A stretch of DNA of 64,000 nucleotides. It comes from an uncultured candidate division Zixibacteria bacterium. GTDB lineage: Bacteria; Zixibacteria; MSB-5A5; RBG-16-43-9. Where the stretch lies: contig OY970208.1 in NCBI GenBank assembly GCA_963713865.1, positions 1,176,520 through 1,240,519 on the forward strand. Reading direction: 5' to 3'. Below the pieces are notes generated by a model, which was not told where the DNA came from, ran no database searches, and worked only from the letters and a program-made list of their open reading frames with translations. Made by a program: the position numbers and the translations under genes. This document shows positions 1-64,000 of the stretch, piece by piece (within the stretch, counting starts at the first letter, position 1; the number at the start of each line of letters is the position of its first letter).

Positions 1-126
1 TCAAACCTGAAGAGTGCCCCCTGTGTAAAGAAGGGAAAGTTTTAGTTAAGCCGGGAAGCAGGAAGATGGTTTGAGGTTGTTTTTATCAGGAGTGTAAACC
101 TTTAAGTTTACCAAATAGTGTGGTAA

Positions 127-158
127 CCCCGCCTTGTCTTCAAGGCGGGGTTTGTTTG
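127..158 (+). terminator. Rho-independent terminator-like hairpin (ccccgcctt / aaggcgggg) followed by T-rich tract
   Basis: 9-bp GC-rich inverted repeat with 6-nt loop, then tttgtttg; read directly from sequence. Confidence 0.5.
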
Positions 159-185
159 AATAGTAGCCGCAACCTTTAGTTCGCG

Positions 186-215
186 AAAAAAGAAAAACGC
201 AGACTTAAGTCTGCG
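186..215 (-). terminator. Rho-independent terminator for the TonB-like gene (hairpin GCAGAC-ttaa-GTCTGC followed by U-tract on minus strand)
   Basis: On minus strand the hairpin is immediately followed by tttttctttttt, about 10 nt downstream of the ORF stop at 228. Confidence 0.55.
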
Positions 216-227
216 GCTACCGGTTGA

Positions 228-680
228 TTATTTCAGGCTGAACTTAACTTTGTACTTCACCCAGACTGCTACTGGGTTACCTGCACTGAGAGCTGGTTTG
301 TATTCATACTGCAGAGCAGATTTTGTTGCTGGCTCGCAGAAGATATACGGCTTATCACTCGAATCTCTCAGGCACTCCACATCCCTGACTTTTCCCTGTC
401 TGTCGATTAGCGCCTTAATCCAGACCTCTCCTTCTATCCCTGCTTTTTTAGCTGAGTCAGGATAGACTGGCTGGACAGTTTTTATCGGTTGTGGTGCCTC
501 ATCATAGGTAACAAATTCATCCGGGGAAGGAAGGGAGTCCTCACTCAGGGCTTGAGCTTTTCCTGCAGAGGTGGTAGTATCTTCTCCAGCCATCTTCTCT
601 TTGTTCGCACTCTGTTTCTGGCAATAAAATGCTGTGGACAGTAGAAAAAGAGCGATAAGAAGAAGTATTACTTTTTTCAT
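228..680 (-). CDS. TonB C-terminal domain protein (energy transducer TonB family), N-terminal signal/anchor
   Basis: 150 aa; hydrophobic N-terminus; Pro-rich linker; C-terminal segment PVYPDSAKKAGIEGEVWIKALIDRQGKV typical of TonB_C. Confidence 0.55.
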   Translation of the reverse strand: MKKVILLLIALFLLSTAFYCQKQSANKEKMAGEDTTTSAGKAQALSEDSLPSPDEFVTYDEAPQPIKTVQPVYPDSAKKAGIEGEVWIKALIDRQGKVRDVECLRDSSDKPYIFCEPATKSALQYEYKPALSAGNPVAVWVKYKVKFSLK

Positions 681-765
681 CTTGATCCTCCTTTCGGTTA
701 AGATTTGTTTTTGTTTGCGTGTAAAGATATTAACATAGACTAAAATTTGTTGCTACCTGCTTTTA

Positions 766-1899
766 TTAAATTTTCATTTCATAAATCCTGTATTTCTTAT
801 AAAGCTTAGCCCCGAATGTTTCCAGGGCGTGATTGATTAGAAAGTTGTCCTCTAAATTCCAGGACATCTCTGCCCATTTATACCCTTTCTTCACCCCATT
901 CGTATAGGTGTCTATATAAAATACGGTATCGATCCCCCTCTTCTGATATTTATGAATTACGCCCATAGTTAAAAGTCTAAGCCCATCGATTACCTTATGA
1001 AATTTGGTGAACCAGAGAAGCTTGAAAATTCCAAAAGGGAAAAGCCTGCCATTTAGCTTAATCAACAATTGATTTATATCCGGCAAAGCCATTGAAAAAC
1101 CAGCCGGCTCTCCATCTACCTCAGCAATAAAGACTAAATCCGGGTCAACTATCTTTTTGAAATCTTTGGCTAAATGCTCAAACTCCTCATCCGTCATAGG
1201 GATTGCTCCCCAGTTTTCGCTCCAGGCTAAATTATAGATCTTTTTTATCTTTTCTATCTCACCTTCAAAATCATTTAAATTCAGTTTACGAACAACTATA
1301 TTCTTCTTTTTTCTCACCAGCTCAGCTATCCTTTTGAACCTTTCAGGGGGCCGAATACTTTTTTCCATGTAAAAAGCATATAGGTCTTTGGCTTTTACCA
1401 TACCGTATTTTTCCATAAAATCCAGGTAATATTTAGGATTGTAGGTCATCATAAAAACCGGTGGAAAATCAAACCCTTCTATGAGGAAGCCGAGCTCGTC
1501 ATTAACCGAGAAATTCATCGGTCCACGCATAAGCACCATACCTCTGGATTTAAGCCAATCTTTAACTTTATCCAGCAATTTTTTTGCCACTGCGAAATCC
1601 TCGATTGACTCAAAGAAGCCGAAAAATCCAGCTTTTTCCTGATGGGTCTCTATATGTTTGAAGTTCACCAGACCGGCGATTCGGCCGACTATCTTTTTAT
1701 CTTTTTCTGCTAAGAATAGAATTACATCAGCATGTTTATAAAATGGATTTTTTTCCGGATTGAAAAAGGCTTTTCTTTCGGAGATCAAAGGAGGGACCCA
1801 GTTTTTATCATATTTATAGATTTTCCAGGGAAATTGGATGAAATCGAGTAAATCCTTTTTGTTTTCCACTACTCTTATTTTAAGCTCTTCTTTTTCCAT
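766..1899 (-). CDS. GNAT-like N-acyltransferase family protein (about 380 aa two-lobed type)
   Basis: 377 aa ORF; overall resemblance to long GNAT/acyltransferase proteins; assignment from recall only. Confidence 0.35.
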   Translation of the reverse strand: MEKEELKIRVVENKKDLLDFIQFPWKIYKYDKNWVPPLISERKAFFNPEKNPFYKHADVILFLAEKDKKIVGRIAGLVNFKHIETHQEKAGFFGFFESIEDFAVAKKLLDKVKDWLKSRGMVLMRGPMNFSVNDELGFLIEGFDFPPVFMMTYNPKYYLDFMEKYGMVKAKDLYAFYMEKSIRPPERFKRIAELVRKKKNIVVRKLNLNDFEGEIEKIKKIYNLAWSENWGAIPMTDEEFEHLAKDFKKIVDPDLVFIAEVDGEPAGFSMALPDINQLLIKLNGRLFPFGIFKLLWFTKFHKVIDGLRLLTMGVIHKYQKRGIDTVFYIDTYTNGVKKGYKWAEMSWNLEDNFLINHALETFGAKLYKKYRIYEMKI

Positions 1900-2502
1900 C
1901 GAATAAGCTACCTCTCTTTTATCTGAAGACTCGCTTTTGGTAAGTTTATTTCCTGAACTAAGTCAAAAAAGAAATTAACACTTGAGTTTGGGTAAGGCAA
2001 TAGTTTTTTTAGTATTAAGATTTTTAGTGGTATAACAATATATGCTATATAGGATTGTTGCTTAATTCTTTTTTGGAGATATCTTATTTAAGGATAGGGT
2101 TTGTCCCTGTCCTAATCCTAATAAGGACAACAATATGAGTTGTCTCTGAATTAAATTCATCATCAACTAAAGAAATTTATAATAAAAGAAGGGAGCCTGC
2201 TTAGAAGACTATCTGGCGGGGGCACAAGTCTATGTCTAATTCTTCACTTAGCGGAATTACCTGTGCGTAGTCCTCGAAAGAGCAGCGCTCCCAAAAAAAG
2301 TTATCCTCAAAAAATATAAGCAACTTTTATGCCAGTTGTATATAAAAAGGAGACAATTGTAACCTTATGTTTAACATATACTTGACTTTAACTTTCTTTC
2401 TTTGCTATAACATGTTAATTTAAAAATGTTCAATTTTTAGACACTTTAGATCTTTACAGATTATATCCTTAATTCTATCTTAAAGTTACATAATAGTTTT
2501 TT

Positions 2503-2519
2503 TGTCAATTATATTGACA
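2503..2519. promoter_or_regulatory. Perfect 17-bp palindrome TGTCAAT-tat-ATTGACA, candidate operator / -35-like element about 180 bp upstream of ORF 2697
   Basis: Arms are exact reverse complements; lies in an 800-bp non-coding AT-rich region. Confidence 0.35.
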
Positions 2520-2696
2520 CTAAAACAGCTTAAGTGTTTTTGTCAGAGGCAGATTAACCTCGCCTGGGCGATTTTGAATAGGGCTACACTATAAAATAGA
2601 AGAATAAATAATATTATACCTGACAAACTTACCTTTAACAAATTCAAAAAATCTACTTTTATGATGGAAAAGATGAAAAATAACCAGATTTAGAAG

Positions 2697-4013
2697 ATGA
2701 AAATCAAAAAATTTTTCAAAAATTTAATAATAAAAGGAAGCCTTCCATCTAAAAAGGAAAACAACAAATCTTTTCCCCTTCAGGAAAAGGTTCTCAGCTC
2801 ATACAGACATCTACCATCAACACCACTTTCTAAAGGTTCATTTAGTTCTGAGGATAATGATATTATTCTTCCATCCCGGCAACTTTACGATCGTACCTTT
2901 AAAATCAAGCTTTACAGATTATTAAGAGATAATATTCCTGCAATAAATTCAGCTATCTGGACCTGGACCAGGCTCTCCTCTGCTCCCTCTTCTTACAAGC
3001 TAAAAGGGAGCGAGGACCAGGATATTCTAAATCAGGCTTCAAAAATAATCTCGAACTTAGACCGAAGAGTCTACCAGCACTCCTTCCACAAATTTGGTGG
3101 AATTGAAGCTTTGCTTACTCAATTCTTCTACTCCCTTTTCACGGATGGGGCGGTATGTGGAGAATTAGTTTTAAACCCTTCGCAAAATCGTTTAGATAAG
3201 TTCTATTTTATCGATCCCTCTACCATAAGGTTCAAGTTATCCAGAACAAACTATGAGCTTTATCAAGAAATTGATGGGGAAATGATTAGACTGAATCAGA
3301 ATTCAACTTACTATTATGGTTTGGACCCTGATCCGGAAGACCCTTGTGGGAGAAGCATTTTATCCTCTATCCCTTTTGTTACCAGGATTGAACAGAGATT
3401 GCTTTCGGATATGCAGAAAAGTATGCATAATGCCGGGTATCATCGTCTGCATGTAAAGCTAAAACCACCAGAAAGGTTGCCTTCTGAATCGAATGAGGCT
3501 TATATCGGTAGAGCTAATCGTTATTTTGAGGATACTGTGGAGATGATGAGAAAAATTTCGGTGGAAGATAATCCGATAACCTGGAACGATGTGCAGATAG
3601 ATTATATCGGACCCCAGGGGGGTTATGCTGCCACCACTTCCTGGTATATTAATCATAAAGCCTTAATTGAGGAGATCTGTGCAGGTGTTCACTTAGATCC
3701 GTTTATCTTAGGGTATTCTTATGGAGCGCCCTATAGCTGGGCACAGATAAAATATGAGATGATTCAAAGGAACATAATCTCCATCCAGGCTTCCGCTAAA
3801 CGCTTTATGGAATGGATACACAATTTAGAGCTGGCGCTTCAAGGGTTAGATTTAGAATACGAGCATCATTTTGATAACCGAAAGACTTTTGGTCTATTAG
3901 AACAAAGACAGGCAGAGAAAATCGCTCTGGAGAATATTATTTTGAAAAAGAATACCGGATTGATAGATGAAGAAGAGGCGAAAAGGGAAATAAAAATAAC
4001 TGATGACAAATGA
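2697..4013 (+). CDS. Hypothetical protein co-oriented directly upstream of terminase large subunit (portal-like role possible but unproven)
   Basis: 438 aa ORF, no motif I can recognise; size and adjacency to TerL are the only arguments. Confidence 0.4.
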   Translation: MKIKKFFKNLIIKGSLPSKKENNKSFPLQEKVLSSYRHLPSTPLSKGSFSSEDNDIILPSRQLYDRTFKIKLYRLLRDNIPAINSAIWTWTRLSSAPSSYKLKGSEDQDILNQASKIISNLDRRVYQHSFHKFGGIEALLTQFFYSLFTDGAVCGELVLNPSQNRLDKFYFIDPSTIRFKLSRTNYELYQEIDGEMIRLNQNSTYYYGLDPDPEDPCGRSILSSIPFVTRIEQRLLSDMQKSMHNAGYHRLHVKLKPPERLPSESNEAYIGRANRYFEDTVEMMRKISVEDNPITWNDVQIDYIGPQGGYAATTSWYINHKALIEEICAGVHLDPFILGYSYGAPYSWAQIKYEMIQRNIISIQASAKRFMEWIHNLELALQGLDLEYEHHFDNRKTFGLLEQRQAEKIALENIILKKNTGLIDEEEAKREIKITDDK

Positions 4014-4176
4014 CAGATAAATAAAGGTTCAAAGGTTCAAAAACTCAATGGTTTAAAGGGAAATGAAAAAAGAAGATTAAAACATAGAAGTTAAAATGTT
4101 TCAGTGCTTATCAGTTCCTATGAGGTAGAAATACCTCGGGGATTTATCCCCTCTCCTTTTTAAGGAGAGGGTCGGA

Positions 4177-5628
4177 GTGAGGTTATTTTTTCGCTCACAT
4201 CTTTTTTTCATCCTTCGGCATCCGTCGTTAGTAGTTATTTTTTTAATCTGTCATCTTCTATTTTGCTTTCGTTATTTTCTATTTGTAGGTGATTTATTGG
4301 ATAAACAATATCTCTGGAGAAAAGCGCTTAAAGACCCGCTCTATTTTGCCCGTGAATTCTTAGAGATTGAGCCTCATCCCGGTCAGGCCCTCTGGCTAAA
4401 GAGCTCAATCAAACCAGAAAACGCACTGCACACCGGGAATCGCTGGGGGAAAAGCCTTTGCCAGGCGATAAAAATCGTTCATCGCTCGATTTTTAAAATC
4501 CGCAAGACTAGATATAATACCACAGAAAAATATACGGCAGTAAATGTATCTGTAACCCTTGACCAGGCAAAGATAATCTTCGATAAAGCAGTCGGTTTTT
4601 TAAAAGGGAAAAAGATATTAGAGCCTTTGGTTCAGGATATAAGGTCAACTCCGTTTCCACATATCGTCTTCTCCAATTCTGCGGTTTTCTGGGCACGCTC
4701 CACTCAGAGAAAAGGGGAATATCTTTTAGGATATGATTATGACTATTGTAATTTCGATGAAGTTGCCTTTGAGCCTCATCCTGAATATGTGGTTAATAAT
4801 GTGATTATGATGAGACTTTGTGATCGAGCCGGGATGTTAGATTATACTTCTACCCCTAAGGGTAAAAACTGGTTCTATCGCAAATGCTTAGAGTTAAAAT
4901 CTCATCTAGAATATGGATATGTCCAGGGGGGCGACACCCGGGAAAATTCTCATATCTCCACTGAGTATATTCAAAGGAAATTGAAAACACTGTCAAATTC
5001 CAAGGTCGAGCAGAATATAATGGGAAATTTTATAGATGACCCGGATCAGGTTATAGAGGAAAAATATATCAGTCAGGCAACCTCAAATTCTTCTGGACTT
5101 TCTTCTCCTAAAGAAGGACATCGCTATTCAACTGGATGGGATTTAGCGCGAAAAAGAAACTATACCGTAGGGATAACTTTAGACATTTCCAGCAAGCCAT
5201 ACCAGCTGGTCTCCCTGGAGAGATTTCAAAGGGGTTGGAAAGAGACGATTGAGTCGATCAGGAAAAGAAAGAAGGATTATGGGGGAGAGGTTTTGATAGA
5301 TTCAACTGGTTTAGGGGATGTGATCTTAGAGGAGTTAAAAGATATAAATGTTAGAGGGTTTAATTTCGGGGAAAAAGGGGGAAAGGTTAAATCTGAGCTT
5401 ATTGCCAATTTGCAAAAGGAGCATTCATTAAGTAATATTGCTTATCCTTATGTTGAGTTTATAGAAGAAGACGGTTCCCTGTGGTCTTTACAGGATGAAT
5501 TAAGGGATTTTACTTGGGATACTAAGGAAAACTGTGATGCGGTGATGGCACTAGCGTTAGCCCTGTGGAATGTGAGAACCCCGGAACAGCTTCCCCTGAT
5601 TCTGGTGCCGAGGGTGGAAAAAATCTAA
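4177..5628 (+). CDS. Phage terminase large subunit-like ATPase-nuclease (TerL); true start probably an internal TTG near 4296 preceded by aggtga RBS
   Basis: Q-motif (EPHPGQ) about 15 aa before Walker A-like GNRWGKS; Walker B-like YCNFDEVAF; coupling motif YTSTPKGKNWFY; C-terminal RNase-H-like acidic clusters (GWDLARKRNYTVGITLD, LIDSTGLGD, TKENCDAVMALALALW). First 40 codons overlap a repeat element and look non-coding. Confidence 0.7.
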   Translation: MRLFFRSHLFFILRHPSLVVIFLICHLLFCFRYFLFVGDLLDKQYLWRKALKDPLYFAREFLEIEPHPGQALWLKSSIKPENALHTGNRWGKSLCQAIKIVHRSIFKIRKTRYNTTEKYTAVNVSVTLDQAKIIFDKAVGFLKGKKILEPLVQDIRSTPFPHIVFSNSAVFWARSTQRKGEYLLGYDYDYCNFDEVAFEPHPEYVVNNVIMMRLCDRAGMLDYTSTPKGKNWFYRKCLELKSHLEYGYVQGGDTRENSHISTEYIQRKLKTLSNSKVEQNIMGNFIDDPDQVIEEKYISQATSNSSGLSSPKEGHRYSTGWDLARKRNYTVGITLDISSKPYQLVSLERFQRGWKETIESIRKRKKDYGGEVLIDSTGLGDVILEELKDINVRGFNFGEKGGKVKSELIANLQKEHSLSNIAYPYVEFIEEDGSLWSLQDELRDFTWDTKENCDAVMALALALWNVRTPEQLPLILVPRVEKI

Positions 5629-5669
5629 ATTATAGAGGCAAGGGTGTATGGCATTACATCCCTATTTAT

Positions 5670-6314
5670 CTAAAAAGGTAGAATCTCTTTTATCTTTGGC
5701 AGAAAAGTCTTGAGAAAATCTTCAAGCACAAGCTGAGCTTCTTTTTCCGAGATCTGGTTTAGAGACAGGTTTATGCGGACAAGGACGGCATCAGTAGGTG
5801 CTCTTTTTAACGAATTTAAAACCAGATCTAGTTTCAATCCTAACTCGCTGGTTATTATCCTGCTTCTGGTTTGAAACCAGTAATACATAACTTCTCTGGA
5901 CAGCTTATCGGAGATCAAAAGTTTATTTACCTTAAGGTCTGAGCCTGTATCTGTTTTGATCAGAATCTTCCTTCGACTCATAATCTTCCAGCCGCTACCG
6001 GGCAGGCAGTTCTTGGGGGAGTGAATCTGTGAACCATATTTCTGGCTCTTAAAATAGGCGATGAAAAGCCAGAGTTCTTTTCCTTCACTACTGGTATATT
6101 TCCTGAAAGCATAAGTATCAGCTTTGAGGACCTGGTTGGTCTCATCAGAAAAGAAATATTCCTGACCGTTCCAGTCTGCGTACTGAAGAGGGAGAGAGGA
6201 AAAGAGAGGGAATCTCTTCGATTCGACTCGAGAGTAGCGCAGGATATTTATCAGTATCCCGGTTAGAACAAAAAGGATCAGGACTATCCAGAATTCTTTT
6301 TTTTTAAAGCCCAT
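5670..6314 (-). CDS. EpsI-family protein (exosortase-associated EpsI-like), N-terminal TM anchor
   Basis: 214 aa; N-terminal TM helix; motif IHSPKNCLPGSGW matches the HSPxxCLPGxGW signature I recall for EpsI; no exosortase gene in window. Confidence 0.45.
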   Translation of the reverse strand: MGFKKKEFWIVLILFVLTGILINILRYSRVESKRFPLFSSLPLQYADWNGQEYFFSDETNQVLKADTYAFRKYTSSEGKELWLFIAYFKSQKYGSQIHSPKNCLPGSGWKIMSRRKILIKTDTGSDLKVNKLLISDKLSREVMYYWFQTRSRIITSELGLKLDLVLNSLKRAPTDAVLVRINLSLNQISEKEAQLVLEDFLKTFLPKIKEILPF

Positions 6315-6363
6315 AACTTTAACCTCAGAGGAAATATAAAAAAGGATAGGGAAAAGTCAACCC

Positions 6364-7839
6364 TTAGAGTATAAATTCAGAAAGGTCTATCTTATATTTC
6401 TGGGGATCCAGGCACCTCACTGGCATCTTAGATTCCTCCATTTCCGCAGGATATTCTGAGCTTTGGCCCAAATCCAGAGTCTCAGGTGTTTTTTTAATCC
6501 CATTCTGGTCTGCGATAATTTTTAGTTTGGGTAGAGTGAGGTTCTCCGGATTATTTTTTATCACTATCCCTATCTCCCCGGTATTTAAAAGGACCAGGGA
6601 GCCCACCGGATAAACCCCCAAGATATTTATAAAAAGTTTCAACAAGCAGGAATCATAAACTTTATCCCGGGCATAAAACATCTTCCTCAAAGCTTCATCC
6701 GGCAGATAAGGGGTTTTAATATATACCCGGCCCGAGGTCATAGCATCATAAGCATCGGCAATGCTTACTATACGGGAGAACAGGTTTAACTCTCTTTTGT
6801 TTTTAACCTTAGGATAACCGGAAAGGTCGAGGTTCAGATGGTGTTCAAAACTAACCAGCATAGCCCTCATTGAAAAGGGATCGAACTTTAAACTGATTAA
6901 AAGGTTTTTTACTCCCCAGATCGGGTGTTTTTTCATCCTCGTCCATTCGGATTCATTGAATTCAGAAGGTTTGTTTAAAAGCTCCAAGGGTAAATTTGTT
7001 TTTCCAATATCGTGAAACAGGGCGGCAAGGCCTAATTCGCTTAACTTCTTTTTGTTTAAACCCAATCTCAATCCCAGGATTAAGGAGAGGATACAGACGT
7101 TGGTAGAATGGAGATAAGTATATTCATCGTAGTTTCTTAAAGAAGAAAGCTCTAAGAAGATCTCCTCGTTCAGCAGGAGCTGATCTACTAAAGATTGAAC
7201 TACCCTTTTCACTTTAACCAGATTTATCTCTTTACCTGCCTGAGCTCTCTGGCTGATCTCTCGCACCATAGAGAAAGCTTTGGTGAAAGTTTTTTTCGCA
7301 ACCTTTCGCTGGTCTAAAGAGATCTGGTCAGCTTCTAAAACGGAAGACTCTTTTTCCTTTTCCAGGTGAAGGTTCTGGAGATTTTCCTCAAAGATTTTTT
7401 TCTCCAAACTTTCAAATGGCTCCATATCCTCAGTATCTATTTGTGCTAGAATATAGATCAAGCTTTGCAAATCCTTCTGGGTTAATCCGTCCTCCAGAGC
7501 AAGTTTATAGATCTTCAGTTTTTTCAAGAACTCCAGGATAAATCGGCTGGCAACATAATTTTCGAAATCGAATCTCAGACGGGCTTGATTTAAAAACAGA
7601 TAACCTTCCTGGGTGCTTAAGTTAAGCTCACCCTCCTTTTCAATTAACTCCCTGACTAAATCCATCAGGGGATGGATCTGTTTCTGGAAAGCGGCATTAT
7701 TCGGTTCGTATATAAGGGAGGTCTTAAGGGTAGAATAGAATAGATTTATAAACACCTTCCCTTTTTCTAAAAGATGTAAAGACGCCTCTTTCTTCTCTTT
7801 TCTTTCCTGAGCATTAACCGGTTCAACTAACTTATTCAA
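6364..7839 (-). CDS. HD-GYP domain c-di-GMP phosphodiesterase-like protein with about 200 aa N-terminal domain of unknown function
   Basis: HDIGK, HHLNLDLSGYP, SIADAYDAMTSGRVY motifs. Confidence 0.8.
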   Translation of the reverse strand: MNKLVEPVNAQERKEKKEASLHLLEKGKVFINLFYSTLKTSLIYEPNNAAFQKQIHPLMDLVRELIEKEGELNLSTQEGYLFLNQARLRFDFENYVASRFILEFLKKLKIYKLALEDGLTQKDLQSLIYILAQIDTEDMEPFESLEKKIFEENLQNLHLEKEKESSVLEADQISLDQRKVAKKTFTKAFSMVREISQRAQAGKEINLVKVKRVVQSLVDQLLLNEEIFLELSSLRNYDEYTYLHSTNVCILSLILGLRLGLNKKKLSELGLAALFHDIGKTNLPLELLNKPSEFNESEWTRMKKHPIWGVKNLLISLKFDPFSMRAMLVSFEHHLNLDLSGYPKVKNKRELNLFSRIVSIADAYDAMTSGRVYIKTPYLPDEALRKMFYARDKVYDSCLLKLFINILGVYPVGSLVLLNTGEIGIVIKNNPENLTLPKLKIIADQNGIKKTPETLDLGQSSEYPAEMEESKMPVRCLDPQKYKIDLSEFIL

Positions 7840-7853
7840 ATTTCATACTCCCG

Positions 7854-9602
7854 TTATTTGCCGAGATCTTTTCGGCTCCTCTCCGAGGTGGAGACTTTTT
7901 CCCACAAAGCTTTAGCTTGTTTCTGGATTTTCTTTTTACTTTTTAAACCAAACTCTTTTAGACTCTCCTGGCTTAAGGAAGTCCCGATTGAGGCTAAAGA
8001 TTTTAAAGCCAGAGAAGAAGTCTCCGTTTGTTTTTCTCTTTTGAACCAGACTTTTTTCAGGATCAGCTTCTTGAGCAAGGGGATAGCCTCATCTTTACCT
8101 ATCTTGGCCCAGGTTTCCAAAAGGGTCTCTTTCTCCACACGATTTTTATCTCTGAAATCTTTTCTCAAAAATAGAGCTGAGACGTAATCCAGAGCCTCCT
8201 GGGTAGGTAACCTCTGGCTTAATACTTTCGCTGCTTTGAGCCTGAGCCTTTCATCCGGATCCGCTAAGACATTCAAAAGAATGGAAGTTCCCTCTTTTCC
8301 CTCGATGTGAGAGAGAGCTTCTAAGGTCTCTTTCCTTACTCTTATATCCTCATGGGCAATGGTTTTCTTCAGATAGGGGAGGGCAAGGGGGGAGCTGATT
8401 CTTCCGAAGATACCTACGATATTTCTGACCACATACCATCTGCGGTCATAAATCCCTTTGCTTAAAAGATTGATATTCTTTTCCCCTACATTCTCCAGAA
8501 TCGAGCAGACCATCTTCCGGCTGGCAAAATTTTCCAGTTCACCTAACATATCTACAAAATCAGGGATACTGTTCCAGCTTAAAAGGCTAAGATATTTTTT
8601 AACTGAGAAAAGGTCTAAACTTATTTTCTGATTCAAAATCTGGGTCAGGATTCTCATCCTCTCTTTATCTCCAGCCCGGTCAGCTGCTTCTTTAATCCTT
8701 ATGGTTCTATTTGACTGACCTGTATCAGCTTCAGTTTTCTCTAAGTTTTTCAGAAGAAGCAATAACTCTGAGGCTAAATAGAAGTCCCCTTGACCGATCA
8801 GGGAGTCCAAAAGTTTTTCAAAAAGCTTAACTGTCTCTGAAAACTCGTGGTATTCCTTTTCGCTGAAAAGGATTTCCTCTAAAACGGCGAAGCTCTCTTT
8901 TAAGGGTTCGAAGCTTTCGTCTTTCTCTAAAAGGGTTTTTAGCTCTTCTAATTCCTTCTCCGGAACAAGGTCTAAATCCCGGAGAAACCTATCGACTTCA
9001 ATTTTATGGGGTAGCTCTTTCAAATTTTCAGTTTTTCCTTCTAAATTTACCTCAGAATAATAAAGCTTCTTTAAGTCTTTTTCCCCTACCGGTTGAGGTA
9101 AATCGACAAGTTCCTCGCTTAAGAATTCATCCACCACTAAAAATTTTATATGCGCTAATTCTTTTTCCCAGAAAAGGGTAACCAGATCGTCCTCTGGCAG
9201 AGTAGATTTCAGACCACGGCTTATTATCTCCAGAAAAGCAAAAAGCTCTTCCTGGTCCATTCCTTTCTGGAAAGCGATCTCCCTGATCCCATCCCGGTAA
9301 AAGGCAAAGGAGATCCCTTCATCTTTTTTCTCCTCTTTTACGACAACTTTATCTTTATATAATAGTTGAGATTGAGCCACCCTGAATTTAAGCTCCTCGT
9401 TTTCCTGCAGGTAAGCTGAGAGTTTTTTGAACAGGTTATTCTTGAACTCTTTAGGTATAGGATTATCCGCTGGATAGATGCAGAAGATCTTGAGAGTCTT
9501 GATCAAAAGGTTGGTTATCTCCTGAACCCCTTTGGGGAGCTCAACTGAGAAGTTCTGGAACTCTTCTGATTCCGCTTTAACAATTCTTGATTCTTCAAGC
9601 AT
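7854..9602 (-). CDS. HEAT/PBS-lyase repeat protein
   Basis: 582 aa, Glu/Lys-rich; C-terminal repeated helical units (RVRKETLEAL..., ERLRLKAAKVL...). Confidence 0.5.
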   Translation of the reverse strand: MLEESRIVKAESEEFQNFSVELPKGVQEITNLLIKTLKIFCIYPADNPIPKEFKNNLFKKLSAYLQENEELKFRVAQSQLLYKDKVVVKEEKKDEGISFAFYRDGIREIAFQKGMDQEELFAFLEIISRGLKSTLPEDDLVTLFWEKELAHIKFLVVDEFLSEELVDLPQPVGEKDLKKLYYSEVNLEGKTENLKELPHKIEVDRFLRDLDLVPEKELEELKTLLEKDESFEPLKESFAVLEEILFSEKEYHEFSETVKLFEKLLDSLIGQGDFYLASELLLLLKNLEKTEADTGQSNRTIRIKEAADRAGDKERMRILTQILNQKISLDLFSVKKYLSLLSWNSIPDFVDMLGELENFASRKMVCSILENVGEKNINLLSKGIYDRRWYVVRNIVGIFGRISSPLALPYLKKTIAHEDIRVRKETLEALSHIEGKEGTSILLNVLADPDERLRLKAAKVLSQRLPTQEALDYVSALFLRKDFRDKNRVEKETLLETWAKIGKDEAIPLLKKLILKKVWFKREKQTETSSLALKSLASIGTSLSQESLKEFGLKSKKKIQKQAKALWEKVSTSERSRKDLGK

Positions 9603-9707
9603 AATTACTCACGCGGCGAATCCTTTAAAGGGATTTCTACCTTTCTTATTAATTATCGTCAGATTTGAGAAGCTATTTAGAGAAGAAAGGAAGGTATAAG
9701 AGTGAAA

Positions 9708-9735
9708 GTAGGGGTTCAAAATTTTGAACCCCTAC
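9708..9735. repeat. 28-bp perfect palindrome gtaggggttcaaaa/ttttgaacccctac (GGTTCAAA motif family)
   Basis: Exact inverted repeat; related copy at 22240-22270. Confidence 0.7.
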
Positions 9736-9938
9736 TCGTGATTGCCATCCGCCTGCGACGGACTGAACCTGGTTAGTCAAGATTCTTCCGTCAGGTTGGG
9801 GGGGACCTGACGGTCACGTGAAACCATCAGAGCTGTTATACTGAGCCCGTAGGGTGAGGTATCTAAAACCAAAAAGAATAGATTCTTCCTCCCGTAGGGG
9901 GTGACAAAAAATGGTTTTCTACTTTTTAGATTGTATTT

Positions 9939-10283
9939 TCAGATATGATTCAGCATCTCATCTGCTATCTGGTTAGCCTTTTCCCAGTCTTCTTCTGAAA
10001 CCCAAAGGCTAACCTCTACAAGTGAAGTAGTTGAATAGCTCCCTAACATTATCCCGATATCCTCACCTTTGATTATGGCGGAAATTCCTGAATTCTGAAG
10101 CGATTCTTTAAGCATTTCTGCATAGAGTCTACTGGGCAGGTTTCGCAGGAGTTTATATTTTATTTCCCCTGGCGTTTCTTCTGGGGACTCCTCCGGAAGT
10201 TCTTCAACTAAAGGCAGGTCGCAGTCACTGCATTTTTCTATACCGGGATTATATTCTGTTTTGCATTTGGGACAGTAGGGCAT
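9939..10283 (-). CDS. Small zinc-ribbon protein (CPKC...CSDC) of unknown function
   Basis: 114 aa; N-terminal CxxC-x12-CxxC. Confidence 0.4.
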   Translation of the reverse strand: MPYCPKCKTEYNPGIEKCSDCDLPLVEELPEESPEETPGEIKYKLLRNLPSRLYAEMLKESLQNSGISAIIKGEDIGIMLGSYSTTSLVEVSLWVSEEDWEKANQIADEMLNHI

Positions 10284-10508
10284 AAAGCTCCTTTTTTATT
10301 TTTTGGAGTGTCCCGCCTTTGGCGGGGTTAATGCATAATATTTAATCGTAGCGGAGGTCTTCAGACCTCCAATTTTCTCATAGTGTGACCCTTTTATGGT
10401 CGCAAGAAGCGAGGCTGAAGCTTCGCATTAGAACTCATACCCACCTTGCGCGCAAGGTGGGTTTACCGATTGAGGCAGGAGTTCAATTCCTGCCCCAGCT
10501 AAGAGGGT
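10284..10508. repeat. Hairpin-rich intergenic array (at least 5 GC-rich stem-loops, with repeated gggtttaccgatt lead-ins)
   Basis: Inverted repeats cccgcc/ggcggg, ggaggtc/gacctcc, cccaccttgcg/cgcaaggtggg, ggcagga/tcctgcc, ggaag/cttcc read from sequence. Confidence 0.6.
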
Positions 10509-11441
10509 TTACCGATTCGGAAGGCTGAAATCTTCCGCTACAGCTTTTCTCACAAATCCACCTGCTTTTCTTAATCTTTTTTCTGCTTCAATTTTTTCAA
10601 CTTTAGCAAGTATCATTACCAGAGCGGTTTTTACTTTACCTCCTGAAAGACGGAGATATTTTTCAGCCTGTTTATAATTGACTCCAGTAACCTCCATAAT
10701 AATACGCTTTGATCTTTCGGATAGTTTCTGACTTTTTACCTGCAGGTCAACCATCAGATTCTGATAAACTTTGCCCATTTTTATCATAGAGCAGGTGGTG
10801 AGCATATTCAAAATCAGCTTCTGGGCAGTTCCGGCTTTCATCCGGGTAGAGCCGGTTATAACCTCAGGACCTAAGACCGGGGAGATTGTTACATCTGGCT
10901 TAACTTTGAGCTTTTTCCCAGGGTTACAGAAAACAAATATAGTTTTTGCTCTTACTTTTTTAGCATATTTCAAAGCACCCAGGACATAAGGGGTTCTTCT
11001 GGATGCGGCTATTCCCACTACTACATCTTGTTTTTTTAATCCCACTTTTTTTAAATCTGTAGCTCCGGCTTTGAGATTATCCTCTACTCCTTCTCTTGAC
11101 CTTATCAAACATTTATATCCACCCGCGATGATTCCCTTTATCATTCTCGGGTCAGTTCCAAAAGTCGGAGGACATTCTGCCGCATCCAATACTCCTATTC
11201 TCCCGCTGGTCCCGGCTCCGATGTAAAAAAGTCTGCCACCTTTTTTAAAAGATTTTACAATAAGCTCAACACCTCTGACTATCTGGGGAATGACTTTTTC
11301 AATAGATTTAGGGACTGTTTTATCCTCAGCATTAATCAGTCTCAAAATCTGTAGGGTGGATTTCGAGTCAATGTCAAAAGTAGCAGGATTTCTTGCTTCG
11401 GTAATTAAATTTTTGATCTCGTTAAAGACTTTTCTGGACAA
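10509..11441 (-). CDS. murQ: N-acetylmuramic acid 6-phosphate etherase (SIS domain)
   Basis: YIGAGTSGRIGVLDAAECPPTFG and overall MurQ-like sequence. Confidence 0.85.
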   Translation of the reverse strand: MSRKVFNEIKNLITEARNPATFDIDSKSTLQILRLINAEDKTVPKSIEKVIPQIVRGVELIVKSFKKGGRLFYIGAGTSGRIGVLDAAECPPTFGTDPRMIKGIIAGGYKCLIRSREGVEDNLKAGATDLKKVGLKKQDVVVGIAASRRTPYVLGALKYAKKVRAKTIFVFCNPGKKLKVKPDVTISPVLGPEVITGSTRMKAGTAQKLILNMLTTCSMIKMGKVYQNLMVDLQVKSQKLSERSKRIIMEVTGVNYKQAEKYLRLSGGKVKTALVMILAKVEKIEAEKRLRKAGGFVRKAVAEDFSLPNR

Positions 11442-11460
11442 AAAATATTGCTCCAGTTAC

Positions 11461-12207
11461 TTAAAAAGTAGTTACATATATGATGGCTTTTCGAGCAATA
11501 ACTCCAGCACCAATTGTTCCTTTTGCTCCGGATATATTATTAGCCGGCAGACCCGTAGGGAGATCAAATGGTGTATCAGGATAACTTACAAAACTTTTGT
11601 TGTAGGCTACGATATAGATCAAGTAATAACCATATACTGGATTCCCCATTCCTGTTGTATAAAAAGCCTGTTGGGGGATGCTTATGGGTGAGCCATCAAC
11701 CGTGGCACTGTACAATAGAGCTCCAGAAATAGTATCACCCTTGGCAACACCAATTATATATCCATCAGCATTATTTGAGGTTGTCCAGCTTACTTGAATA
11801 GGAAGGTCCTGTATCCTAAAAGTATCTTTGTTTGGAGAAGTTTGAGCACTAAAAGTATCCGGCATAGTAAAACCGAAAGTTATAGTTACAGTATCCTGTG
11901 AACTTATGATGGAATCAGTATAGGCGGTTTTCACATGGAAAGTAGTATCCGCAAAAAGAGAATCATATAAACCGGAACCGCTATTGAGTATGGTTTTATT
12001 TCCTACTTTGACAGTTGCACTATTGTAAAGAGTGTCATTTCTCGAAATGGTGAAATAGACAATATCTTTTGAGAAATTCATATCCTTAACCACTGCTCCA
12101 TAGATAGTGAAAGTCGGTTTTTTAGAGCTTGGTCCAGTGGGTTTCTTTCCGCAGGAGTAACCAAATAATAAAACTGCAGTCATCAAAAATAAAATTATCT
12201 TTCTCAT
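11461..12207 (-). CDS. Lipoprotein, function unknown
   Basis: Signal peptide ending in lipobox-like GYSCG; no recognisable domain. Confidence 0.45.
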   Translation of the reverse strand: MRKIILFLMTAVLLFGYSCGKKPTGPSSKKPTFTIYGAVVKDMNFSKDIVYFTISRNDTLYNSATVKVGNKTILNSGSGLYDSLFADTTFHVKTAYTDSIISSQDTVTITFGFTMPDTFSAQTSPNKDTFRIQDLPIQVSWTTSNNADGYIIGVAKGDTISGALLYSATVDGSPISIPQQAFYTTGMGNPVYGYYLIYIVAYNKSFVSYPDTPFDLPTGLPANNISGAKGTIGAGVIARKAIIYVTTF

Positions 12208-13433
12208 CTTAACCCCTCCAATCCGCCTACGGCGGATTTAAAGTTTTTCATCCTCTCTAAAGCTTCTTTTATCTTATCCTCAGGTACGGTCAAAGAGAAT
12301 CTTAAATACCCTTCACCTTCAGAACCCAAGCCAGAGCCGGGTGTGGTTAATACCCCGGCCTTTTTTAAAAGCTCTAAACTAATCCTCTTTGAACTTTTTT
12401 TACCGGGTATTTTAGCCCAGACAAAAATTCCTCCTCTGGGTAATTCAACTTCCCAGCCTAAGGATTTCAAAGCCGGAACTAAAATATCTCTCCTATTCTT
12501 ATATGTTCGACATAATTCTTTCGTAACTTGAGGAGGAAGTGAAAGTGCAGTTATGGCAGCTTTTTGAATCACGTGAAATACCCCTGAATCCAGATTTGCT
12601 TTCAAATTCCGTAAAACCCGGATAAGTTTTCTGTTCCCCACTACAAATCCCAGTCTCCAGCCAGTCATAGAGTAAGTCTTGGAAAAAGAATGAAACTCCA
12701 AAGTATGTTCTTTTGCACCGGGAATCTCTAAAAGGCTAAAAGATTTCTCCCTATCAAAAGTTATCTCCGAATAAGCCATATCGTTGCATAAAATTATTTT
12801 ATTCTTTCTGGCAAAGCTTGTTGCTTTTTCCAGGAATTTTTCTGGAGCTAAAGCCCCGGTGGGATTATTAGGATAATTCAGGTATAAAAGTTTTGTTTTA
12901 GCTAAGACTTTCTTATTGATTTTATCTAAATCCGGAAGCCAGTTGTTTTTCTTTAAAAGAGGGGTTTCATAGATTTTCCCTCCTGAAATAATGACTCCTC
13001 TTTTATAGGCAGGATAAGCTGGGTTAGGAACAATAGCATAATCCTGGGGATTCAAAAAAGCCAAAGGCAGATGAGTCAATCCCTCTTTTGAGCCTATTAA
13101 AATTAAAACCTCTTCTTCCGGATCAAGTTTGACTTTGAATCTGCGGTAAAACCAATCAGCGATTGCTTTCTTTAGCTCGACTATCCCTTCATAAACCGGA
13201 TGACGGTGATTTTCCGGGTTGTCTGCTTCTTTTTTTAGAGTCTCGATAACCTCTTTAGGCGGAGGCAGGTCCGGATTACCAGCAGATAAGTCGATTACTT
13301 CAATTCCAGAGTTTATGGCTTTTCTTTTCGCCTCAGCCATCTCGGAGAAGACATATTTGCCTAAGGAGGATAAGTTTTTCATTCGGTCTGAGATTTTCTC
13401 TTGGAGATTAGTTTTCTTTTTCATTTTGTTCAA
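12204..13433 (-). CDS. PLP-dependent aminotransferase, class I/II (aspartate / LL-DAP aminotransferase-like)
   Basis: SFSKTYSMTGWRLGF PLP-lysine motif; 409 aa; 4-bp overlap with downstream gene. Confidence 0.8.
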   Translation of the reverse strand: MNKMKKKTNLQEKISDRMKNLSSLGKYVFSEMAEAKRKAINSGIEVIDLSAGNPDLPPPKEVIETLKKEADNPENHRHPVYEGIVELKKAIADWFYRRFKVKLDPEEEVLILIGSKEGLTHLPLAFLNPQDYAIVPNPAYPAYKRGVIISGGKIYETPLLKKNNWLPDLDKINKKVLAKTKLLYLNYPNNPTGALAPEKFLEKATSFARKNKIILCNDMAYSEITFDREKSFSLLEIPGAKEHTLEFHSFSKTYSMTGWRLGFVVGNRKLIRVLRNLKANLDSGVFHVIQKAAITALSLPPQVTKELCRTYKNRRDILVPALKSLGWEVELPRGGIFVWAKIPGKKSSKRISLELLKKAGVLTTPGSGLGSEGEGYLRFSLTVPEDKIKEALERMKNFKSAVGGLEGLR

Positions 13434-13546
13434 AGTTAATCACTCTTAATTTCATAATGTAATATGAACTCTATTCAAAGCAAGCCTTTTTTGAAGTTTA
13501 AAAATGCGATTGAAAGAGGATGTTTTCCCCCTTTCATTATAGGGAA

Positions 13547-13563
13547 GGGTCAGGGTGAGGTCA
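13547..13563 (+). repeat. GGGTCAGGGTGAGGTCA core of dispersed intergenic repeat (copy 2 of 6)
   Basis: Near-identical 17-mers at 4169, 13547, 17592, 17826, 38772, 63521, each preceded by a CCCCTC...GAGGG-type hairpin. Confidence 0.75.
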
Positions 13564-13709
13564 AAATAAATAAAAAAGGACAGGATAATGTTCTATCCCT
13601 GCAAGAACTGTAACATACGATGTTTCTGTCCGAGAAGTGGATCTGTAGGATCAGACGTTAAAAGTGAAAAATATAAGGGACAGGACGCTATCCTGTCCCT
13701 ACAGAAAAT

Positions 13710-16475
13710 CTACTCCGTTACCTCTTTACTTATCTTTCCCAGAGTCGCTTGCGCAGCAGCTAAGCGGGCAATCGGGACTCTGAAGGGTGAACAACTTACA
13801 TAGTCTAAGCCTAATCTGTGGCATATCATAATCGAATCCGGGTCTCCACCGTGTTCTCCGCAGATACCGATCTTCAAATCTGGCCTTTTTCCTCTTCCCT
13901 TTTTCACTCCCAGCTCCATCAACTGCCCCACACCATTGGCATCAATAGATACAAACGGGTCTTTGGGAATAATTTTATGCTCGACATAATATTTGATAAA
14001 TTTACCTGAATCATCCCTGGAAAATCCATATACGGTCTGGGTTAAATCATTGGTGCCGAAGGAGAAGAACTCCGCCTCTGAGGCGATCTCATCTGCGGTT
14101 AAGCAGGCTCGGGGTATTTCGATCATTGTGCCGACTAAATATTTTAGTTTAACCTTATATTTCTTCATAGTCTCTTCAGCTACTCTTACCACAACCTCCC
14201 TCTGATTTCTAAATTCATTTATATGACCCACTAAAGGAATCATCACCTCTGGCACAACCATCTTTCCTGCCCTGGCTAACTCGCAGGCAGCTTCAAAAAT
14301 AGCTCTGGCTTGCATCTCAGTTATCTCAGGAAATACAATGCCCAATCTGCAACCCCGGTGTCCTAACATGGGGTTGAACTCATGCAGCTCCTCTATCCGG
14401 GCTAAAAGCTTTTCCTTTTCTTTAATTTTTTCCTCATCTTCACCTTTAACTTTCATCACTGCTATCTCCACCATCAGCTCCTCGCGGTTAGGAAGGAACT
14501 CGTGCAGAGGAGGGTCTAAGGTGCGAATGGTTACTGGATGGCCTTTCATGGTTTCAAACAGTCCTTTGAAATCGCTCTTCTGAAAAGGTAAAAGCTTATC
14601 TAAGGCTATCTCTCTTTCCTCTTTAGTCTTGGCTAAAATCATCTCCTGTACAATGGGAAGTCTATCCTTGGCAAAGAACATATGCTCGGTCCGGCAGAGT
14701 CCTATCCCTTCGGCCCCGAATTTCATAGCCTGAGCCGCATCCCTGGGAATATCTGCATTTGTCCTGACCTTGAGTCTCCTCACCTCATCTGCCCATTTCA
14801 TAAATTCACCGAACTCACCGGTTAACTCTGGCTCGATAGTAGGAACCTCACCCAAGATCACCTCACCCGTCGAACCGTTTAAAGAGATGATATCCCTTTC
14901 CCTTATAACCAACCCGCCAACGCTGAAAACTTTCCTCTGTTCATTGACTTTGATCTCCTCACATCCAGCCACACAGCATTTTCCCATACCCCTGGCAACC
15001 ACTGCTGCATGAGAGGTCATTCCACCTCTGGCAGTTAAAATCCCTTGAGCTACTGCCATTCCGTGAATATCATCCGGATTGGTTTCCTGGCGTACCAGTA
15101 TTACTTTTTCACCACTCTGGGTTAATTTAACTGCATCCTCTGCTGAAAAGACTACCTTACCAGTAGCCGCACCCGGTGAGGCGGCTAATCCCTTGGCAAT
15201 GACATTTGTCTGTGCTTTGGGATCGATCCTTTTATGCAGAAGCTGGTCTAATTGGGCTGGCTCTATTCTCATTAATGCTTCTTCTCTGGTGATCAGTTTC
15301 TCCTTCACCATATCTACAGCTATTTTAACTGCGGCTGGAGCAGTTCTTTTTCCAGTACGGGTCTGAAGCATATAGAGTTTATTTTCCTGCACGGTGAACT
15401 CGAAGTCCTGAATATCCCGGAAATGTTTTTCCAATTTGGTAGTTATCTCTTTCAATTCTTTAAAAACCCTGGGCATCTCCTTTTCCAATTCCTCTATCGG
15501 CTTGGGTGTTCTAATCCCGGCTACTACATCCTCACCCTGAGCATTTATTAGATATTCACCGTAAAACCTTTTTTCTCCCGTAGAAGGGTTTCGGGTAAAT
15601 CCTACGCCAGTACAGGAATTCTCACCCATATTCCCGAAGACCATAGTCTGAATATTAACTGCAGTCCCTAAATCTCCCGGGATATTATTTAACCGGCGAT
15701 AAGTAATAGCCCTGGGATTATTCCAGGATTTGAAAACTGCCTCAATTGACATCTCTAACTGCTTGTAAGAATCCTGCGGAAACTCCTCTCCGGTTTTATG
15801 TCTTATCTTGTTTTTATATTTCTGAATGATCTCCTTTAAGTCCTCCACACTCAATGAGGTATCCAGCTTGATATTCTTGTCCTCTTTTTTCTTCTGGATT
15901 ATCTCTTCGAACTCAGATTTATCCAGGCTCATTACCACGTTTCCGAACATCTGGATAAACCGGCGATAGGAATCATAGGCAAACCTTTCGTTCCTGGTCT
16001 TCTTGATTAATCCCTGGACGGTTTTATCATTCAAGCCCAGGTTCAGAATAGTATCCATCATACCGGGCATAGAGAATTTTGCACCGGAGCGGACTGAAAG
16101 GAGGAGGGGATGTGTGATGTCTCCGAATTTCGTTCCATATATTTTCTCCAATCTCAACATATTCATTTTAAGCTCTTTAAGAAGCTCTCTGGGAAGTCTC
16201 ATATCGTTTTTGTAGAATATGTTACATACTTTGGTAGTGATGGTGAAACCAGGTGGAACTGGAGTACCGATGTTGGTCATCTCAGCCAGACCTGAGCCTT
16301 TGCCTCCTAAGAGGTCTTTTAACTCTCTACCTCCATCCGCTTTTCCTCCACCAAAAAAGTATATATATTTATCAGCTTTATGGGAAAGAGGGGCTGGCTT
16401 AGCTACCTTCATACTTTTACCTGCCTTCTTAGTGGGCTTTTCCTTCTTTGTTACTTTTTTCACTTTCTTTGGCAT
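13710..16475 (-). CDS. ppdK: Pyruvate, phosphate dikinase with Lys-rich N-terminal extension
   Basis: GGMTSHAAVVARGMGKCCVAGC phospho-His region; PEP-utilizing C-terminal domain; 921 aa. Confidence 0.95.
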   Translation of the reverse strand: MPKKVKKVTKKEKPTKKAGKSMKVAKPAPLSHKADKYIYFFGGGKADGGRELKDLLGGKGSGLAEMTNIGTPVPPGFTITTKVCNIFYKNDMRLPRELLKELKMNMLRLEKIYGTKFGDITHPLLLSVRSGAKFSMPGMMDTILNLGLNDKTVQGLIKKTRNERFAYDSYRRFIQMFGNVVMSLDKSEFEEIIQKKKEDKNIKLDTSLSVEDLKEIIQKYKNKIRHKTGEEFPQDSYKQLEMSIEAVFKSWNNPRAITYRRLNNIPGDLGTAVNIQTMVFGNMGENSCTGVGFTRNPSTGEKRFYGEYLINAQGEDVVAGIRTPKPIEELEKEMPRVFKELKEITTKLEKHFRDIQDFEFTVQENKLYMLQTRTGKRTAPAAVKIAVDMVKEKLITREEALMRIEPAQLDQLLHKRIDPKAQTNVIAKGLAASPGAATGKVVFSAEDAVKLTQSGEKVILVRQETNPDDIHGMAVAQGILTARGGMTSHAAVVARGMGKCCVAGCEEIKVNEQRKVFSVGGLVIRERDIISLNGSTGEVILGEVPTIEPELTGEFGEFMKWADEVRRLKVRTNADIPRDAAQAMKFGAEGIGLCRTEHMFFAKDRLPIVQEMILAKTKEEREIALDKLLPFQKSDFKGLFETMKGHPVTIRTLDPPLHEFLPNREELMVEIAVMKVKGEDEEKIKEKEKLLARIEELHEFNPMLGHRGCRLGIVFPEITEMQARAIFEAACELARAGKMVVPEVMIPLVGHINEFRNQREVVVRVAEETMKKYKVKLKYLVGTMIEIPRACLTADEIASEAEFFSFGTNDLTQTVYGFSRDDSGKFIKYYVEHKIIPKDPFVSIDANGVGQLMELGVKKGRGKRPDLKIGICGEHGGDPDSIMICHRLGLDYVSCSPFRVPIARLAAAQATLGKISKEVTE

Positions 16476-16747
16476 TTTTTACCTCCAAATAATTGTTTAA
16501 CCAGACCAACTAATTCAAAAGATTACATTAATACGGAAAATCTTATAAAAATCAAGTAAATTCTGAAAGAATTTGAAAAATGGGGAGGAATAAATAGCGA
16601 TTATTTAGACAAAAATAGTCTAACCTATTGGGTGTCAACGACTTGATTTAGAGTAATTATGGGGTGCGTCATATGGATGCTGCATCCGTAGGATACACTC
16701 CAAAGGTAAAAAGGCATTAACATGGTTAATGCACTCCAAAAAATATT

Positions 16748-17251
16748 TTACTCTGCTTTCTGGATGGTTCGGATTATCTCGTATTCGGAGTTTGCATTAA
16801 GGAGTTCTTCCCTGAATGAATCTGAGTGGAGAAGCTCTGCTAAGGCTTTGAATACCTTTAAGTAAAGGACATCGTCATAGGGTGGAGCGGCGGAGATGAA
16901 AAAAAGGTGAACTGGCTCTTTATCTAAAGAATCAAATTCATACCCTTCTTTTGAGCGTGCAAAACCAATAACAAAATCCCGTACCTGCATAGTCCTCACG
17001 TGAGGTATGGCAATCCCTTTGCCTATGGCAGTGGAGGCTTTTTTCTCCCGGTTTAGAAGATCCAAGAAGAGCTTATGTTTATTGCAGACCTTGCCAGATT
17101 TATCTAAAAGCTCAACTAAATCCTCTAAAATAGCTTCTTTTATGATCCAGAGCTTTTTTTGCTGAGAGATTTCCTTTTCCGGATCGAACTCGACTTTCGT
17201 ATCCAGCTCTAATTTGATAAGCTCTGGTTTAAAAAATCGGGACAGGTTCAA
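16748..17251 (-). CDS. PTS EIIA type-2 (PtsN/fructose-family) domain protein
   Basis: GKGIAIPHVRT phospho-His motif. Confidence 0.7.
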   Translation of the reverse strand: MNLSRFFKPELIKLELDTKVEFDPEKEISQQKKLWIIKEAILEDLVELLDKSGKVCNKHKLFLDLLNREKKASTAIGKGIAIPHVRTMQVRDFVIGFARSKEGYEFDSLDKEPVHLFFISAAPPYDDVLYLKVFKALAELLHSDSFREELLNANSEYEIIRTIQKAE

Positions 17252-17591
17252 TTCAAAATCTCCTTTTATCCACTCTTATCGGAAAACCAAAGAAAAACTT
17301 TTCAAAAATTACTTGAATTCATAATCCAGAATATAATTTTATTCTTTCCAGAGGTAAGATAATAAGTAATTTATATTATCTCAACTTATTAATTATATTT
17401 TCGAGCCAGGGAGTAATTTTTATTTTATCTATAATGAATTGTGGGAGAAGGATAGAAATTTAAAGTCTAAAGATAGAGTCTTCCTTTCTAGGACAGTAAA
17501 AAGGTTTAGTCTATAAATTTAATTTGGAGTGTATTGACCATGTCAATGCTCCCCTCTCACTACCCGCGAAACGGGTCTGTAGAACGGGAGA

Positions 17592-17633
17592 GGGTCAGGG
17601 TAGGGTCATCGTAGAGAGCAGACAAGATGTCTG
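17592..17633 (+). repeat. Dispersed repeat copy: GGGTCAGGGTAGGGTCA plus ACAGACAAGATGTCTG hairpin
   Basis: Same composite unit recurs at 17826-17869 and 38772-38821. Confidence 0.75.
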
Positions 17634-17825
17634 ATATACCGACACTTTGTAAAAACAGGTTCTTTGGAGTACATCCTACAGATGTAGCATCATTACGGAT
17701 GATGCACTCTATAAGTTACTATCCTGAAAGGGTCGCACTACATTTCCCCCCTCCCTGTCCGAGAAGCGGAGACTACATCTGGCGTCCTACGGACGGGCTG
17801 GCTCGTAGCCACCGTAGGATAGGAG

Positions 17826-17869
17826 AGGGACAGGGTGAGGTAAGAGAAACGAACAGACAAGATGTCTGT
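17826..17869 (+). repeat. Dispersed repeat copy: GGGACAGGGTGAGGTAA plus ACAGACAAGATGTCTGT hairpin
   Basis: See 17592 and 38772. Confidence 0.75.
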
Positions 17870-17880
17870 TCCACCAATTG

Positions 17881-18666
17881 TCAAGGTAGAAGTTCACCAC
17901 TGAAAATTGTTACTGCCTGCCCACCCAGATATACTCGATTCCCAGCTACCCGAACCTTTACAATCCCTCCACGAGCTGAAGCTTGATATGCTATAAATTC
18001 ACTCTTATTGAGCTTGCGACTCCAATAGGGTCCGAGACAGCAATGCGCCGAGCCAGTTACTGGATCCTCATTAATACCTACTGCAGGTGCAAAAAATCTT
18101 GAGACGAAATCATATCCTCTGGTAATTGCCGAGCTGGTGACAATGACGCTTCCAATTTCCGGTTTTCCCAGGATTGAAAAATCTGGTTTTAAATTTCTGA
18201 TTGACTCCTCCGATTCCAGTTCTACAAGATACATAAACCCGCATTTTCCAACATGCAGAGGTGTACTCCTTAAGCCCCTCTCAAGATCAGGTGGAGCTTT
18301 TACTGTCTCCTCATACAGGGCTGGGAAATCAAGCTCGATCCATTGGCTCTTTAATTTAGCTTTCAAAAGTCCGCTAAGGGTATGAAATTTTGCTTCTTCC
18401 TCCGCTTTCAAATATCCTTCGGTGAAAAGAATATGGGCACTGGCTAAAGTAGCATGACCGCAGAGATTAACCTCGAGCTTTGGAGTAAACCAGCGCAAAT
18501 TGTATCCCTCAGATTGTCTGAGTAAAAATGCAGTCTCGGATAAATTCATCTCACTGGCTATATTCTGCATCCAGTTTTCGTCTTTCGGTTCAGGCAATAT
18601 GCAGACTGCAGCCGGATTTCCTGAAAATGGTTTATCGGTAAAGGCATCCACCTGATAAATTTTCAC
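17881..18666 (-). CDS. PhzF-family isomerase (phenazine biosynthesis protein-like)
   Basis: MKIYQVDAFTDKPFSGNPAAVC N-terminus and length typical of PhzF/YddE. Confidence 0.85.
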   Translation of the reverse strand: MKIYQVDAFTDKPFSGNPAAVCILPEPKDENWMQNIASEMNLSETAFLLRQSEGYNLRWFTPKLEVNLCGHATLASAHILFTEGYLKAEEEAKFHTLSGLLKAKLKSQWIELDFPALYEETVKAPPDLERGLRSTPLHVGKCGFMYLVELESEESIRNLKPDFSILGKPEIGSVIVTSSAITRGYDFVSRFFAPAVGINEDPVTGSAHCCLGPYWSRKLNKSEFIAYQASARGGIVKVRVAGNRVYLGGQAVTIFSGELLP

Positions 18667-18746
18667 TTTTTGCTCCTTTAAGTTGTGTCATGAGCTACTC
18701 CTGACATTGTATTATTCTCTGTCAGGTCCGGGACCTGACAGAACTA

Positions 18747-19145
18747 CTAATTCGGCTTGCATTTACAGTGCTCCTTATACATACACTTATCCATGACTAC
18801 GGTTAAACCTGCATCCGAAGCCTTTTTAGCTGATTCCTCATTTACTATCCCTTCCTGCATCCAGATAACCTTTGCCTTGATCTTAATTGCCTGCTCTACT
18901 ACTGGAGGCACATCCTCTGATCTTCTGAAAATATCCACGATATCTATTTTATCCGGAATGGAGATTAAATCCGGATAAGATTTCTCACCTAAAATCTCTT
19001 TTTCATTCGGATTCACCGGGATAATTTTATAACCCTGGGATTGCAGATATCTTGCTACTGAATAGCTGGGCCGGGTAGGGTTGGAGGAAAGTCCTACTAT
19101 AGCTATAGTTTTGTTATCATTAAAGATTTTCTCCATTATATTCAT
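18747..19145 (-). CDS. CoA-binding domain protein (YccU-like)
   Basis: KTIAIVGLSSNPTRPSYSVARYL...IIPVNP. Confidence 0.8.
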   Translation of the reverse strand: MNIMEKIFNDNKTIAIVGLSSNPTRPSYSVARYLQSQGYKIIPVNPNEKEILGEKSYPDLISIPDKIDIVDIFRRSEDVPPVVEQAIKIKAKVIWMQEGIVNEESAKKASDAGLTVVMDKCMYKEHCKCKPN

Positions 19146-20866
19146 TTACCCTCCGTTTTATTCTTCCGTTTCCTTCTTTTTTTCGCTTTGTCAATTTTTT
19201 TCATTTCTTTTTCTATTACCTGTAAAATTCTTTTCTGCTCCTCAAAACCGATCAGCGCCTTTTCAAACACCTCCTCCATCTTTTCCACCCAGATTATTTC
19301 AAGGTCGTTTATCAATTCTTCTGGTAAATCCGGAAGATTTCTACGATTGGCTTTTGGCAGGATAATCTTTTTTATACCTACCCTCCTTGCTGCAGAGAGC
19401 TTCTCCTTGATTCCGCCGACCGGCAGGATGTTCCCCCTCAAGGATACCTCTCCGGTCATAGCTAAATCGTTTCTTATCGGCTTTTCACTCATCACCGAGG
19501 CAATTACCAGGGTAATGGTTAATCCGGCTGAAGGACCATCTTTGGGAATTGCCTCTGAGGGAAAATGGAGATGAATATCGTAATTGGTAAAATCTTTATA
19601 ATTTATACCCAAATGTGGTGCCTGTGAGCGGACGTAACTATGAGCGGTTTGGATGGTTTCACGAATGATCCCACCTAACTGACCGGTAGAGAAGATCTGA
19701 CCGCTTCCTTTCATCTTTAAACCCTCGATCAACATAATATCACCACCGGAAGCAGTCCAGGCTAAGCCGCAGGCAACCCCTACCTCAGGTTTTTTCTCTA
19801 CTATTTCCGGGATGTAGACCGGGGTGCCCAGATAGTCTGTTAAGTTCTCTTCGGTTATTCTCCAGAAATCCCCGCTTCCTGAAGCTCTCATCCATGCTAT
19901 TTTGCGGCAGATGATCTCGATCCCCTTTTGCAGATTTCTCAATCCCTCTTCGATGGCATACTCCCGGATGATCTTTTTTATAGCTTCATCTGTAATCTGA
20001 AGCTCTTTCTCTGAGAGCCCGTGTCTTTCAAGCTGAGAAGGGAGCAGGTATTTTCTGGCAATCTGCAGCTTTTCCTCCTCAATAAATCCGGTAAATTCAA
20101 TCATCTCAAAGTAATCCAGAAACGCATCCGGGATCTCCTCCGGGTTTTTAGCCGTGGCTACGAATAAGACCTGTGAAAGATCAAAGGTAAGACCTAAATA
20201 GTTATCTGTAAAACTGGAATTATGCTCTGGATCCAAAACCTCAAGCAGGGCAGAGATAACTTCCCCTTTTGGAGCTCCATTCCCTAAATTATCAACCTCT
20301 TCCAGCAGAAATAAGGGATTGTTACAGGCCGCATCTTTAAGAAGTCTCAGGATAGCACCAGGATAGCCGCTGGGGATACCAAACCTTTCTCCTTTGATCT
20401 CCTGGCTGGTGGAAAATCCAGCCAGGCTTAAGCGTACAAATTTTCGGTTTAAAGCTATAGCTATGGACTGTGCCAAGGATGTCTTCCCAGTGCCGGCTGG
20501 ACCAACAAAACATAAGATCGATCCTTTGATATCTCTTCTCAGCTGGCGGATGGAGAAATATTCACAGATTTGCTCCTTCATCTTTTTCTGCCCGAAATAT
20601 TCCTGGTCTAAAACTCTCTTCAATTTCTCCACATCTATCTCCTCGGCACAGCTTTGGGTCCAGGGCAAAGAGATCAGGTAGTCGATATATTCCCGAATCA
20701 TCTCGTATTCGCTGGAGGCGGGAGAAATGAATTTTAATCGCTTTGCTTCTAATAAGGCTTTTCTCTCCACGGGCAAAGGCAGACCTGCATCTTGAATCTT
20801 CCCATTCAGATTCCCTATCTCCTTTTTCTGCATATCCTCTATACGGTTTGTTTCTGGCTCCTCCAT
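19142..20866 (-). CDS. Lon-like ATP-dependent protease lacking the N-terminal LON substrate-binding domain
   Basis: Walker A GPAGTGKTS; Walker B region NPLFLLEEVD; S16 protease domain DGPSAGLTIT with downstream Lys; 574 aa versus about 780 for canonical Lon. Confidence 0.8.
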   Translation of the reverse strand: MEEPETNRIEDMQKKEIGNLNGKIQDAGLPLPVERKALLEAKRLKFISPASSEYEMIREYIDYLISLPWTQSCAEEIDVEKLKRVLDQEYFGQKKMKEQICEYFSIRQLRRDIKGSILCFVGPAGTGKTSLAQSIAIALNRKFVRLSLAGFSTSQEIKGERFGIPSGYPGAILRLLKDAACNNPLFLLEEVDNLGNGAPKGEVISALLEVLDPEHNSSFTDNYLGLTFDLSQVLFVATAKNPEEIPDAFLDYFEMIEFTGFIEEEKLQIARKYLLPSQLERHGLSEKELQITDEAIKKIIREYAIEEGLRNLQKGIEIICRKIAWMRASGSGDFWRITEENLTDYLGTPVYIPEIVEKKPEVGVACGLAWTASGGDIMLIEGLKMKGSGQIFSTGQLGGIIRETIQTAHSYVRSQAPHLGINYKDFTNYDIHLHFPSEAIPKDGPSAGLTITLVIASVMSEKPIRNDLAMTGEVSLRGNILPVGGIKEKLSAARRVGIKKIILPKANRRNLPDLPEELINDLEIIWVEKMEEVFEKALIGFEEQKRILQVIEKEMKKIDKAKKRRKRKNKTEGK

Positions 20867-20934
20867 TTTTTCCCTCTATCTTTGGGGTGAAGTCGGATGT
20901 TGTTTTTCTCAGTTTAAACCAACCCTCTGAGGTG

Positions 20935-20964
20935 AATATATTTTAACCTTAAATCCCTGTCAAG
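20935..20964 (-). promoter_or_regulatory. Sigma-70-like promoter for the Lon-like gene (TTGACA-N18-TATATT on minus strand)
   Basis: Read from reverse complement about 70 nt upstream of start codon. Confidence 0.45.
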
Positions 20965-21239
20965 AGGATTAGATTATAAAAATAAAAGTGGTGAGTGAAA
21001 TAAAAATTATATCCCCCTCTTCTTAGTCACCTCCCACAAGCCGATAGAAGCTTTACGGCTCGTAGAGGGAAGAGGAATATTTACATCACCCTGTCTCTCT
21101 CCTTCGAGAAGAGGAGATTAACATTACTGTTCAGACAGTTGCTACTGACGTGACTACCCGAGAAAAAAGCTGGGATAGGAGTGTAACCCCTATCCCAGCA
21201 AAATCTGCTTTCCTCTTGCAAAAGCTGTTCAATGGTGCT

Positions 21240-21923
21240 TTATTTACCCTTCTCCTTATTTTCTGTCTTCTTCTCAGATTCACTCCTCTCATACACTTTT
21301 TTCATCACCACTTTTTCCAGGGGATATGATCCTGAATCGGTCTTAACCTGGGCGATCTTATCCACTGCCTCCATCCCTTTAATCACTTTACCAAAGATTA
21401 CATAGTTACCATCCAAACTGGGAAGGTCTTTTAGACAGATGTAAAACTGGCTTCCGGCAGAGTTCGGATCCTGCGAACGAGCCATACCTAAAGACCCTCT
21501 GAGATGCTTGGTCTTTGCCTGTTCAAAAGGTATGGAATAACCTGGACCACCTCTACCAGTTCCCTCTGGATCTCCTCCCTGGATGACGAAATTGGGAACT
21601 ATGCGATGAAAAGTTAAACCATTGTAAAAGCCCTTATTTACAAGTTTCAGCATATTCCCTGCAGTTATTGGTGTTTCCTTCCAGAACAATTCAAGCTCTA
21701 TGTTCCCGAAATCGGTCTCTATGACCACGATCGGGTTTTTATCCCGGACTAACTTCTCTGTAGTATCAGCCTTAACCTTAGCTTTTCCTGTATCTGCCAT
21801 AACCTCGTTTTCTCCCATTCCGGTTTGTGAGTTTTCCTTCTTGGCGGATCCGTTCTCAGATTTACATCCAGCCATAAAAAACATTAAAATAAAAATCAAC
21901 GCAAAACATGCTATCTTCTTCAT
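21240..21923 (-). CDS. Cyclophilin-type peptidyl-prolyl cis-trans isomerase, secreted/lipoprotein
   Basis: FHRIVPNFVIQGGDPEGTGRGGPGY; N-terminal signal peptide with Cys. Confidence 0.9.
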   Translation of the reverse strand: MKKIACFALIFILMFFMAGCKSENGSAKKENSQTGMGENEVMADTGKAKVKADTTEKLVRDKNPIVVIETDFGNIELELFWKETPITAGNMLKLVNKGFYNGLTFHRIVPNFVIQGGDPEGTGRGGPGYSIPFEQAKTKHLRGSLGMARSQDPNSAGSQFYICLKDLPSLDGNYVIFGKVIKGMEAVDKIAQVKTDSGSYPLEKVVMKKVYERSESEKKTENKEKGK

Positions 21924-22239
21924 CTTTACTCCTTAAAAAGTTTTTGGGTTATCTTTCTTCCACCTTCTTTTTCAGTTCACCTCCTTTAAAGCATAATATT
22001 TTTTCATCTTCGCATTATAAAGAAATATAAAAGCAAACTGGCTTTATGTCAAGAAGTTTAGAGTTGAACAGGAACTAAACTTAGTGCAGATTTTTTTGTC
22101 AGGGGATAAGGGTACTATAGAACTTGTTTTACAGGGCTGGTCCATCCCTGGCGGATGCCTGCGATCACAGATGGTATTGGGTCTTCGTAGCTCGGGCACC
22201 CTGCCCGACTATTTAAAACTGCGTCAGGAATTTTTAAAG

Positions 22240-22270
22240 AGAGTAAGGGTTCAAAATTTTGAACTCCTAC
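22240..22270. repeat. Near-perfect palindrome agggttcaaaattttgaactcct (GGTTCAAA family)
   Basis: Compare 9708-9735. Confidence 0.65.
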
Positions 22271-22800
22271 TTCTCCGTTATCTTTATCCTGGTTAGTTTC
22301 CCTCTTTTTTCTTTAACCCTCTCTATTCCCTTATAAGCGGCTTTATTATCCGGGTTAAGTGAATAAGCTAATTGATATTGCACCTCAGATTTATCTAATT
22401 CTCCGGTCATTTCAAAGGAATAAGCCAATGAGAACCTGACCTTAGAAATAAATAGCTTGTCTCCATTTTCTACCTCCATACAAAGTTCAAACTCGGAGAT
22501 AGACTCTTTATAGTGGTCTAATTTCTGGTAGCAGAGACCTAAATAATAACGCGCTTCAAAGTTCCGGGGGTCAGCTATCACGGCCTTCTTAAATTCCTGA
22601 AGCGCGTTGGCATATTTACCCTGGTGATAAAATTTTTTCCCATTAGCCAGATGATTTTGAGAAGCGACTTCTTGGCCATAATTTCTGGTAGGTGGAGGAA
22701 GTGAAACTGGACTTGGCCTTTCTATTACTATCATCCTCTCGGCGCAGTTCAAGGAGAACAATAAAAGCAAAATTGAAAAAAGATTGAATATTCTTAACAT
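22267..22800 (-). CDS. TPR-repeat secreted/lipoprotein
   Basis: Signal peptide; TPR-like helical repeats (YYLGLCYQKL..., AYSLNP...). Confidence 0.5.
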   Translation of the reverse strand: MLRIFNLFSILLLLFSLNCAERMIVIERPSPVSLPPPTRNYGQEVASQNHLANGKKFYHQGKYANALQEFKKAVIADPRNFEARYYLGLCYQKLDHYKESISEFELCMEVENGDKLFISKVRFSLAYSFEMTGELDKSEVQYQLAYSLNPDNKAAYKGIERVKEKRGKLTRIKITEK

Positions 22801-22850
22801 ATCCCTCCTTTCGGTCTTTATAATTATATCGGAAATAAGAGGATTTACTT

Positions 22851-24030
22851 TTAAGCTTTTTTTCCTGACGGATCCATTTCTGACAAAACCCAGATTAGTT
22901 TTTCTATATCCTCAAGTGAATTGTAGAAATGAGGAGATACTCGTATTGAGTTCTCCCTGAAGGAGGTCAGTATTTTTTTCTGTGAAAGAGCTCGGTGCAG
23001 TTTTGGACAATTTTTACCAGAAAAAGAAAGTATACCTGATCGGTACAGGGGCTCAAGTGAGCTTTTGATCTGGTAAGGGGTATTTTTTAGATAATCTATT
23101 AGAAGGTCTAAAAGTTTTATGACCTGATTCTCGATAGCTTTAGTTCCAATTTCGGATATAAGCTCTAAAGAGGAACACATCGTCCATAGATTTGAAAAAG
23201 GGTAAGTCCCTATCTCAAACCTTCGACTGGAGGAGAAGCGGGGAAGGTCATATTTCAAAAGATCAGAGAAATTCAATTTCCAGTCAACACTCATCCAGCC
23301 GAAAAAAGCAGGATCGATTTTCATCTTAGCATTATCTGAAAGATAGAAAAAGCCTGTGCCCAGAGAGGAGAGCAGCCACTTCTGACCTCCACAGGCTAAG
23401 AAATCTATTTTACATTTTTTAACATCTAAATCCAGAACAGCCTACTCCCTGGATTCCATCTACAACAAAGAAAATATTTTTTTCCTCACAGATTTTTCCA
23501 ATAGTCTCCAAGTTATTTTTAAAACCATTGAAAAACTGAACATAGGTTATCGATAAGACTTTGCACTTTGAATCGATAGCTTTAAGGAGATCATCTATGC
23601 AAAAAAAACCGTTCTGGCTTTTAATAAATTTTATCTTCACGCCCTTCTTTTTCAGATTCAGCCAAGGATAAACATTTGCCGGAAACTCCACATCTGAAAG
23701 CAAAACCTTATCCCCATATTTAAAGTCCAGTCCATTTGCCACGATATTTAAACCATAAGAAGTGTTGGGCACCAATCCAATTTCTTTCGGTTTTGCGTTT
23801 ACCATTTTAGCCAGATATATTCTGATCTGGTCCATCATCTCAAAAGTCAACTTATCCATATCCACAACTTTTTTAAGGGTCAAAGCATCATAATATTCCA
23901 TTGTTTTTTTCAAAGCTCTTAAAGGAATGGGACCAAATGAGGCGTGATTAAGAAAATTAACTTTTTGGGTGAAGGGGAATTCCCTTCTGTATCTTGCTAA
24001 CTCTTTTGATTTGGTCTTTCTTAGAGCCAT
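22851..24030 (-). pseudogene. Class V aminotransferase (cysteine desulfurase / epimerase-like), interrupted by a frameshift near 23420-23440
   Basis: N-part (23419-24030) ends ...VDGIQGVG; an alternative frame continues VLDLDVKKCKIDFLACGGQKWLLSSLGTGFFY (PLP-Lys region) into the C-part ORF (22851-23324, IRVSPHFYN). Confidence 0.6.
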
Positions 24031-25008
24031 TTATTCTCCTTATACCATTTTATAGTTTCTAAAGCACCCTTTTCTAAATCATACTCCGGCGAAAATCCTA
24101 ATTCATTTTTTGCTTTTGAAATGTCGCAGAGCCAGTACCTCTGGCTTAGCTCATTTGCTTTCTGAAGATTTACCAGAGCAGATTCCCCTTTCAGGTGAGA
24201 GACCATTTCGGAGAAAGAGGCAAATGTGAACAAAAAGAATTTAGGGATTCTTAATTTAAAAGCTCTTATACCTAAGGATTTCTGGATGATCTTTCCAGCT
24301 TCTGTCCAGGAATAAACCTTTTCATCTGCTATAAAGTAGATCTGTCCGGAACTCTTTTGGTTTTCTGCGGTTAAAATTATCCCCCGGGTTAAATCTTTAA
24401 CATATATCAGGGAAATATAACTTTCTTTGAATCCAAAGAGAGGAATTATCCTTTTGTTCACCGTCTGGAAAAAAAATAAAATATCTTTATCTCTTGGACC
24501 ATAAACCGCAGGTGGTCGAACTATAGTAACCGGAAACTTCTCCTTAAAACTCAATACCTCTTTTTCTCCCTGAAGCTTACTTCTGCCATAATCGGTGATC
24601 GGCTCGCATTTTGCATCTTCATTTAAAGGGTAAAAATCTTTGCAGGGACCAACTGCGGCTTGACTGCTGACATAAACAAACTTCTTAATATGAGAATTGA
24701 TCTCCAGAACAGGTTTGAATCAGGTTTTTAGTTCCCTGGGCATTTGCTTTAAAATAATCCTCTTTATTTTTCGCTCGGGTTAAACCAGCCAGATGGAAAA
24801 CGAAATCTACCCCTTCTAAAGCTTTTCTTAAGGACTCAACCTCTGTTATATCTCCGTATCTATATTCAGTTTCCAGTCCTGAAAGAAAACTTAAGTTGCT
24901 CGTTTTCCTGACCAGGCAGAAAACCTCATAACGCTTGTTTAACAGAGCTTCAACTAAATGGCTCCCCACAAATCCATTTGCACCGGTAACTAAGGCTTTA
25001 GGGCTCAA
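24021..25008 (-). pseudogene. NAD-dependent epimerase/dehydratase-family (extended SDR) protein, interrupted by a frameshift near 24670-24700
   Basis: N-part VTGANGFVGSHLV Rossmann motif; shifted frame continues KKFVYVSSQAAVGPCKDFYPLNEDAK...FPVTIVRPPAVYGPRD. Confidence 0.6.
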
Positions 25009-25152
25009 GTTTTCCTTTTCCTAATTACTGTACGGTAAAGCTTTAGCTTTACTTTCAAAGAATTTTGGGTAAACCTAAAGGCTTACACCGCAAAATATCT
25101 TTCAGAACATTGAGACGTAGGCAGTGCTTCTCTACTTATTTAAAATTTTCTC

Positions 25153-25181
25153 TTGACATTCTTTTTAAAAAAACTTAAATA
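25153..25181 (+). promoter_or_regulatory. Sigma-70-like promoter (TTGACA-N17-TAAATA) upstream of the SPT-like gene
   Basis: Hexamers read from sequence about 110 nt upstream of ATG at 25290. Confidence 0.4.
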
Positions 25182-25289
25182 AATCCTGATTTGTGAAGAT
25201 ATTAAACTTAAAACAGCTTTGCAAGTTAAAACTGAAGACTAAATTTTAAAAAGCCGGTAAATGCATTTCGGCTCGTAGAGAGGTAAAAG

Positions 25290-26471
25290 TTGGATCTGTT
25301 CGAAAAGTGCAAAAGGTTTACCGAGGCAAAAAAGGTAATGGCAACTGGCTATTACCCTTTTTTCATCCCCATATCCTCCGGACAGGATACCCAGGTAACG
25401 GTGCGGGGGAAAGAGATGATAATGATAGGCTCCAATAACTACCTGGGCTTGACCTCTCACCCTGAGGTTAAACAGGCGGCTATAGATGCCATCAAAATCT
25501 ACGGCTCCGGCTGTACCGGCTCTCGCTTCTTAAACGGAACCTTAGATATTCACGAGGATCTGGAAAGAAAGTTAGCCCAGTTTATGAACAAAGAATCTGC
25601 CCTTGTTTTCTCTACCGGATTCCAAACCAACCTGGGCACTATCTCTGCCTTAGTCAACAAAGGGGAATATATCATAACCGACAGGTCTGACCATGCCAGC
25701 ATAGTGGATGGATGCCGGCTTTCCTTTGGCAAGGTTTTGAAGTTCAGACACAATAACATGTCAGATTTAAAAAGGGTCCTTTCCACCTGTCCTAAACATT
25801 CCGGAAAACTTATCGTGATAGATGGAGTCTTCAGTATGGAGGGGGATATAGCCAAACTGCCGGATATAGTGGAACTGGCCAGGAAATACCACATGCGGGT
25901 TATGGTGGATGATGCCCATTCCATCGGGGTACTGGGTAAAAATGGCAGAGGTACGGCTGAGCATTTTAAATTAGAAGATGAAGTGGATATCATAATGGGG
26001 ACATTCTCCAAATCTTTTGCCTCCATCGGAGGATTTATTGCGGCCAAAGAAGAGGTTATCCATTATATAAAACATTTCTCTAGGGCATTGATTTTCTCAG
26101 CCAGTCCACCACCGGCTGCAGTTGCCACAGTTTCCAAAGCTTTAGACATAATCATTGCAGAGCCAGAGAGAAGAGAAAGACTCTGGCAAATAGCCCGCAA
26201 GATGCACGAGGGTTACAGAGCATTAGGATTTGATATCGGAGATACCGAAACTCCGATAATCCCGATACTAATCGGTGAAAATATGAAGACCTTCAAGTTC
26301 TGGAAGCTGCTTTTCGATGAGGGGATCTTCGCCAATACCGCCATCAGCCCCGCAGTCCCACCCGGCACCGCCCGCATCCGCACCAGCTACACCGCCACCC
26401 ATACCGATGATCAGATGAATAGAGTCTTAGAAGTTTTTGAAAAAGTGGGGAAAAAGATGGGGGTAATATAA
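25290..26471 (+). CDS. Alpha-oxoamine synthase (AONS family); most similar by motif to serine palmitoyltransferase
   Basis: GSGCTGSRFLNGT, VDDAHSIGVLGKNGRG, GTFSKSFASIGGF (PLP-Lys), PPGTARIRTSYTATHT; the SPT versus KBL/BioF distinction is from recalled motifs only. Confidence 0.75.
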   Translation: MDLFEKCKRFTEAKKVMATGYYPFFIPISSGQDTQVTVRGKEMIMIGSNNYLGLTSHPEVKQAAIDAIKIYGSGCTGSRFLNGTLDIHEDLERKLAQFMNKESALVFSTGFQTNLGTISALVNKGEYIITDRSDHASIVDGCRLSFGKVLKFRHNNMSDLKRVLSTCPKHSGKLIVIDGVFSMEGDIAKLPDIVELARKYHMRVMVDDAHSIGVLGKNGRGTAEHFKLEDEVDIIMGTFSKSFASIGGFIAAKEEVIHYIKHFSRALIFSASPPPAAVATVSKALDIIIAEPERRERLWQIARKMHEGYRALGFDIGDTETPIIPILIGENMKTFKFWKLLFDEGIFANTAISPAVPPGTARIRTSYTATHTDDQMNRVLEVFEKVGKKMGVI

Positions 26472-26507
26472 AGAAAGTTTAAAGGTTCAAAAGTTCAAGG
26501 GAAAAAG
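26471..26507 (+). repeat. Post-stop motif AAGAAAGTTTAAAGGTTCAAAAGTTCAAGGGAAAAAG
   Basis: Nearly identical motif immediately after stop codons at 4013, 26471 and 62821. Confidence 0.7.
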
Positions 26508-26511
26508 AATG

Positions 26512-26672
26512 ATATGGAATGCATCCCGCCATAGGCGAGGCTCGCTAAAGGCGGCATCCGTGATGATGCTTTGGTTCGGGAATTGGAATTCCCGAACCAA
26601 CTTTAAAAAATATTTTGAGTGCATCCCGCCTTTGGCAGGATGCAGGCATTAACACGGTTAATGCACTCCAAA
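26512..26672. repeat. Composite intergenic repeats (GCATCCCGCC...GGCGG hairpins; CATTAAC-acg-GTTAATG palindrome; GAGTGCAT...ATGCACTCC)
   Basis: Related copies at 16670-16745, 27775-27800, 38871-38938. Confidence 0.6.
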
Positions 26673-26679
26673 TAAATAT

Positions 26680-27768
26680 ATGCCTAAACTTATAAAAAAA
26701 CGCTCTGAAAAAGCCGGGCTTCCGCCGGGGAGTCTGGTACACATCGGGGAGAAGAGGGTCGAGGAAGTAAAAATAACCATAATCGATTACGATGAAACCC
26801 ATTTTCAGGAAAAAGAGGTAAAAGCGATTGACGAATGCTTCATCTTTAAGGATAAGCTTACTGTTACCTGGATAAATGTGGAGGGGATACATCAAGTCGA
26901 TATCTTAGAGAGATTAGGCGAGTGCTATGGATTCCATCCCCTTATCTTAGAAGATATCTTGAACACGGACCAGCGCCCGAAAATGGAGAATTTCGGTGAG
27001 TATCTCTATATCGTCCTGAAAATGCTTTACCCGAATAACAAAAATACTCCTGCGGATCCAAAAGCAGAAGAAATAGTAACCGAGCAGATAAGTTTGATCC
27101 TGGGCACTAATTTTGTCATCTCTTTCCAGGAAGGGATGAAAGGAGATGTGTTCGAGCCGGTTAGGGAGCGGCTCAGGAGCTCCAAAGGGCTGATAAGGAA
27201 AATGAGAGCAGATTATTTAGCTTATTCCCTGATGGATGCCATCGTGGACAACTATTTTATAATTCTGGAAAAGCTCGGAGATAAAATAGAGTTCCTGGAG
27301 GAGAAATTAATCGCCAGTCCAGGCTCAGAGACTCTAAAGACAATTCATGACTTAAAAAGGGAGATGATCTTCTTGCGTAAATCGGTATGGCCATTAAGGG
27401 AGGTGCTGGGCGCTTTGGAAAGAGGTGATTCCTCTCTGGTCCAGGATTCAACCCGCATCTACGTAAGAGATATTTACGACCATACCATTCAGGTCATAGA
27501 TACAATAGAGACTTTCCGGGATATGCTTTCCGGGATGCTGGATATATATCTTTCCAGTGTGAGCAATAGATTGAATGCGGTGATGAAGGTATTGACTATA
27601 ATCGCTACAATATTTATGCCGCTCACCTTTCTGGCTGGAATCTACGGGATGAATTTTAAATTTATGCCAGAACTTGAGTGGCGCTGGGGTTATCTTTTAA
27701 TCTGGATGGTTATGCTTGGCATCGGGGTTTTTATGCTTTTTTATTTTAAGAAAAAGAAGTGGTTATGA
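26680..27768 (+). CDS. corA: Magnesium/cobalt transporter CorA
   Basis: YGMNF signature before two C-terminal TM helices; 362 aa. Confidence 0.9.
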   Translation: MPKLIKKRSEKAGLPPGSLVHIGEKRVEEVKITIIDYDETHFQEKEVKAIDECFIFKDKLTVTWINVEGIHQVDILERLGECYGFHPLILEDILNTDQRPKMENFGEYLYIVLKMLYPNNKNTPADPKAEEIVTEQISLILGTNFVISFQEGMKGDVFEPVRERLRSSKGLIRKMRADYLAYSLMDAIVDNYFIILEKLGDKIEFLEEKLIASPGSETLKTIHDLKREMIFLRKSVWPLREVLGALERGDSSLVQDSTRIYVRDIYDHTIQVIDTIETFRDMLSGMLDIYLSSVSNRLNAVMKVLTIIATIFMPLTFLAGIYGMNFKFMPELEWRWGYLLIWMVMLGIGVFMLFYFKKKKWL

Positions 27769-28127
27769 AAAATATGGAGTGCATCATCCGTGATAAGGCA
27801 CTTTAGTTCCTCTCCCCTGGTGGGAGAGGATTAAGGAGAGGGGAAAGATAAGGATAATCGGTAAACCCATGTTGTTCTCAACATGAGTTACACTCCTGCT
27901 CTTACGGATCCGTTTATAAGATTTGAGGGAAAGGCGGGAATAGGTAGCTTATAAGTCTATGAAGCGTATCCATTGGATACGTACGCTGATTCATTCGATA
28001 TACTCGCAAATCCCTCTTTTAGACTCTGAGAGAAGAGATTTACAAAAACTCTAATGAATTAACCAATATGGGTAGAAAGTATCCAGGGGTGTAAGATAAA
28101 TCATCAATTCATTTTAAAACAATCTGG

Positions 28128-29156
28128 ATGAAAATGACTAAGACGAAAATAATCTGTACCTTGGGACCCTCGAGCGGAAATGTCAAGGTGCTGAAAAAGA
28201 TGATGTTAGCCGGGATGGAGGTAGCAAGGCTTAATTTTTCTCATGGGAACTCTGCGGAACATCAAAACCGAATAAATCTAATAAAAGGTTTGAATAGTAA
28301 ATATAAACGCAATATAAAGATATTGCAGGACTTAGAAGGCTACCGGATAAGAATCGGCAGGTTCAAGGATAAAAAAGAAATTGAATTAAAAAAAAGACAG
28401 ATTGTTCTGTTAACTAATAAAGATCAAGCAGGAGATAAAGAGATTATACCATTCGATTACCAGGGTGAATTAAGCGATATCAAAATTGATAGTTTCATCT
28501 ATATAGACGATGGATATATCGCTCTAAAAGTAAAATCCAGGTCCAGGAATTATATCCAAGCAGAGGTAGTTATTCCGGGGGTCTTAAAGGAAAACAAGGG
28601 GGTTAATATTCCAGGAGCCAATTTGAGATTTAAAGATTTAACCGAAAAAGATAGAACGGATTTAAGATTTGGTATAAAAAATAAAGTGGATTTTATTGCC
28701 CAGTCGTTTGTAAGAAACAAACAGGATATTAAAAACATCAGAGATTTCATCCGGGGCAACGATTTTAACTGCCGGATTATTGCCAAGATCGAAAACCAGG
28801 ACGGGATCAGGAATATCGACAAGATATTGGAAGTGTCTGACGGTATCATGGTCGCGCGGGGAGATATGGGAGTCTCTTTGCCCATATATGAGGTTCCAAT
28901 ATGGCAGAAGATTATAATAGAAAAATGTAACCTTGAAAATAAATTTGTCATCACCGCTACCCAGATGCTGGAAAGTATGACCGAACATATAAGGCCAACG
29001 CGGGCAGAGGTAAGCGATGTGGCTAATGCGATAATGGATGGATCTGATTATTTGATGCTTTCGGCTGAGACGGCAGTTGGAAAACTTCCGGTTGAGGCAG
29101 TGAAGATGATGCACCAGATTATCAAATATACTGAAAAGTTCCTGAAGAAGGATTGA
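28128..29156 (+). CDS. Pyruvate kinase, short form lacking the C-terminal regulatory domain
   Basis: [48 protein letters not shown]; ends after the TIM-barrel domain at 342 aa. Confidence 0.8.
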
Positions 29157-29407
29157 AAGCTGTAATATTTTTTCATCCATTGTAAAGCTGGTGAGGAAAT
29201 TCTGACTCTTGCACCGGTAAAGATGACCCTAAATGTTATCCGAGCAAAAGCGAGGAATCTGTGGAATCTTCAGTCGTTACGTTACTTCAGAATGACGTAG
29301 AATCGGAAATCACACAGTGTGCCCTCAAAGAAGATAAACACTTCTGAAGCAACTGGAGAACCGCATTGACACGGTCAATTCATCTCAAAAACCACTCCCA
29401 AAACAAA

Positions 29408-29480
29408 ATGCGCCTTGCAGGAATCGAACCTGCGACCCACTGATTAAGAGTCAGTTGCTCTACCAGCTGAGCTAAAGGCG
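29408..29480 (-). tRNA. tRNA-Lys: tRNA-Lys (anticodon CTT)
   Basis: Reverse complement folds as cloverleaf: acceptor GCGCCTT/AAGGCGC, D-arm GCTC-AGCTGGT-AGAGC, anticodon stem ACTGA/TCAGT with loop CTCTTAA, T-arm GCAGG-TTCGATT-CCTGC, discriminator A; CCA not encoded. Confidence 0.95.
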
Positions 29481-29749
29481 CAATTTATCTATAATATTAG
29501 CCAAACTCTAAAAGTTTAGCTGCATAATTCAAAACAGCTCAATCTTCTTTCAAATATAGTGCATCAAAAGGATTTTTGTCAAGCTTTTTCCAGAGAAGAC
29601 CTCTGAAAAGCTCGTAATGCGGGGCTGGGAGCCCAGCCTACGAGGATTTTAAGCGGAGAGATTAGTAGTTGCTCGATTTGTCAAGCTAAAAATACCTATT
29701 GAATCAGGTAACTGTATATTAAAAAATGTTATTAATCGATTTGGGGGTT

Positions 29750-31147
29750 TTACTTTTGAGGGACCTGAAGCTGATATTGTTTCATCTTGAATCTCAGGCT
29801 GGACTCAGGTATTTTCAAAGCTTGAGCGGCAAATTTTTTCACCCAGTTATTTTCGATCAAGGCCTTAAGAAGATACTGTTTCTCTAATAAGGAGAGCCTC
29901 TCATATAAAGATAGACTCTCTTTTTTGAATTCTTTGGGCAGAGGGAACTTATCCGATAGTAGCTCTTCCAACTTGAATTCGTCGCTCTGGCTGTAAGCTA
30001 AAATACGCTTGGTCTCATTTTCTAACTCCCGTACATTCCCGGGCCAATCATATTCAGAACAGAGCTCCAGGATTAAAGGTTTTAAAGAGAACGCCTTCTG
30101 GTCTCCTTTAGAATGGGTTTTTATGAAATAGTCAACTAAAAGAGGTATATCTTCTCTTCTTTCCTTTAAAGGGAGAAGCTTGAGATTAACTGCATTCAAT
30201 CTAAAATAAAGGTCCTTGCGGAAGCGGCCTTGTGCGACTTCTTCTTCTAAATTCTTATTGGTGGAAGCGACAATCCGGATGTCGATCTTCTTGGGTTTGG
30301 TCTCTCCTAAGCGGGTGATAACCTTCTCCTCCAGTACTCTAAGTAGTTTTACCTGAATAGATGGGCTTAAATCTCCGATCTCGTCTAAATAAAGAGTTCC
30401 TCCATCCGCTTCCTCGAAAAGCCCCTTTTTGTCAAAGGTGGCACCGGTATAGGAACCTTTCTTATGCCCGAAGAGTTCGGATTCTAACAAAGGCTCAGGC
30501 AGAGCCGCACAGTTAACAGCCACAAAATTCTTATCTTTACGGTTGCTGGAATAATGCAATGCCTTAGCCAAGAAGTCTTTACCTGTTCCGGTCTCCCCTT
30601 CGAAAAGGACCGAGAGATTAGTATCCTTGATCTGCTCCAGCTTCCACAAGATCTTGAGCATCTGACTGTTGCGGGTGATGATCTGGGAGAAGGAGCATCT
30701 TTCTTCCAAAAGCTTTCTTAACCTTAAATTATCTTCCTGCAGATTTCTCTTCTGAAGCTCAGAGAGTTTCAAAGCTAACAGATCCGAAAAGGCTACTGCG
30801 AAATTCAGCTCTTTCTGGGTGAAGGATGAAATATCATTAACCCGGTCAAGATAGATGAAGCCGCAGACCTCCTCTCCGGTTAAAAGAGGTATGAGCAGGA
30901 GAGAGTTTATCTTCCCATTTTCTAAAACCTTCTGAACAGATGTGGGGTGAGTAAAGATCAAAGGCTTAAAGAGATTATCCTTAGTATCAGCAGAGGAGAG
31001 ATTAAAGGAATTAGAAGGGACTAAACTCTTAGCCAGATTCCTGGCTTTGTCTGGCTCGATGTTATAGAGTGAAGGGCAAGAAGGCTCTTCTGCTACTCCG
31101 TTTCTATAAACTATAAAACCTCTTTCAGCCTGAATCTTAGAAGCCAA
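29750..31147 (-). CDS. Sigma-54-dependent transcriptional activator (GAF-like sensor, AAA+ domain, C-terminal HTH)
   Basis: GETGTGKDFLAKALH Walker A; ESELFGHKKGSYTGA (GAFTGA-type motif); C-terminal Fis-type HTH. Confidence 0.85.
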   Translation of the reverse strand: MASKIQAERGFIVYRNGVAEEPSCPSLYNIEPDKARNLAKSLVPSNSFNLSSADTKDNLFKPLIFTHPTSVQKVLENGKINSLLLIPLLTGEEVCGFIYLDRVNDISSFTQKELNFAVAFSDLLALKLSELQKRNLQEDNLRLRKLLEERCSFSQIITRNSQMLKILWKLEQIKDTNLSVLFEGETGTGKDFLAKALHYSSNRKDKNFVAVNCAALPEPLLESELFGHKKGSYTGATFDKKGLFEEADGGTLYLDEIGDLSPSIQVKLLRVLEEKVITRLGETKPKKIDIRIVASTNKNLEEEVAQGRFRKDLYFRLNAVNLKLLPLKERREDIPLLVDYFIKTHSKGDQKAFSLKPLILELCSEYDWPGNVRELENETKRILAYSQSDEFKLEELLSDKFPLPKEFKKESLSLYERLSLLEKQYLLKALIENNWVKKFAAQALKIPESSLRFKMKQYQLQVPQK

Positions 31148-32645
31148 AACTATTAATCTTTCTTCCAGAACTTCCTTCCTGTATATCCTGATATTCAGTA
31201 TCAGAGAAGTACTTCCTGAAAAGCTTGAATTCGTTTTCCGAGGAAAGGCTTTTCAGGCTTAAACTCTTTTCTATTTCATCCCGCAAATCACTGCAAAGGG
31301 AAAGATTCTCCTTTTCTTCAAGTTCTTCAAATATTTTTTCAGCTTTATTCAGAGAATAGAGAGAGTTTTCAAAATTTTCCTGTTCAAGTTCAAGTTTAGC
31401 ATGAGTAAACTCAGTTAATCCTTCAAGATATCTCAAATTCAATTCAGCGGAAAGCTTCTTCGCCTTTCCCAAACAATTCAGTTTTTCCGGATAATCGAAA
31501 CCCTGGTTACGAGATAAGGAGATATATACCTTGATCTGCTCATATTTAGCATCGATTTCCTCTAAGAGGCTAACCCCTTTCTCAAAGGCTTCTCTGGCTT
31601 TATCCTTTTCATTTTTCAGGCTGTAGATTTCGCCGGAGATCTTATAAGCCAATCCCTCCTCTAATTTTTCACCCAAGGCTTTAGAAACTTTTAAGGATTT
31701 CTCAACATCCTCTGAGGCTTTTTCTAATTCATTTCCCCTTAGCTCTAACTCGGCTAAAAGCCTGTAGCTCTGGCTGATAATGCCACCTTCTGGTGCTATC
31801 TTTTCTCCGATTTTAATAGCATTCAGATAACAGGATTTAGCCTCCTCTAACTTTTTCTGTTGAAAATATAGTTCCCCTTGATACTCGTAATAGATGGCTA
31901 AATCTCTTAAGGATTCGTTTCTGCTAAGAAGCTGAAAAGCTCGGAGAAAATAGGAAGAGGCTTTTTTAAACTCTCTTTTTAAAATCTTAAGATAACCTAG
32001 GGAGAGGAGGCAACGAGATAAATTAATTTTCTGGCCAGCATTCTTAGTTTCCTTTATGTTGGATAAAAGATGCTTTTCAGCTAAGTCCAGTTCACCGCTC
32101 AGGGTGTAAATTCTACCCAAGTTTCTCTGGAATATACCGAGGGTTACCCAATCCCGGCTTTTTTCTAAATAGGAGATGCATTCCTTAAGGTATTCTACAG
32201 CCTGCACATAATCCGAACGGATGAAACAGATCTGGGCAAGTTTGTTATAGCTCTGGACAATCCCTCTCTCCTCGTCTATCCTTCTACAAGTGGCAATTGA
32301 ATCCCTGAACTCATTTTCTGCCTGTTTCAATCTCCCTGAAGCAAGATAAGATTTGCCCAGGATTGATTGTACCTGGGCAATCCTTTTGTTCTCTATGGTG
32401 TTCCTGAAGAGTTCAAAAGATTTTTTACCGCTCTCCAGCGATTCGTCGTATCTGCCCAGACCGTATAATGCCACTGCGGAAAGATAATAGAATACCCCCA
32501 TATCCAAAGAGCTGGTATTTAAACCTCCTTGGGTTTCAACCTCCTTGAGCTGTTGCCCGGCCTCCTTGAATTTATCTTTTTCTAAGAGGTGTTCAATCTG
32601 CTCAAGTCTTTCCTTAATTGATAAACCTTCTAATTTCTCCTTCAT
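31137..32645 (-). CDS. TPR-repeat protein
   Basis: 502 aa with repeated TPR-like units; overlaps start of the sigma-54 activator gene. Confidence 0.55.
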   Translation of the reverse strand: MKEKLEGLSIKERLEQIEHLLEKDKFKEAGQQLKEVETQGGLNTSSLDMGVFYYLSAVALYGLGRYDESLESGKKSFELFRNTIENKRIAQVQSILGKSYLASGRLKQAENEFRDSIATCRRIDEERGIVQSYNKLAQICFIRSDYVQAVEYLKECISYLEKSRDWVTLGIFQRNLGRIYTLSGELDLAEKHLLSNIKETKNAGQKINLSRCLLSLGYLKILKREFKKASSYFLRAFQLLSRNESLRDLAIYYEYQGELYFQQKKLEEAKSCYLNAIKIGEKIAPEGGIISQSYRLLAELELRGNELEKASEDVEKSLKVSKALGEKLEEGLAYKISGEIYSLKNEKDKAREAFEKGVSLLEEIDAKYEQIKVYISLSRNQGFDYPEKLNCLGKAKKLSAELNLRYLEGLTEFTHAKLELEQENFENSLYSLNKAEKIFEELEEKENLSLCSDLRDEIEKSLSLKSLSSENEFKLFRKYFSDTEYQDIQEGSSGRKINSFGF

Positions 32646-32947
32646 TTCTTCCTAGGTAAAGAAACGTTTTTGACTGACACATCCTTATTGACAACTTCCT
32701 GACTTTTCTCTTTCACTACCACGATGATAACTCCAGAATTAAGAAGTGGTGATGAGAAGATATAGACTTGACTGGTGGACGGGGTTAGATCCGGATTCCT
32801 GATAATTGGGGGCTGTGGTCGCTTTACTTCCTCCCACGGGTGTTCTAATACAGGAATATCTGAACCATCGCCCGCGTAAACAAGCGGAACTGAGAATGAG
32901 AATATGAGAAGTATCAAAAAGGGTGTCAGGCACTTCCTTAAAGTCAT
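32642..32947 (-). CDS. Small secreted protein, unknown function
   Basis: Signal peptide (LILLIFSFSVPLVYA); 101 aa. Confidence 0.4.
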   Translation of the reverse strand: MTLRKCLTPFLILLIFSFSVPLVYAGDGSDIPVLEHPWEEVKRPQPPIIRNPDLTPSTSQVYIFSSPLLNSGVIIVVVKEKSQEVVNKDVSVKNVSLPRKK

Positions 32948-33245
32948 CTTTTTCGCCTCCTTTGCGCTTTTTTGGTTTTCTTTACCTTACTACTTCTTTC
33001 AAAAATGAGCTTTAAAACATCAATACAAAATAGATTTCTTACCACTAAAAATTTAGTCTATTTTAAAATATTGTCAAGTCTTTTTTTCAAAAATCTAACC
33101 AGAGAATCTTTTTATCTTACAATAAGTTATACGAACGAAGGGATTGATTTTGGAGCCAATTTCAGGATTGGTATTTCCAGGGGGAACAACTTAGATTTAA
33201 ATTGCAGTGAAAGACTAATTTTAAAAGGATAGTTGATTAGATAAA

Positions 33246-33695
33246 CTACATCCCAGTTACTCTCAAGTTATATATTTTCCACTTTCCATCTTTGAAGTAA
33301 AGACCCATGTTAGTATAATTCTTAATCCCGGTTATTTTGCTGACATAGGTAACTTCAACTGCGGCTGAATCCCTTTTAACTTTTGATTTCCCTATTACTA
33401 CCAAACTGTTTTTCCAGCTCATCCGGGTAGATCCATCTCCGGTTAAATCTCTCAAAATTTCCTGTCTGATGTTAGGATAAAGTTCCTCCTTCTCTTTTAC
33501 CGAAAAACCTTTCAGATTTTCACCTGCAATGTACTCCAAATCCAGATATTCCTTTAAAGCGGTGGTATCAGATTGATCCACTGCGGTCATAAGTTTTTTT
33601 ACCTCTTCCCTGGGATCAGGTTTATTAGAGCAGGAAGTCAAGGAGATTATAAAAAGTAAAAGGGATAAACCGATCATTTGAAAAAGCCTTTTCAT
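33246..33695 (-). CDS. Lipoprotein, unknown function
   Basis: Signal peptide with lipobox LTSCS. Confidence 0.45.
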   Translation of the reverse strand: MKRLFQMIGLSLLLFIISLTSCSNKPDPREEVKKLMTAVDQSDTTALKEYLDLEYIAGENLKGFSVKEKEELYPNIRQEILRDLTGDGSTRMSWKNSLVVIGKSKVKRDSAAVEVTYVSKITGIKNYTNMGLYFKDGKWKIYNLRVTGM

Positions 33696-34160
33696 CTTTT
33701 CCTCACTTTCTTTTTGGCTGCCAATTTTTTAGGCTTAAACTTTTTAATTGAATCAAACAACTTGTTTTCTTCAGAAGAAAATATCACTCAAACTTAAAGG
33801 TCTGTCAATACCTATTTATAGAATATTTTTGTTTAAAAGGTATCAGGGGCAGGCACAGGGGCCTGCCCCTACCTCTTTCTGTCATTCTGAAGGAATCCCA
33901 CCAAAAGCTGGCGACTGAAGAATCTACTTCAAAGCAAAATTCAATAGATTCTTCGATTGACAAGGCGTGATCAGAATAACAGTAGAAGTAAGGTTATAGT
34001 TAAACGTTCCTACAAAACATCTTCAAATCATAAGGGTTAATATAGGGTTTGCTCCTGCATAATTCTGCAATATTAAAGGTTAATTCTGGTTGACAACTTC
34101 AGGATTTGTTACTTACTTTAGCAAAAGGCTTTTTGAAAGAAGGCGGAGGAGATAAAACGA

Positions 34161-34817
34161 ATGGAAAAAGAACTTAAAGTTTTTATGCAAAGATGTTACA
34201 ATTCGGTCCTGGAGGGGAATAAAGAGGAGGTTATAAAGTTATCCAGAGAAGCTATTAAATTAAAATACGACCCCTATCTTGTAGTTGAGAAAGGTCTGGT
34301 CGAAGGCATTAAGAAGTTAGGAAAAGAATGGGAGCAGGGGAGTTGTTTTCTACCTGAACTGGTCTTAGGAGCAGAGGCGGTAAAGGCTGGTATCTCAATT
34401 CTACAAAAACAGATTTTAAAAGTAAAGGCTGAAAAGAAAAGATTGCCCCGGCTGATAATCGGCACCATCGAAGGGGATATACATGATATCGGAAAGATGT
34501 TGGTTGCCACTATGCTCTCAGCCAACGGGTTTGAGGTGATCGATTTAGGCGTGGATGTCAAAGCTGAGGTTTTTGTCAAATCTGCAAAAAGGTACGAGCC
34601 GAAATTCCTCTGTATTTCGTCTTTACTTACTACTACTATGCAGAATGAGATTCAGGTCATGGAGGGATTAAAAAAAGCTAATCTAAGAAAAAAGATCAAA
34701 GTTATGGTGGGTGGGGCACCAGCCAGCCAGGGCTGGGCAAAAGAGATCGGAGCAGATTTCTACGGGGAGAATGCTATTTCAGCAGTAAAAATTGCTCGAA
34801 AAGAGATGAGCGAATGA
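34161..34817 (+). CDS. Cobalamin-binding corrinoid protein (B12-binding cap plus Rossmann domain)
   Basis: GDIHDIGK (DxHxxG B12 motif), helical cap N-terminus. Confidence 0.8.
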   Translation: MEKELKVFMQRCYNSVLEGNKEEVIKLSREAIKLKYDPYLVVEKGLVEGIKKLGKEWEQGSCFLPELVLGAEAVKAGISILQKQILKVKAEKKRLPRLIIGTIEGDIHDIGKMLVATMLSANGFEVIDLGVDVKAEVFVKSAKRYEPKFLCISSLLTTTMQNEIQVMEGLKKANLRKKIKVMVGGAPASQGWAKEIGADFYGENAISAVKIARKEMSE

Positions 34818-35725
34818 AAGGAACGCAAGGTAAAAAATCTATATTAGAATTGGGCAGGGAAAAGGTGGTTTTATTGGATGGGGCAATGGGAACGATGCTT
34901 TTCTCTGCGGGTCTGCCCTACAATAAACCGCCTGAACTGTGGAACCTTTCACATCCAGAAATAATTTTAAAGATTCACCAGAGATATATCCGGGCAGGTG
35001 TAGATATAATCCAGACCAATACTTTCGGAGCAAGCAGCCTGAAGTTAAAAAAATCAGGAAATGAAAAGAAGGTGGGGAAAATCAATCTATCTGCAGTGAG
35101 GATTGCAAATGAAGCCTGTCCGGTTGACAAGTATGTTGCCGGGAATATCGGACCCAGCGGTGAATTTTTTGAGCCTTTAGGTAAGGCAAAATTTAGAGAG
35201 CTAAAAAAAGTTTTTTCCAGACAGGCTGAACTGCTTTTGGGAGGTGGAGTTGACCTTTTTTCTATTGAGACGATGTTTGATTTAAGAGAAGCCTTATCCG
35301 CAGTTGAAGGAGTTAGGGAAGTATCTTCACTTCCCCTTTTCATCTGTATGACCTTTGAAAAAAAAATCAAGGGGTATTTTACGCTGATGGGGGATGAGGT
35401 TTCATTCTCTTTGAAAAAGCTCGAAGAGGCAGGTGCGGATGTGGTTGGGGCTAACTGTACCCTGGGTAGTGCAGAGATGATAGGATTGATCCCGGTAATG
35501 AAGAAAAGCACAAATCTACCGCTAATAGTTCAGCCAAATGCTGGAAAACCGGTGATTCGCAAAGGGAAAACGGTTTATCTTCAAAAACCAGATTCTTTTG
35601 CTAAGGATATATTTAGGATGATAAAGTCAGGGGTTAATTTTGCAGGAGGGTGCTGTGGCACTACCCCGGAATTTATTAGAAAGATTAAGGAAGGTTTGGA
35701 AAACTGTGAAAGACGGAAGTGCTGA
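34814..35725 (+). CDS. Homocysteine S-methyltransferase-domain protein (MetH N-terminal domain-like, Zn-thiolate)
   Basis: VLLDGAMGTML, ANCTLG, GGCCGTTPEFI Zn-ligand cysteines. Confidence 0.8.
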   Translation: MKGTQGKKSILELGREKVVLLDGAMGTMLFSAGLPYNKPPELWNLSHPEIILKIHQRYIRAGVDIIQTNTFGASSLKLKKSGNEKKVGKINLSAVRIANEACPVDKYVAGNIGPSGEFFEPLGKAKFRELKKVFSRQAELLLGGGVDLFSIETMFDLREALSAVEGVREVSSLPLFICMTFEKKIKGYFTLMGDEVSFSLKKLEEAGADVVGANCTLGSAEMIGLIPVMKKSTNLPLIVQPNAGKPVIRKGKTVYLQKPDSFAKDIFRMIKSGVNFAGGCCGTTPEFIRKIKEGLENCERRKC

Positions 35726-35932
35726 GTAGTAAAGGGTGTAGAGACGCATTGCTATGCGTTTCTACGAAAGAATAATCGCGTAAGGGTGGGTGAAGAGCTG
35801 GTTGAGCGAAGCGAAATCCCGCTTTAGCGGGATCTCCACCCTTCACCCTTGTCAGGTCGGGGGACCTGACAAACACTGAGTATTTTTTAATGATTAAAGC
35901 TAAAGCTTTACACTCCAGTTTGAAGATAAAAT

Positions 35933-36571
35933 ATGTTTGAGATAATTGAGAATTTCAAGGTAACAGTTGATCATAAGGAAATATTAAGGCTTTTAGGGCA
36001 TACCCCAGAAGATAAAAAGATAAAAGATAGCTCAAGGAAATTGATTGTGGAGATGATAGAGCTTTCTTTTGAGCTGACTAAACCTAAAGGGATTTATACT
36101 GTCAAAGATATAAAAGAATTGCCAGAAGAATGCTCTTTTAACTCAGGTGAAAAAGTTGCATTCGGAATATCTACTATCAGTGAGAAGTTAGAGAAAAAGG
36201 TTAAGAGTTTAAGTTCTAAGGGTGAACAAACCAGAGCGGTTATTTTGGATGCCATTGGTTCTGTGGCGGCTGAATATACAGCAGAATATCTGAATCAGAT
36301 TATCATAGATAAAGCTGAAGAAGATAATCTATATCATAGCCCCAGGTTCAGTCCGGGATATGGAGGATGGAAGTTAGAAGGGCAGAGACTTATCTTCAAT
36401 TTATTACCAGCAGAAAAGATCAGAGTGAGTTTAAATCAATTTTATATGATGGTACCTAAAAAATCGGTCTCCTTTGCAGTTAATTTGAGCAGAAATCGTT
36501 TTAAAGGGAAAAACCTGTCACCCTGCGAAATCTGTGGATTAAAAGAGTGCCATTTTAAAAAAGAAAAATGA
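35933..36571 (+). CDS. Methionine synthase activation-domain-like protein (putative reactivation component)
   Basis: 212 aa; RFSPGYGGW and MVPKKSVSF segments resemble the MetH activation domain as I recall it; tentative. Confidence 0.4.
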   Translation: MFEIIENFKVTVDHKEILRLLGHTPEDKKIKDSSRKLIVEMIELSFELTKPKGIYTVKDIKELPEECSFNSGEKVAFGISTISEKLEKKVKSLSSKGEQTRAVILDAIGSVAAEYTAEYLNQIIIDKAEEDNLYHSPRFSPGYGGWKLEGQRLIFNLLPAEKIRVSLNQFYMMVPKKSVSFAVNLSRNRFKGKNLSPCEICGLKECHFKKEK

Positions 36572-36581
36572 AGGAGGGAAC

Positions 36582-38060
36582 TTGAGGATATTCAGGCGTC
36601 CTGAATTAGAACTCTTAGATAAGAAAAGGGTTGAGCATATTATAGATGAAGCTTTGGAGCTGCTTTTAAAGGTTGGAGTTTTTGTGGAGAACAAAGAAGG
36701 GCTTGCTCTTTTGGGTGATGCTGGAACAGGGATAGATAAGAAGAAGAAAAGAGCCTATCTTAAAAAAGAGTTGGTTGAAAGATGTCTTAAAACTTGTCCA
36801 AAGGTAATTGAGGTTTATGACCGTGAAGAGAGGTTAGCTCTAAATCTAAAAGAAGATAAAGTCCATTTCAATCCCGGCTCTGCGGCTCTTTGGATTTATG
36901 ACTTAAAAAAAGATGTGATCAGAGAACCAGTAACTTCTGATCTGATTAAATTTGCCCAGCTGGTGGATGGGTTGGATTACCTGAAAGCCCAGAGCACTGC
37001 TTTAATCCCTTCGGATGTGCCCAAGAAAATGGCAGATCGGTATCGGCTTTTCATTTCACTTTTATTTTCAGTTAAGCCAGTTATCACCGGGACATTTGAG
37101 AAAGATGCTTTTAAGATTATGAAAGATATGCTGGTTTGTATTAGAGGTGGCGAGGGTAATTTAAGAAAAAAGCCCTTAGCCATTTTCGACTGTTGTCCAT
37201 CGCCCCCTTTGAAATGGAGCGATTTAACCTGCCAGAACTTGATCGATTGTGCGAAAAGCGGGATCCCGGCTGAGCTGGTCTCTATGCCTTTAAGCGGGGC
37301 AACTGCACCGATTACCTTAGTTGGAAGCTTAGTTCAGCATACGGCGGAGAATCTAAGCGGGATCGTTATCCATCAACTTACTCGCAGAGGTTCGCCGATT
37401 ATCTACGGTGGCTCACCCTCCGGTTTTGATATGAGGACCGGGACAACTCCCATGGGGGCAATCGAGACTATGATGATAGATTCAGCTTTTAACCAGATCG
37501 GGAAGTATTTTGGACTCCCCACCCATGCCTATATGGGGCTTAGCGACTCCAAGACAATGGATTATCAAGCCGGTTTAGAATCAGGGATCGGTGCGATTTT
37601 AGCTGCCTTATCCGGGATAAATGTTGTTTCCGGACCAGGTATGCTCGATTTTGAAAGTTGCCAGAGTTTAGAGAAGCTGGTTATAGATAACGAGATCTGC
37701 GGGATGGCATATCGATTGATTGAGGGGATTAATTTTAAAGATAAAACTCCTTCTTTAGACCTGTTCAAGGAGGAGTTTTTAGAAAAAGGGTTTTTGACCT
37801 CTCCTTATACTCTTAAATGGTTTAAAAAGGAGTTTTTCTTTCCCAGCCAGGTGATAGACCGGTCAAATTTAGGTGAATGGATCAAGAAAGGTAAAAAGAG
37901 CGCGATCTGGAAAGCCAGGGAACTGGTTGAGAAAATAGTTTCTCTTAAAAGCTTTAACCAGGTTCCGGTAGAAAAAAAGAAAGAGCTTCAGAAGATTATC
38001 CTGATGGATGCGAAGAACTATGAATTTGATCAGGAGTTGAAGAAGAGGTTTAAGAATTGA
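36582..38060 (+). CDS. MttB-superfamily (trimethylamine / quaternary-amine) corrinoid methyltransferase
   Basis: 492 aa, size and N-terminal region consistent with MttB family; substrate unknown. Confidence 0.7.
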   Translation: MRIFRRPELELLDKKRVEHIIDEALELLLKVGVFVENKEGLALLGDAGTGIDKKKKRAYLKKELVERCLKTCPKVIEVYDREERLALNLKEDKVHFNPGSAALWIYDLKKDVIREPVTSDLIKFAQLVDGLDYLKAQSTALIPSDVPKKMADRYRLFISLLFSVKPVITGTFEKDAFKIMKDMLVCIRGGEGNLRKKPLAIFDCCPSPPLKWSDLTCQNLIDCAKSGIPAELVSMPLSGATAPITLVGSLVQHTAENLSGIVIHQLTRRGSPIIYGGSPSGFDMRTGTTPMGAIETMMIDSAFNQIGKYFGLPTHAYMGLSDSKTMDYQAGLESGIGAILAALSGINVVSGPGMLDFESCQSLEKLVIDNEICGMAYRLIEGINFKDKTPSLDLFKEEFLEKGFLTSPYTLKWFKKEFFFPSQVIDRSNLGEWIKKGKKSAIWKARELVEKIVSLKSFNQVPVEKKKELQKIILMDAKNYEFDQELKKRFKN

Positions 38061-38437
38061 TAATAAATGTCATTTTGAGCGAAGCGAAAAATCTAAGGCT
38101 AAAAGGAAGAAGACTCTTTGCCCATTTTTCCCAGAATGACAGAATGAAACAGAAGTATCCAACTTTGACGGACTGTACCTTTACAATTTCAGTATAATTC
38201 TTTACTATTTTACTAAGAAAATTCAAGTTTTCCCTGATTTTGCCGATAAAAACAATAGAACTTTCAAGATTTTTACTTGACAAAACCGGTTTTTTACGTA
38301 TATTGATATTGTAAGGGATTAGAAGGAAAGAGTTAGTTGATTTTAAAATACCTTAAAAGATTTTAATTGACCATGAGAGTTTTTAGTTTTGTAGTATCTT
38401 TCATGGTTTTTTTGTTTTAACGTCAGGTTAGTGAAAG

Positions 38438-38656
38438 GTGGTGAATAAGATTTTGGCAGAAGGGAAAGTGAAGTGGTTCAACGAGGCTAAGGGATTTGGA
38501 TTTATCGAGCCCAAGGAAGGGGGGAAGGATGTCTTTGTGCATTATTCCGCGATAAAGTCGGAGGGATATAAGTCCCTGAAAGAGGGAGACGAGGTTAGCT
38601 TCGATACTACCGAGGGTCCTAAAGGACCGCAGGCAATTAATGTAGTTAAATTATAA
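38438..38656 (+). CDS. Cold-shock protein (CspA family)
   Basis: [14 protein letters not shown]...[11 protein letters not shown] motifs; long 5-prime leader. Confidence 0.95.
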
Positions 38657-38680
38657 TATAAGATTTAACCGCATTATCAA

Positions 38681-38712
38681 CCCTCCCGTATAAAAGCGGG
38701 AGGGTTTTTTAT
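38681..38712 (+). terminator. Rho-independent terminator downstream of csp
   Basis: ccctcccg-tataaaa-gcgggaggg followed by tttttt. Confidence 0.75.
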
Positions 38713-38771
38713 TTTATTTGTAGAGACGCATAGAATGCGTCTCTTTATTATTCCCCTCCTTTTCAAGGAGA

Positions 38772-38821
38772 GGGTCAGGGTGAGGTCATAGTACTAAAAA
38801 AGGAACAGACAAGATGTCTGT
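38772..38821 (+). repeat. Dispersed repeat copy: GGGTCAGGGTGAGGTCA ... ACAGACAAGATGTCTGT
   Basis: See 17592 and 17826. Confidence 0.75.
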
Positions 38822-38870
38822 TATACCATTTTTTGTGACCCTGAAAGGGTCACACTACGAAATGCTACCA

Positions 38871-38938
38871 GGAGTGCATCAGCTTGTCGAGATTGACCTT
38901 GAGGCTGATGCAAACAAAAGCAAGCTTTTGCACTCCAA
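38871..38938. repeat. Miniature element with 8-bp terminal inverted repeats GGAGTGCA ... TGCACTCC
   Basis: Exact TIRs flanking 52 bp containing an internal hairpin; related termini at 26626-26672 and 16700-16740. Confidence 0.6.
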
Positions 38939-40195
38939 CTAAAACAATCCCAACTGCTCGGTATCTTTTTTTACTTCTACTTTCTCTCTTTCTTCAAATA
39001 TTTTTATCTTACCATAGACTCCGTCGTGGCCCGGAATTATAGTCAAATTTCTCTCACTTACTCTTTTGATACCTTCAAGTATTTTAGGTGGTGTTTCTAA
39101 AGATAATTCCTCCAGCGAAAGGTCAAGAAGGATTTTAAACTCATTTCCGAAGTTCTGGATCATTTTTTTATACTCTTCTTCCACACCTTTGGTATCCGGT
39201 GCTTGACCCAGGGCTTCTGCAATTATTTCTTGTAGCGGAATCAAATTTTTGAAGGGTATAGAATTGGGTGGGATAAACCCTTCGGGTCTATCGGCTAAAT
39301 CCTCTACCCGGTGCATCACTCCAACTGTGATCCTTTTATGACAGACCGGACAGAGGTATTTATTTTTTTTGGTCTCTGCTGGCGAGAATAATACCCCGCA
39401 GTTTCTATGTCCATCAAAATGGTATTTCCCTTCTTCGGGGAAAAATTCGAGGGTATATAAAAATTTATTTTTATCCTTTGATTTTATTGTGTCTACTATC
39501 TCCCTATAATCTAACTCGCAGTCAAATAGATTCGCCTCTCTTCCGAGCTTGGATGGTGAATGAGCGTCTGAATTAGAGATTAATGTAATCTTATCTAACT
39601 TTGATAATCTCCAGTTCATCTGCGGATCTGAGGAAAGTCCGGTTTCGATTGAATAAATATATTTAGAATATTCACCAAAGCATTCTTCAATTGAATCGAA
39701 CCCGGAATTTGCTCCGAAGATGGAAAACCAGGGGGTCCAGGCATGAGCCGGAATGATCAAACATTCCTGGGATACTCCCAATATGATTTTTAATAAATCC
39801 TTAGCCGGGAAGGTGAAAACAGGCCTGCCATCTGAGGACAATTTACCTAAATTTTCCAGTTTTTTATTGATTTTTTCAACTATCTCAAAAGACGGGGCGA
39901 AAACCAGGGTATGGATTTTTCTCAATCTTCCATTTTGATGAAAGATGTTGTTCAACTCTGCAGTGAGGATGAATCTGACGGGATATTTTTTATTTTTCAA
40001 TTGAAAGAGCCCGTTCCCCAGAGGCTCTAACTTCTCTTTCAATTCAGAAAGATAGGACGGATGAGTGAAATCCCCGGTTCCTAAAAGGGATATTCCCTTT
40101 ATCTCTGCCCATTTGGACAGGGAGTCAACCTCCATCTCCTGAGAGGTTGCCCGGCTGTATTTGGAATGGATATGAAAATCTGCGATGAAACGCAT
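38939..40195 (-). CDS. PHP-domain protein, endonuclease Q-like (TIGR00375-type)
   Basis: N-terminal FIADFHIHSKYS PHP motif; C-terminal Zn-finger-like CPVCHKR...GHRNC. Confidence 0.5.
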   Translation of the reverse strand: MRFIADFHIHSKYSRATSQEMEVDSLSKWAEIKGISLLGTGDFTHPSYLSELKEKLEPLGNGLFQLKNKKYPVRFILTAELNNIFHQNGRLRKIHTLVFAPSFEIVEKINKKLENLGKLSSDGRPVFTFPAKDLLKIILGVSQECLIIPAHAWTPWFSIFGANSGFDSIEECFGEYSKYIYSIETGLSSDPQMNWRLSKLDKITLISNSDAHSPSKLGREANLFDCELDYREIVDTIKSKDKNKFLYTLEFFPEEGKYHFDGHRNCGVLFSPAETKKNKYLCPVCHKRITVGVMHRVEDLADRPEGFIPPNSIPFKNLIPLQEIIAEALGQAPDTKGVEEEYKKMIQNFGNEFKILLDLSLEELSLETPPKILEGIKRVSERNLTIIPGHDGVYGKIKIFEEREKVEVKKDTEQLGLF

Positions 40196-40210
40196 AGGGT
40201 TATGTCCTTG

Positions 40211-41921
40211 CTATTTCTTAAACGCCCAAGGGAAATTGCACCAGGGTGGTTTTATAACCCAGCATTGTGAGGTCTTGAGATCCCGAGCCTTAACTTCTGT
40301 CACATTCATGGACCTGGGCTCAAGCTTCACTTCGTTAATGTAGACTTCATATTTTTTACCTTTGGTCAGTGCAGGTTTTTCCAGATATTTTTGAAGTTCC
40401 CTCACTTCAGCCCTGTCCTCAGAGATCTGCCAGAATTTCCCCTTACTTTTGACCACCACATCTTTCTCATTTATCCAGTTCGGCTCAATCCCTCTTCCTA
40501 AAGTAAAGTAGGTGAATTTTCTTTTATCGAGGTCGGCTTCTACCAATGAACCGTTGCTGATGAATAGAACAGTTTTATCATCCTGCAGCCACTGAGGATT
40601 CAATCCGCCATTAAAAGTGAGCTGATATAGTTTTTCCGTCTCAGTATTTAAGGTCCAGATATTATTCCCCTTAGTGAAAGCTAATATATGACCATCCCCA
40701 GAACAAACTTAAGTGAGCAGAAGGCTCTGAGTGATTAATTATGAATCTACACTCCTTATTTTTAAAATCATAGACTTTAAGATCTGAGAAATTTTCATCC
40801 GATGTTATCCGACCATCTCCATTCCGGTCCCCCCCCAATGACGAGATAAAAAAGATTTTACTTTGATCGATCGTAATCACCGCTTCGCTGATGGGAATCG
40901 AGTCGAGAAAGAGAGGGACATATGAGGAATCGGAGAGATCGTAAATCCAGAGTTCGTTAGGTCCCTTAATTAAGAGTCTACGGCTATCGCTTAACCAGCT
41001 CACCTTTACCTGAGAGATTGAGCCATCCAGTAGAATATAGTCAGTTTTCTTCAAAGGTTTCTCTTCTCCAAACCAAAGTTTCTTAGTAAGCTCATCTGAA
41101 GCCCAGTTAGGTATATCCTTGACTTCACAGATGACTATTTTCTGCGGACGTTGTCTATGATCCTTATAGTATGGAGATCCCAACCTTATCTTATACTGAT
41201 CTGTATATTGATATAACATTTTCTGCTTGTCCGGACTCATGAGTGGATTAGTGCAAGATTCATTGGGATAACCTGATACAAGTAATTCCCCCTCTCTGGT
41301 TAAATAGTTATAGCTCAATAGCTCATTATCTTTTTCGAAGATAATGGTGCTGTCATCGATCCATTGGATCCCTTTCCAGAAATTTCCTAAATTAGGATCA
41401 AAGACTCTTTCCTCTAAAGACTCAATACCCAAAATAGAATACTTCCTTTCCCAGTTAATCCCAATAGCTCTAGCGAAGAAAAACTTCTTACTGCTCAGTG
41501 ACCAAGAGATTTGTTCTACGGAACCGTACCTTCCATCCAGATTATCGTCTGGGAAACGATTGAAGATTTGGCGTGGAGTTGACCTTTTGTCTAAGTCCAG
41601 CAGATACATTCCATAATAGGTCTGTAAAAGCACTTTGGATTTGTCCGGGGAAAGATAGAAATGGTCAGCATAAAAGGTTAATGGTCTTAGATTGGGACCT
41701 TTGATATCGGCTAAGAAGATATCATTTCCCCTTAAAGAATCGTACTCCGCTTCCATACCAGTATTCCAATCCCGACATTCAAAAGCAATCTGTCTTTCAT
41801 CTGGAGACAGCGCAGGATTACTATAAATGGCGAGTTCATTCTCAAACCCCTGGAGAGGCTGTCTCAGCCAGAAAATTGCCGCAACTAAAAAGCAAAAAAT
41901 AAACCATTTTCGCATTTTCAT
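40211..41921 (-). pseudogene. Periplasmic beta-propeller (TolB/PD40-like) protein, interrupted by a frameshift near 40670-40700
   Basis: Signal peptide at 41921; downstream frame reads SGDGHILAFTKGNNIWTLNTETEKLYQLT (PD40-like) with no start of its own. Confidence 0.5.
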
Positions 41922-42389
41922 ATCAAGAAAGCTTATGAATCTTCAAAAGTATAGCAAGTAATTATTTATTTGTCAACATAAATTACCAAGTGGTTAAATT
42001 GGAGTGTCAAGCTTTAACTTTACAATTTAATAGTAGAAAATTTGCATTAAGATTCACCTTTGGGTCAGGGGACCCAACGGGTTCAATATGGGTAAATAAC
42101 ACTGTTCTGTCCCTACAGGAAGTAGTGGCTCAATCCGCTAGATACGGATGAACCCCTATCTTCCTGATGGTAAGGCGGGATTACGAACTGTCAACTGAGC
42201 GCAGTAAAGCATTCCATCCGCCTGAGGCAGATTCGATTGTCCCCATAGGGACTTCCCCAGAATGGAAAATGGAGCAGGTGTGTGTCGCGCTACTTTTTTT
42301 TGGCTCTACCCAAACACCATAGCGGAATGGTTCCATCCCCAACTAACAAACTCTAAACTCATCCCGCTAAAGGCGGGAATTCGCTTCGC

Positions 42390-44603
42390 TCAGCAGGGAG
42401 GGGGTCCACCTTTGAAAAGGTAGTTTATGAGATAGACTATATCTGCGATGCTTATAGTTCCATCACAGTTAGTATTGGCTTTGTCCAGGGGTGAAGGTGC
42501 AGGTCCTCCTTTAAAAAGATAGTTAATTATATAGACAACATCTGCGACTGATATCTTAGAGTCACCATTAGCATCCCCTCTTAAGAAAGTTGCACCGGGC
42601 TGGATAGTTAAAGTTAAATTCTGGGTATCACTTTTCTGAGGAGCGCTGGAATCTTTTACTAAAACGGTGAAGGTGGAAGTCCCGGTATCTAAAGCTGTTC
42701 CTGAAATTATACCAGTTAAGGAATCAAGGATTAAACTATCAGGAAGAGTTCCGCTTGAAATCTCCCAATAATAAGGTGAGGTTCCACCCTTAGCTATCAG
42801 AGTATCAATATAAATATAAGGTTTGAACCCATCCGATAATGTAGTGGATACGATATTAAGACCATAACTCACAGTACTTGAGTATTTTAAAATCCATTTA
42901 TCTTTGTCTAAAGCTAAAGCAGTTGGCTGGGAAGATAGATCGAACTGGAAATCCTGGCTCCTCTGGTTGTTAAAAACTACAAAGGTGGTATTGCTCTGTG
43001 CTGTGGTGATGGTTACATCTATGGGCATAGTGAAGATTTGAGGTGGAGTGGTCTGAATTTGATCGATATGCAGGTAAACCCGATAAGTCCCGTCAAGGTT
43101 CTCATACATCCAGGAGACCCGGTAGTTAGGTCGATATGTTCCGTAAATCCACTCCTGGAAAAACCAGTCCAGATCCATTCCGGAAACCGATTCGCATACC
43201 TCCTGGAAATCCTCAGTTAAGGCACTTTTATTAGCAAATCTCGGATCTGCATAATAGGACCTGAGAATGTCAAAAAAGGTTGAATCTCCAACTACATGTC
43301 TTAACATATGCAATACCCAGCCGCCTTTGTCATAGACCAAACCGCTGAATATCTCATAGACATCAGTGGTATCCTGGACATAGATAGTACCTCCACCAGC
43401 ATATTCCAAGTTGTTCATATAAGAGTGGTAGTAACTTGTTCCATAGATATTCTCATAATACAAAGCCTCACAATAGGTGGCAAAACCTTCATTTAGCCAG
43501 ATATGGTGCCAGCTCCCGCAGGTGATATAATCCCCCCACCACTGGTGAGACAACTCATGCACTATAACGTAAGAGTCATACCAGGAATAAAGGAGAGAAG
43601 TACAGGTCTGGTGTTCCATGCCACCACCCCAGGGGAAATGTGCCATTCCGTACTTTTCTGTCACAAAAGGGTATTCTCCAAAGGTCTGGGCAAAAAATTC
43701 GATTGCTCCAACTGTTATTCCATAATTTGCCACTGCCTCTGAATAATATTCCGGATAGACAAAATATCTTACCTCCATTGAATCAGTAGGGGAATAATGA
43801 TAATAATCTGAAAAAATCTGATAATTGGTGATAGCAACTGAGACAAGATAGGTAGTGATGGGGTAGCTTTCATGCCATTTATAAGTCTTGGTTTCATCTC
43901 CGTTGTCTATGACTGTCCTTAACACACCATTAGAAGCTACTATCAGGTTAGAAGGGATGGTTACATTGATATCTGCAGAGTCAGCCTTATCAGAGGGATG
44001 GTCTTTACAGGGCCACCAGGTTCGGGCAAAATAGGGCTCGCTCAAAGAGGAGATAATGGGCATAGACGGACTCCCATGATAGCTGAAATCGAAAGCCTGA
44101 AACCCACCTTCGACTGGATGTCCATGATAATAGACAGTTAAAAGAAAGCTCTCGTCTAAGGTATAGGTTCTATCAAGGGTGATATTGATTAAATCTGCGG
44201 AATGAGTATAGGAAAGATTGGTTGTCTCCATCTTTATAGAGTCAACCGTCATATTGTCATACAAATCTAGAGCTACTGTATTCAAGTTTGTTACCTTACT
44301 TTTAGCCTGCATGGTCACTGCTCCGTAGATTATCTCTGTGGCAACATTGATCTTTAAATCCAGCCCGTAGTAGATTGCATCAAAGTCCCCCTGACTGGCA
44401 AGAACTTTAGAACTATAAGCCTCACGCACTTTAGCCAAGGTCCTGGCTTTGCCTTCAGCCAATATCCTGTGACCTTCACTTGGGGGGATGGAAAAGACCG
44501 GCTCTGGTTGGGAAGCAGGTTTCTGTTGAGAAAAGCCAAAACTAAAAGGGGATAATAAAAAAATAATCAGCGATAAAAGAAAAATATTTTTAGACACGGG
44601 CAC
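42390..44603 (-). CDS. M1-family zinc aminopeptidase with C-terminal Ig-like and dockerin domains
   Basis: [10 protein letters not shown]...WLNEGFATY (HExxH-x18-E); two dockerin repeats [24 protein letters not shown] and [24 protein letters not shown]; signal peptide. Confidence 0.85.
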
Positions 44604-45026
44604 CTCATTTTTTGAAGTTTTTATTAAGGTTTCAATTTTATCTTCGGGGTTTTCTTGTAAAGATTAACGAAAAAAGAAAATGTCAATTCTTATTAATATA
44701 CGATAACAATTTTTAAACTGTAAAAAAGCAAAACATCTTTTCAATTTATTATTGTTTTCTAAAGTCCTATCAGGTCATAAACCTGACAGGAGAAACTGTG
44801 TCAGGAATAGTTCCTGACACAACTTGAATAGTAGGTAAAGGCTTTGATTTTAAGTTATTTTTTATAACGCGTGGCCGAGCCTTTAGGGTTTGGCAAAGGT
44901 CTGAAACCTCTGCTACGCGACTATATATATCCGCAAGCTGAAGCTTGCGACTACCTCTTCAATAAAAAGAGAAATTTCTTGTCTTTTTAATTGACTATAT
45001 ATATTATATTAGAATTGGAGTGAGAT

Positions 45027-45563
45027 ATGAGATTTCCGGGGAAAATATATTTTATATTTTTGTTCATATTTATATTTACCAGATTCTCTTATGCTCAAGA
45101 GAAGAAGGTGTTGCCAGAAATAGCTCAGACCGATTCAGCTCAAGCTATGGTGTTTAAGAGTAAATCCCCTATGGGAGCACTTCTACGGTCGGTGGCTTTC
45201 CCGGGCTGGGGACAGTTTTATAACAAGAAATATCTTAAAGCCGGACTTGCATTCGGAGCTGAGACAACATTTTTAACCCTGATGGCTATCGAATGGAAAA
45301 GGATGGATGATCACAAAAAACTTTTTGATTCTATGTCCCAGAACCATCCGGATAAATCCTGGGAGTACGAGCAGTATAAATTTTACCAGGATAGAAAAAA
45401 TCTTTTTCTCTGGTCGGCCATAGCCACAATTTTTGTAAGTATGTTCGATGCCTATGTGGATGCCCATCTTTATGATTTCGATAAGGAGATGGAGAGGATC
45501 GGATTTGAAATCTATCCGGATTCGGGAAACAAGTTAAGCTTTAAACTTAGTTTAAAGCTTTGA
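45027..45563 (+). CDS. Secreted/membrane protein, DUF5683-like
   Basis: Signal peptide; FPGWGQFYNKKYLK motif. Confidence 0.4.
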   Translation: MRFPGKIYFIFLFIFIFTRFSYAQEKKVLPEIAQTDSAQAMVFKSKSPMGALLRSVAFPGWGQFYNKKYLKAGLAFGAETTFLTLMAIEWKRMDDHKKLFDSMSQNHPDKSWEYEQYKFYQDRKNLFLWSAIATIFVSMFDAYVDAHLYDFDKEMERIGFEIYPDSGNKLSFKLSLKL

Positions 45564-45612
45564 AAAATATAAACGGAACTAATTTTATCTACCGAATAGA
45601 AGGAGAAAAGAA

Positions 45613-46539
45613 ATGGAAGAGTTCGATTTAGGAATTGCCTGGTGCTGGGAATATGACCGGGAGCTGGTATTCGAGTTAGAGGACTATATTCATCGGAAAG
45701 GGCTTACTATTTACCAGATAGCACCCTATAATTTAGAGGAGACTTTAAATAGGCTTAACTCTAACCAGCTAAAGTTCAAACTTTTTCTGGACCGGGCTTC
45801 AGACCAGAACGAAGAATTTGAGAGGCTGGTTCAATTTATCAAGACTTCCGGGATAAAAATGCTGAACGATTTTGATAAAGCCTTATGGTCTTCAGACAAA
45901 GCCACTATGCACCTGGAGTTTCTCTCTTCCGGGATCGAGGTTCCCTATACCATTATCCTTTCTCCTTATGAAGAGGAGCCGGATTTAAGAATAGAGAACT
46001 TAGAGAAGGTGGGAATACCCTTTGTTCTAAAGCCTGCCCGGGGTGGAAGCAGTGAAGGGGTGGTTATGGATGCTAAGGGGGTTGAGGATATCAGAAAAGC
46101 CCGGGAGGAGTTCTGGGACGATAAATATCTGATTCAGCAAAAGATCGACCCGGTAAATATCTCAGGAAAAAGGTGCTGGTTCCGGATCTTCTATTCTTGT
46201 GGAGAAGTATTTCCCTGTTTCTGGGATGATCTGACCAAGCTTTCTGAAATACTCATCCCTGCACAGATTGGTGAAAAGGTTTATAAAGGTGTAGATGAAT
46301 TAACTAAAAAGATTTCCCAGGTTTGTGGATTAGACCTTTTCTCTACAGAGATTGCCCTTACGGAAAATTATAAGCTAATAGTGGTTGACTACGTGAACGA
46401 CCAGTGCGACTTGAGAAAAAAATCCTTACATTATGATGGTATCCCGGATGAGGTAGTGCAAAAGGTGCTTTGCTCTCTGGTTGAGTATGTTTATTCTTAT
46501 GTTGGAACCGGTCTGAGAGAGGATCTAAAAAGCTTTTGA
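45613..46539 (+). CDS. ATP-grasp domain protein
   Basis: FVLKPARGGSSEGV, LIQQKID, LIVVDYVND resemble ATP-grasp core motifs. Confidence 0.5.
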   Translation: MEEFDLGIAWCWEYDRELVFELEDYIHRKGLTIYQIAPYNLEETLNRLNSNQLKFKLFLDRASDQNEEFERLVQFIKTSGIKMLNDFDKALWSSDKATMHLEFLSSGIEVPYTIILSPYEEEPDLRIENLEKVGIPFVLKPARGGSSEGVVMDAKGVEDIRKAREEFWDDKYLIQQKIDPVNISGKRCWFRIFYSCGEVFPCFWDDLTKLSEILIPAQIGEKVYKGVDELTKKISQVCGLDLFSTEIALTENYKLIVVDYVNDQCDLRKKSLHYDGIPDEVVQKVLCSLVEYVYSYVGTGLREDLKSF

Positions 46540-46607
46540 GGATAACAGAAAGGTTTCTCATGTGGTCGTCCACAGGACGAAAAACTTAACTGAAAGAAAC
46601 TTAAGAT

Positions 46608-47318
46608 ATGGATGATATACTCAAGCAGGAAATGGCGTCATATTACGATGAGAGAGCACGAGAATATGATGAAATCTATCTCGGAAAGGGTCCTGCAATT
46701 CCTGATCCTATTGCTTATAAAAAAGATGTGAAAAGAATTGGTGAAATTGTGTCATCCTTTGGAAGGGGACATTTAATCGATATAGGATGCGCGACTGGAT
46801 TCTGGTTACCCTATTATGCGCGAAATTGTTCACAAATAACATTAATCGATCAATCTGAAAAGATGCTTTCAGAATGTAAAAGAAGAGTTGATGAACTGGG
46901 AGTAAAAAGCAAGTGTCATTTTGTTCAAGGAGACTTTTTTGAAATTGGCTTTGAAAACTGCTTATTTGAGAGTGCCCTTGTAGGATTCCTTATAAGCCAT
47001 CTCACCTTAGAACAAGAGCAGTTATTTTTTGGAAAACTTAAAAAGATTCTCAAGCCCAATGGACAGTTAATACTTATCGACTCTACGTGGAGCAGTAAAC
47101 GGCAAGAATATCGTAAAAAAGAAGGTATGCAAGAACGGGTCTTGAATGACGGTCGTATATTTACTATATACAAGAGATATTTCGATAAATCCGATATCGA
47201 GGGAATATTCAAGAAGTATGGTTTTAAGTTACAATCATATTATATAGGCGACCTGATGCTGGCGGTAATAGGAGAAACAGAATCAAGGGAGATTTCATGT
47301 GGTCGTTGGGTCCCCTGA
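46608..47318 (+). CDS. Class I SAM-dependent methyltransferase
   Basis: LIDIGCATGFW motif I; flanked by direct repeats TCATGTGGTCGT plus hairpin at 46558-46580 and 47295-47326. Confidence 0.75.
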   Translation: MDDILKQEMASYYDERAREYDEIYLGKGPAIPDPIAYKKDVKRIGEIVSSFGRGHLIDIGCATGFWLPYYARNCSQITLIDQSEKMLSECKRRVDELGVKSKCHFVQGDFFEIGFENCLFESALVGFLISHLTLEQEQLFFGKLKKILKPNGQLILIDSTWSSKRQEYRKKEGMQERVLNDGRIFTIYKRYFDKSDIEGIFKKYGFKLQSYYIGDLMLAVIGETESREISCGRWVP

Positions 47319-47362
47319 CCCGACGATAAATTAATTTATCTGAACTTGCCAGATAGAGGGAC

Positions 47363-47929
47363 TTGTCAAGTACTAAAAGGAGTAACCAGTTGAGCACATT
47401 TATATTAATAATAGTAGCAATTATTGTAGTTGTAGTCATTTATATACGTTTTAATTACTACAATGCCACCAAGGGTATGATTAGAGCTAACTTAAATGCT
47501 TTCTTCTCTGCAAAATACCAGAGTATGAATTCAGAGGATGCACTAAATATTATGATTTCAACAAGATATAGCGTGTTTCCGCAGAAAAGAGGTGAATTTA
47601 TAACATTGTATGCAATGTTTCTATCTTACCTTGAGAATCCTGAAACTGTTGTTAAAGATATCCCAGATGCTCTTGGTGTTTTATGTGTAGTCCTCTCCTC
47701 TTTTGACCTACATCATGAGACTCCAGAAAATATAGATGAGAGAGAAAAAGAAGAGTTAGAAATGCTTAGACGAGTTATTTCTCTAATGCATATATACGAA
47801 GCTGGTGCTGTATTTAAATCACCGAGATCCTTTAGTTCTCCAACACTCAAATTTCTTGATAACTTTATTTACCATATAGACAAAGAGTATTATAATAGAA
47901 TCGGAAAAGCTTTATCTAAGATAGAATAG
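47363..47929 (+). CDS. Membrane-anchored hypothetical protein
   Basis: N-terminal TM helix; no recognisable domain. Confidence 0.4.
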   Translation: MSSTKRSNQLSTFILIIVAIIVVVVIYIRFNYYNATKGMIRANLNAFFSAKYQSMNSEDALNIMISTRYSVFPQKRGEFITLYAMFLSYLENPETVVKDIPDALGVLCVVLSSFDLHHETPENIDEREKEELEMLRRVISLMHIYEAGAVFKSPRSFSSPTLKFLDNFIYHIDKEYYNRIGKALSKIE

Positions 47930-48014
47930 AAGTTTTTATAAAAGCGATATTACCCTTCACGTGGTCCAATGTATTAGAAAATGGTTCAAGTAGAATCTAA
48001 AGAGGTTATAAAGA

Positions 48015-49356
48015 ATGCAAGAAAAACTTCTGAAAAGTATCTCCGGGATTAGAGGGATAGTTGGAAAAACCCTTACGCCAGAACAAGGTTTTAAAATATT
48101 CTTCTGCCTTTGGAAACTATTGTAAGGGAGGAAGGATTGTATTAGGCAGGGATACCCGTAAATCCGGAGAAATTTTCAAGAATAGTGTGTTGGATGGACT
48201 TTTTTCTGCTGGCTGTGAAGTGATAAATTTAGGGATTTGTCCAACCCCGACTGTGGGGATGGCAGTTAAAGGTCTGAAGGCTAAAGGTGGGATAATGATT
48301 ACTGCCAGCCATAATCCTGCAGAGTGGAATGGTTTAAAATTTTTCAATGCAAAAGGGGTTTTCTTAGATGAAAAAGAGGGTAAAAAGTTCTTTTCTTTAG
48401 CGGAGAAGGAGATAAAATATTCAGAGCGAAAAAAGTCAGGTAAAGTTCATTCAGATAATAGGTGGATTGAGAAACATATCCAGAGGATTTTAGGGTTATC
48501 CTATATAGACAAGAACAAGATTAAGAAGAAAGGATTCAAAGTTGTGCTTGACTGTAATAACGGTGCTGGTGCAAAGATTGCTCCTTTGCTTCTCAGGGAA
48601 TTAGGATGTCAGGTGATTGAGTTAAATTGTGGTTTAAGCGGAGAGTTCGTTCATTCACCAGAACCTGTGCCGGAGAATTTGGCTTTGCTCTGTAAAAAAG
48701 TAAAAAAGACTAAAGCAGATTTGGGTTTTGCCTTAGATCCGGATGCGGATAGATTGGCTATAGTCTCAGAGAAAGGGGTTCCTCTGGGCGAGGAATATAC
48801 CCTGGCTTTATGTGTGGATTTTGTTTTGAGTAAAAAACTTTCGGACGTGGCAGTGAATAATTCTACTTCTATGGTTATGGAAGATATTGTCAGAAAATAC
48901 GGGGTTGAAGTTTTCCGCAGTAAAGTAGGTGAGATATATGTAGTCTCACTCTTGAAGAAGATTAAAGGGGTAATTGGAGGAGAAGGGAATGGGGGGGTAA
49001 TTCTGCCAGAAAATCATTATGGCAGGGATGCGCAGGTGGGTATGGCTCTGATTCTGCAGTATTTAACTGAATCCGGCAAAAAGATAAGCCAGCTAAAGCA
49101 GAGCTTGCCTCAATATTTCATACAAAAAGATAAGTTAAAGCTTTCGAGTAATTTTGATAATAAATTAAAAATATATCTAAGAAAGTTCAAACAGTCAGAG
49201 ATAAATTATTTAGATGGAGTGAAAGTAAAGCTCGAAAATTCCTGGATCAGTATCCGTAAGTCAAATACTGAACCGATCATCAGAATTATGGCAGAAGCTA
49301 CTATCAGAGAAGAAATAGAAAAACTGGTGCTTGAGGCTAAACGGGAATTAAGTTAA
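48015..49356 (+). pseudogene. Phosphohexomutase (phosphoglucosamine/phosphomanno-mutase family), frameshift near 48090-48131
   Basis: ATG at 48015 encodes MQEKLLKSISGIRGIVGKTLTPEQG then stops; main ORF (48061-49356) carries TASHNPAEWNG active-site Ser. Confidence 0.75.
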
Positions 49357-49376
49357 ATTACTATTAAAAATCTGCT

Positions 49377-50054
49377 TCATCTGCCTTTTTCTTCTTCGAT
49401 ATGATGTCTGATATCTTTACCCTGCACCAAATAGATAACATCTTCAGCTATATTAGTAGCATGGTCTCCTATTCTCTCTAAATGTCTGGAGACTAAGATT
49501 AATTCCAGAGCCCGGGGTATAGTGGATTGGTCACTGAGCATAAAGGTCAGAAGCTCACGAAAAATCTGGTCTTTTAATCCATCGACTTGATCATCCCGGG
49601 TCAAAATCGAACGAGCTAAGTCTACATCCCTTTTAATGAAAGCATCTAAACTGTCTTTCACCATCTTTTGAGTCAGTTCCGCCATTCGGGGTATGTCGAT
49701 CAAGGGCTTGAGCTGAGGCTGTTTAATCAGAACTTCAGTCCGCTGAATAATATTTACCGCTAAATCCCCAATCCTTTCCAGCTCGCTGTTGATCTTCATA
49801 GCCGAGGTGATAAACCTCAAGTCCGTTGCCATCGGCTGTTTCAGAGCCAAGAGCTTAAGGCAGAGATCGTCGATCTCTATTTGAAGATAGTTAACCTTTT
49901 TCTCGTCCTGATTAACCACTTCGAATAGAGACTCATCTCTTTCCGATAGAGATTTAACCGCCTTGTAGATCATCATTTCAGCCAAGCTGGCCATAGATAG
50001 CAATTTTTCTTTTAGGAGATTTAACTCCTCATCGAAATGTTTGTGAATCGTCAT
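49377..50054 (-). CDS. phoU: Phosphate signalling regulator PhoU
   Basis: Two PhoU repeats (ERIGDLAVNI, ERIGDHATNIAED). Confidence 0.9.
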   Translation of the reverse strand: MTIHKHFDEELNLLKEKLLSMASLAEMMIYKAVKSLSERDESLFEVVNQDEKKVNYLQIEIDDLCLKLLALKQPMATDLRFITSAMKINSELERIGDLAVNIIQRTEVLIKQPQLKPLIDIPRMAELTQKMVKDSLDAFIKRDVDLARSILTRDDQVDGLKDQIFRELLTFMLSDQSTIPRALELILVSRHLERIGDHATNIAEDVIYLVQGKDIRHHIEEEKGR

Positions 50055-50075
50055 TTTCTTCTTCCTTTCAAATTA

Positions 50076-50918
50076 TCATCCAAATCGCCCGGTTACATAA
50101 TCCTCGGTCTTTTTATCTCTGGGATTGGTGAAAATCTTAGAGGTCTGGTCAAACTCCACCAGCTCTCCCAGGAAGAAGAAACCGGTATAATCCGAAATCC
50201 GGGCAGCCTGCTGCATGTTATGGGTCACAATTACAATAGTATAGTTTTTCTTCAAATCTAAAATTAACTCCTCTATCTTTCCAGTAGAAATCGGATCTAA
50301 AGCCGAGGCTGGTTCATCCATTAAGAGAACCTCCGGTTCTACAGCTAAAGCCCGGGCAATGCAGACCCTCTGTTGCTGGCCTCCGGAAAGCTTCAAAGCA
50401 GACTGGTCTAATTTATCTTTGACCTCGTCCCATAAAGCTGCATCTTTCAAAGTCCTCTCCACAGTTTCCTCCAGGATGTTCTGATTACCAATCCCCTGAA
50501 TCCTCAGACCATAAGATACGTTCTCAAAGATTGACTTGGGAAAAGGGTTCGATTTCTGGAAAACCATCCCTACTTTTCTTCTCAATTCCGAGAGCTCGAT
50601 GCCCCTGGAGTAGATATCTACTCCATCCAAAAAAACCTTACCTGAACTGTTAGCTCCCGGAATTAAATCGTTCATCCGGTTCAAGCATCTCAAGAAGGTC
50701 GATTTCCCACAGCCAGAGGGACCAATAAAGGCGGTGATCTGATTCTCCTGAATACCGATGGAGATGTCTTTCAAAGCCTGAGTTTTGCCATAGTAGAAAT
50801 TCAGTTTCTCAACCAAGATTTTGGGAGTAAAGCTCTCTATTTTCTTTCCTGATATCTCAGGAGTTTTAGGTTCGATTTTAGCTTCTGTTTCTTCTCTCAT
50901 TATGCTCTCTTCGTTCAT
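50076..50918 (-). CDS. pstB: Phosphate ABC transporter ATP-binding protein PstB
   Basis: [39 protein letters not shown]. Confidence 0.95.
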
Positions 50919-50921
50919 ATT

Positions 50922-51827
50922 TCAAACGTTATGTCTCATCTGTCTTCTTACCTTAGACCTGATAAATATAGCGATGAAATTCAAAAGTAAAGTTAAAATT
51001 AAAAGTACCAGCACAGTTCCGTAAAGGATCGGCTTGGTAGCTTCCACATCAGGAGATTGGGTCGCCATCACGTAGACATGATAACCCAGTTCCATAAACT
51101 GGTCAGTGGGCTTATGCGGCAGGTAGGGTAAAAAGTAAGCCGCACCGGTGAACATTATAGGAGCAACTTCTCCAGCCCCTCGACTGATGGAAAGGATAGC
51201 ACCGGTCAAAACCCCGGGAAGTGCCTGAGGAAGGACTACCCTGCGAATAGTCTGCCACTTGGTTGCACCTAAGGCAAAAGATGCCTCCCGAATTTCCGAG
51301 GGAACTGCTCTCAGGGCTTCCTCTGAAGCAACTACAACTACCGGAAGGTTCAAAAGGGCTAAGGTTAAAGCCGCCCACATAAGACAGGGTTGTCCCCAAA
51401 CCACCTCCAAACCAAAAAACTTATCTATTCCTGCCCCGACAAATTGTATAAAAAATCCTAACCCAAATAACCCGAAGACAATCGAAGGCACACCAGCTAA
51501 GTTGTTCACGGCAAAACGAATTGTTTTAGTCAGAGCAGATTCAGGCTTTGCGTATTCGTGTAAATAGATTGCAGTCATAACCCCAACCGGGAGTACAGCG
51601 ATTATCATTAAAATAACTAAAGCCACAGTCCCGAAAATTGCCGGGAAAATCCCGCCTGCGGTCATCCCTTCACGGGGAGCTTTGGTAATGAAATCCCAGC
51701 TTATGATCTTATGTCCCTGCAGAACTATATTCCCGATAATCACAAACAGGATGGCAAAGATAATCAGGGTCGCAAGTAAGGTTAGACCGGTAAAGAAAGA
51801 ACCGAATAAGTTAATCCTGAGTTTCAT
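50922..51827 (-). CDS. pstA: Phosphate ABC transporter permease PstA
   Basis: Multi-TM permease, position in operon. Confidence 0.85.
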   Translation of the reverse strand: MKLRINLFGSFFTGLTLLATLIIFAILFVIIGNIVLQGHKIISWDFITKAPREGMTAGGIFPAIFGTVALVILMIIAVLPVGVMTAIYLHEYAKPESALTKTIRFAVNNLAGVPSIVFGLFGLGFFIQFVGAGIDKFFGLEVVWGQPCLMWAALTLALLNLPVVVVASEEALRAVPSEIREASFALGATKWQTIRRVVLPQALPGVLTGAILSISRGAGEVAPIMFTGAAYFLPYLPHKPTDQFMELGYHVYVMATQSPDVEATKPILYGTVLVLLILTLLLNFIAIFIRSKVRRQMRHNV

Positions 51828-52790
51828 TTAAATTTTTCCCGCTAATTTCCTTTGCAACCTTCCCACAACCAGCTGGGCTAAGGAATTGATAATCAAAGTG
51901 AAGACAAAGAGGGAGGCACCGATGAAAAATAAAACATTGTAATGTGCACTGCCGTGTACCACCTCTCCTAATTCTGCGGCGATGGTGGCAGACATCGTGC
52001 GAACCGAATCAAAAATATTAGCAGAGAGCAGGGAGGCATTTCCAGAAGCCATTAAAACTATCATTGTTTCACCTACTGCCCTTCCTAGTCCTAAGATAAT
52101 CCCTGCCAGAACACCAGGCATTGCCACTGAAAGAGAAACTCGAAAGGCAGTCTGCCAGCGATTGGCTCCTAATGCCAGAGAGGCTTCCTTTAAACTCCGG
52201 GGCACAGAGTTCAAAGCATCCTCAGCTATGGAATAGATAACCGGGATGATGGCAAAGCTTAATGCCATCCCGGCATTAAAGGCGTTTAAACGCATAGTTG
52301 AATGAAAGATACTGTGAAAAAACGAAGCCATAACCATCAGAGCGAAAAAACCCAAGACCACAGAAGGTATTCCAGCCAAAATCTCAACAATCGGCTTGAT
52401 AAATTCTTTTAATTTGAGAGGTGCAAATTCTGAAGTAAAAATAGCAGCTCCTACAGAAATAGGAATTGAAAAAAAGAGGGCTACCACCACGACTTTGAAG
52501 GTTCCTAATATGATAGCAATCAAACCATATCGAGGAAAATCCGAAATCGGTTGCCAGATTTTTGTGGAAAAGAAAAGCCTTAAACTGGCTTCTTTTTTGA
52601 CTTCAGGACTAACTAGGATTGGCAAAGCCTCCCGGAAAACAAAAACAAAGATCAGAATAACAGCTAAGATCGCCAAGAAAGAGGAAAAAAAGATTACCTT
52701 TTCAATAATGAATTCAGAAAGGCGGAATCTTTTCTTGGAAATGACAAATTCCGATTGGCGTTTCTTTTCTATGGTCTTCAAGTTTTCCAT
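51828..52790 (-). CDS. pstC: Phosphate ABC transporter permease PstC
   Basis: Multi-TM permease, position in operon. Confidence 0.85.
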   Translation of the reverse strand: MENLKTIEKKRQSEFVISKKRFRLSEFIIEKVIFFSSFLAILAVILIFVFVFREALPILVSPEVKKEASLRLFFSTKIWQPISDFPRYGLIAIILGTFKVVVVALFFSIPISVGAAIFTSEFAPLKLKEFIKPIVEILAGIPSVVLGFFALMVMASFFHSIFHSTMRLNAFNAGMALSFAIIPVIYSIAEDALNSVPRSLKEASLALGANRWQTAFRVSLSVAMPGVLAGIILGLGRAVGETMIVLMASGNASLLSANIFDSVRTMSATIAAELGEVVHGSAHYNVLFFIGASLFVFTLIINSLAQLVVGRLQRKLAGKI

Positions 52791-52978
52791 ATTTCGAAAA
52801 GTTAGTGATACTTCCTTCTAAGTCTATCCTCGCATGGTGATAGTATCTTGTTTCTGATTCCCTTCCTCGATGGGAGGGGATAAAGGGAAGAGTGAAGTCG
52901 CATCATATTTTACTTCTCTCTAACCTTCTTCCGCAAGCTGCTGCTACTGTTGTTATGTAAAGTTGCAGGAATCCTCCA

Positions 52979-53449
52979 TTAAGATGATATTGATCTGTCA
53001 AGGTACTGTGAGTAATCTGTCAACCTCTGGGTGTATCTTTCTCTTATTAAATTAGATGAAATAATAAAATCTGCTGTAGATCTGTTACAAGCTGTAGGAA
53101 TATTATAAAGAACAGAGATCCTCAGCAAAGCTTTTACATCAACATCATGCGGGTGTGGTTGCATGGAATTCCAAAAGAAGATCAGAATGTCAATATTTCC
53201 TTCTGCAACCATCGCTCCAAGTTGTTGATCGCCTCCAAATGGACCTGATTTTAGTTTAACTATACTATGGTTCAATGACTGCCCTTTTTCTAGTTTCTTG
53301 GATATTACTTCCTCAACTAAGCGACCAGTAGTCCCTGTACAGATCAACCTGTGATTTAAAAGTACTTTCCAGTTCCATTCTACCCATTCGACTAAGTCAC
53401 TTTTACAGTTGTCGTGTGCAACCAAAGCAACTCGCTTCGATATTTCCAT
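52979..53449 (-). CDS. mgsA: Methylglyoxal synthase
   Basis: ALVAHDNCKSDLVEW...TGTTG...SGPFGGDQQLGA...DILIFFW...QPHPHDVDVKALLR. Confidence 0.85.
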   Translation of the reverse strand: MEISKRVALVAHDNCKSDLVEWVEWNWKVLLNHRLICTGTTGRLVEEVISKKLEKGQSLNHSIVKLKSGPFGGDQQLGAMVAEGNIDILIFFWNSMQPHPHDVDVKALLRISVLYNIPTACNRSTADFIISSNLIRERYTQRLTDYSQYLDRSISS

Positions 53450-53607
53450 GACCTCTCCTTATATCTATTCTGTTTCATAAGACTTGATTGATACGAGCCT
53501 ATGTTGTGTCATAGTCAAGCATATTATTCTGTGCCCAGCAATTTTGCATAACATCTGCACCCTTACGCAGTAAGGCTGTTTGTTAGCGGTAGACATTCAC
53601 AGCAAAC

Positions 53608-54558
53608 CTATATTACACCTGATTGTTTAAAATAACTTACCGTTTCTTCAATTCCCTTTTCATAAGGGGTGGGCTTATGGTTGAAATGTTTTTCAAATTT
53701 CGACGAATCAAACACATAATCATATTTATTTTGATACAACATTTCATAAGCTTCCCGTGTCCGCTTATCAAATACGCCTGCCAGCTTTACCATCCACTTC
53801 TTTAGAACAGTGAAGTCGGGATTTACTCCCAGCTTTTCAGCCACATTTCTTATGAATTCCTCACCGGTTAGAGGAGGGCTTGCGGTTGGTAGATGCCATA
53901 CCTGATTATTCGCACTCTCTGCCTTAGCTAAGAGGTACAAAGACTTTCCACAGTCGCCTGTATACGTGTAAGAGTGTTTGGCTTTGACATTTACTAACCA
54001 TTGTGCTTTTCTGCCTTTTGCTAGTCTTTCAATCACGAGCATAAATGGAAGGCTTGTTTTATCTGCATAAGGTCCATAGAAATCAGCAGCCCTTGCGATG
54101 ATAGCAGTGATATTGTTGCTCCTTATTTCTGAGAGAAGGTAGTCGGCTATTTGAGCCCTCACTTCGCCTTTTTTACTGCAAGGATTAATGGGGGAATCTT
54201 CCTTCATAATACCTTTCACTTTCCCATACATATACACGTTGTCAAAAAAGATCAGCCGGGCATTTTTCGATTTGCAAGCCGCAACAGTATTTTGCATTAT
54301 TATGGGCCATTGTTCTTGCCAGATTGATGTATCGTAAGGAAGTCCAACAAGAAGATAAACAACAGATGATTCTTCAAGGGCATGATTTGTTTCCTGGAAA
54401 TTAGTTAAGTCAGCTTTTGACGATTCTGTCCGCTGAACACTGTGTCCACTGCGGGATACTAGTTTTACACTTTCATTATTTGAAAGCAATTCTTTTGTCA
54501 GGATATTACCAATAGCACCACCCGCTCCAAGAATAATGTGTTTTGTAATTGTTTTCAT
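53608..54558 (-). CDS. NAD(P)-binding oxidoreductase (atypical SDR / NmrA-epimerase-like)
   Basis: N-terminal ILGAGGAIGN Rossmann motif; 316 aa. Confidence 0.6.
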   Translation of the reverse strand: MKTITKHIILGAGGAIGNILTKELLSNNESVKLVSRSGHSVQRTESSKADLTNFQETNHALEESSVVYLLVGLPYDTSIWQEQWPIIMQNTVAACKSKNARLIFFDNVYMYGKVKGIMKEDSPINPCSKKGEVRAQIADYLLSEIRSNNITAIIARAADFYGPYADKTSLPFMLVIERLAKGRKAQWLVNVKAKHSYTYTGDCGKSLYLLAKAESANNQVWHLPTASPPLTGEEFIRNVAEKLGVNPDFTVLKKWMVKLAGVFDKRTREAYEMLYQNKYDYVFDSSKFEKHFNHKPTPYEKGIEETVSYFKQSGVI

Positions 54559-54654
54559 TTGATCTTGCTCTTAGACGGATGTTATCATCCGACTTATCTC
54601 CTGCTGGATGAGGGCATCCAGCAGGAGCTTGAAAAAACTACTAACTTCCTACGA

Positions 54655-55489
54655 CTACTTGACTGGGAAATACCCAACCTTACTTACAATCTGCTGTCCC
54701 TGTTCAGACAGGGCGAAATCGACTAATTTCTTTATTTCACCAGTAGGTTTATTGCGAACATACCAGTATAGATAGCGGGAAATAGGATATTTTCCATTTT
54801 TTATATTCTCCAGAGTCGGCTCATAGCCAAGTGTTTGAGCATCCTTCTTAACTTTGCAATATTTCACTCCTTTGGCATAAGCGGCTCCTCCATAACCGAT
54901 TCCATATTCGTCCTTTGCCACTGCATTCACAATCGCCGCAGTTCCCGGAAGGGTCTCGGGTCTGGGATGCAAAATCTGCACCCGTTAAGACATTGTCCTT
55001 AAAATAAGCATAAGTGCCGGAGCTATTATCCCTGCCATAGAGGACTATTTTGGTATCATCTCCGCCTAAGTCCTTCCAGTTGGTAATCTTTCCGGTGTAA
55101 ATTCCTTTAAGTTGATCCAGGGTGAGTTCAGAGATCTTGTTTTCTTCGTTCAGATAGATAGAGAGTCCATCTCTTGCTACTGCGATTTCAACTCCTTTAG
55201 TGTTAAACCGCTCTTTCAATTTGTCAACTTCAGAGCTTTTAATAGGTCTTGAGGCTTCGCAGATGTCAGTCGAGCCATTGATTAAAGCGGCAATCCCTAC
55301 TCCAGAACCTCCACCAGTTACCTGAATAACTACTCCCGGATTCTGATTCATATAGATTTCTGCCCATCTTTGACCCAAAATGAGCAAAGTGTCAGAGCCT
55401 TTTATGGTAATAGTCTTAGCGGCAAAAACTGATAACATAACTGTAAATGATAAAGATAGAATTCCTATAACGGCTATTAGCTTTTTCAT
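54655..55489 (-). pseudogene. pstS: Phosphate-binding protein PstS, frameshift near 54960-55000
   Basis: N-part IQVTGGGSGVGIAALINGSTDI; C-part (GTG start artefact) LPGTAAIVNAVAKDEYGIGYGGAAYA in a different frame. Confidence 0.8.
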
Positions 55490-55511
55490 TTTATTCTCCT
55501 TTCTTTAATAT

Positions 55512-56779
55512 TTAAAACATAAACTGAAATTGCAAGGTAAATCTGTTGTCTTTTCTGTCGCCATCATATTTGGAGAAAATAGAGTTGTTTTTAAGTTGAT
55601 GAGGTATATCATATGCTGCCGTTATCCTTACATAAGAATCCCAGAAATAATGCAGGGCTAAAGACAAGGTTCCAGTGGCGTCGTTCTTTGCGTTCTCATC
55701 TGTATTGGGGTCCCAGTAATCATATCTGGCGGCAGCTCCAAATTTAGTGGTTAAATTCTGGGATAACCAGAGATACCAGCCCATTTCGTCGGCTAAAGAA
55801 TCCTTTGCATTTTTATTATAGTCCTGAGCCAGGTAAAGCTCTCCCCTGATTCCGGTTCCGCCGATTGGCAAGAAATCAAGATAGACCTGGGCATCAGCAC
55901 CATACCTGATCTTGTCTTTTTCCACTGCTGGGACTGCAGCTTTTGGAGCAGTGGTTTTAAACTCGCCCGGGTCTATTACTCCATTTCCATTCACATCATA
56001 CCAGCTGGTAACACCAGAAACAGCCGCGCTTCCAGGAAAATAGGTTTTACCCCAGTAACCGGAGAATCCTAAATCGACCATTCCTAATTTCGCCTTTGCC
56101 CGAGCAATTACATCTTTTGCCTTAGTAGGATCAAACCAGGTGAAGTTTTTGTCCTCTATCCCGTAACCTTGGAAAAGACCTAAGTTGAACTGGAGATATT
56201 TCGGAAGAGCCCAGGTAAGATTTGTTCCTCGGTCTCGTTCCCCTTTGAAAAGGTTATTCTCTGCCAGACTTCTTTCCGGGAAATCTCTTTTGGACGAAGA
56301 ATATTCGATCTCGTACCCGAAAGGCCAGTTGAATTGTCCAAAAGTTAGCGCGAGATTATGTTTTCCGATACTCTTGTAAAGCTCAACATAAGCTTCTTTC
56401 AATGAAACGGTATTCTTTGAAGCATCAAAATAGATAATATACTTGCTGGAAGAACCGGGCTGGACCGTGAACTTTATCCTTCCTCTCCTGATATAGAAGT
56501 TATTGGCATTTAGGTTTTTAGTGGCATCATAACCACCTGCAACTCCATTCTGGGAACTGTCATTATACTCATACCGCATCTGGATGTAGCCGGATATTTT
56601 CACCCATTTCAGGATAGCAACATCGCTGTTCAAAGTTGCCATGTTCTCCGAAATCCCATCCAGACGGTCTTTCGTTTCCTGAAGCGCAGCCTTAATGCTG
56701 TCTTCTGGGTCTGCGCCCAGGAATGATTTAGACTTATAGCTACTAATAAAAGCAAGATCAGCAAAATTTTTGTTTTCAT
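55512..56779 (-). pseudogene. Phosphate-selective porin (OprO/OprP-like), frameshift within signal-peptide region near 56700-56770
   Basis: ATG at 56779 encodes signal peptide MKTKILLILLLLVAISLNHSWAQ in one frame; mature porin ORF (55512-56642) in another; position upstream of pstS. Confidence 0.6.
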
Positions 56780-56979
56780 GTTTTCTCCTTTTTTGTTCTG
56801 GTTTCTTAAGTCCTAACTCGTCAGGCTTTCAAGCTTAACTTCTCATACCACCTCCTCGAAATATTTTCCAATTAAACTTTTTAACTTTACTTTCATATTT
56901 CCTCCTTTAATATTTTCTAATAATTGCAAAATTCATCGTCTTTCAAACTACAAATTAAACGTTCACCATATTACGCCTG

Positions 56980-57007
56980 TATTAACTCAGTGTTAATTCT
57001 GGGTTAA
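56980..57007 (-). promoter_or_regulatory. Pho-box-like element: three direct repeats TTAACC / TTAACA / TTAATA at 11-bp spacing upstream of the porin-pst operon
   Basis: Hexamers at 57007-57002, 56996-56991, 56985-56980 on minus strand; about 200 bp upstream of porin start. Confidence 0.4.
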
Positions 57008-57400
57008 CAAACATTCACCGGATAATCTGCCTGGGGAAGATGATAGAATACACTTAGAGGGCTAAATTTGCCTCATATCTGTCTTAAAATGTGGTAATAG
57101 TTTAGACTAAAGAGATGACTGGCTGGCAGAACTTTACTTCGTCCCAAGGATGTTTTTTTCAGATTTGTCACCTGAACCAGCATGAGCTATTGATACTAAG
57201 GGTAAGACTAAAAGAAGAATCAAAAAGACTATTAGGTACTTCCTGAAGGTCATTTCTAAACTCCTCTGATATAAAAGTTTTTTACCTTAAAACACTCACC
57301 TGCAGAACAAAATCCTTAAAATTGAGTTAGACAGATTTTACATCATTATTAATGATAAAAACCTGTTGTACTTCTTCCTCTCCGCAACCTCGAGCTGCCG

Positions 57401-57616
57401 TTAATTCTCGTTCATAAAATCTGCCTCAGGTACTTCAAATTCCTCGAATTCCTCAAGTTCCTCTAACTCGATTACTGGAGGTTTAATAAGGGTATATTCA
57501 CCCTCTATGATTTTTTCCACCACCTTAAGGAACTTCTCCGTGCTTAACCCCTGTAACTTGTAGGTTATCCAGCATGTTCTTGGGGGTGGCTTGCTTTTCT
57601 CCTTCGATTCAAGCAT
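57401..57616 (-). CDS. Small acidic protein, unknown function
   Basis: 71 aa ORF with EELEEFEEFE tail; coding status uncertain. Confidence 0.3.
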   Translation of the reverse strand: MLESKEKSKPPPRTCWITYKLQGLSTEKFLKVVEKIIEGEYTLIKPPVIELEELEEFEEFEVPEADFMNEN

Positions 57617-57631
57617 AAGTTCTACCCTGGG

Positions 57632-57853
57632 TTAATGGCTAACCAGCTCGCGATGAAATACACTCCAGTCAGAAGCAGATTGATTAACTTTCTCACAGTT
57701 TACCAATTCCTTGGTGCCGAGAAAGAACGGGCAGTGGCAATATTCGGTGCTATGGCAGAAGCTCTTGAGTTCCAAAAGATTTGGCACCATGCCGTCGAAC
57801 ATCTCAGAATCACACATCTCTATTTTCCCCTGGATCAGTTTGGGACATTCCAT
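57632..57853 (-). CDS. Small Cys-rich protein (6 Cys, CHSTEYCHCP), member of tandem MECPKLIQ family
   Basis: 73 aa; identical RBS and first 8 codons shared with upstream paralogous small ORF. Confidence 0.35.
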   Translation of the reverse strand: MECPKLIQGKIEMCDSEMFDGMVPNLLELKSFCHSTEYCHCPFFLGTKELVNCEKVNQSASDWSVFHRELVSH

Positions 57854-58020
57854 TTTCTTTCACCTCCTCTGTTGATGAATCTTTTTCATTAAATATTTTC
57901 TCAAGTAATTCAAAAACCCACTCAGAATCATCCGTCTTTGTTTTGTCCTGGATTAGCTTGGGACATTCCATTTTCTTTCACCCCCTCTGTTGATGAATCA
58001 TTTTCGTCAAATATCTTCTC
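57826..58020. repeat. Tandem duplication (2 units of about 100-115 bp) carrying RBS GAGGAGGTGAAAGAAA and start ATGGAATGTCCCAA
   Basis: Unit 1 about 57826-57900 and unit 2 about 57945-58020, roughly 90 percent identical. Confidence 0.7.
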
Positions 58021-58143
58021 TATCAGATAAAAGACCCACATACTTGGAGAAAACAGTTGCTTCCCCTTCATTTTCCTTGAAAACAGGTAAGTTAAGGAAA
58101 CAATAGCGGCAAGCGCTATACTCATCAGGATAAATGTCTGCAT
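57928..58143 (-). CDS. Small membrane protein; C-terminus overlaps the tandem repeat
   Basis: 71 aa, N-terminal TM helix; C-terminal VFYLIEKIFDENDSSTEGVKENG paralogous to next unit. Confidence 0.3.
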   Translation of the reverse strand: MQTFILMSIALAAIVSLTYLFSRKMKGKQLFSPSMWVFYLIEKIFDENDSSTEGVKENGMSQANPGQNKDG

Positions 58144-58321
58144 ATCTTTTAATCTTCCTTGCGAATCATTTTCTCATTCATAAAGTCATAAAGTCCATTT
58201 GAACTCGCTAAAGTAAACGATAGCTTGATTTCAGTGAGATTAACTAAAGGTTAAATCTATGTTAAAAAGGTTGGATTAATTAAAAATGTCAGTTGAAGGA
58301 TATGTATGCTGGCAAAAAAGA

Positions 58322-60091
58322 CTATGCTTTTCTCAACCTGAAGCTAAATTCACTCCCCTTACTCAATTGACTTCTAACATTTACTGTTTCCCCGTGAGCT
58401 TCGATTATATGCTTGACAATGGAAAGTCCCAGACCGGTTCCACCCGATTCCCGGGAGCGGTCTTTATCAACCCGGTAAAACCTTTCAAAGATTCGGGGCA
58501 GGTCTTTTTCAGGGATTCCGATTCCGGTATCTATTACCGCAATCTCGATATAGTCTCCTTTATCCCGGCTCTCGATTTTGATCTTTCCATTTAGAGGGGT
58601 ATATTTGACGGCATTATCCACCAGATTAGTCAATGCCTGAGCTATTCTGTACCTGTCACCTAAAACTCTCTGGTTTTCAGAATTTAGTACTATTTCTATT
58701 TTTTGTGATTTCCCCTCTGCTAAAGACTTGAGAGCAGATAAAATCTCTTCAAAAAGCTCTTTGATCAAAAATGGTTCTAATTTCAATTCAAAATCCTTGG
58801 ATTCGATGAGGGAAAGCTGTAGTAAGTCAGAGATGATTTTGTTCATCCGGTCAGTATGCTGGGAGATTATGGAAAGGAAACGAGCTGATTTTTCCGGGTC
58901 GTTTATGGCTCCATCTTTTAACGCTTCCACAAAGCCCTTGATTGAGGTGATGGGGGTTCTTAATTCATGCGAGACATTTGCCACAAAGTCTTTCCGTATC
59001 CTTTCAGTCTTCTTAAGTTCGGTTATGTCGTGAAAAACGAAAATCGCAAAAATCGCACCCTCCTTTTGTCTTTCTACCAGAGCAGACTGGACCATAAAAT
59101 CTTTTTCCCTGGGATAGATAAAAGAGAATTCCATACTTTTACTCTCCTGGCTCGAAAGAACTGTCTGGATGAATTGGTTCAGTTCATGACTTCGGATCAG
59201 CTCAAAATAGGATTTACCGTAAAAAGATTTATCCAGCTCGAACATCAGGCACATAGCAGAGTTTGCCAGAATGACTTTACCCTGAGAGTCTATGGCTAAT
59301 ACCCCTTCGATCATACTGGAGAGGATGGACTGCATCTGTGATTTATCCTCAGTAATCTGCTCTATCTTCCCGGAAAGCTCAACCGACATCCGATTTAAAA
59401 TTTCAGCCAGCTCTCCGATCTCGTCTCTGGTTCTTACATTGACCTTTTGAGAGAAATCACCTTCAGACATCCTCCTTCCCACTTGCATCATCTGTCTTAA
59501 AGGTCTGGTTACCCTGTATGAAAATCCGAAACTTAAGAGGAACGAGAAGATGAAAGCTACTACCAGTCCTAAAAGGACAAGTTTGATGATCATATTTTGC
59601 CTATGTCTTAACTCAATCAGAGGTAAGGATAAGCGAGCTACTCCGATGATTTTACCTTGGGCTTTTATAGGAAAAGCTACATAGAGCATATCTTCTTTGA
59701 TGGTATAGCTATAGCGAATACTTTTTCCAACTTTGCCCTGCAGGGCTTCTGCAACCTCAGGTCTATTTTTGTGGTTCTCCATGTTTAAAAGCGCTTTTCC
59801 ACTCTCATAGGAATCTGCGACCACTTTACCATTTCTGTCAATTATGGTTATCCGACCCTGTATTTTATTACCGAGCTCATCTGCCAGGCTGTCTGTTTTT
59901 GTTAAATCCAAGTTTTCTAATAGAGGGGAAGCAAATATATTAGATAAAAGCTGTGTTTCAAAGATCATACCCTGTTCGAGTTGAGTAAGTGAGCGCTTTC
60001 TTTCAGAGGAGGAGATTAAAATCCCGGCAAGGGAAAGCCCTAAAATACTCAGCAGAAGATAGGTCAAGAACAATTTCCACTGCATCTTCAT
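58322..60091 (-). CDS. phoR: Sensor histidine kinase (PhoR-like: TM, HAMP, PAS, HisKA, HATPase)
   Basis: SHELRTPITSI H-box; GGTGLGLSIVKHI G-box; genomic context with pst operon. Confidence 0.8.
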   Translation of the reverse strand: MKMQWKLFLTYLLLSILGLSLAGILISSSERKRSLTQLEQGMIFETQLLSNIFASPLLENLDLTKTDSLADELGNKIQGRITIIDRNGKVVADSYESGKALLNMENHKNRPEVAEALQGKVGKSIRYSYTIKEDMLYVAFPIKAQGKIIGVARLSLPLIELRHRQNMIIKLVLLGLVVAFIFSFLLSFGFSYRVTRPLRQMMQVGRRMSEGDFSQKVNVRTRDEIGELAEILNRMSVELSGKIEQITEDKSQMQSILSSMIEGVLAIDSQGKVILANSAMCLMFELDKSFYGKSYFELIRSHELNQFIQTVLSSQESKSMEFSFIYPREKDFMVQSALVERQKEGAIFAIFVFHDITELKKTERIRKDFVANVSHELRTPITSIKGFVEALKDGAINDPEKSARFLSIISQHTDRMNKIISDLLQLSLIESKDFELKLEPFLIKELFEEILSALKSLAEGKSQKIEIVLNSENQRVLGDRYRIAQALTNLVDNAVKYTPLNGKIKIESRDKGDYIEIAVIDTGIGIPEKDLPRIFERFYRVDKDRSRESGGTGLGLSIVKHIIEAHGETVNVRSQLSKGSEFSFRLRKA

Positions 60092-60114
60092 AGCTATACC
60101 CTTTAGAATTAATT

Positions 60115-60801
60115 CTAAGTACTTTCTTTTAATTTATAACCCAGATTTTTCACGGTCTGAATTGCTTCAGTTAGAATAGGAATTTTTTCTCTTAATCTCC
60201 TTATATGTACATCTACTGTTCTCATTCCGCCATAATAATCATATCCCCAAACCTCGTCCATCAGATAATCTCTGCTTAAAACCCGGCCTTTGCTGCGTAA
60301 AAGACACTCTAACAAATCGAATTCTTTTGAGCTTAACTCAACTGTCTTATTATTAAAGGTAGCTTCATGTCTGGATAAATCTAAAGAGAGATTCCCATAA
60401 CGATATACTTTTTCTTTTTCTGCCTTTCTTTCAATTCTGCGAAGCAGGGCTTTCACCCTTGCAACTAATTCCTTAGGACTGAAGGGCTTGGTTATGTAAT
60501 CATCCGCCCCTAATTCCAGCCCAATGATTTTGTCTGTTTCCTCTCCCTTGGCAGTCAGCATGATTATCGGGACAGATTTGGTTTTAGGATCTGACCTTAA
60601 TTCTCTACAAACCTCTAACCCGTCCATCTCCGGAAGCATTATATCCAGTATTACCAAATCGAAGTTTTCAGCTCGTGCCTTTTTAAGACCCGAGAACCCG
60701 TCCAGAGCATCTGTCAGAACGAAATTTTCTTTTTCCAGATAATGCCCTACCAGTTCAACGATATCTTTATCGTCCTCAATTACTAAAATCTTTTTCGACA
60801 T
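60115..60801 (-). CDS. phoB: OmpR/PhoB-family response regulator
   Basis: Receiver domain (LVILDIMLPEMDG) plus winged-helix (RTVDVHIRRLREK); context. Confidence 0.85.
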   Translation of the reverse strand: MSKKILVIEDDKDIVELVGHYLEKENFVLTDALDGFSGLKKARAENFDLVILDIMLPEMDGLEVCRELRSDPKTKSVPIIMLTAKGEETDKIIGLELGADDYITKPFSPKELVARVKALLRRIERKAEKEKVYRYGNLSLDLSRHEATFNNKTVELSSKEFDLLECLLRSKGRVLSRDYLMDEVWGYDYYGGMRTVDVHIRRLREKIPILTEAIQTVKNLGYKLKEST

Positions 60802-60994
60802 AGATAATCTCCAGAAACCTCAAAGATATTATAATTATAATTTCTTGTCCTGGCAAATTAATTTTCGGAAAAAAGATGGAGATGGAAAACCTTTGCCATA
60901 TTAGGTAAGTTTTTCTTTTGACAATGAATGTCGAATTTATTAATATTATCAGAGGATAAGATCCGAAGGAATAGATAAGTAATAAGGAGGAAAT

Positions 60995-62821
60995 ATGTGC
61001 GGGATCATTGGATATGTAGGTGATAAAAAAGCTGTGCCAATCCTCTTGGAGGGGTTAAGAAGATTGGAATATCGGGGGTATGATTCAGCCGGGATTGCTA
61101 TCTTAGAAGAGGAAGGGATAATCTTAGAGAAGTGTGCTGGGAAAGTCTCTGCTTTAGAGAATCTTTTAAAGGGAAAAAGTTTTCACAGTACCACCGGAAT
61201 AGCCCATACCCGCTGGGCAACTCATGGAGAGCCAACAGACCTTAATGCCCATCCACATCTTGATTGCAAAAATAAGATTGCAGTCGTGCATAATGGTATC
61301 ATCGAAAATTACAGGAGCTTAAAAGAGGTTTTATCCTCCAAGGGACATATCTTCACTTCAGACACAGATACTGAGGTCCTGGCTCATCTGATAGAGGAAT
61401 ATTATGAAGGAGATTTAGTAGAGGCAGTAAGGACTGCCTTGACCCAGGTGGAAGGGACCTATGGCATAGCAGTTATCTGCAAGGATAATCCAGAAGAGAT
61501 AGTAGCAGCCAGGCATGGTAGCCCCCTGGTAATTGGTAGAGGAGAAGGGGAGAATTTAGTCGCCTCAGACTGCTCTGCGATCATCCGGCATACTAACCAG
61601 GTGGTCTATTTAGAGGACAGGGAGATCGTTTATGTGACCAAAGATGGGTTTTCTATCTCTACTATAGACAAAGTTGAAGTAACTCCTCATCTGCAGGAGA
61701 TCTCCTGGAACTTAGATCAGATCGAAAAGGGTGGTTTCTCACATTTTATGCTAAAAGAGATCCACGAACAGCCTCTTACCCTGGTTAATGCTATGCGCGG
61801 AAGGTTGAACTACGAAGAAGGGATCTCCCGTTTGAATGGGTTAAACCTTCAATATGAAGAGCTTCACCATATAAATCGGGTTATCCTGACTGCCTGCGGA
61901 ACCTCCTGGCATGCAGCTTTAATCGGCGAATATCTGATTGAGGATTTAGCCTCTATACCGGTGGAGGTGGAATATGCCTCGGAGTTCAGGTATAGAAGCC
62001 CGATAATTCAGGATGGATCAATCGTCTTTGTGATAAGCCAGTCAGGAGAAACTGCTGATACCTTAGCTGCAATGAAAGAAGCTAAGAAAAAAGGGGCAAC
62101 GGTTTTAGGGATATGCAATGTAGTGGGCTCGACCATAGCGCGTGAAACTGATGGAGGAGTCTATATCCATGCTGGACCGGAGATAGGGGTTGCCTCCACC
62201 AAGGCTTTTACTTCCCAGATTTTAGTTTTGACCTTGATCTCTTTGCTTTTGGGCAGGATGAGAAACCTATCCTTAGAAAAGGGGAGGGAAGTAATAGAAG
62301 CATTGAGGACAATCCCGGAGCAGGTGGATTCTCTTTTGAAAAACGATTCTTACATAAAGGAGATTGCCAGAGAATATTATAAGAAAAATAATTTTCTGTA
62401 TCTGGGTCGAGGAATCAACTATCCTGTGGCTTTAGAAGGAGCATTGAAGTTAAAAGAGATTTCCTATATCCATGCTGAGGGTTATCCAGCCGCAGAGATG
62501 AAGCATGGGCCAATTGCTTTAATTGATGAGAATATGCCAGCAGTGGTGATAGCCATAAAGGATAATGTTTATGAGAAGGTATTATCTAATATCGAGGAGA
62601 TAAAAGCCCGTAACGGTAGGGTTATAGCTATTGCAACCCAGGGAGATGAGGAGATCAACAAAAGAGTAAACCATGTGCTCTATATACCCCAAACCTTAGA
62701 ACAACTGACTCCTCTTTTAGCCATCATCCCCTTACAGCTTTTAGCTTACCATATGGCGGTCCTGCGTGGGTGTGATATCGACCAGCCGAGGAATCTGGCG
62801 AAAAGCGTTACTGTAGAATAA
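60995..62821 (+). CDS. glmS: Glutamine--fructose-6-phosphate aminotransferase
   Basis: MCGIIGYVG N-terminal nucleophile; two SIS domains; 608 aa. Confidence 0.95.
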   Translation: MCGIIGYVGDKKAVPILLEGLRRLEYRGYDSAGIAILEEEGIILEKCAGKVSALENLLKGKSFHSTTGIAHTRWATHGEPTDLNAHPHLDCKNKIAVVHNGIIENYRSLKEVLSSKGHIFTSDTDTEVLAHLIEEYYEGDLVEAVRTALTQVEGTYGIAVICKDNPEEIVAARHGSPLVIGRGEGENLVASDCSAIIRHTNQVVYLEDREIVYVTKDGFSISTIDKVEVTPHLQEISWNLDQIEKGGFSHFMLKEIHEQPLTLVNAMRGRLNYEEGISRLNGLNLQYEELHHINRVILTACGTSWHAALIGEYLIEDLASIPVEVEYASEFRYRSPIIQDGSIVFVISQSGETADTLAAMKEAKKKGATVLGICNVVGSTIARETDGGVYIHAGPEIGVASTKAFTSQILVLTLISLLLGRMRNLSLEKGREVIEALRTIPEQVDSLLKNDSYIKEIAREYYKKNNFLYLGRGINYPVALEGALKLKEISYIHAEGYPAAEMKHGPIALIDENMPAVVIAIKDNVYEKVLSNIEEIKARNGRVIAIATQGDEEINKRVNHVLYIPQTLEQLTPLLAIIPLQLLAYHMAVLRGCDIDQPRNLAKSVTVE

Positions 62822-62862
62822 GAAAGCTCAAAGGTTCAAAGTTCAATAGTTCAAGGGGAAAG
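62822..62862 (+). repeat. Post-stop motif GAAAGCTCAAAGGTTCAAAGTTCAATAGTTCAAGGGGAAAG
   Basis: See 26471 and 4024. Confidence 0.7.
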
Positions 62863-62949
62863 ACGTAGGGCAAGGCTTCAATCTTGTAAAAAATAACAGA
62901 TGACAGATGGAAGATAACGGATAAAAAAACAAAGGATGGATAACGAAAT

Positions 62950-63303
62950 ATGTCAATTTTCGATGCATTAAAATCAACAGCCAAAGTTCTACAAGAGGCT
63001 GGTAAGATTGAACAATATCAGCAAATATTAGATGCCATGGCTAAGCTTTTGGAAATGCAAAATAGGATAACGGAATTAGAAAGTGAAAATAAAGATCTTG
63101 AAGAGAAGCTTAGAATTAAACAAAATCTGGCATACGAAAACAACGCTTATTGGATTAACAAAGAAGATCAGAAAGATGGACCTTTTTGTCCAAGATGTTG
63201 GGATAAAGATAAAGCTTTAATAAGAGTACCTACTTATCCTACGGACATTTGGAGTATATGCCCTGAATGTAAAAATCCTGTTCAAACAAGACCTGATAGA
63301 TAA
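62950..63303 (+). CDS. Coiled-coil protein with C-terminal zinc ribbon
   Basis: CPRCW...CPECKNP; 117 aa. Confidence 0.4.
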   Translation: MSIFDALKSTAKVLQEAGKIEQYQQILDAMAKLLEMQNRITELESENKDLEEKLRIKQNLAYENNAYWINKEDQKDGPFCPRCWDKDKALIRVPTYPTDIWSICPECKNPVQTRPDR

Positions 63304-63398
63304 TATAGTTTATTTGATTGGTGAAAGAAGTCCTGTTCTTCAGAAAATTCAAATAATCGCGTAGGGGCGGAGCTTGTCTCCACCCTTATATTTTGCTC

Positions 63399-63421
63399 GC
63401 AGACTAAAGTCTGCGGCTACC
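63399..63421. repeat. Hairpin repeat GCAGACT-aaa-GTCTGC-GGCTACC (copy 2 of 3)
   Basis: Same 23-mer at 199-221 and 63641-63663. Confidence 0.8.
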
Positions 63422-63520
63422 GAGCCAGCATCGTCACGGATTATGCACTCCATACCAAACCTCCCCTTTATCCCCTCCTTATAAAGGAGGGGAAACTATT
63501 TCCCCTCTCCTCGTAGAAGA

Positions 63521-63537
63521 GGGTTAGGGTGAGGTCA
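63521..63537 (+). repeat. GGGTTAGGGTGAGGTCA repeat core (copy 6)
   Basis: See 13547. Confidence 0.7.
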
Positions 63538-63640
63538 TCTTACTTCTTCTGTTTTCCGTCTTCCATCATAAATTTATCTTGTTTTTTCTTATTTTCGTAT
63601 TATATTAGTCTGGAATTTTGACGTAGAATAGCTTAGTTAC

Positions 63641-63663
63641 GCAGACTGAAGTCTGCGGCTACC
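63641..63663. repeat. Hairpin repeat GCAGACT-gaa-GTCTGC-GGCTACC (copy 3 of 3)
   Basis: See 63399. Confidence 0.8.
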
Positions 63664-63682
63664 AATAAAGGAGGAAGAGGTT

Positions 63683-63934
63683 TTGAAAGAGAAAATTCAT
63701 CCGAAGTATTATGAGACCACGATTACCTGTGCCTGTGGGAATGTGATTCATACCCGCTCCACAGTTAAGGACATACACGTGGAAATATGCTCAGCCTGTC
63801 ATCCGTTTTTCACCGGGAAGCAGAAGTTATTGGATACTGCCGGCAGGGTGGAGCGGTTCAGGAGGAGATATAAAAAAGAGGAGAAGAAACCCGAATCCGA
63901 GTCTAAGGTAGAGGAAAAAGCTGAAGGGAAGTAG
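63683..63934 (+). CDS. rpmE: 50S ribosomal protein L31 with Lys/Glu-rich C-terminal tail (TTG start)
   Basis: [17 protein letters not shown]...[13 protein letters not shown]. Confidence 0.9.
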
Positions 63935-64000
63935 TTTTTCATACAAGGATTTACTGTTTTTCTCCCTTCGGGAGAATGACAGTAGATCCTTTTTATTTGG

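Follow-up and report, generated by a model that had tools for sequence, protein, structure and literature searches.

We found that the portal-terminase gene pair lying at positions 2,697 to 5,628 of the window (the whole stretch of DNA analyzed, 64,000 nucleotides from an uncultured candidate division Zixibacteria bacterium) is probably the packaging module of a domesticated, multi-locus particle system that resembles gene transfer agents (GTAs) and is conserved across Zixibacteria. The system has apparently remained undescribed so far, and literature searches on Zixibacteria GTAs, prophages, terminases and capsids turned up no account of it. The observations concern the identities of the genes, their conservation and synteny, the split of the gene set, the purifying selection on it and the lack of integration, replication and lysogeny genes. 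A preliminary description of this DNA had listed a domesticated packaging-like ATPase-nuclease and part of an unrecognized element among its readings; both were essentially right and stopped short of the whole, since the pair belongs to a larger cluster, of about 14 genes, in which it forms the packaging half.

The downstream gene of the pair encodes a large terminase subunit (TerL). In the PHROG search, the protein matched phrog_2 (E 2.8e-27), and its profile aligned with the solved TerL structures of Thermus phages, both in the nuclease domain (5tge/5m1f, E about 1e-11) and in the ATPase domain of P74-26 TerL (4zni/4znj, E about 1e-5). A Pfam-A search with the window copy gave no match, and homologues of TerL do reach Pfam Terminase_6N. 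The full set of TerL motifs that had been read from the sequence is indeed present: the motifs, including Q-motif residue Q30, are at least 98% conserved across 118 homologues of 53 to 97% identity, and Walker A, Walker B, the S-T-P motif and four Asp columns are invariant in a 40-sequence alignment. As judged from these alignments, TerL has both an ASCE ATPase domain and an RNase-H-like nuclease domain, and D282, D335, D341 and D414 are probably its catalytic residues. The gene, previously drawn as an ORF at 4177-5628, is real and on the + strand, and only its start had to be moved, to TTG 4297. The Shine-Dalgarno (SD) sequence AGGTGA precedes this TTG, and both are kept in the closely related locus L009, in which the DNA further upstream is unrelated. 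Since conservation with L009 begins exactly there and the homologues are 443 to 445 aa long, we took TTG 4297 as the start. GTG 4177 was rejected, since the 483-aa ORF begins with 40 spurious codons (4177-4296).

The upstream gene encodes a 438-aa protein which profile and fold matches identify as a phage portal protein. The ORF had been reported as unrecognized; its presence, strand and coordinates were borne out, and its identity was corrected. In the PHROG search, phrog_3753 ('portal protein') covered residues 70 to 432 of the product (E 5.7e-36). We then compared an AF2 model of the protein with the PDB using Foldseek, and all of the top 50 matches were phage portals. The best match was the portal of phage 812 (8qem, E 2e-11, probability 1.0), and further matches included those of G20c (4zjn), HK97 (8fql), T4 and the RcGTA neck (6toa_B), the model being that of a monomer with a mean pLDDT of 63.5, a core above 85 and a TM of about 0.39. 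By sequence, the portal had no match in Pfam, and its sequence profile had none in the PDB. The features of the region are collected in Table 1.

Table 1. Features in and around the portal-TerL pair, in coordinates of the 64-kb window
Feature	Position	Strand	Basis or remark
AT-rich non-coding spacer upstream of portal, 797 bp	1900..2696	.	GC 0.28-0.33
Conserved structured block of ~105 nt, candidate small RNA or leader element	2191..2292	+ (strand uncertain)	
Inverted repeat TGTCAAT-TAT-ATTGACA, candidate operator	2503..2519	.	7+7 arms, 3-nt center
10-codon upstream ORF (MMEKMKNNQI, then stop)	2661..2693	+	sequence reading, alignment
Portal protein gene, 438 aa	2697..4013	+	phrog_3753 match, fold matches
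Portal-TerL spacer with two terminator-like hairpins (4138-4151 and 4175-4196)	4014..4296	+	pattern scan
Large terminase (TerL) gene, 443 aa, start TTG 4297	4297..5628	+	phrog_2, structure-profile matches
TerL Walker A / P-loop, G47-N-R-W-G-K-S53	4435..4455	+	alignment columns
TerL Walker B, D154-E155	4756..4761	+	invariant in alignments
TerL coupling motif, S185-T186-P187	4849..4857	+	invariant in alignments
TerL predicted RNase-H-like nuclease domain	5140..5538	+	invariant acidic columns; aligns to G20c/P74-26 TerL nuclease structures
TerL invariant acidic residue D282	5140..5142	+	
TerL invariant acidic residue D335	5299..5301	+	
TerL invariant acidic residue D341	5317..5319	+	
TerL invariant acidic residue D414	5536..5538	+	
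Terminator-like hairpin following the TerL stop, where the TerL and EpsI genes converge	5642..5661	+	pattern scan

Besides the portal and TerL, tblastn over the whole 64 kb detected no further member of the phage-derived gene set. The earlier statement that capsid genes are lacking holds for the window, and it does not extend to the sister metagenome-assembled genome (MAG) GCA_964570765.1, which has the major capsid protein (MCP) gene on another contig. Pfam identified the flanking genes as TonB_C, GNAT, DUF3485/EpsI, HD-GYP and HEAT, in agreement with the GNAT and EpsI/HD-GYP/HEAT flanks named before, and the GC content of the pair equals that of its surroundings. A 97% identical contig which reaches about 6 kb past the left end of the window carries host genes there (ThyX, RNR, ACPS and PRTase) and no prophage. 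A prophage continuing upstream of the window was ruled out by the related loci L006 and L009.

Searches for relatives returned 834 TerL and 278 portal sequences, and every named one belongs to candidate division Zixibacteria. These relatives are 50 to 97% identical, some of them lie on contigs of up to 1.6 Mb, and the two genes are kept adjacent and intact across hundreds of species-level clusters. While the two-gene module is isolated in the window, in most species it stands at the head of a colinear cluster of about 14 genes and about 15 kb, which includes an HK97-type MCP (phrog_3922, E 3e-61). The colinear core was mapped over 90 loci and then over 80 more. MCP relatives occur in 212 GTDB species representatives, which is a number of matches and not a fraction of Zixibacteria genomes, and there is one MCP locus per assembly among the 80 listed.

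The ancestral order of the cluster is portal, TerL, F2, F9, F2b, F4 and the HK97-type MCP, followed by F1, F3, F6, F10, a variable gene, F5 and F12. F2 is phrog_16951-like and F4 is a virion structural protein; an Ig-like segment is present in F3 and TM helices are present in F9 and F12, and F10 is a coiled-coil protein of about 100 aa. F1 is a predicted sialidase-like beta-propeller that resembles phage tail appendages, and its top structural match is 9efk_M, from the LME-1 portal-tail complex. In one clade, a DNA ligase (ligase/phosphoesterase) is fused to F2, a head-module protein. PHROGs and Pfam gave nothing informative on F1, F2b, F5, F6, F10, F12, F20, F28 and the ORF that is a candidate small terminase, and PDB profile searches of F1, F3 and F5 returned only weak sialidase or Ig-like noise. 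An S49 protease follows TerL in L004; it was rejected as a core prohead protease and taken as an insertion or lineage-specific gain, since it is confined to that lineage.

For the loci L037, L011 and L063, every ORF lying between the conserved host flanks was searched against Pfam and/or PHROGs. The only matches were to head, packaging or unknown structural-type proteins. No integrase, excisionase, replication, primase or repressor/lysogeny family was found in any cluster ORF scanned, and no integrase family lay inside or beside the cluster. Profiles recognized no tail tube, sheath, tape measure, baseplate or endolysin among the scanned cluster ORFs, and no small terminase (TerS) either. Candidates for TerS are the coiled-coil F10 and an ORF of about 190 aa between portal and TerL in L046, L054 and L151; the corresponding spacer of the window contains no ORF. 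At many loci, the host genes upstream of the cluster encode a TPR protein and a PEP-CTERM protein, and those downstream encode a dockerin protein, lipoyl synthase and an RR-GAF-HD-GYP regulator. The loci with common flanks include portals that are just 38 to 47% identical to the L007 reference. A different clade has RecG on the upstream side of the cluster.

In the lineage of the window, the cluster has, as comparison of the sequences indicates, been broken into separate chromosomal loci. The synteny GNAT-portal-TerL-EpsI is common to the window, L006 and L009, and the location of the pair is identical in relatives that are 87 to 97% identical. In the MAG that carries L009 (GCA_964570765.1), the MCP gene lies on the separate contig CAZMZF010000041.1 (L024), and in the L006 metagenome it likewise lies apart from portal-TerL, at L104. 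For the window genome itself, we infer the split from the capsid module seen in these closest relatives. Other independent splits or insertions occur in L001, L002, L019, L020, L033, L052 and L086, and the complete chromosomes CP070839.1 and CP070766.1 contain the capsid module without an adjoining portal-TerL pair. A gene set dispersed over several loci is the pattern expected of a GTA and not of a dying prophage.

We then analyzed the selection on these genes. In the window's clade, the omega (dN/dS) of the pair was 0.05 to 0.17 (0.05 to 0.10 for TerL and about 0.17 for the portal), and that of the MCP was 0.02 to 0.06. The purifying selection on portal-TerL is as strong as that on the housekeeping neighbors, and the dS of portal, TerL and MCP falls in the same range as theirs. 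Intact copies far outnumbered broken ones (161:1 for MCP, 63:3 for TerL and 132:3 for F1), and at least 95% of the copies of MCP, TerL, F1, F3 and F4 were intact; the portal was left out of this scoring, its N-termini being too variable. Decay was seen as a frameshifted MCP in L004/L005, as a TerL in the complete chromosome CP070766.1 (L071) of which a 54-aa stub is left, and as broken F1 copies in L024, L061 and L022. The pairwise identities of portal, TerL and MCP correlated with those of the flanking host gene F13 (Spearman 0.79 to 0.81, compared with 0.58 to 0.86 for pairs of host genes), a comparison of pairwise identities that falls short of tree reconciliation. On these sequence comparisons, the cluster appears to be inherited vertically in Zixibacteria. 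Recombination is evident among close strains.

The evidence for domestication would serve equally for a domesticated system with a function other than gene transfer, such as export of DNA into the biofilm matrix, a nanocompartment or protein delivery, or an anti-phage decoy or abortive response through the TerL nuclease. Such a function would accord with the ligase fused to F2 in one clade, the predicted glycan-binding propeller F1, the lack of a recognizable tail and the EPS/PEP-CTERM and c-di-GMP (HD-GYP) genes that lie nearby in both arrangements of the genes. On the other hand, no PADLOC defense model matched portal, TerL, F2 (with its ligase), F1 or F5, and an intact packaging ATPase, nuclease and portal point to DNA encapsidation as the core activity. 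We consider this alternative unlikely.

Alternatively, the cluster may belong to a temperate phage that is still active or to a phage satellite, such as a PICI-like island that forms capsids, which is widespread in Zixibacteria and whose inheritance looks vertical through co-speciation with its host. Capsid-forming satellites of the cf-PICI type carry head and packaging genes without a recognizable tail, as this cluster does; IMG/VR carries one such cluster (L091) as a viral contig, and the portal, TerL and an F3-like gene also occur on a distant viral contig of 55 kb (L097). However, satellites of that type are mobile and have integrase, regulatory and replication modules, none of which was found between the conserved host flanks of the Zixibacteria cluster, and its chromosomal position is fixed over deep divergence, with a single locus in each of the listed assemblies. 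Moreover, purifying selection persists in several lineages whose cluster has been split or has host genes inserted into it, and with packaging and capsid genes at different loci, a mobile element would be unable to move as a unit. These results make an active element improbable.

That the two genes are leftovers of an ordinary decaying prophage without current function, as the preliminary description had allowed, would fit a pair standing alone in 64 kb, two window proteins that Pfam does not recognize and the rare broken copies in other lineages, but selection equal to that on the housekeeping neighbors, invariant catalytic motifs, conservation of the adjacent, intact genes across the candidate phylum, an identical position in the close relatives and native GC leave this reading unsupported, largely refuted and very improbable.

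A GTA-like system could have arisen and could work as follows. A single colinear, phage-derived capsid gene set of about 15 kb was probably fixed in the ancestral chromosome, and a rearrangement in the lineage of the window later put portal-TerL between the GNAT gene and the EpsI/HD-GYP/HEAT operon, the capsid module staying elsewhere. Upon some host signal, the dispersed loci would be co-expressed, and the capsid protein would build procapsids around a portal dodecamer. The RNase-H-like nuclease of TerL would cut DNA, and its ASCE ATPase would pump the DNA through the portal. Particles with the predicted glycan-binding appendages F1 and F5 would then be released. The formation of particles, the nature of the packaged DNA, and release and delivery belong to this inferred part of the scheme, in which the system would be a GTA-like viriform that serves its host and does not replicate itself.

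For Zixibacteria as a whole, we suggest more tentatively that the cluster may be an independently domesticated and undescribed GTA-like viriform of about 14 genes, passed down vertically from a point close to the root of the phylum, derived from a phage ancestor without close free-living relatives, dispersed in some lineages, and carrying as unusual features a ligase/phosphoesterase fusion in one clade and a sialidase-like propeller beside the capsid gene. The closest relatives among free phages are distant, with TerL at most about 41% identical and the portal 20 to 30%. If this reading is true, the cluster would represent a new lineage of GTAs that apparently extends across a candidate phylum.

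Among known systems, the GTA of Rhodobacter capsulatus (RcGTA) and its relatives in Alphaproteobacteria resemble the Zixibacteria system in several ways. They consist of a phage-derived cluster of about 15 kb with packaging and structural genes only, are inherited vertically under purifying selection over a large clade, and have extra loci off the main cluster (PMC11841831). Neither system has integrase or replication genes, and the RcGTA neck (6toa) is among the fold matches of the Zixibacteria portal. In contrast, no sequence relationship is detectable beyond the folds of TerL, portal and HK97 that both systems share, the portal gene precedes TerL here while RcGTA has the order TerS-TerL-portal, and the Zixibacteria system has no recognizable siphovirus tail genes, belongs to a different host phylum and is known from genes alone. 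VSH-1, the GTA of Brachyspira hyodysenteriae, is described, in the part of a GTA review that cites Stanton et al. 2009, as having a 'divided genome', with structural genes in separate chromosomal loci and host genes between them (PMC11841831). This division parallels the split between portal-TerL and the capsid module, in an unrelated lineage. VSH-1 is experimentally proven, with identified tail and lysis genes, while the Zixibacteria evidence is genomic. The Thermus phages P74-26, P23-45 and G20c provide the closest solved TerL structures (4zni, 5tge and 5m1f align by profile) and portal fold matches (4zjn, 6ibg and 6qjt), but identity is low (13 to 15% for the portal in structural alignment) and each of these phages is an autonomous siphovirus with a lytic cycle and a complete genome. 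Chromosomal phage genes without a complete phage around them are also a feature of cryptic or defective prophages; defective prophages are strain-variable, neutrally decaying and often compositionally foreign, whereas the Zixibacteria pair is clade-wide, selected and compositionally native.

To our knowledge, the GTAs established by experiment belong to few lineages (RcGTA-like, Bartonella, Brachyspira, Desulfovibrio and Methanococcus). The GTA review asks if elements of this kind are the exception or are common, and it also points out that loci of one or two genes are nearly invisible to genome scans (PMC11841831). By comparative genomics alone, an 'orphan' portal-terminase pair was here connected to a capsid system that is conserved in an uncultured candidate phylum, where more than 200 species-level genomes have it. 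If functional, the system would provide this lineage, which is widespread in sediment and groundwater, with a major path for exchanging DNA or with some other function based on capsids, and its contiguous, interrupted and fully split forms would make a natural series for studying the break-up and co-regulation of domesticated viral genes. When such clusters are counted as viruses in catalogues, as L091 is in IMG/VR, provirus and host-link statistics are inflated.

The non-coding DNA around the pair is also conserved in part. The AT-rich spacer of about 800 bp noted earlier upstream of the portal has nearly that length, as it has in L006 and L009, and it additionally contains a conserved folding block of about 105 nt. 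Identity of the block to its L009 counterpart is about 90%, and to that of L025 it is 85%. In L025 the block is on the same strand as the portal, again some 440 nt ahead of that gene. The predicted fold of the block has an MFE of -38.8 kcal/mol (z -2.9). Rfam searches of the spacer at the gathering threshold and at E<=1 gave no match. A covariance model found no copies of the block outside the window clade and L025, and the block is therefore not a general feature of the system.

The repeat at 2503-2519 had been called a perfect palindrome; an inverted repeat is there, with a 3-nt center between two 7-nt arms. The repeat alone is statistically unremarkable, and it is unchanged in the window, L006, L009 and L010 amid diverged DNA, forming an invariant island even in the 87% identical relative. 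In a search of all loci it turned up nowhere else, and the capsid locus that was split off lacks it as well. The idea that this palindrome co-regulates the separated loci was thus rejected as unsupported, the relocated capsid gene having no such repeat upstream. The 55 nt that precede the portal ATG and contain the 10-codon ORF are invariant in the window, L006 and L009. In the portal-TerL spacer, the window and L009 have only the first 27 nt and the SD/start in common, and at the place of the window's hairpins L009 has unrelated GC-rich ones. These hairpins possibly mediate attenuation between the two genes.

We analyzed the two adjacent same-strand ORFs to which a preliminary description had drawn attention, and both were found in the mechanical ORF listing, between the GNAT gene and the EpsI/HD-GYP/HEAT operon named as their flanks, which were likewise seen in the Pfam-A scan. 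Neither protein had a Pfam-A match. PHROGs placed residues 70-432 of ORF1, the 438-aa partner previously called unrecognised, in the portal family phrog_3753 (E 5.7e-36); ORF2 fell into phrog_2, the family of large terminases (TerL; E 2.8e-27). The AlphaFold2 model of ORF1, with 49 homologues as input, had a moderate overall pLDDT of 63.5 and a core above 85. Despite the moderate pLDDT, the portal-fold comparison suggested for this protein identified ORF1 as a portal, since its top 50 PDB structures by Foldseek were phage portals without exception (best E 2e-11, probability 1.0), including those of phage 812, G20c, P23-45, HK97, T4, HFTV1 and the RcGTA neck.

For the ORF2 homologues, the nuclease domain of the profile aligned to the Thermus-phage TerL structures 5tge/5m1f (E ~1e-11), and the ATPase domain to 4zni/4znj (E ~1e-5). 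Every TerL motif reported earlier was present, and Q30, G47-NRWGK-S53, D154-E155, S185-T-P187, D282, D335, D341 and D414 were invariant or nearly so in 40 to 118 homologues. The TerL gene is real, but its listed start is 40 codons too far upstream: the homologues have 443 to 445 aa, and similarity to L009, an 87% identical locus in the sister MAG GCA_964570765.1, starts exactly at an AGGTGA Shine-Dalgarno sequence and the TTG at 4297, the DNA 5' of this point being unrelated. At 0.39-0.41, the pair did not differ from its surroundings in GC content.

TerL and the portal of the window had 834 and 278 relatives, respectively, in a collection of 5.8 billion proteins; the best 120 of each were 45-97% identical to the query. 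All named relatives were from candidate division Zixibacteria, some on contigs of 0.3-1.6 Mb. In the fetched loci with both genes, these were adjacent in the order portal to TerL, except for an ORF of ~190 aa in between in a few lineages. The pair is not the orphan module it had seemed, as in many related loci a conserved gene series comes after it, including a "virion structural protein" (family F4; phrog_4588) and an HK97-type major capsid protein (MCP; phrog_3922, E 3e-61). All-against-all ORF clustering over 90 loci defined a colinear core of ~14 genes and ~15 kb, in the order portal, TerL, F2, F9, F2b, F4, MCP, F1, F3, F6, F10, one variable gene, F5 and F12, and this core was upheld in 80 further metagenomic loci. 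A scan of one genome per species found MCP relatives in 212 GTDB species; the 80 MCP loci listed from these species each came from a different assembly, three of them complete chromosomes. Pfam and/or PHROGs scans of every core ORF in representative loci gave no match to an integrase, recombinase, repressor, polymerase, primase or endolysin family.

Within the 64-kb window, tblastn with every core family found portal and TerL only, which bears out the earlier statement that no other phage genes are present. A prophage continuing beyond the left end was rejected with L006, a 97% identical contig that extends ~6 kb further in this direction and has genes for ThyX, ribonucleotide reductase, ACPS, a phosphoribosyltransferase and TonB there. 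Where the window and L006 have TonB, between the phosphoribosyltransferase and GNAT genes, L009 has a type IIG restriction-modification gene, a strain-variable defence insertion directly beside the pair locus.

Features of the window and of homologous loci (L-numbers, fetched from other genomes and metagenomes); positions without a locus are those of the window
Feature	Position	Strand	Remark
GNAT gene	766-1899	-	left neighbour of pair; Pfam-A
Conserved ~105-nt block	2191-2292; L006 8015-8116; L009 ~9489-9597; L025 ~1786-1890	L025 minus	
Inverted repeat TGTCAAT-TAT-ATTGACA	2503-2519		invariant island in diverged spacer DNA (window vs L009)
10-codon uORF MMEKMKNNQI*	2661-2693		ends 3 nt before portal ATG
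ORF1, portal, 438 aa	2697-4013	+	mechanical ORF listing
Terminator-like GC hairpins	4138-4151, 4175-4196		in portal-TerL spacer (4014-4296)
ORF2 as listed, TerL, 483 aa	4177-5628	+	mechanical ORF listing
DUF3485/EpsI, HD-GYP and HEAT-repeat operon		-	right neighbour of pair; Pfam-A
Exosortase/PEP-CTERM and HD-GYP neighbourhood	5670-9602; L037 19221-20459; L063 2835-3605		EpsI and HD-GYP beside TerL in window
Weak copies of ~40-nt spacer piece	38748-38789		also in L002, L029, L078, L105
ORF of ~190 aa between portal and TerL	L046 5759-6334		similar in L054, L143, L148, L151, L169
Secreted repeat protein, 473-520 aa	L104 1706-3256; L109 5269-6831; L110 5199-6620	opposite	between MCP and F1
F2-ligase fusion, ~780 aa	L007 14432-16765 (= L011 6086-8416)		also L004, L008, L013-L017
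Type IIG (MmeI/Eco57I-like) gene, 1150 aa	L009 4573-8025		
S49/SDH-type protease and PIN-domain gene; frameshifted MCP	L004 12954-14645, 20067-21177		same in L005
TerL C-terminal stub, 54 aa	L071 6236-6403		beside F2
Conserved host flank, upstream of cluster			TPR protein, PEP-CTERM protein
Conserved host flank, downstream			dockerin-domain protein, lipoyl synthase, RR-GAF-HD-GYP regulator

The same cellular flanks were found in many loci, though their portals were only 38-47% identical to the reference portal of L007; another clade has RecG and a urocanase/LiaF/PspC block upstream of the cluster. Pairwise identities of portal, TerL and MCP correlated with those of the TPR gene beside the cluster (Spearman 0.79-0.81) as well as host genes correlated with one another (0.58-0.86). 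MCP identity across the sampled species had a minimum of ~54%, and intact copies outnumbered broken ones by 161 to 1 for MCP, 63 to 3 for TerL, 132 to 3 for F1 and 146 to 0 for F4. The nearest portals in phage collections were those of Bacillus and Brevibacillus phages (20-25% identical), the nearest MCPs were on unannotated gut phage contigs (30-35%), and the nearest IMG/VR TerL was at most ~41% identical. The 55-kb viral contig L097, with TerL, portal and F3 ~30% identical, seems to be a true, if distant, relative among phages; there TerL precedes the portal, which is the usual order. L091 (= L181), listed in IMG/VR as the viral genome IMGVR_UViG_3300027896_005586, is a chromosomal Zixibacteria cluster. 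The records of several cluster-bearing MAGs give Ignavibacteria, Terriglobales, Acidobacteriota or Calditrichota as the taxon, probably by mislabelling or mis-binning.

The window, L006 and L009 (portal 87% identical) share the order GNAT, 800-bp spacer, portal, TerL, EpsI, HD-GYP, HEAT and DUF2007. In the MAG of L009, the MCP lies on a separate contig (L024) beside YkuD, TldD/PmbA and DUF5916 genes, and in the metagenome of L006 a 94% identical MCP lies on L104. Throughout the wider window clade (L104-L113), F2-F9-F4-MCP-F1-F3-F6-F10-F5-F12 is kept without portal-TerL upstream, while the cluster is still contiguous in the sister clades (L115-L122, L126, L130). L104, L109 and L110 of the window clade have an opposite-strand insertion between MCP and F1, a gene encoding a secreted protein of ~516 aa. 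Independent interruption or separation was found in other lineages (L001, L002, L019, L020, L033, L052, L060, L086), and the pair is inverted in L025. In spite of the split, portal (omega, the dN/dS ratio, ~0.17), TerL (0.05-0.10) and the relocated MCP (0.02-0.06) are all under strong purifying selection; housekeeping neighbours of similar dS had omega values of 0.06-0.31. Within 766-9602, the GNAT gene of the window is closest to L009 (98.9% identical, and 95% to L006) and its portal is closest to L006 (99.1%, and 87% to L009), a mosaic that indicates recent homologous recombination among close strains at the pair locus. Exosortase/PEP-CTERM and HD-GYP (c-di-GMP) genes adjoin the system in both arrangements, the ancestral layout having the PEP-CTERM protein upstream and the RR-GAF-HD-GYP regulator downstream of the cluster; this proximity may be a coincidence or a regulatory link.

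The 797-bp spacer upstream of the portal gene is kept in relatives, its left half being ~90-95% identical in L009. The ~105-nt block within this half (85% identical in L025) always precedes the portal gene by ~400-440 nt on the same strand, is predicted to fold well with an MFE of -38.8 kcal/mol (z -2.9) and had no Rfam match. Since a U-rich run follows the closing stem on the opposite strand, the block could alternatively encode a small RNA that is read in the direction of the GNAT gene. What had been called a perfect palindrome is an inverted repeat, invariant in L009, with a central TAT between its arms; it is restricted to the window clade, was absent upstream of the relocated MCP and is a candidate operator. 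The 55 nt 5' of the portal ATG, including the uORF, are invariant across the window, L006 and L009. In the portal-TerL spacer, L009 has unrelated hairpins at the same place as those of the window, and the weak copies of a ~40-nt piece suggest a small dispersed palindromic repeat. The elements upstream of and within the pair are candidate control elements acquired with relocation.

Packaging and capsid genes that come with no integration or replication functions, a constant chromosomal position, host co-divergence, intact selected copies in hundreds of species and tolerated dispersal are together the hallmark of domesticated viruses (viriforms), specifically of a gene transfer agent (GTA). GTAs have several origins, look like remnant phages with packaging and structural genes only, are vertically inherited and often occupy multiple loci, some of one or two genes (PMC11841831). 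The window pair would therefore be the packaging module of a GTA-type system. By analogy with tailed phages, the procapsid would assemble on the portal ring, TerL would cut and pump DNA, and particles would be released. The pair very probably belongs to a conserved, vertically inherited set of capsid genes that selection maintains. It is moderately probable that the host gains DNA-containing particles from this set; that it is a bona fide GTA we hold at slightly under even. Full-text searches found no literature linking Zixibacteria with GTAs, conserved prophages or capsid genes. GTAs or viriforms are a known kind of system, of which the present one would form a separate lineage, with an architecture of its own and in a candidate phylum that is uncultured.

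No tail tube, tape measure, baseplate, endolysin or confirmed small terminase was found in representative loci by Pfam and/or PHROGs. For F1, the best-conserved family of no assigned function, a confident model (pLDDT 94.7) has a sialidase/lectin-type beta-propeller and a beta-sandwich; among solved structures it was most like one chain of the portal-tail complex of phage LME-1, and its viral matches included tail-spike and fibre-like proteins. With this predicted fold, F1 may be a virion appendage that binds glycans. An Ig-like segment was seen in F3, and transmembrane helices in F9 and F12, which could be holin-like proteins. The coiled-coil protein F10 resembles the C-terminus of the ~190-aa ORF, which has a CxxC...HxxxH N-terminus and no profile match; the window has no ORF in its portal-TerL spacer. 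Both proteins could be small-terminase-like, the architecture of the ~190-aa ORF being like that of a small terminase. In one clade, the head-module protein F2 (270-600 aa without ligase elsewhere) carries, beside its phrog_16951-like N-domain, a DNA ligase domain of the ATP-dependent type (PF01068, E 6e-29) and a LigD-phosphoesterase-like domain, and could be a capsid-targeted DNA-repair enzyme.

The function of the system may have been lost in some lineages, as the MCP of L004/L005, two contigs from different samples, is broken by a frameshift, and on the complete chromosome CP070766.1 (L071) TerL is a stub with no portal nearby, the scar of a rearrangement that took portal-TerL out of the cluster. 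The L004/L005 lineage alone has a protease and a PIN-domain gene inserted after TerL.

Follow-up and report, generated by a model that had tools for sequence, protein, structure and literature searches.

Three arrays of a short direct repeat behind stop codons

Within the 64-kb stretch of Zixibacteria DNA that was analysed (the window), a unit of 7-9 nt resembling GGTTCAAA, with the core GTTCAA, is repeated head to tail in three arrays of 3-5 units each. All three lie on the plus strand, which is the sense strand of the gene before them, and start 0-9 nt past its stop codon; the three upstream genes are unrelated. Array 1 (4023-4063) consists of about 4.6 units of AAAGGTTC, arranged as AAAGGTTC AAAGGTTC AAAAACTC AATGGTTT AAAGGGAAA, and begins 9 nt behind the TGA stop (4011-4013) of a phage-portal-like open reading frame (ORF; 2697-4013), with hairpins at 4121-4151 as its downstream neighbours. 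Array 2 (26472-26507; AG AAAGTTT AAAGGTTC AAAAGTTC AAGGGAAAAAG, ending in AAGGG; 3-4 units) follows the TAA stop (26469-26471) of a class I/II aminotransferase gene (25290-26471) without any gap and is the first element in a 208-nt spacer ahead of corA (26680). Array 3 (62822-62862) adjoins the TAA stop (62819-62821) of glmS (60995-62821) just as directly; its approximately 4.3 units (G AAAGCTC AAAGGTTC AAAGTTC AATAGTTC AAGGGGAAAG, ending in AAGGGG) are followed by a decayed GTAGGGCAAGG hairpin and then by a purine-rich heptamer array. Throughout, the arrays come first after the stop, and unrelated hairpin modules fill the remaining spacer.

The original prediction described a motif of about 35 nt directly behind the stops of three unrelated plus-strand genes. 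The three sites are present as stated, but the fixed motif dissolves on inspection: the 24-mer core of the second site matches nothing else even at 3 mismatches, and what the arrays share instead is a variable number of 7-9-nt units. A cluster scan for at least three units returned these three intergenic sites only, each behind its own unrelated gene, and, within a gene at 31382, a single run of 18 nt that resembles a chance occurrence. Tandem Repeats Finder detected the same three arrays in the window with a period of 8 and 3.1-4.6 copies, at 4023 (4023-4059, 4.6 copies), 26474 and 62823. GGTTCAAA occurs 11 times in the window compared to 3.7 expected, a count reached by 0 of 100 shuffles, and the probability that an array starts at most 10 nt behind a sense stop, computed for 54 ORFs and an intergenic total of 12.2 kb, is 0.019, which for three out of three amounts to approximately 7e-6.

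RNA folding and a separate family of palindromes

The RNA of the arrays is predicted to be unstructured. The minimum free energy (MFE) of (GGUUCAAA)6 is 0.0 kcal/mol, which places it in the top 3.8% of 210 cyclic permutations with a mean of -11.5, and the real window arrays reach 0 to -2.1 kcal/mol and fold no better than shuffles. Terminators and REP/BIME-like hairpins occupy the same site, the 3' flank of genes, but the three window arrays differ from them in having no stem (MFE 0 to about -2 kcal/mol). An intrinsic (Rho-independent) terminator or REP was rejected on this ground and for the missing fixed U-tract, and a MITE or REP-type mobile element was rejected on account of differing array lengths, the lack of inverted termini and the lack of a target-site duplication. 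Covariance models of Rfam 15 gave no match at the arrays or the palindromes, either at the gathering score or at E<=1, and the array sequence was found in no published paper.

Two palindromes of 32 nt, 94% alike and assigned to neither strand, had been regarded as variants of the array motif. They exist at 9706-9737 and 22241-22272 and turn out to be dispersed GTAGGG-hairpin modules of this lineage, a family separate from the arrays. The first (AAGTAGGGGTTCAAAATTTTGAACCCCTACTC; 14-bp stem) lies in the spacer between the minus-strand genes 9939-10283 and 7854-9602 and has only GGTTCAAAA in common with the arrays. In the second, read on the minus strand, the 5' arm holds the TAG stop of a TPR gene (22267-22800). 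Each palindrome arm contains one GTTCAAAA half-unit, the folding energies of the hairpins are -22 to -25 kcal/mol (z-scores -3.8 to -4.6), and a clear U-tract was found behind neither stem. The counterpart of the second palindrome in L360, a relative with 96% identity, occupies the same spacer but lies about 110 nt further downstream.

Arrays in related genomes

Relatives within the Zixibacteria likewise carry arrays flush with sense-strand stops. At the aminotransferase site, relative L028 has one extra 8-nt unit compared to array 2, with otherwise identical flanks. Among the relatives, unit counts also vary in L364 and L124, so that copy number changes between related genomes in whole units. 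The array is kept behind the aminotransferase stop in L360 despite a downstream insertion of DUF4760 and HNH genes, and in L364 despite a different downstream neighbour. The array thus keeps to its upstream gene even where the genes behind it are different, which fits a 3'-UTR element and not a promoter element of the next gene. In L364, the array core is 23/25 identical (92%) at 74% coding identity, and the remaining spacer is unalignable. The array is absent from orthologues at 75-88% identity, where a clean indel without duplication lies between the TAA and the next hairpin. Further array sites were found in L011, L121, L161 and, as a second site after corA, in L028.

A related picture emerges at glmS. 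At >=88% identity, each of the nine GlmS relatives has an array with units of 7-8 nt directly abutting the stop, and in 97%-identical relatives this position is taken by another unit, (GTAGACA)n. Taken together, the missing aminotransferase array and the swapped glmS unit indicate that both the exact site and the exact unit can be dispensed with.

These comparisons bear on a strong rival explanation, namely that the arrays are neutral or selfish simple-sequence DNA, born and grown by slippage and without sequence-specific function. Such DNA would survive where it is harmless, between the stop and the first functional element of the spacer, while a deletion bias would close the gap and purine loading of the sense strand would set the orientation. 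Whole-unit indels, patchy presence among relatives (the extra array after corA in L028, none in the 75-88% orthologues) and the unit replacement at glmS are all in line with it, as is the general richness of sense strands in this genome in purines, both G and A, like the unit itself. The conservation of the array core in L364 above that of coding DNA and the retention of an array at the same spot in all nine close GlmS relatives argue in the opposite direction.

The same octamer in many bacterial phyla

The motif is not special to this genome and belongs to a cross-phylum class: the same octamer array occurs at >=120 genome loci, and across many bacterial phyla there are copies in the same position and orientation. 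Two-unit matches of GGTTCAAA are continued by a third exact core in 57% of cases in genomes and 37% in viral contigs, compared to 6-12% for three control units of the same composition, so that, as a tandem repeat, this unit is preferred to its permutations (37-57% versus 6-12%), with the proviso that samples are small and that the viral collection is an imperfect background. Among the matches listed, 92 arrays from other phyla were related to surrounding ORFs, which were called by length only. In 26 of them a sense stop lies within 10 nt of the array 5' end, compared to 9 with an antisense stop at the 3' end (p=0.006), and 5' ends are anchored to ORF ends approximately 3x as often as 3' ends. 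About one third of the listed arrays are stop-flush and about half are flush with no ORF end. Several arrays, for example those of L042, L052 and L107, fill the whole intercistronic spacer and would have to be transcribed within operons; operon spacers that hold arrays can be just 40-60 nt long.

With regard to neutral slippage, these data again cut both ways. Only about a third of the listed arrays abut a stop, and other unit types adjoin arrays in other genomes, both of which speak for it. Expansion alone, however, cannot make arrays stop-flush, yet 26 of the 92 listed are, nor does it account for the stronger anchoring of 5' ends or for one octamer that outperforms its permutations and recurs in so many phyla. 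The neutral explanation is a serious contender, though less likely than not.

Inverted arrangements open a second alternative, in which the functional unit is an inverted pair, (GGTTCAAA)n-loop-(TTTGAACC)n, that acts as a bidirectional terminator or RNA-stabilising stem, and solo arrays would be decayed halves, precursors or trans-pairing partners of antisense arrays elsewhere. Among the 92 listed arrays, an inverted partner lies downstream in 33 and upstream in none, so that the G-rich arm comes first in 33 pairs and the reverse order occurs in 0. In L009, L018, L067, L079, L094 and L110, such pairs lie in the interval from a stop to either the following start or a convergent stop, and in viral contigs they come directly behind TAA; antisense arrays 4-11 nt upstream of genuine start codons imply that both polarities appear in transcripts. 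The window palindromes display a single-unit version of the pair architecture, and like the inverted array pairs of other genomes they form strong, terminator/REP-like hairpins preceded by an A-tract and followed by a T-tract, the latter not clear behind the palindromes. This alternative is nevertheless improbable. Solo arrays form the majority (59 of the 92 listed) and show a stop-flush polarity of their own (16 sense versus 6 antisense), neither the three window arrays nor their orthologues have an inverted partner in the spacer, and the hairpin modules behind the window arrays are unrelated to them.

Relation to known repeat systems

It is well supported that the arrays are short tandem direct repeats of the long simple sequence repeat (LSSR) or intergenic heptamer-repeat kind, which is defined by at least 3 head-to-tail copies of a unit 5-11 nt long; three sites behind unrelated genes in 64 kb, with further ones in relatives, suggest that they form a dispersed family. 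Equally well supported is that replication slippage adds or removes whole units, and that an array may disappear, reappear or give way to a different type of unit. Among known systems, they most closely resemble the TAACTGA and TTCAAAA heptamer arrays and the LSSRs. Direct repeats of the TAACTGA heptamer have been described in marine Beggiatoaceae, cyanobacteria and some Bacteroidetes as intergenic, polar, ORF-end-flush and cross-phylum arrays with 7-nt indels and predicted lack of structure, and S1, Csp and CsrA have been proposed as their readers (MacGregor, 2015; PMC4679880). Both classes form short head-to-tail runs (2-6 units in TAACTGA arrays, sometimes tens), lie almost entirely between genes, are polar, abut an ORF end with a preference for one orientation, favour one unit over its permutations, are patchy across phyla, differ by whole-unit indels between related strains and are predicted to be unstructured as RNA. 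TAACTGA arrays are dispersed at many unrelated genes; the octamer arrays of the window follow three unrelated genes. Membership in the TAACTGA family was nonetheless rejected, since the unit GGTTCAAA of 7-9 nt is unrelated in sequence to that heptamer and resembles the family in behaviour only. The anchored end is the stop and not the start: octamer arrays begin just past stops on the sense strand, whereas TAACTGA arrays mostly end 1 nt before starts. An ideal GGTTCAAA array holds a stop codon in no frame, whereas TAACTGA carries TAA and TGA, and G-arm-first inverted pairs are frequent for the octamer compared to 1 inverted repeat among 170 sets in 'Maribeggiatoa' Orange Guaymas (BOGUAY).

The cyanobacterial heptamers share with the octamer arrays contiguous short repeats near the ends of many ORFs, a suspected regulatory role and, in the case of Nostoc, a unit (TTCAAAA) nearly identical to the octamer core (G)GTTCAAA(A). 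STRR elements, reportedly described by Mazel in 1990, are said to be heptamers of heterocystous cyanobacteria. The STRR and Nostoc repeats have a period of 7 and are described in cyanobacteria, whereas the octamer arrays have a period of 8 and occur in Zixibacteria and many other phyla; the cyanobacterial repeats are moreover described upstream of start codons and promoters, the octamer arrays behind stops. Ribbon-helix-helix proteins bind contiguous 7-8-bp repeats, direct or inverted, as exemplified by ParG on ACTC boxes every 8 bp and omega on 7-bp heptads in either orientation. In Nostoc PCC 7120, deletion of TTCAAAA/TTTTGAA heptamers upstream of recO altered reporter expression, and the authors speculate that some protein binds the heptamer repeats at the promoter (bioRxiv 10.1101/2022.06.06.494920).

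By analogy with the ribbon-helix-helix proteins, a repeat-binding protein might coat the double-stranded 8-bp repeats as a DNA-level operator and serve as roadblock, insulator or regulator between genes. The Nostoc proposal, the coexistence of direct and inverted arrangements, the conserved GTTC core and the A-rich spacer agree with this. A duplex-binding site would not be expected to show strand polarity towards the neighbouring gene, however, and the arrays inside very short operon spacers count against it as well; the loci inspected contain no candidate binding-protein gene in linkage with the arrays, and one duplex-binding protein common to so many phyla is itself unlikely. An operator of this type is highly improbable.

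LSSRs with units of 5-11 nt have been attributed to polymerase slippage (Mrazek, 2007, as summarised in PMC4679880), which accords with a neutral origin of the arrays. To the extent of that summary, both consist of a short unit in tandem, have a sporadic distribution among phyla and, for unit lengths not divisible by three, lie mostly in non-coding DNA, but the LSSR class is defined by length statistics alone and predicts neither a shared cross-phylum unit nor a fixed position or strand relative to stops.

The GAG/UAG repeats of TRAP, the UAG repeats of HutP and the ARN repeats of Hfq represent evenly spaced single-stranded RNA sites with an oligomeric reader. They resemble the octamer arrays as a way of working only, differing in period, sequence, 5'-leader position and lineage-specific proteins; a homologous relation to these systems is indicated by no result of this study.

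Possible role in the 3' region of transcripts

The original prediction favoured a 3'-UTR element or protein-binding site over random repeats. It is supported in part: the placement is non-random and polar, both in the window and among the matches listed, and the array tracks its upstream gene, which would fit a 3'-UTR element. The contrast with repeats needs revision, as the elements literally are short tandem repeats of the slippage type, in which entire 8-nt units come and go. The favoured, still tentative reading, given somewhat less than an even chance, is that they serve as an unstructured platform in the 3' UTR or between cistrons where single-strand binding would take place. Transcribed together with the gene before it, the array would form the first part of the 3' UTR or of the intercistronic RNA and would remain single-stranded and purine-rich, offering 3-5 identical, evenly spaced sites. 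Lying ahead of the downstream hairpins and behind the ribosome at termination, it could thereby be both a spacer free of structure and a multivalent landing pad. Candidate readers are general single-strand binders, such as OB-fold proteins of the S1, cold-shock or Rho type, or alternatively the 3' tail of 16S rRNA pairing with the repeated AAAGG, and the effect after termination may concern 3'-end stability, termination or re-initiation. Together with an inverted downstream array, the same element would yield a hairpin of A-tract, stem and U-tract resembling a bidirectional terminator.

Several points weigh against such a platform. A universal reader protein would be needed in so many phyla, and 9 arrays among the matches listed have the opposite polarity. 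General purine richness of sense strands in this genome could account for the orientation bias, and high core identity between distant orthologues can reflect homogenisation by slippage instead of selection. Neutral persistence of a repeat would likewise require that it lacks self-complementarity.

A bolder possibility, with only a slim chance of being correct, is that various phyla use (GGUUCAAA)n as a sequence-specific post-termination signal. After release, the ribosome would meet 3-5 evenly spaced, unpaired AAAGG/GUUCA sites, which a conserved single-strand binder or the 16S rRNA 3' tail would read; the same code would then extend to antisense (UUUGAACC)n ahead of start codons and to the G-arm-first inverted pairs. 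If true, such a signal would decide between ribosome recycling and re-initiation, or determine the fate of the mRNA 3' end.

Tandem arrays behind stop codons

Three arrays of a short direct repeat, each with 3-5 units of 7-9 nt and the core GTTCAA, lie on the plus strand behind mutually unrelated plus-strand genes. Array 1 (4023-4063; AAAGGTTC AAAGGTTC AAAAACTC AATGGTTT AAAGGGAAA) starts 9 nt after the stop of a phage-portal-like ORF at 2697-4013 (phrog_3753, E=6e-36). Array 2 (26472-26507; AG AAAGTTT AAAGGTTC AAAAGTTC AAGGGAAAAAG) begins 0 nt after the stop of a class I/II aminotransferase gene (PF00155; 25290-26471), and array 3 (62822-62862; G AAAGCTC AAAGGTTC AAAGTTC AATAGTTC AAGGGGAAAG) 0 nt after that of glmS (60995-62821), whose product contains SIS and GATase domains and a natural C-terminus with the usual ...KSVTVE ending. 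An exact look-up of this GlmS returned no match. Repeats behind the stops of three unrelated plus-strand genes are therefore present as the original prediction had claimed, with gaps of 9, 0 and 0 nt. The fixed consensus of about 35 nt that it had proposed was not recovered, since a search with the 24-nt core of site 2 hit only that core itself at up to 3 mismatches; what the sites have in common is the repeated unit.

The octamer GGTTCAAA occurs 11 times in the window against 3.7 expected copies, and a cluster scan and Tandem Repeats Finder yielded the same three intergenic arrays and nothing comparable elsewhere in the window. Given the 54 ORFs and the 12.2 kb of spacer DNA, chance would place all three starts no more than 10 nt behind a sense-strand stop with a probability of about 7e-6. 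Their shared location on the plus strand, which holds 16 of the 54 ORFs (p ~0.02), may reflect chance or a chromosome-strand bias. The arrays are real and more general than the sequence of the window alone could reveal; their function is a proposal.

Physical properties and possible role

An ideal array contains neither start nor stop codons in any sense-strand frame, and on its reverse strand every frame meets a TGA within 24 nt. The RNA (GGUUCAAA)6 is predicted to be wholly unpaired (MFE 0.0) and ranks within the top 3.8% when set against the 210 cyclic permutations of its letters (mean -11.5 kcal/mol). Real arrays with their flanks fold no better than shuffled sequences, and hairpins start only downstream. 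Every unit contains AAAGG, with which the AAAGGAGG ribosome-binding sites of the window begin.

There is good support for reading the arrays as short tandem direct repeats, dispersed over three sites in the window, that change through slippage, lie on the sense strand and form the first element behind stops. As to a role, the array would be transcribed as the beginning of a 3' UTR or intercistronic RNA, where it could provide a multivalent platform of unstructured, purine-rich single strand, set between the ribosome at termination and the hairpins further downstream. Candidate readers of this platform are a binder of the OB-fold type and the 3' tail of the 16S rRNA; that the units serve instead as a DNA operator array is very improbable. 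Confidence is high for the identity and low for the mechanism, which we infer, and for the two taken jointly it falls slightly short of an even chance.

Many other identities were considered. No Rfam family was found at the arrays, neither at the gathering score nor at E<=1. A small ORF from the ATG after GGGAAA is not conserved because it reads Met-Gln-stop in L028, a contig of a relative. Back-up stop codons were rejected because the ideal array lacks them and the next in-frame stop after glmS follows only 24 codons on, and a translated C-terminal tail (GSKVQRFK) because the stops ahead of the arrays mark natural protein ends. A promoter or leader of the next gene is not compatible with a start distance that varies from 88 to 174 nt and with an array that stays with the upstream gene when neighbours change. 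Four G-runs, as needed for a G-quadruplex, exist in site 1 only, and a MITE or similar insertion was rejected because inverted termini and a target duplication are both lacking. For a tRNA T-loop (GTTCAA), an ECF sigma -35 box, the Bacteroidetes TTTG promoter box, an IHF site or a Rho rut site, spacing or composition seems not to fit, and these readings are considered unlikely.

Distribution and polarity across genomes

A scan for two adjacent units, with one genome per species, retrieved at least 120 loci. The matches listed come from Desulfobacterota, Bacteroidota (including Prevotella and several Flavobacterium isolates, among them F. anhuiense, F. pectinovorum and F. araucananum), Acidobacteriota, Zixibacteriota, Binatia, Chlamydiae and Atribacteria, and further from Brocadiaceae, Ignavibacteria-labelled MAGs and a Pseudomonas isolate (sp. 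TH41). Most of them extend to longer arrays, many of which are followed by an inverted array copy. Among the genome matches listed, 57% have a third exact core; the share is 37% in viral-contig matches and 6-12% for three control units of the same composition, so that GGTTCAAA is a favoured array unit and not one of many equally common octamers. This preference argues against the main rival explanation, by which the arrays are functionless slippage DNA, tolerated only behind stops and oriented by purine loading. A phage origin was rejected, as just 35 matches lie in viral contigs, about one third of them true arrays. A string search of the literature with the two-unit string found nothing relevant. 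Several arrays sit at contig ends, which makes the repeat a practical reason why contigs break in metagenome assembly.

Polarity was analyzed in 92 arrays among the matches listed, all of them flanked on each side by 450 nt or more of sequence; ORFs were called by length (at least 100 codons), and some loci are orthologous to one another. In 26 of the 92, the 5' end of the array has a sense-strand stop no more than 10 nt away; the converse arrangement, an antisense stop equally close to the 3' end, occurs in 9 (p=0.006). Widening the limit to 25 nt gives 34 and 9. The same bias is seen when solo arrays, the kind found in the window, are taken alone (16 versus 6 among the matches listed). This anchoring of the 5' end also speaks against mere slippage DNA. 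The gap between stop and array is typically 1-6 nt long and A/G-rich, so that the stop codon is in effect a first, degenerate unit. In L042, L052, L107 and L050, four loci from other genomes, the array makes up the whole intercistronic spacer. The 5' side also adjoins, at 4-11 nt, genuine start codons of divergent genes, which consequently carry (TTTGAACC)n directly upstream; the N-termini of these genes look real (signal peptides, a LigA N-terminus, an ABC ATPase).

In inverted pairs the G-rich arm comes first in 33 arrays and second in 0, among the same 92. This order creates A-tract/stem/T-tract hairpins with the same reading on both strands. The arrays could also represent the decayed or trans-pairing half of a hairpin terminator, a reading that we consider improbable; as terminators in their own right they were dismissed because they lack a stem.

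Evolution at the aminotransferase gene and at glmS

In L028, whose aminotransferase shares 96% protein identity with that of the window, the array has one extra 8-nt unit between otherwise identical flanks, and the remaining spacer is rearranged. The same contig carries an additional array after corA that is absent from the window. In L360 (98%), a 17-nt hairpin, TCCCGCCTTTGGCGGGA, at 11202-11218 splits the array and looks like a very small mobile hairpin able to land in tandem repeats; similar CCCGC..GCGGG hairpins are dispersed in the window, e.g. at 35803-35825 and 42370-42392. In the more distant L364 (83% protein and 74% coding nucleotide identity) the array is still flush with the stop and 23 of 25 core bases are identical, with a different gene as downstream neighbour. 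Orthologues at 88, 87, 82 and 75% identity have no array, and in those at 82-88% the next hairpin follows directly behind the stop. It follows that presence and absence of the array differ by a clean indel, which is located between the stop and the first hairpin and shows no target duplication, and that the array moves with the upstream gene. Its retention at 74% coding identity is a further point against functionless slippage DNA, although homogenisation by slippage could mimic such retention; on balance, slippage DNA is a rather unlikely explanation, but a more probable one than the operator or the terminator half. The spacer behind the aminotransferase gene appears to be a recurrent insertion point: L360 has a 1.6-kb DUF4760+HNH insertion further downstream of the array (HNH_5, 11336-12883), and in the related locus L361 an HNH_5 endonuclease gene, which the window lacks, follows the aminotransferase 3' region (11265-12182).

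At glmS, all nine relatives with a GlmS identity of at least 88% have a 7-8-nt tandem array flush with the stop, and the unit differs. (GTAGACA)n is found in L161 (97%), L122, L123, L190, L125 and L127, both (GTAGACA)n and (AAAGGYTC)n in L124, a GACAGAT-like array in L126 and only (GGTTCAAA)n in the window, from which the GTAGACA unit is absent. Behind the glmS stop, having some array is kept and the particular unit is not; the swap is most simply explained by differential loss from an ancestor with both arrays. Stop-flush GTAGACA arrays, at glmS and a second gene, map to 11823-11852 in L161, 11830-11859 and 14984-15013 in L122, and 811-825 in L190. The TAG stop of glmS in L161 is itself part of the first unit, and GTAGACA arrays, unlike GGTTCAAA, put TAG into all three frames. 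Purine-rich heptamers on the sense strand of the window precede the gene at 62950 (62897-62924; ACAGATG ACAGATG GAAGATA ACGGATA), a run conserved in L161, L124 and L190, and lie just before array 1 (4003-4022; GATGACA AATGACA GATAAAT), where they overlap the stop at 4011-4013.

Palindromes and other spacer modules

The two palindromes of the original prediction exist (9706-9737 and 22241-22272; 94% alike, with 14-bp stems when folded). Their interpretation as array variants had to be abandoned, because they form a 32-nt family of their own that has just GGTTCAAAA in common with the arrays and resembles the GTAGGG-stem hairpins of the lineage. They start with GTAGG, like other stem-loop modules of the lineage, and one overlaps the TAG stop of a TPR gene. 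In the 96%-identical L360, the equivalent of that copy is found about 110 nt further downstream within the same spacer; no copies were found in the 199 loci examined. The palindromes mirror the G-arm-first inverted pairs seen elsewhere and are, in the window, most sensibly treated as a dispersed hairpin family in their own right.

In this lineage, spacers are patchworks of small modules, namely dispersed hairpin families (D1, D3, D8, I14 and the GTAGGG-stem type) and purine-rich tandem arrays. At least three further dispersed families were delimited in the window: CCCCTCTCC..GGAGAGGGTCAGGGTGAGGT with six copies (4148-4192, 13526-13570, 17806-17850, 27807-27851, 38751-38795, 63500-63544), CGCAGACTTAAGTCTGCGGCTACCG with four (198-222, 44932-44956, 63398-63422, 63640-63664) and GGCATTAACAYGGTTAATGCACTCC with three (16712-16743, 26644-26675, 29361-29392). 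GGAGTGCATCATCCGTGATGATGC hairpins are present as well and, in relatives, occur directly behind stops. A segment of about 1.4 kb (56791-58194), with a 118-nt tandem duplication (57803-58038) and small Cys-containing ORFs, is swapped in the 90%-identical L161 and L121 for 146 nt with a GTTTAAATGTTTAAAGGCTCAAAAGTTCAA array.

Organism and neighbouring genes

The window is bacterial chromosome with about 40% G+C and sense strands rich in G and A. An identical aminotransferase copy resides on a 2.72-Mb NCBI contig, and the named relatives of this protein are nearly all from candidate division Zixibacteria. L028 and L011 (CAZMZF01) are labelled 'uncultured Ignavibacteria' yet share synteny with the window at a nucleotide identity of 80-86%; taxonomic labels are inconsistent here. 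The portal-like gene ahead of array 1 is followed, behind the array, by a terminase-large-subunit-like gene (2697-5628 for the pair; phrog_2, E=3e-27, a match spanning only positions 251-596 of the 807-position profile). In otherwise housekeeping surroundings, the pair may be what is left of a prophage, or a packaging module that has been domesticated. ORF 36582-38060, without internal stop, contains a weak match, below threshold, to the pyrrolysine insertion element PYLIS_3 at 37541-37638 (25 bits versus a gathering score of 38, E=0.47). In L361 and L363, MttB-family genes are syntenic to this ORF, beside the same B12-binding and S-methyltransferase genes.

Relation to known repeats and significance

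Tandem arrays of 7-8-nt units in bacterial spacers (STRR, LSSR, TAACTGA) have been noticed for decades and, to our knowledge, have no known function. The closest described system is that of the TAACTGA heptamers, intergenic repeats of marine Beggiatoaceae, cyanobacteria and some Bacteroidetes (PMC4679880). [quoted passage not shown] Indels of 7 nt distinguish related strains, the RNA is predicted to lack structure, and S1, Csp and CsrA were proposed as readers; Microcystis sets between stop codons have a single chromosomal orientation (MacGregor, PMC4679880). In Nostoc PCC 7120, arrays of the heptamer TTCAAAA/TTTTGAA lie upstream of start codons, and deletion of the repeats upstream of recO changed reporter expression (bioRxiv 10.1101/2022.06.06.494920). 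The arrays of the window behave like both systems and have the general features of the class, and the Nostoc unit resembles the core of theirs. What sets them apart is a unit of other length and sequence, anchorage at stops instead of starts, and the frequency of G-arm-first pairs.

Added here are an octamer common to very distant phyla, its fixed place and strand right behind stops, the strict G-arm-first rule of inverted pairs and two unit families that swap at one gene end among close relatives. These four additions make the question of signal or slippage junk directly testable, and the carriers Flavobacterium spp. and Pseudomonas sp. TH41 are cultivable. If functional, the arrays would constitute a widespread, overlooked layer of post-termination or 3'-UTR control; if not, they would provide a clean model of how selection positions non-coding simple repeats in compact genomes.

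Follow-up and report, generated by a model that had tools for sequence, protein, structure and literature searches.

A divergently arranged gene cluster in an uncultured Zixibacteria bacterium, found within a 64,000-nucleotide stretch of DNA (the window), is likely to encode the sphingoid-base/ceramide pathway of bacteria in a Zixibacterial form. The first-pass annotation had raised the possibility of a sphingolipid or other amino-lipid locus. This view is supported both by the assignment of its central enzyme to the serine palmitoyltransferases (SPTs) and by a tandem-GNAT gene that shares an operon with the SPT gene in relatives and lies elsewhere in the window. Bacterial sphingolipid synthesis has been elucidated only recently. 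A literature search returned no report of sphingolipid synthesis genes and no lipid data for Zixibacteria, and the phylum was not found in two supplementary files of the Black Sea paper, while Spt-like genes have been reported in about 40 phyla (PMC11334938). The locus offers a clean, testable set of genes (an SPT, an extended SDR and a tandem-GNAT acyltransferase) for a phylum of uncultured sediment dwellers. The features discussed below are as follows.

25290-26471, plus strand: SPT-like alpha-oxoamine synthase (AONS), 393 aa, TTG start; assigned from NCBIfam, PDB and an active-site map
24021-25008, minus strand: extended SDR (3beta-HSD/HpnA/OleD-like), 328 aa after removing one A at 24708/24709; Pfam PF01370/PF01073
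22851-24030, minus strand: class V fold PLP enzyme of the SufS/CsdA/C-DES branch, 392 aa after removing one A at 23436/23437; PF00266
22267-22800, minus strand: TPR protein, 177 aa, with TPR matches and a leader of signal or lipoprotein-like type at its N-terminus; a 50-nt gap separates its gene from that of the PLP enzyme upstream
25138-25241, no strand assigned: conserved block of ~100 nt within the 281 nt that separate the divergent genes (25009-25289)
766-1899, minus strand: tandem-GNAT N-acyltransferase, 377 aa, with a weak PF00583 signal in both halves, 23.4 kb from the SPT gene

The AONS gene, the split SDR gene and the split class V PLP enzyme gene lie where they had originally been placed, and all three family assignments were confirmed with Pfam and NCBIfam. 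The 25290-26471 protein carries PF00155 (209.7 bits in Pfam) together with the Schiff-base Lys, stacking His, Asp and C-terminal Arg that mark the AONS superfamily. Its top NCBIfam model is NF047600 (SPT-CFB, the SPT of Bacteroidota type), which covers the full length at 569.5 bits and is 122 bits ahead of TIGR01825 (447.8), followed by SPT-beta (426), KBL (410) and BioF (400). A phmmer ranking of PDB entries gives a similar picture, with Sphingobacterium multivorum SPT (SmSPT) at 443 bits, SpSPT at 330, Thermus BioF/KBL at 312, E. coli KBL at 284, cysteate acyltransferases at 255-258 and BioF at 217. The protein is 52.5% identical to SmSPT (PDB 3A2B/8GUH), compared with 39% for KBL and 32% for BioF, and it clusters with the two solved SPTs in a small NJ tree limited to four outgroup or reference sequences. 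By ranking, identity and tree it is therefore nearer to characterized SPTs than to KBL, BioF, ALAS, CqsA or the cysteate acyltransferases. The earlier preference for SPT over KBL or BioF, for which phylogenetic placement had been proposed as a check, is supported by these sequence comparisons and by the active site described below. An identical protein (P0001) is encoded on a 2.72 Mb contig. The score does fall below the whole-protein equivalog cutoff of NF047600 (569.5 versus 640 bits), so we use the name SPT-like or SPT-type rather than NF047600 equivalog, and serine specificity is not guaranteed by the family match. One of the two motifs first cited for the SPT assignment, both of which are present in the translation, is indeed SPT-like, as YGSGCTGSRFLNGT includes a GSRxLNG element common to this protein and both solved bacterial SPTs. 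The other, VPPGTARIRT, is not diagnostic because E. coli KBL is identical in the ARIRT columns whereas the solved SPTs carry SLIRF and FLLRC.

The active site agrees closely with that of the S. multivorum enzyme. The predicted PLP lysine is K241 (in TFSKS), which along with the stacking H135, D207/H210 and R364 aligns to K244, H138, D210, H213 and R367 of SmSPT. Among 15 active-site positions described for SmSPT (PMC10196870), 14 are identical (SmSPT N52, G80, S81, H138, S185, D210, A212, H213, T241, S243, K244, F272, A274 and R367). The sole difference is an Ile in place of M271, a residue that is also Ile in SpSPT from S. paucimobilis. The serine- and PLP-contact residues are also kept in eight Zixibacterial orthologues. 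Both enzymes are of the soluble homodimer type of AONS and of near-equal length, aligning without gaps over 387 residues, but the Zixibacterial protein differs in its sub-cutoff score, in its KBL-like ARIRT and in coming from another phylum. A cysteate acyltransferase is rejected because of its low scores and a marker residue, since Lys281 of SulA/CapB, which is Ala in SPT (PMC9304779), corresponds to Ala271 in an FSAS motif (the correspondence between SulA Lys281 and SmSPT A274 being drawn from the motif). The sulfonolipid/capnine pathway, with SulA/CapB and a reductase, does resemble the present locus in the succession of an AONS and a ketoreductase and in its occurrence in the FCB superphylum.

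The SDR contains the motifs TGANGFVGSHL, VRK after beta2 and YGRSK, and thus has the conserved GxxGxxG, the Arg after beta2 and the S...YxxxK of an NADPH-type enzyme. Its N-terminus reads MSPKALVTGANGF, with the Rossmann motif starting from residue 6 and no signal peptide visible upon inspection. The NCBIfam HpnA model covers the full length at 153.8 bits, which is far under its cutoff. The first-pass annotation had described this gene as divergently paired with the AONS gene and followed by a class V PLP gene, and this layout holds. The SDR, PLP enzyme and TPR genes form an operon divergent from the SPT gene, in which the last 10 nt of the SDR gene are also the first 10 of the PLP enzyme gene. 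In four other loci (L008, L009, L010 and L015) a TPR gene likewise comes after the PLP enzyme gene, and in a fifth (L011) the gene in that place encodes a longer TPR protein. The divergent arrangement of the SPT gene with the SDR-PLP enzyme pair recurs in nine genome loci as well as in L001-L004, with SPT identity falling as low as 65%. A Rossmann-fold NAD(P)-binding reductase, as is expected for CerR, lies divergently beside the SPT gene in 13 loci; the SDR itself is intact in L004, L001 and L002. Aligning six intergenic regions, taken from relatives whose AONS is 83-99% identical, reveals the conserved block at 25138-25241, which contains TTGACA-17-TAAATA pointing toward the SPT gene. This block is probably a set of back-to-back promoters or an operator, although the promoter role is read from the conserved sequence because scanning the locus and its surroundings for generic promoters and terminators did no better than on shuffles. 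The only Rfam match across the whole window is one tRNA.

The tandem-GNAT protein at 766-1899 gave no match in an NCBIfam search; its AF2 model (pLDDT 81) matches tandem-GNAT amine N-acyltransferases in Foldseek. Two text matches that paired bCerS with GNAT proved to be false positives. In four related loci (L018, L028, L092 and L093) the gene immediately following that of the SPT encodes an orthologue with 56-67% identity, and thus an N-acyltransferase is encoded with spt there, as is the case for bCerS. The structural model and this linkage make the 766-1899 protein a candidate for a ceramide-synthase-type partner of SPT that has been displaced in this genome. Because the orthologue adjoins the SPT gene in these four loci, the ancestral cluster would have comprised an SPT, an N-acyltransferase and a reductase, which is the functional triad of bacterial ceramide synthesis. 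A search for ceramide synthase and acyl-carrier genes, which had been suggested earlier, yields this candidate for the former, while the ORF annotation of the window turned up no gene for an acyl carrier protein, an acyl-ACP synthetase or a head group.

Stankeviciute et al. reportedly described the Caulobacter-type Spt, bCerS and CerR pathway in 2022. The Zixibacterial locus can be likened to this pathway (PMC11087976, PMC11324152) by function and layout, as both have a clustered condensing enzyme, N-acyltransferase and Rossmann-fold reductase, the order in Zixibacterial relatives being SDR divergent from SPT-GNAT. It differs in lacking ACP and acyl-ACP synthetase genes and in having an extra PLP enzyme. 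Additionally, CerR is periplasmic (PMC11087976) and NDUFA9-like, in contrast to the NADPH-type motif and lack of a visible signal peptide in the Zixibacterial SDR. NDUFA9 chains score 35-38 bits against the SDR, compared with 114 for its best PDB match, and tell little either way on kinship with CerR. The proposed reaction has a counterpart in BT_0972 of Bacteroides thetaiotaomicron, a 3-ketosphinganine reductase (PMC9278070), in that both would carry out a cytoplasmic, NADPH-dependent reduction of the C3 ketone; BT_0972 is, however, a classical SDR of ~31 kDa unlinked to an SPT gene, unlike the extended 328-aa SDR that adjoins the SPT gene here.

Based on these observations we propose that the soluble, PLP-dependent SPT would join a long-chain acyl thioester to L-serine, and perhaps to L-alanine as well, with release of CO2 and formation of a 3-keto long-chain base, a step that is strongly suggested by the enzyme's sequence. 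The SDR, an NADPH-type enzyme predicted to be cytoplasmic, would reduce the C3 ketone, whether the base is still free or already N-acylated, and the tandem-GNAT protein would N-acylate the amino group to form a (dihydro)ceramide. The ketoreductase role is proposed for the SDR because of its gene linkage, its cofactor motifs and its membrane-anchored counterparts in sister lineages, where a 4-TM membrane protein is either fused to the SDR or encoded right after it. We consider it unlikely that the SDR-PLP enzyme operon is instead a separate membrane-lipid or envelope module that happens to lie beside the SPT gene in one Zixibacterial clade, with the true ketoreductase encoded elsewhere. That reading draws on seven loci (L021, L023, L024, L026, L027, L030 and L031) in which the SDR, 4-TM protein and PLP enzyme genes occur without an SPT gene within 6 kb and adjoin Memo-AMMECR1 and GDSL-lipase genes, on more distant PLP enzyme homologues beside glycosyltransferase and nucleotidyltransferase genes in Poribacteria, and on the fact that the best named family of the SDR is the uncharacterized, hopanoid-associated HpnA. 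Against this, the divergent SDR/SPT pairing holds from 99% to 65% SPT identity with a common conserved intergenic block, and a reductase is the one pathway function that would otherwise be missing beside SPT and GNAT in L092, L093, L018 and L028. The tie of the PLP enzyme to SPT is looser than its tie to the SDR, as SDR-PLP enzyme pairs occur without a nearby SPT gene and several Zixibacteria, like members of other phyla, have the PLP enzyme by itself.

The PLP enzyme, which is conserved at the locus, belongs to no described sphingolipid pathway. PF00266 is found on both halves of the gene (ORFs 23419-24030 and 22851-23324, minus strand), the SufS subfamily model scores 134.9 bits, under its cutoff, PDB 5B7S matches at 112 bits and C-DES (1ELQ) aligns end to end. 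The AF2 model (pLDDT 77) has SufS, PvdN and C-DES as its top Foldseek matches, reconfirming the fold without sharpening the function. The PLP lysine lies in GGQKW, and K216, D190 and Q193 are invariant across the family. Type II cysteine desulfurases have an active-site Cys on a loop between two conserved arginines (RxGHHCA). This loop is deleted here, with ENSI in its place and the GHHCA of 5B7S and 6A6E aligning to a gap, and no conserved Cys occurs at this position among either 16 or 42 aligned family members, so the protein is not a true cysteine desulfurase. The label of class V aminotransferase given at first is thus right as to the class V fold family, but the protein is a Cys-less relative of SufS and C-DES, and an aminotransferase activity would be putative. 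With SufS/CsdA, the Synechocystis cystine lyase C-DES and PvdN it shares the fold (TM ~0.78), the PLP-Lys, the Asp...Gln motif and the carboxylate-binding arginines, and like C-DES it has no persulfide-cysteine loop; it differs in its 21-26% identity to them and in having EFPAN in place of the PLP-stacking His motif EHHxN. CsdA-type enzymes mutated to a Cys-less form still turn cysteine sulfinate into alanine. The arginines that bind alpha-amino acids are kept, and this enzyme, translationally coupled to the SDR, would probably supply, remove or tailor an amino-acid-type substrate of the lipid made here. Precedent for a second PLP enzyme that processes an AONS product exists in BioA, which follows BioF.

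It is possible, but distinctly unlikely in our view, that the SPT-like enzyme uses another amino acid and that the locus makes a non-canonical amino-lipid (1-deoxy bases from alanine, a sulfonolipid-like product or some other), with the PLP enzyme as putative generator or editor of that amino acid. The sub-equivalog score, the coupling of a conserved PLP enzyme with alpha-amino-acid-binding arginines to the reductase, and the abundance in natural anaerobic bacteria of 1-deoxy-, sulfono- and lysine-ceramides, the genetic basis of which is unknown (PMC11334938), all speak for such a substrate. They are countered by the serine and PLP contacts of SmSPT, which are kept apart from the M271 to Ile change, by the Ala at the marker Lys of the cysteate acyltransferases and by the far lower scores of the latter. 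A speculative idea to which we give a comparably small chance is that SPT, a cytoplasmic, membrane-associated and NADPH-dependent extended SDR, and the Cys-less SufS/C-DES-type PLP enzyme translationally coupled to that SDR constitute an undescribed sphingolipid-tailoring module in Zixibacteria and nearby FCB lineages that generates a non-canonical long-chain base. Its candidate products may include an alanine-derived 1-deoxy, sulfur-bearing or otherwise amino-modified base, similar to those seen in euxinic waters. The PLP enzyme might have a connection with the unusual ceramides, 1-deoxy and sulfur-bearing, that occur in anoxic environments.

Both the SDR and the PLP enzyme gene had been reported as frameshifted. 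The breaks are present in the window, where the SDR is split into ORFs 24685-25008 and 24021-24554 (minus strand), but they are most likely artefacts. Each consists of a single extra A in the 10-mer TCCAG[A]ACAG (plus strand, 23431-23440 and 24703-24712), which occurs twice in the window versus 0.14 times expected. A Logan contig from run ERR10755944 matches the window over 9.9 kb at 99.97% identity, the differences being one mismatch and the two extra bases only, and it and all relatives encode an intact 328-aa SDR and 392-aa PLP enzyme. In comparison with L001 (96% identity over 4.26 kb) the only gaps are again the two extra A bases. The heptamer CCAG[A]AC occurs at four frameshift junctions within the window, two in these genes and two more. 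The third is in a sigma-54 activator gene, where the same type of insertion is found in both the window and the Logan contig L007 of the same run; for the fourth, at ~40.7 kb, look-ups for comparison found no record. Both gene breaks are thus probably motif-linked (CCAGAC) single-base consensus errors and we read the genes as intact. We judge it very unlikely that the frameshifts are real, the two genes being fresh pseudogenes in this strain and the pathway decaying or phase-variable. The window sequence itself does carry both insertions, and the one in the sigma-54 activator gene recurs in L007, but an otherwise identical contig from the same population is without the former, a heptamer common to four junctions points to a systematic process rather than to independent mutations, and the SDR and PLP enzyme genes contain no further disabling changes. 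Automatic annotation would wrongly label genes broken at this heptamer as pseudogenes.

The proposal that the locus pairs kbl with an SDR-type threonine dehydrogenase for threonine catabolism, or encodes BioF for biotin synthesis, is hardly credible, and the scores of the models, the active site and the neighboring genes all lead us to reject it: E. coli kbl-tdh and bioF-bioA share the AONS superfamily, ARIRT is the same in E. coli KBL and the models still give 400-410 bits, but both fall under their own cutoffs (NF005394, 410 versus 460, and TIGR01822, 342 versus 493, for KBL; TIGR00858, 399.9 versus 426.45, for BioF) and ~160 bits behind the SPT model, the KBL- and BioF-specific residues (G/N, G/T) at SmSPT S243/A274 are absent, structures of SDR-type threonine dehydrogenases match the SDR at ~39 bits over the Rossmann part only, no bio genes are among the annotated ORFs of the window, and a GNAT N-acyltransferase partner makes sense for neither pathway. 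The second class I/II aminotransferase in the window, at 12204-13433, considered as a second AONS, is rather an LL-diaminopimelate aminotransferase.

The locus is best filed as a probable further example of a bacterial sphingolipid gene system, here with one conserved accessory gene that codes for a Cys-less SufS-like enzyme. The G+C content of the window is ~40%, and the genes discussed are located as follows.

25290-26471, + strand: alpha-oxoamine synthase (AONS), 393 aa; Pfam and NCBIfam family match
24685-25008 and 24021-24554, - strand: NAD-dependent epimerase/3beta-HSD-type SDR, in two pieces; Pfam and NCBIfam match
23419-24030 and 22851-23324, - strand: PLP enzyme of class V fold, split in two; Pfam and NCBIfam match
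22267-22800, - strand: TPR protein
766-1899, - strand: GNAT-family ORF

ORF calling reproduced the positions that a first-pass annotation had given for the AONS, SDR and class V genes, and Pfam and NCBIfam agreed with the families named there (AONS, NAD-dependent epimerase-type SDR and class V fold). An identical AONS protein is also found, as a database match, on a 2.72 Mb contig. Near-identical proteins in the databases bear names that assign the organism to candidate division Zixibacteria.

The AONS at 25290-26471 is a predicted SPT-type enzyme, and the earlier preference for SPT over KBL or BioF is borne out by model scores, solved structures, alignment and active site. Among NCBIfam models the Bacteroidota-type SPT family ranks first (569.5 bits, full length), followed by the next family at 447.8, KBL at 410 and BioF at 400, with all of these scores, that of the SPT model included, falling under each family's own curated cutoff. 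Comparison with solved structures gave 443 bits for the Sphingobacterium multivorum SPT (SmSPT), 330 for the Sphingomonas SPT (SpSPT), 284 for E. coli KBL, 255-258 for cysteate acyltransferases and 217 for BioF. The alignment with SmSPT is gapless over 387 residues at 52.5% identity, and identity to E. coli KBL and to BioF is 39% and 32%, respectively. A phylogenetic check suggested in the first-pass annotation also went the way of SPT: the Zixibacterial AONS clade was placed next to SmSPT in a small NJ tree, with SpSPT joining after that and KBL last. The PLP- and L-serine-binding residues known from SmSPT crystal structures (PMC10196870) are all kept except for M271I, which is shared with the S. 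paucimobilis SPT. A single residue, Lys281 of the cysteate acyltransferase SulA versus Ala, is reported to separate cysteate acyltransferases from SPT (PMC9304779); the AONS has Ala271 in this column, which is occupied by Asn in KBL and by Thr in BioF. Of the motifs first taken as SPT-specific, GSRFLNG is indeed SPT-like, while 'ARIRT' is shared unchanged with E. coli KBL and has no diagnostic value. The alternative of kbl paired with an SDR-type threonine dehydrogenase is rejected, as the SDR matches SDR-type threonine dehydrogenases at about 39 bits only, and the KBL model reaches 410 bits versus 569.5 for SPT.

As claimed previously, the SDR and PLP enzyme genes are each split in the window; one extra base accounts for each break. 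Both breaks share one 10-mer, CTGT[T]CTGGA on the coding strand or TCCAG[A]ACAG on the + strand, which with the extra base occurs twice in the window versus 0.14 expected occurrences. Across window positions 17781-27675 a Logan contig, from an independent assembly of run ERR10755944, shows 99.97% identity, the differences being one mismatch and exactly the two extra bases. The two frameshift gaps are the only indels across 4.26 kb of comparison with a 96%-identical relative, and an intact 328-aa SDR and 392-aa (or 385-aa) PLP enzyme are present in the Logan contig and in all relatives examined. A third split gene codes for a TPR + GAF + sigma-54 activator (29750-32645, - strand) that is 964 aa long in three related loci (L001, L005 and L006). 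In the window it forms ORFs of 502 and 465 aa, with an extra A at ~31169 (TTCCAG[A]ACTTCC) that is present in another Logan contig of the same run too. A scan of all same-strand ORF junctions located the + strand heptamer CCAGAAC at four frameshift-type junctions only (23432, 24704, 31165 and 40698), three of which are one-base A insertions verified against relatives. The remaining junction lies within 40211-41921 (- strand), where two ORFs (416 aa and 130 aa), neither matched by Pfam or NCBIfam, become ~576 codons once one A of CCCCAGAAC at 40698 is removed; this is probably a fourth case of the artefact. The reading frame is kept at eighteen further CCAGAAC sites in the window and at two intact TCCAGACAG sites (35216 and 59161). 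From the motif shared by these junctions, and from insertions that are missing in the Logan contig or relatives, we infer that the CCAG[A]AC breaks represent a motif-linked consensus error, of the kind known at modified bases in long-read data, possibly situated at a DNA-modification motif. Given this reading, the SDR and PLP enzyme genes are to be treated as intact.

Along its whole length the corrected SDR matches HpnA, the sterol enzyme SdmB and OleD-type 2-alkyl-3-oxoalkanoate reductases, with scores far under the cutoffs. Its best solved relative is 3WJ7, an uncharacterised oxidoreductase, with 114 bits; NDUFA9 and the SDR-type threonine dehydrogenases stay at 35-39 bits. GxxGxxG, an Arg just after beta2, the Ser and YxxxK are conserved in 17 SDR orthologues, and the Rossmann motif begins right at the N-terminus. 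By what is generally known of SDR enzymes, these features would suit a cytoplasmic reductase that uses NADPH more than an epimerase or dehydratase that retains NAD+. A 142-aa protein with approximately four transmembrane helices is encoded between the SDR and PLP enzyme genes of sister Zixibacteria/FCB lineages (5555-5983 of locus L026), and in locus L023 (4504-5982) it is fused to the SDR C-terminus to give a protein of 492 aa. This adjacency and fusion points to a membrane lipid as the SDR substrate. The four-helix protein is absent from the window's lineage.

The PLP enzyme falls in the SufS/CsdA/C-DES/PvdN branch of class V, and its AlphaFold model (pLDDT 77) matches proteins of that branch with a TM of ~0.78. 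The family invariably keeps the PLP lysine, an Asp...Gln motif and the two arginines that bind the carboxylate, and the enzyme probably still works on an alpha-amino acid. It is ruled out as a cysteine desulfurase because the inter-arginine loop, which bears the persulfide-forming cysteine in desulfurases, is deleted. This conserved Cys-less SufS-like accessory gene is part of no described sphingolipid pathway.

When a genome collection was scanned with the PLP enzyme family, 80 loci were obtained, and these were then compared by tblastn and ORF-family clustering. Nine have SPT divergent from SDR-PLP enzyme, with SPT identity down to 65%; in these the SDR and PLP enzyme genes abut or overlap. 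A ~100-nt block is conserved within the shared SPT/SDR intergenic region. Seven loci have the SDR-(4-TM)-PLP enzyme order with no SPT gene within 6 kb, and more remote PLP enzyme homologues (35-39% identity) are found singly in other phyla, beside glycosyltransferase and nucleotidyltransferase genes. Thus, the linkage between SDR and PLP enzyme is tighter than the tie to SPT. In Poribacteria (L035 and ~25 other loci) homologues of 35-38% identity occur in a conserved row with a sugar-phosphate nucleotidyltransferase, a GT2 glycosyltransferase, a 6PGDH-like dehydrogenase, a DUF4861 protein and a TPP enzyme fragment, which suggests a different, glycan-related role.

An ORF family of 377-383 aa lies directly 3' of the SPT gene in two related loci (L018 and L028), and window ORF 766-1899 is 56-67% identical to it. 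Two more metagenome contigs have the SDR divergent from SPT-GNAT, with gaps of 13 and 332 nt. The protein has a weak GNAT signal in each half, and its model (pLDDT 81) resembles amine N-acyltransferases of the tandem-GNAT kind, glucosamine N-acetyltransferase and MshD among them. With this gene beside SPT in relatives, the ancestral cluster would thus have combined three functions, namely condensation, N-acylation and reduction; the GNAT gene has since been displaced by 23.4 kb in the lineage of the window.

The bacterial ceramide pathway relies on the triad Spt, bCerS and CerR (PMC11087976, PMC11324152), and the ancestral Zixibacterial cluster would correspond to this triad in function. The window SDR differs from CerR in that no export signal is visible, and as an extended SDR it differs from BT_0972, which is a classical SDR (PMC9278070). 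The annotated parts of the window showed no genes for ACP, acyl-ACP synthetase or head groups, and a literature search found no paper tying Zixibacteria to sphingolipids. Spt-like genes are reported across ~40 phyla in a Black Sea study, which also describes 1-deoxy-, sulfono- and lysine-ceramides as abundant, their tailoring genes being unassigned (PMC11334938). Because of these ceramides we keep open a rather unlikely reading, in which the SDR and Cys-less PLP enzyme together with SPT would be an undescribed tailoring module for a non-canonical long-chain base.

Several other genes in the window were observed. A corrinoid methyltransferase cluster (34161-38060, + strand), which is kept beside the SPT locus in L001 and L002, encodes a B12-binding protein, an S-methyltransferase (PF02574), a Met_synt_B12-like protein and a full-length, 492-aa MttB-family protein with no internal stop; the latter would be a non-pyrrolysine MttB homologue, perhaps acting on a quaternary amine such as glycine betaine. 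The pyruvate kinase ORF (28128-29156, + strand) is just 342 aa, comprising the barrel domain alone with the C-terminal domain absent, and is followed on the opposite strand by a tRNA gene (29409-29481, - strand). A stand-alone EpsI/exosortase-associated domain protein (DUF3485; 5670-6314, - strand) hints at an exosortase/PEP-CTERM-type sorting system nearby. Dockerins are unusual outside of cellulosome-forming Firmicutes; an M1-family peptidase (42390-44603, - strand) has a He_PIG Ig-like domain and a C-terminal dockerin type I domain, and the relative L005 has another dockerin protein.

Follow-up and report, generated by a model that had tools for sequence, protein, structure and literature searches.

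Four co-oriented genes in DNA from a Zixibacteria-like genome (plus strand, positions 34161-38060) probably encode a three-component corrinoid methyl-transfer system with a repair factor, which would end in methionine. Positions are those of the window, the whole 64,000-nucleotide (64-kb) stretch analysed. From 5′ to 3′ the genes specify a corrinoid protein, a homocysteine S-methyltransferase, an activation protein and a homologue of the methyltransferase MttB. Open reading frames and domains lie as an earlier sequence-only reading had given them, with Pfam matches to B12-binding, S-methyl_trans, Met_synt_B12 and MTTB. That reading also proposed that methionine is made through the corrinoid carrier from a methylated amine such as glycine betaine. 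Given the domain calls, the lack of a pterin-binding gene linked to the cluster, and a conserved neighbourhood in which the homocysteine gene is the sole recurrent acceptor, methyl flow from MttB homologue to corrinoid to homocysteine is the best reading; glycine betaine as the donor is unsupported, since the four betaine-binding residues of the enzyme MtgB are replaced.

Gene arrangement and the identity of the components

The corrinoid and homocysteine genes overlap in an ATGA, and the activation and mttB genes are separated by 10 nt carrying a Shine-Dalgarno sequence. Between these two pairs lies a hairpin-rich spacer that folds with a minimum free energy of -72.9 kcal/mol (z = -5.3) and resembles a REP-type palindromic element; it is no canonical terminator. 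The spacer is kept in the closest relative, which aligns across the whole cluster in one piece at 89% nucleotide identity; in more distant relatives there is no spacer and the genes abut. The promoter is presumably located in the upstream intergenic region, where a GC-rich palindrome occupies 33845-33870. Rfam searches at permissive thresholds found no SAM, cobalamin or T-box leader within 33200-38500.

Table 1 Features of the cluster in window coordinates
Feature	Position	Strand	Details
Upstream intergenic region	33696..34160	.	465 nt, from divergent minus-strand gene to corrinoid gene
Corrinoid (B12-binding) protein, MttC/MtbC/MtgC methylamine-methyltransferase type	34161..34817	+	218 aa
GDIHDIG, the DxHxxG motif (Asp106-x-His108)	34473..34493	+	aa 105-111; aligned to MttC
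Stand-alone homocysteine S-methyltransferase domain, MetH type	34814..35725	+	303 aa; start overlaps corrinoid stop
GANC215TLG, first Zn-ligand cysteine	35447..35467	+	aligns with T. maritima MetH Cys207
GGC280C281GT, second and third Zn-ligand cysteines	35645..35662	+	align with T. maritima MetH Cys272, Cys273
Intra-cluster spacer	35726..35932	+	207 nt; three stacked GC-rich hairpins
Small MetH-activation-domain protein, TM0269-like	35933..36571	+	212 aa
RFSPGYG, counterpart of MetH activation-domain RxxxGY SAM-binding motif	36344..36364	+	aligns with 1j6r RISPGYG
C198-x2-C201-x4-C206, activation-protein C-terminus	36524..36550	+	invariant in 36 of 52 homologues
Non-pyrrolysine MttB-superfamily methyltransferase	36582..38060	+	492 aa; TTG start 5 nt after AAGGAGG
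Ser100, column of MtgB Y97 / MttB G110	36879..36881	+	Ser in 81/81
His315, column of MtgB R312 / MttB Y329	37524..37526	+	His 72, Gln 9 (clade of 81)
Leu320, column of M. barkeri MttB Pyl334	37539..37541	+	Leu in 79/81 clade members
Ser350, column of MtgB H348 / MttB Y364	37629..37631	+	Ser in 80/81
Glu358, column of MtgB F356 / MttB G372	37653..37655	+	Glu in 81/81

The corrinoid protein matches Pfam B12-binding_2 (8.9e-17) and B12-binding (1.2e-25), and among solved structures it is nearer MttC (7xcn_M, 2.6e-51, 177 bits) than the MetH B12 domain (1bmt, 1.8e-24, 90 bits). Its Asp106 and His108 align with the cobalt-ligand residues Asp105 and His107 of MttC, whose cobalt-ligand triad has been described (PMC9842639). 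With cap helices and a Rossmann B12 domain, the DxHxxG His-on motif and greater similarity to methylamine corrinoids than to MetH, the protein can be classed as a methyltransferase cognate corrinoid protein of the MttC/MtbC/MtgC type; its score to NCBIfam TIGR02370 (213.2 bits) lies marginally below the cutoff of 215.3.

The second protein covers positions 1-281 of the 283 in Pfam S-methyl_trans (1.2e-66) and aligns over residues 7-297 with the homocysteine module of Thermotoga maritima MetH (1q7m). It keeps the DGAxGT, NTFGA and IET motifs, and with them the conserved Glu of FET/IET (residue 146 in T. maritima). Each of its 120 best homologues consists of a single domain, most being about 295-305 aa long. 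The MetH-type PF02574 domain is defined by a (beta-alpha)8 homocysteine barrel, three zinc cysteines (C207, C272 and C273 in T. maritima) and substrate-binding motifs; the protein can be assigned to it, and homocysteine specificity is predicted.

Of the four assignments, that of the activation domain is the least secure. The Met_synt_B12 match (1.7e-6; 28.2 bits, cutoff 25) is partial, extending over model positions 125-243 of 273, and phmmer against T. maritima TM0269 (PDB 1j6r) gave E = 2.6e-8. In 52 homologues the core motifs are kept and RFSPGYG is nearly invariant; we take RxxxGY to be SAM-binding, by E. coli MetH. PF02965 being defined by the activation-domain fold and this motif, the protein can be placed there with SAM binding predicted, and its role would be the SAM-dependent reductive remethylation of Co(II). 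The C-terminal cysteine motif, invariant in 36 of the 52 homologues, is possibly a metal site; a homocysteine gene is present in the locus for 31 of these 36, against 3 of the 16 homologues without the motif. Across the cluster, the domain identities are secure and the catalytic motifs (DxHxxG His and Asp, three zinc cysteines, the conserved Glu and RxxxGY) are present, which favours the proposed pathway.

The methyltransferase pocket

The MttB homologue matches Pfam MTTB (PF06253, 4.1e-77) over residues 7-473 and the solved structures of MttB (7xcl, 1e-55) and MtgB (9yce, 9.4e-53). It belongs to the MttB superfamily, full-length to the MTTB model and to the TIM barrels of both structures, and we infer that it is a substrate:corrinoid methyltransferase (MT1). 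Its reading frame has no internal stop and no in-frame amber codon, a check for which the sequence-only reading had asked. A sub-threshold PYLIS_3 match at 37541-37638 (25 against 38 bits) reflects coding homology only.

Neither of two known identities fits. MttB proper, which uses trimethylamine and pyrrolysine, was rejected because Leu320 stands for Pyl334, Ser350 for Tyr364 and Ser100 for Gly110, and because the TIGR02369 score (384 bits) falls below the equivalog cutoff of 525; the conserved Met249 of Methanosarcina barkeri MttB is present as Met235. Glycine betaine is bound in MtgB by Y97, R312, H348 and F356, and R312 is conserved in all characterised members acting on acidic quaternary amines (PMC13080624). 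The corresponding S100, H315, S350 and E358 are near-invariant in 81 members, and MtgB identity was likewise rejected. With the betaine-binding residues replaced and Leu at the pyrrolysine position, we leave the donor unspecified and regard glycine betaine as unsupported.

Conservation, the acceptor side and alternative readings

The MttB homologue falls in a compact clade with members at 81 or more loci (53-95% identity), and a search for a conserved neighbourhood found all four genes, arranged as here, in 27 of 81, so their clustering is not chance. Complete genomes that carry the cluster include CP070702.1 and CP070758.1. These loci come from several phyla, in MAGs labelled Zixibacteria, Krumholzibacteriota, Eisenbacteria and other uncultured lineages, a phylum count that is approximate as many NCBI taxon labels are unreliable. 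Of the 47 loci in which mttB is flanked by at least 3 kb on both sides, 24 have a homocysteine gene no more than 8 kb away and about a quarter have the mttB homologue alone. Homocysteine linkage is scattered over the whole clade tree, basal branches included. In Aminicenantes the usual set is corrinoid, activation and mttB genes with no adjacent homocysteine gene, and corrinoid-homocysteine-activation triads without mttB also exist, as at one related locus. The modules can thus occur apart, and several partners may share the corrinoid protein.

The window scan took in the four cluster genes and 40 other ORFs, among them all non-overlapped ORFs of 200 aa or more; none of the scanned ORFs gave Pterin_bind, MetF, MetH or MetE. 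No pterin-binding methyltransferase adjoins the cluster, in agreement with the sequence-only reading. Among recurrent neighbour families of the 81 loci (every family with a median length of at least 180 aa present in at least 5 loci) there was neither a pterin-binding nor a UroD-type acceptor enzyme, and the homocysteine gene was the sole acceptor-side (MT2) candidate. Classical MetH, split forms included, takes methyl from 5-methyl-THF with a pterin-binding (PF00809) module; no PF00809 was found in the cluster, the scanned window ORFs or these neighbour families, and on that evidence the cluster falls outside the class.

The separable modules, and the 64 kb of genome in view, leave room for a shared-corrinoid network like that of Ruegeria and Phaeobacter, that is, a split MetH with its pterin module elsewhere, in which the MttB homologue uses the shared corrinoid protein mainly to pass methyl groups to THF for catabolism, methionine normally comes from methyl-THF, and donor-to-homocysteine flow is incidental. 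Such logic operates in R. pomeroyi MtgB/C/D/E, where mtgC and mtgD mutants are both methionine auxotrophs and betaine-negative (PMC12478193). We consider it unlikely here given the scans above and the lack of linked THF C1-oxidation genes (MetF, FolD and the like); moreover, marine mtgE is usually distant from mtgBCD, whereas here translation of the homocysteine gene is coupled to that of the corrinoid gene, and both belong to the mttB operon.

To our knowledge no member of the MttB family has a pterin as substrate, and we hold it rather improbable that this clade has come to accept 5-methyl-THF or some other methylated pterin, which would make the cluster a conventional split MetH that depends on folate through a non-homologous module. 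Such a replacement would fit a cluster that, minus its mttB gene, is the exact MetH module set, a clade devoid of pyrrolysine and of the quaternary-amine aromatic pair and Arg, the structural relatedness of MttB and pterin-binding barrels (PMC9842639), and related loci with no consistently linked transporter for an external methylamine. However, the cluster-bearing MAGs of Williams et al. are reported to encode a normal, full MetH as well (PMC9324843), which argues for another donor, and an APC-family amino-acid permease 3′ of mttB in one Aminicenantes locus hints at an imported substrate.

It is very improbable that the homocysteine protein works alone as a SAM- or S-methylmethionine-dependent enzyme (MmuM/YagD or YitJ-like) with incidental corrinoid adjacency: its top NCBIfam profile is the N-terminal half of a YitJ-type bifunctional homocysteine methyltransferase/MTHFR (287.7 bits) and PF02574 takes in cobalamin-independent enzymes, but it is far nearer the cobalamin-dependent T. 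maritima module (2e-61) than the solved stand-alone homocysteine S-methyltransferase 5dml (8.4e-12), its start overlaps the corrinoid gene, and its slot between corrinoid and activation genes is kept in 27 loci across phyla.

Precedent and the proposed pathway

The sequence-only reading had implied that such a system lacks precedent, and here the literature contradicts it. In a study using bioinformatics only, Williams et al. (2022, Environ Microbiol, PMC9324843) described a 'methionine synthase gene cluster' in Ca. Electryoneota and 'diverse bacteria' and hypothesised corrinoid-dependent methionine synthesis, leaving the methyl donor unspecified. Their cluster likewise comprises a non-pyrrolysine MttB/MtgB homologue, which groups separately from MttB and MtgB and closer to the former, together with corrinoid, activation and homocysteine S-methyltransferase proteins; the present copy differs in coming from a Zixibacteria-like genome. 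Our locus matches the published description of this four-gene type, and the two MttB clades are presumably the same at the sequence level. The tight gene packing, the recurring order and this independent arrival at the same hypothesis favour the pathway, while the loci with mttB alone or lacking the homocysteine gene, the triad lacking mttB, the full MetH in the published MAGs and evidence confined to sequence and to 64 kb of genome weigh against it.

Genetic proof that a stand-alone PF02574 protein and a methylamine-type corrinoid serve methionine synthesis comes from P. inhibens (2018, PMC5764234) and R. pomeroyi, and in Ruegeria a shared corrinoid protein joins MttB-family and homocysteine modules (Mausz et al. 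2025, PMC12478193). R. pomeroyi MtgBCDE and the three-part MetH of P. inhibens resemble our cluster in their MttB-family donor enzyme, stand-alone PF02574 protein and methylamine-type corrinoid protein, which is genetically required there for methionine synthesis. They differ in that the pterin-binding MtgD is essential, with methyl passing via THF, whereas no pterin module is linked here; reactivation depends on RamA and DUF1638, not on an activation domain of the MetH type; MtgE resembles BHMT and is seldom linked to mtgBCD, whereas our homocysteine gene lies within the operon; and the donor is glycine betaine, for which the binding residues are absent here.

Other systems share single components. 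Desulfitobacterium hafniense MtgB/MtgC/MtgA and Eubacterium limosum MtcB, MtpB, MtyB and MthB also pair non-pyrrolysine MttB-superfamily MT1 enzymes, with Leu at the pyrrolysine position, with cognate corrinoid proteins; there, in contrast, the acceptor enzyme is a THF methyltransferase, and acidic quaternary amines are bound by Arg (R312) and an aromatic pair (PMC13080624) where the present clade has His, Ser, Ser and Glu. M. barkeri MttB/MttC (7xcl, 7xcn) are the closest solved structures for methyltransferase and corrinoid protein, but use pyrrolysine and Tyr364, and pass methyl to coenzyme M via MtbA. T. maritima split MetH (TM0268 and TM0269) holds the closest solved relatives of the homocysteine and activation proteins, yet its MetH includes a fused barrel for pterin binding and a MetH-type B12 domain in place of an MttB-type donor module and an MttC-type corrinoid. 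The 'core' methionine synthases MesA-D also make methionine from a methyl-corrinoid protein and themselves have no folate-binding domain, but are MetE-related rather than PF02574 (MetH-type) domains; that paper mentions none of MttB, MtrH, PF02574, trimethylamine or methylamine (PMC7857596).

In the pathway we favour, judged from family membership, the MttB homologue would demethylate a small methylated substrate, probably a methylated amine and neither glycine betaine nor trimethylamine via pyrrolysine, and load the methyl group onto the MttC-like corrinoid protein in its Co(I) state. The homocysteine domain would bind homocysteine as a zinc thiolate and take the methyl from methyl-Co(III), yielding methionine and Co(I), a step suggested by its family, the conserved zinc ligands and the genetic precedent in Phaeobacter and Ruegeria. 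Cofactor oxidised to Co(II) would be remethylated by the TM0269-like protein with SAM, an electron coming from reduced ferredoxin or flavodoxin. The net reaction would be folate-independent homocysteine remethylation, functionally a B12-dependent counterpart of betaine-homocysteine methyltransferase.

The locus is a further member of a predicted cluster type, with a predicted function. More tentatively, the MttB clade with S100/H315/L320/S350/E358 may serve as the dedicated donor module in a methionine synthase that needs B12 and no folate, using a donor new to the superfamily that lacks an R312-handled carboxylate (for example a neutral or cationic methylamine). It could then be the first in the superfamily with homocysteine, not THF or CoM, as physiological terminal acceptor, and a major remethylation route in Zixibacteria, Krumholzibacteriota, Eisenbacteria and related uncultured phyla.

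Family membership of the cluster proteins

The sequence-only reading had placed four co-oriented ORFs between 34161 and 38060, and they were recovered at exactly these positions. The corrinoid protein matches MttC (7xcn_M, 2.6e-51) more strongly than the B12 domain of E. coli MetH (1.8e-24). It scores 213 bits against NCBIfam TIGR02370 ('methyltransferase cognate corrinoid protein', cutoff 215), and its GDIHDIG motif aligns with the Asp105/His107 cobalt-ligand pair of MttC. It is of the methylamine-methyltransferase type, not of the MetH type. The homocysteine S-methyltransferase (Hcy) protein finds its closest counterpart in T. maritima MetH, namely in the Hcy barrel (1q7m, 2e-61, residues 7-297). 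Its C215, C280 and C281 align with the zinc ligands of that enzyme, which are C207, C272 and C273 in the numbering of the printed alignment. The motifs DGAxGT, NTFGA and IET are kept, and each of its best 120 database relatives consists of one domain, with a length that is in most cases about 295-305 aa. The activation protein resembles the stand-alone T. maritima TM0269 (1j6r, 2.6e-8), its RFSPGYG aligning with RISPGYG. Finally, the MttB homologue is marginally closer to M. barkeri MttB (1e-55) than to D. hafniense MtgB (9.4e-53) and lies under the TIGR02369 equivalog cutoff (384 vs 525 bits). The pyrrolysine position is occupied by Leu320, and no amber codon, for which a check had been proposed, was found in the gene. 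For fold assignment the matches to solved structures were decisive. The MttB-family and homocysteine-methyltransferase assignments of the sequence-only reading both hold. Taken together, the separate family identities make the cluster a mosaic, in which an MttB/MttC-type donor pair is combined with Hcy and repair modules that are both of the MetH type.

Features of the cluster and of the surrounding window (window coordinates)
Feature	Position	Strand	Length	Remarks
Corrinoid protein ORF	34161-34817	+	218 aa	Pfam B12-binding_2 and B12-binding
Hcy ORF	34814-35725	+	303 aa	Pfam S-methyl_trans 1.2e-66, whole model
Activation ORF	35933-36571	+	212 aa	Pfam Met_synt_B12, 28.2 bits vs cutoff 25, partial
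C198-x2-C201-x4-C206	36524-36550			C-terminal end of activation protein, outside the Pfam domain match
MttB homologue ORF	36582-38060	+	492 aa	Pfam MTTB 4.1e-77, without internal stop
GC-rich palindromic repeats	e.g. 35726-35932, 33845-33870, 38060-38140, 38751-38795			Short repeat families crowding intergenic regions
Palindromic family	4148, 13526, 17806, 27807, 38751, 63500		45 nt	6 copies
GAGCGAAGCGAAA	35804, 38077		13 nt	Exact, either side of activation-mttB pair (chance expectation 0.05 matches); one mismatch at 42379
PHP-like protein	38939-40195			
Partial aminotransferase ORF	23419-24030	-	203 aa	Matches only N-terminal half of Aminotran_5 (positions 9-181 of 371)
Overlapping ORF	24021-24554	-	177 aa	Overlaps the 203-aa ORF
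Pyruvate kinase ORF	28128-29156		342 aa only	Barrel domain match alone, without C-terminal PK_C
Phosphate-acquisition region	49377-60801			PhoU, ABC ATPase, two permeases, periplasmic binding protein, phosphate-selective porin; after the porin, PAS/HAMP histidine kinase and OmpR-type response regulator
Tandem direct repeat	57803-58038		118 nt	Two copies, 82% identity, between phosphate-porin and histidine-kinase genes

The cluster forms a plus-strand island, with minus-strand genes immediately upstream and, downstream, a small cold-shock gene followed by further minus-strand genes; a sigma-54 activator, a TPR protein and an M1 peptidase are among its neighbours. An ATGA overlap joins the corrinoid and Hcy genes. 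The activation and mttB genes are 10 nt apart, the latter starting at a TTG with AAGGAGG 5 nt ahead. Between the two pairs lies a 207-nt spacer with three GC-rich hairpins (MFE -72.9 kcal/mol, z = -5.3). A pattern scan gave no terminator there, and we rejected that interpretation: the spacer is a stack of REP-like hairpins, and the operon is split between the Hcy and activation genes by one such stack of the palindromic repeats seen across the window. Rfam searches at gathering and permissive E-values gave no relevant riboswitch or leader, either ahead of the cluster or in the spacer within it. The sole match in the region, PYLIS_3 (25 vs 38 bits), lies within the mttB coding sequence and reflects coding homology. 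Elsewhere in the window, the overlapping 203-aa and 177-aa ORFs could together represent a single class-V aminotransferase (cysteine desulfurase-like) gene interrupted by a frameshift or sequencing error, or a pseudogene.

Conservation and variation of the gene neighbourhood

The top protein matches come from MAGs labelled Zixibacteria, and the closest relative, locus L007, shares 89% DNA identity over the whole cluster, spacer included. A pattern scan with one genome per species yielded 80 loci of the MttB clade (53-95% identity). An NJ tree with MtgB as root shows this clade as tight, on a long branch and apart from both MttB and MtgB. The cluster is also carried by genomes that are complete or nearly so, such as CP070702.1 and CP070758.1. 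The loci were searched with the window's four proteins and all their ORFs were clustered. The order corrinoid-Hcy-activation-mttB occurs in 27/81 loci; where at least 3 kb was available on both sides (47 loci), all three partners were present in 21, the Hcy gene in 24 and no partner in 12. Hcy-linked loci are scattered over the entire tree, basal branches included, under labels such as Zixibacteria, Krumholzibacteriota, Eisenbacteria, Gemmatimonadota, KSB1 and some Aminicenantes; several MAG labels look unreliable. Most Aminicenantes loci carry corrinoid, activation and mttB genes with no adjacent Hcy gene.

Other arrangements indicate that the modules are separable. Locus L086 (6204-8740) has the corrinoid-Hcy-activation triad with no mttB nearby, its Hcy protein 57% identical to that of the window; the MetH-like triad thus also occurs as a unit in its own right. 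The KSB1 locus L089 is arranged Hcy-activation-mttB (the PHP gene that follows is unrelated to the window's PHP-like protein), and L087 and L088 hold a Hcy homologue alone. A RACo/RamA-type ATP-dependent corrinoid activase family is found in four loci, some of them Aminicenantes (L054, L026, L069, L079); in L054, a locus lacking a MetH-type activation gene, it (5543-7318) stands directly ahead of the corrinoid gene.

The C-terminal CxxCx4C of the activation protein is invariant in 36/52 activation homologues (loci within L006-L085) and tracks the Hcy gene, which is present in 31/36 loci with the motif vs 3/16 without it. A fourth Cys, aligned with Ser80 of the window protein, is seen in most of these homologues. 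The motif may serve as a metal site or as an entry point for electrons. In Krumholzibacteriota-type loci the operon extends 3' of mttB with an isochorismatase-family hydrolase and then a thioredoxin-reductase-like flavoprotein (L019, L021, L023, L029, L036, L040, L041, L043, L047, L067, L068, L070, L076); in loci of this type that are long enough, these are followed by a protein of ~313 aa that weakly resembles RlmN/Cfr radical-SAM enzymes. Electrons for corrinoid reactivation could come from the flavoprotein. NadA, an M49-like peptidase and others also lie nearby in these loci, and Aminicenantes neighbours comprise a BNR/sortilin protein, RACo, an APC permease, galactokinase and SatD. The gene directly after mttB in L058 (9455-10825) encodes an APC-family amino-acid permease. 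None of the recurrent Krumholzibacteriota or Aminicenantes neighbours indicates a specific donor.

We also scanned representatives of all other neighbour families with a median of at least 180 aa in at least five loci, plus several rarer ones, and found no pterin-binding or UroD-type methylcobamide methyltransferase among them; no recurrent candidate for the acceptor step other than the Hcy protein emerged from this set. Pfam searches of 40 further window ORFs, among them all non-overlapped ORFs of 200 aa or more, returned no Pterin-binding, MetF, MetH or MetE. An adjacent pterin-binding methyltransferase, or failure of either domain call, had been named as evidence against the sequence-only reading, and neither was encountered among the window proteins scanned.

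The predicted methyl donor pocket

Pocket columns of 81 clade members were compared with M. barkeri MttB and D. hafniense MtgB as references. The structure of MtgB with betaine, together with mutagenesis, shows that Y97 and F356 bind via cation-π contacts and R312 and H348 via the carboxylate; R312 is conserved in every non-Pyl member that has been characterised, and these enzymes act on acidic quaternary amines (PMC13080624).

Pocket residues of the MttB homologue and its clade (n=81)
Column	M. barkeri MttB	D. hafniense MtgB	Window protein	Clade
1	G110	Y97	S100	Ser 81/81
2	Y329	R312	H315	His 72, Gln 9
3	Pyl334	Leu	L320	Leu 79/81
4	Y364	H348	S350	Ser 80/81
5	G372	F356	E358	Glu 81/81

All four betaine-binding residues of MtgB are replaced in the window protein, which speaks against glycine betaine, the donor that had been offered as an example. 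Met249 of MttB is retained as M235. The predicted pocket is neither of the betaine type nor of the Pyl-TMA type, and loss of the Arg suggests a donor other than an acidic quaternary amine.

A putative route to methionine

The best-supported model, drawn from family membership, motifs and gene linkage, has three steps. The MttB homologue would move a methyl group from the donor onto the Co(I) corrinoid protein, the Hcy domain would pass it to zinc-activated homocysteine to give methionine, and the activation protein would repair Co(II) using SAM and an electron donor. Genetic work on P. inhibens (PMC5764234) and R. pomeroyi (PMC12478193) provides a precedent for the second step, since both organisms require a stand-alone PF02574 protein together with a methylamine-type corrinoid protein for methionine synthesis. 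A Ruegeria-style network, in which a pterin module elsewhere uses the same corrinoid protein and methyl groups from the MttB homologue go mainly to THF, is not favoured by the linkage and appears unlikely. Still less probable is that the MttB clade itself binds methyl-THF, which is without precedent and sits poorly with a normal MetH in the same MAGs as the cluster (Williams et al., PMC9324843). It is very improbable that the Hcy enzyme works independently as a methyltransferase with SAM or SMM as donor, because its gene is translationally coupled to the corrinoid gene and the protein is close to MetH.

The exact four-gene cluster, matched to ours by description, was reported in Ca. Electryoneota and 'diverse bacteria', where its MttB homologue was assigned to a clade that is uncharacterised and lies nearer to MttB (Williams et al. 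2022, PMC9324843), and experiments in roseobacters revealed intertwined MttB-family, corrinoid, pterin and Hcy modules (Mausz et al. 2025, PMC12478193). The window cluster is therefore a new Zixibacteria-like member of a previously predicted kind. Our analysis adds its breadth and conserved order, the mosaic origin of its parts, a clade-specific pocket signature that argues against betaine, an interchangeable repair module and a C-terminal Cys motif of the activation protein that tracks Hcy linkage. The system is small, and its four soluble proteins are amenable to in vitro or complementation tests. If the donor-to-homocysteine pathway runs as proposed, widespread sediment and soil bacteria would remethylate homocysteine independently of folate, with methyl groups taken from an environmental or intracellular methylated compound via vitamin B12. 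This would provide a new terminal acceptor for MttB-family chemistry, extend the B12 dependence of uncultured phyla, and give a function to a large class of 'mttB' genes that are now read in metagenomes as trimethylamine/glycine-betaine catabolism.
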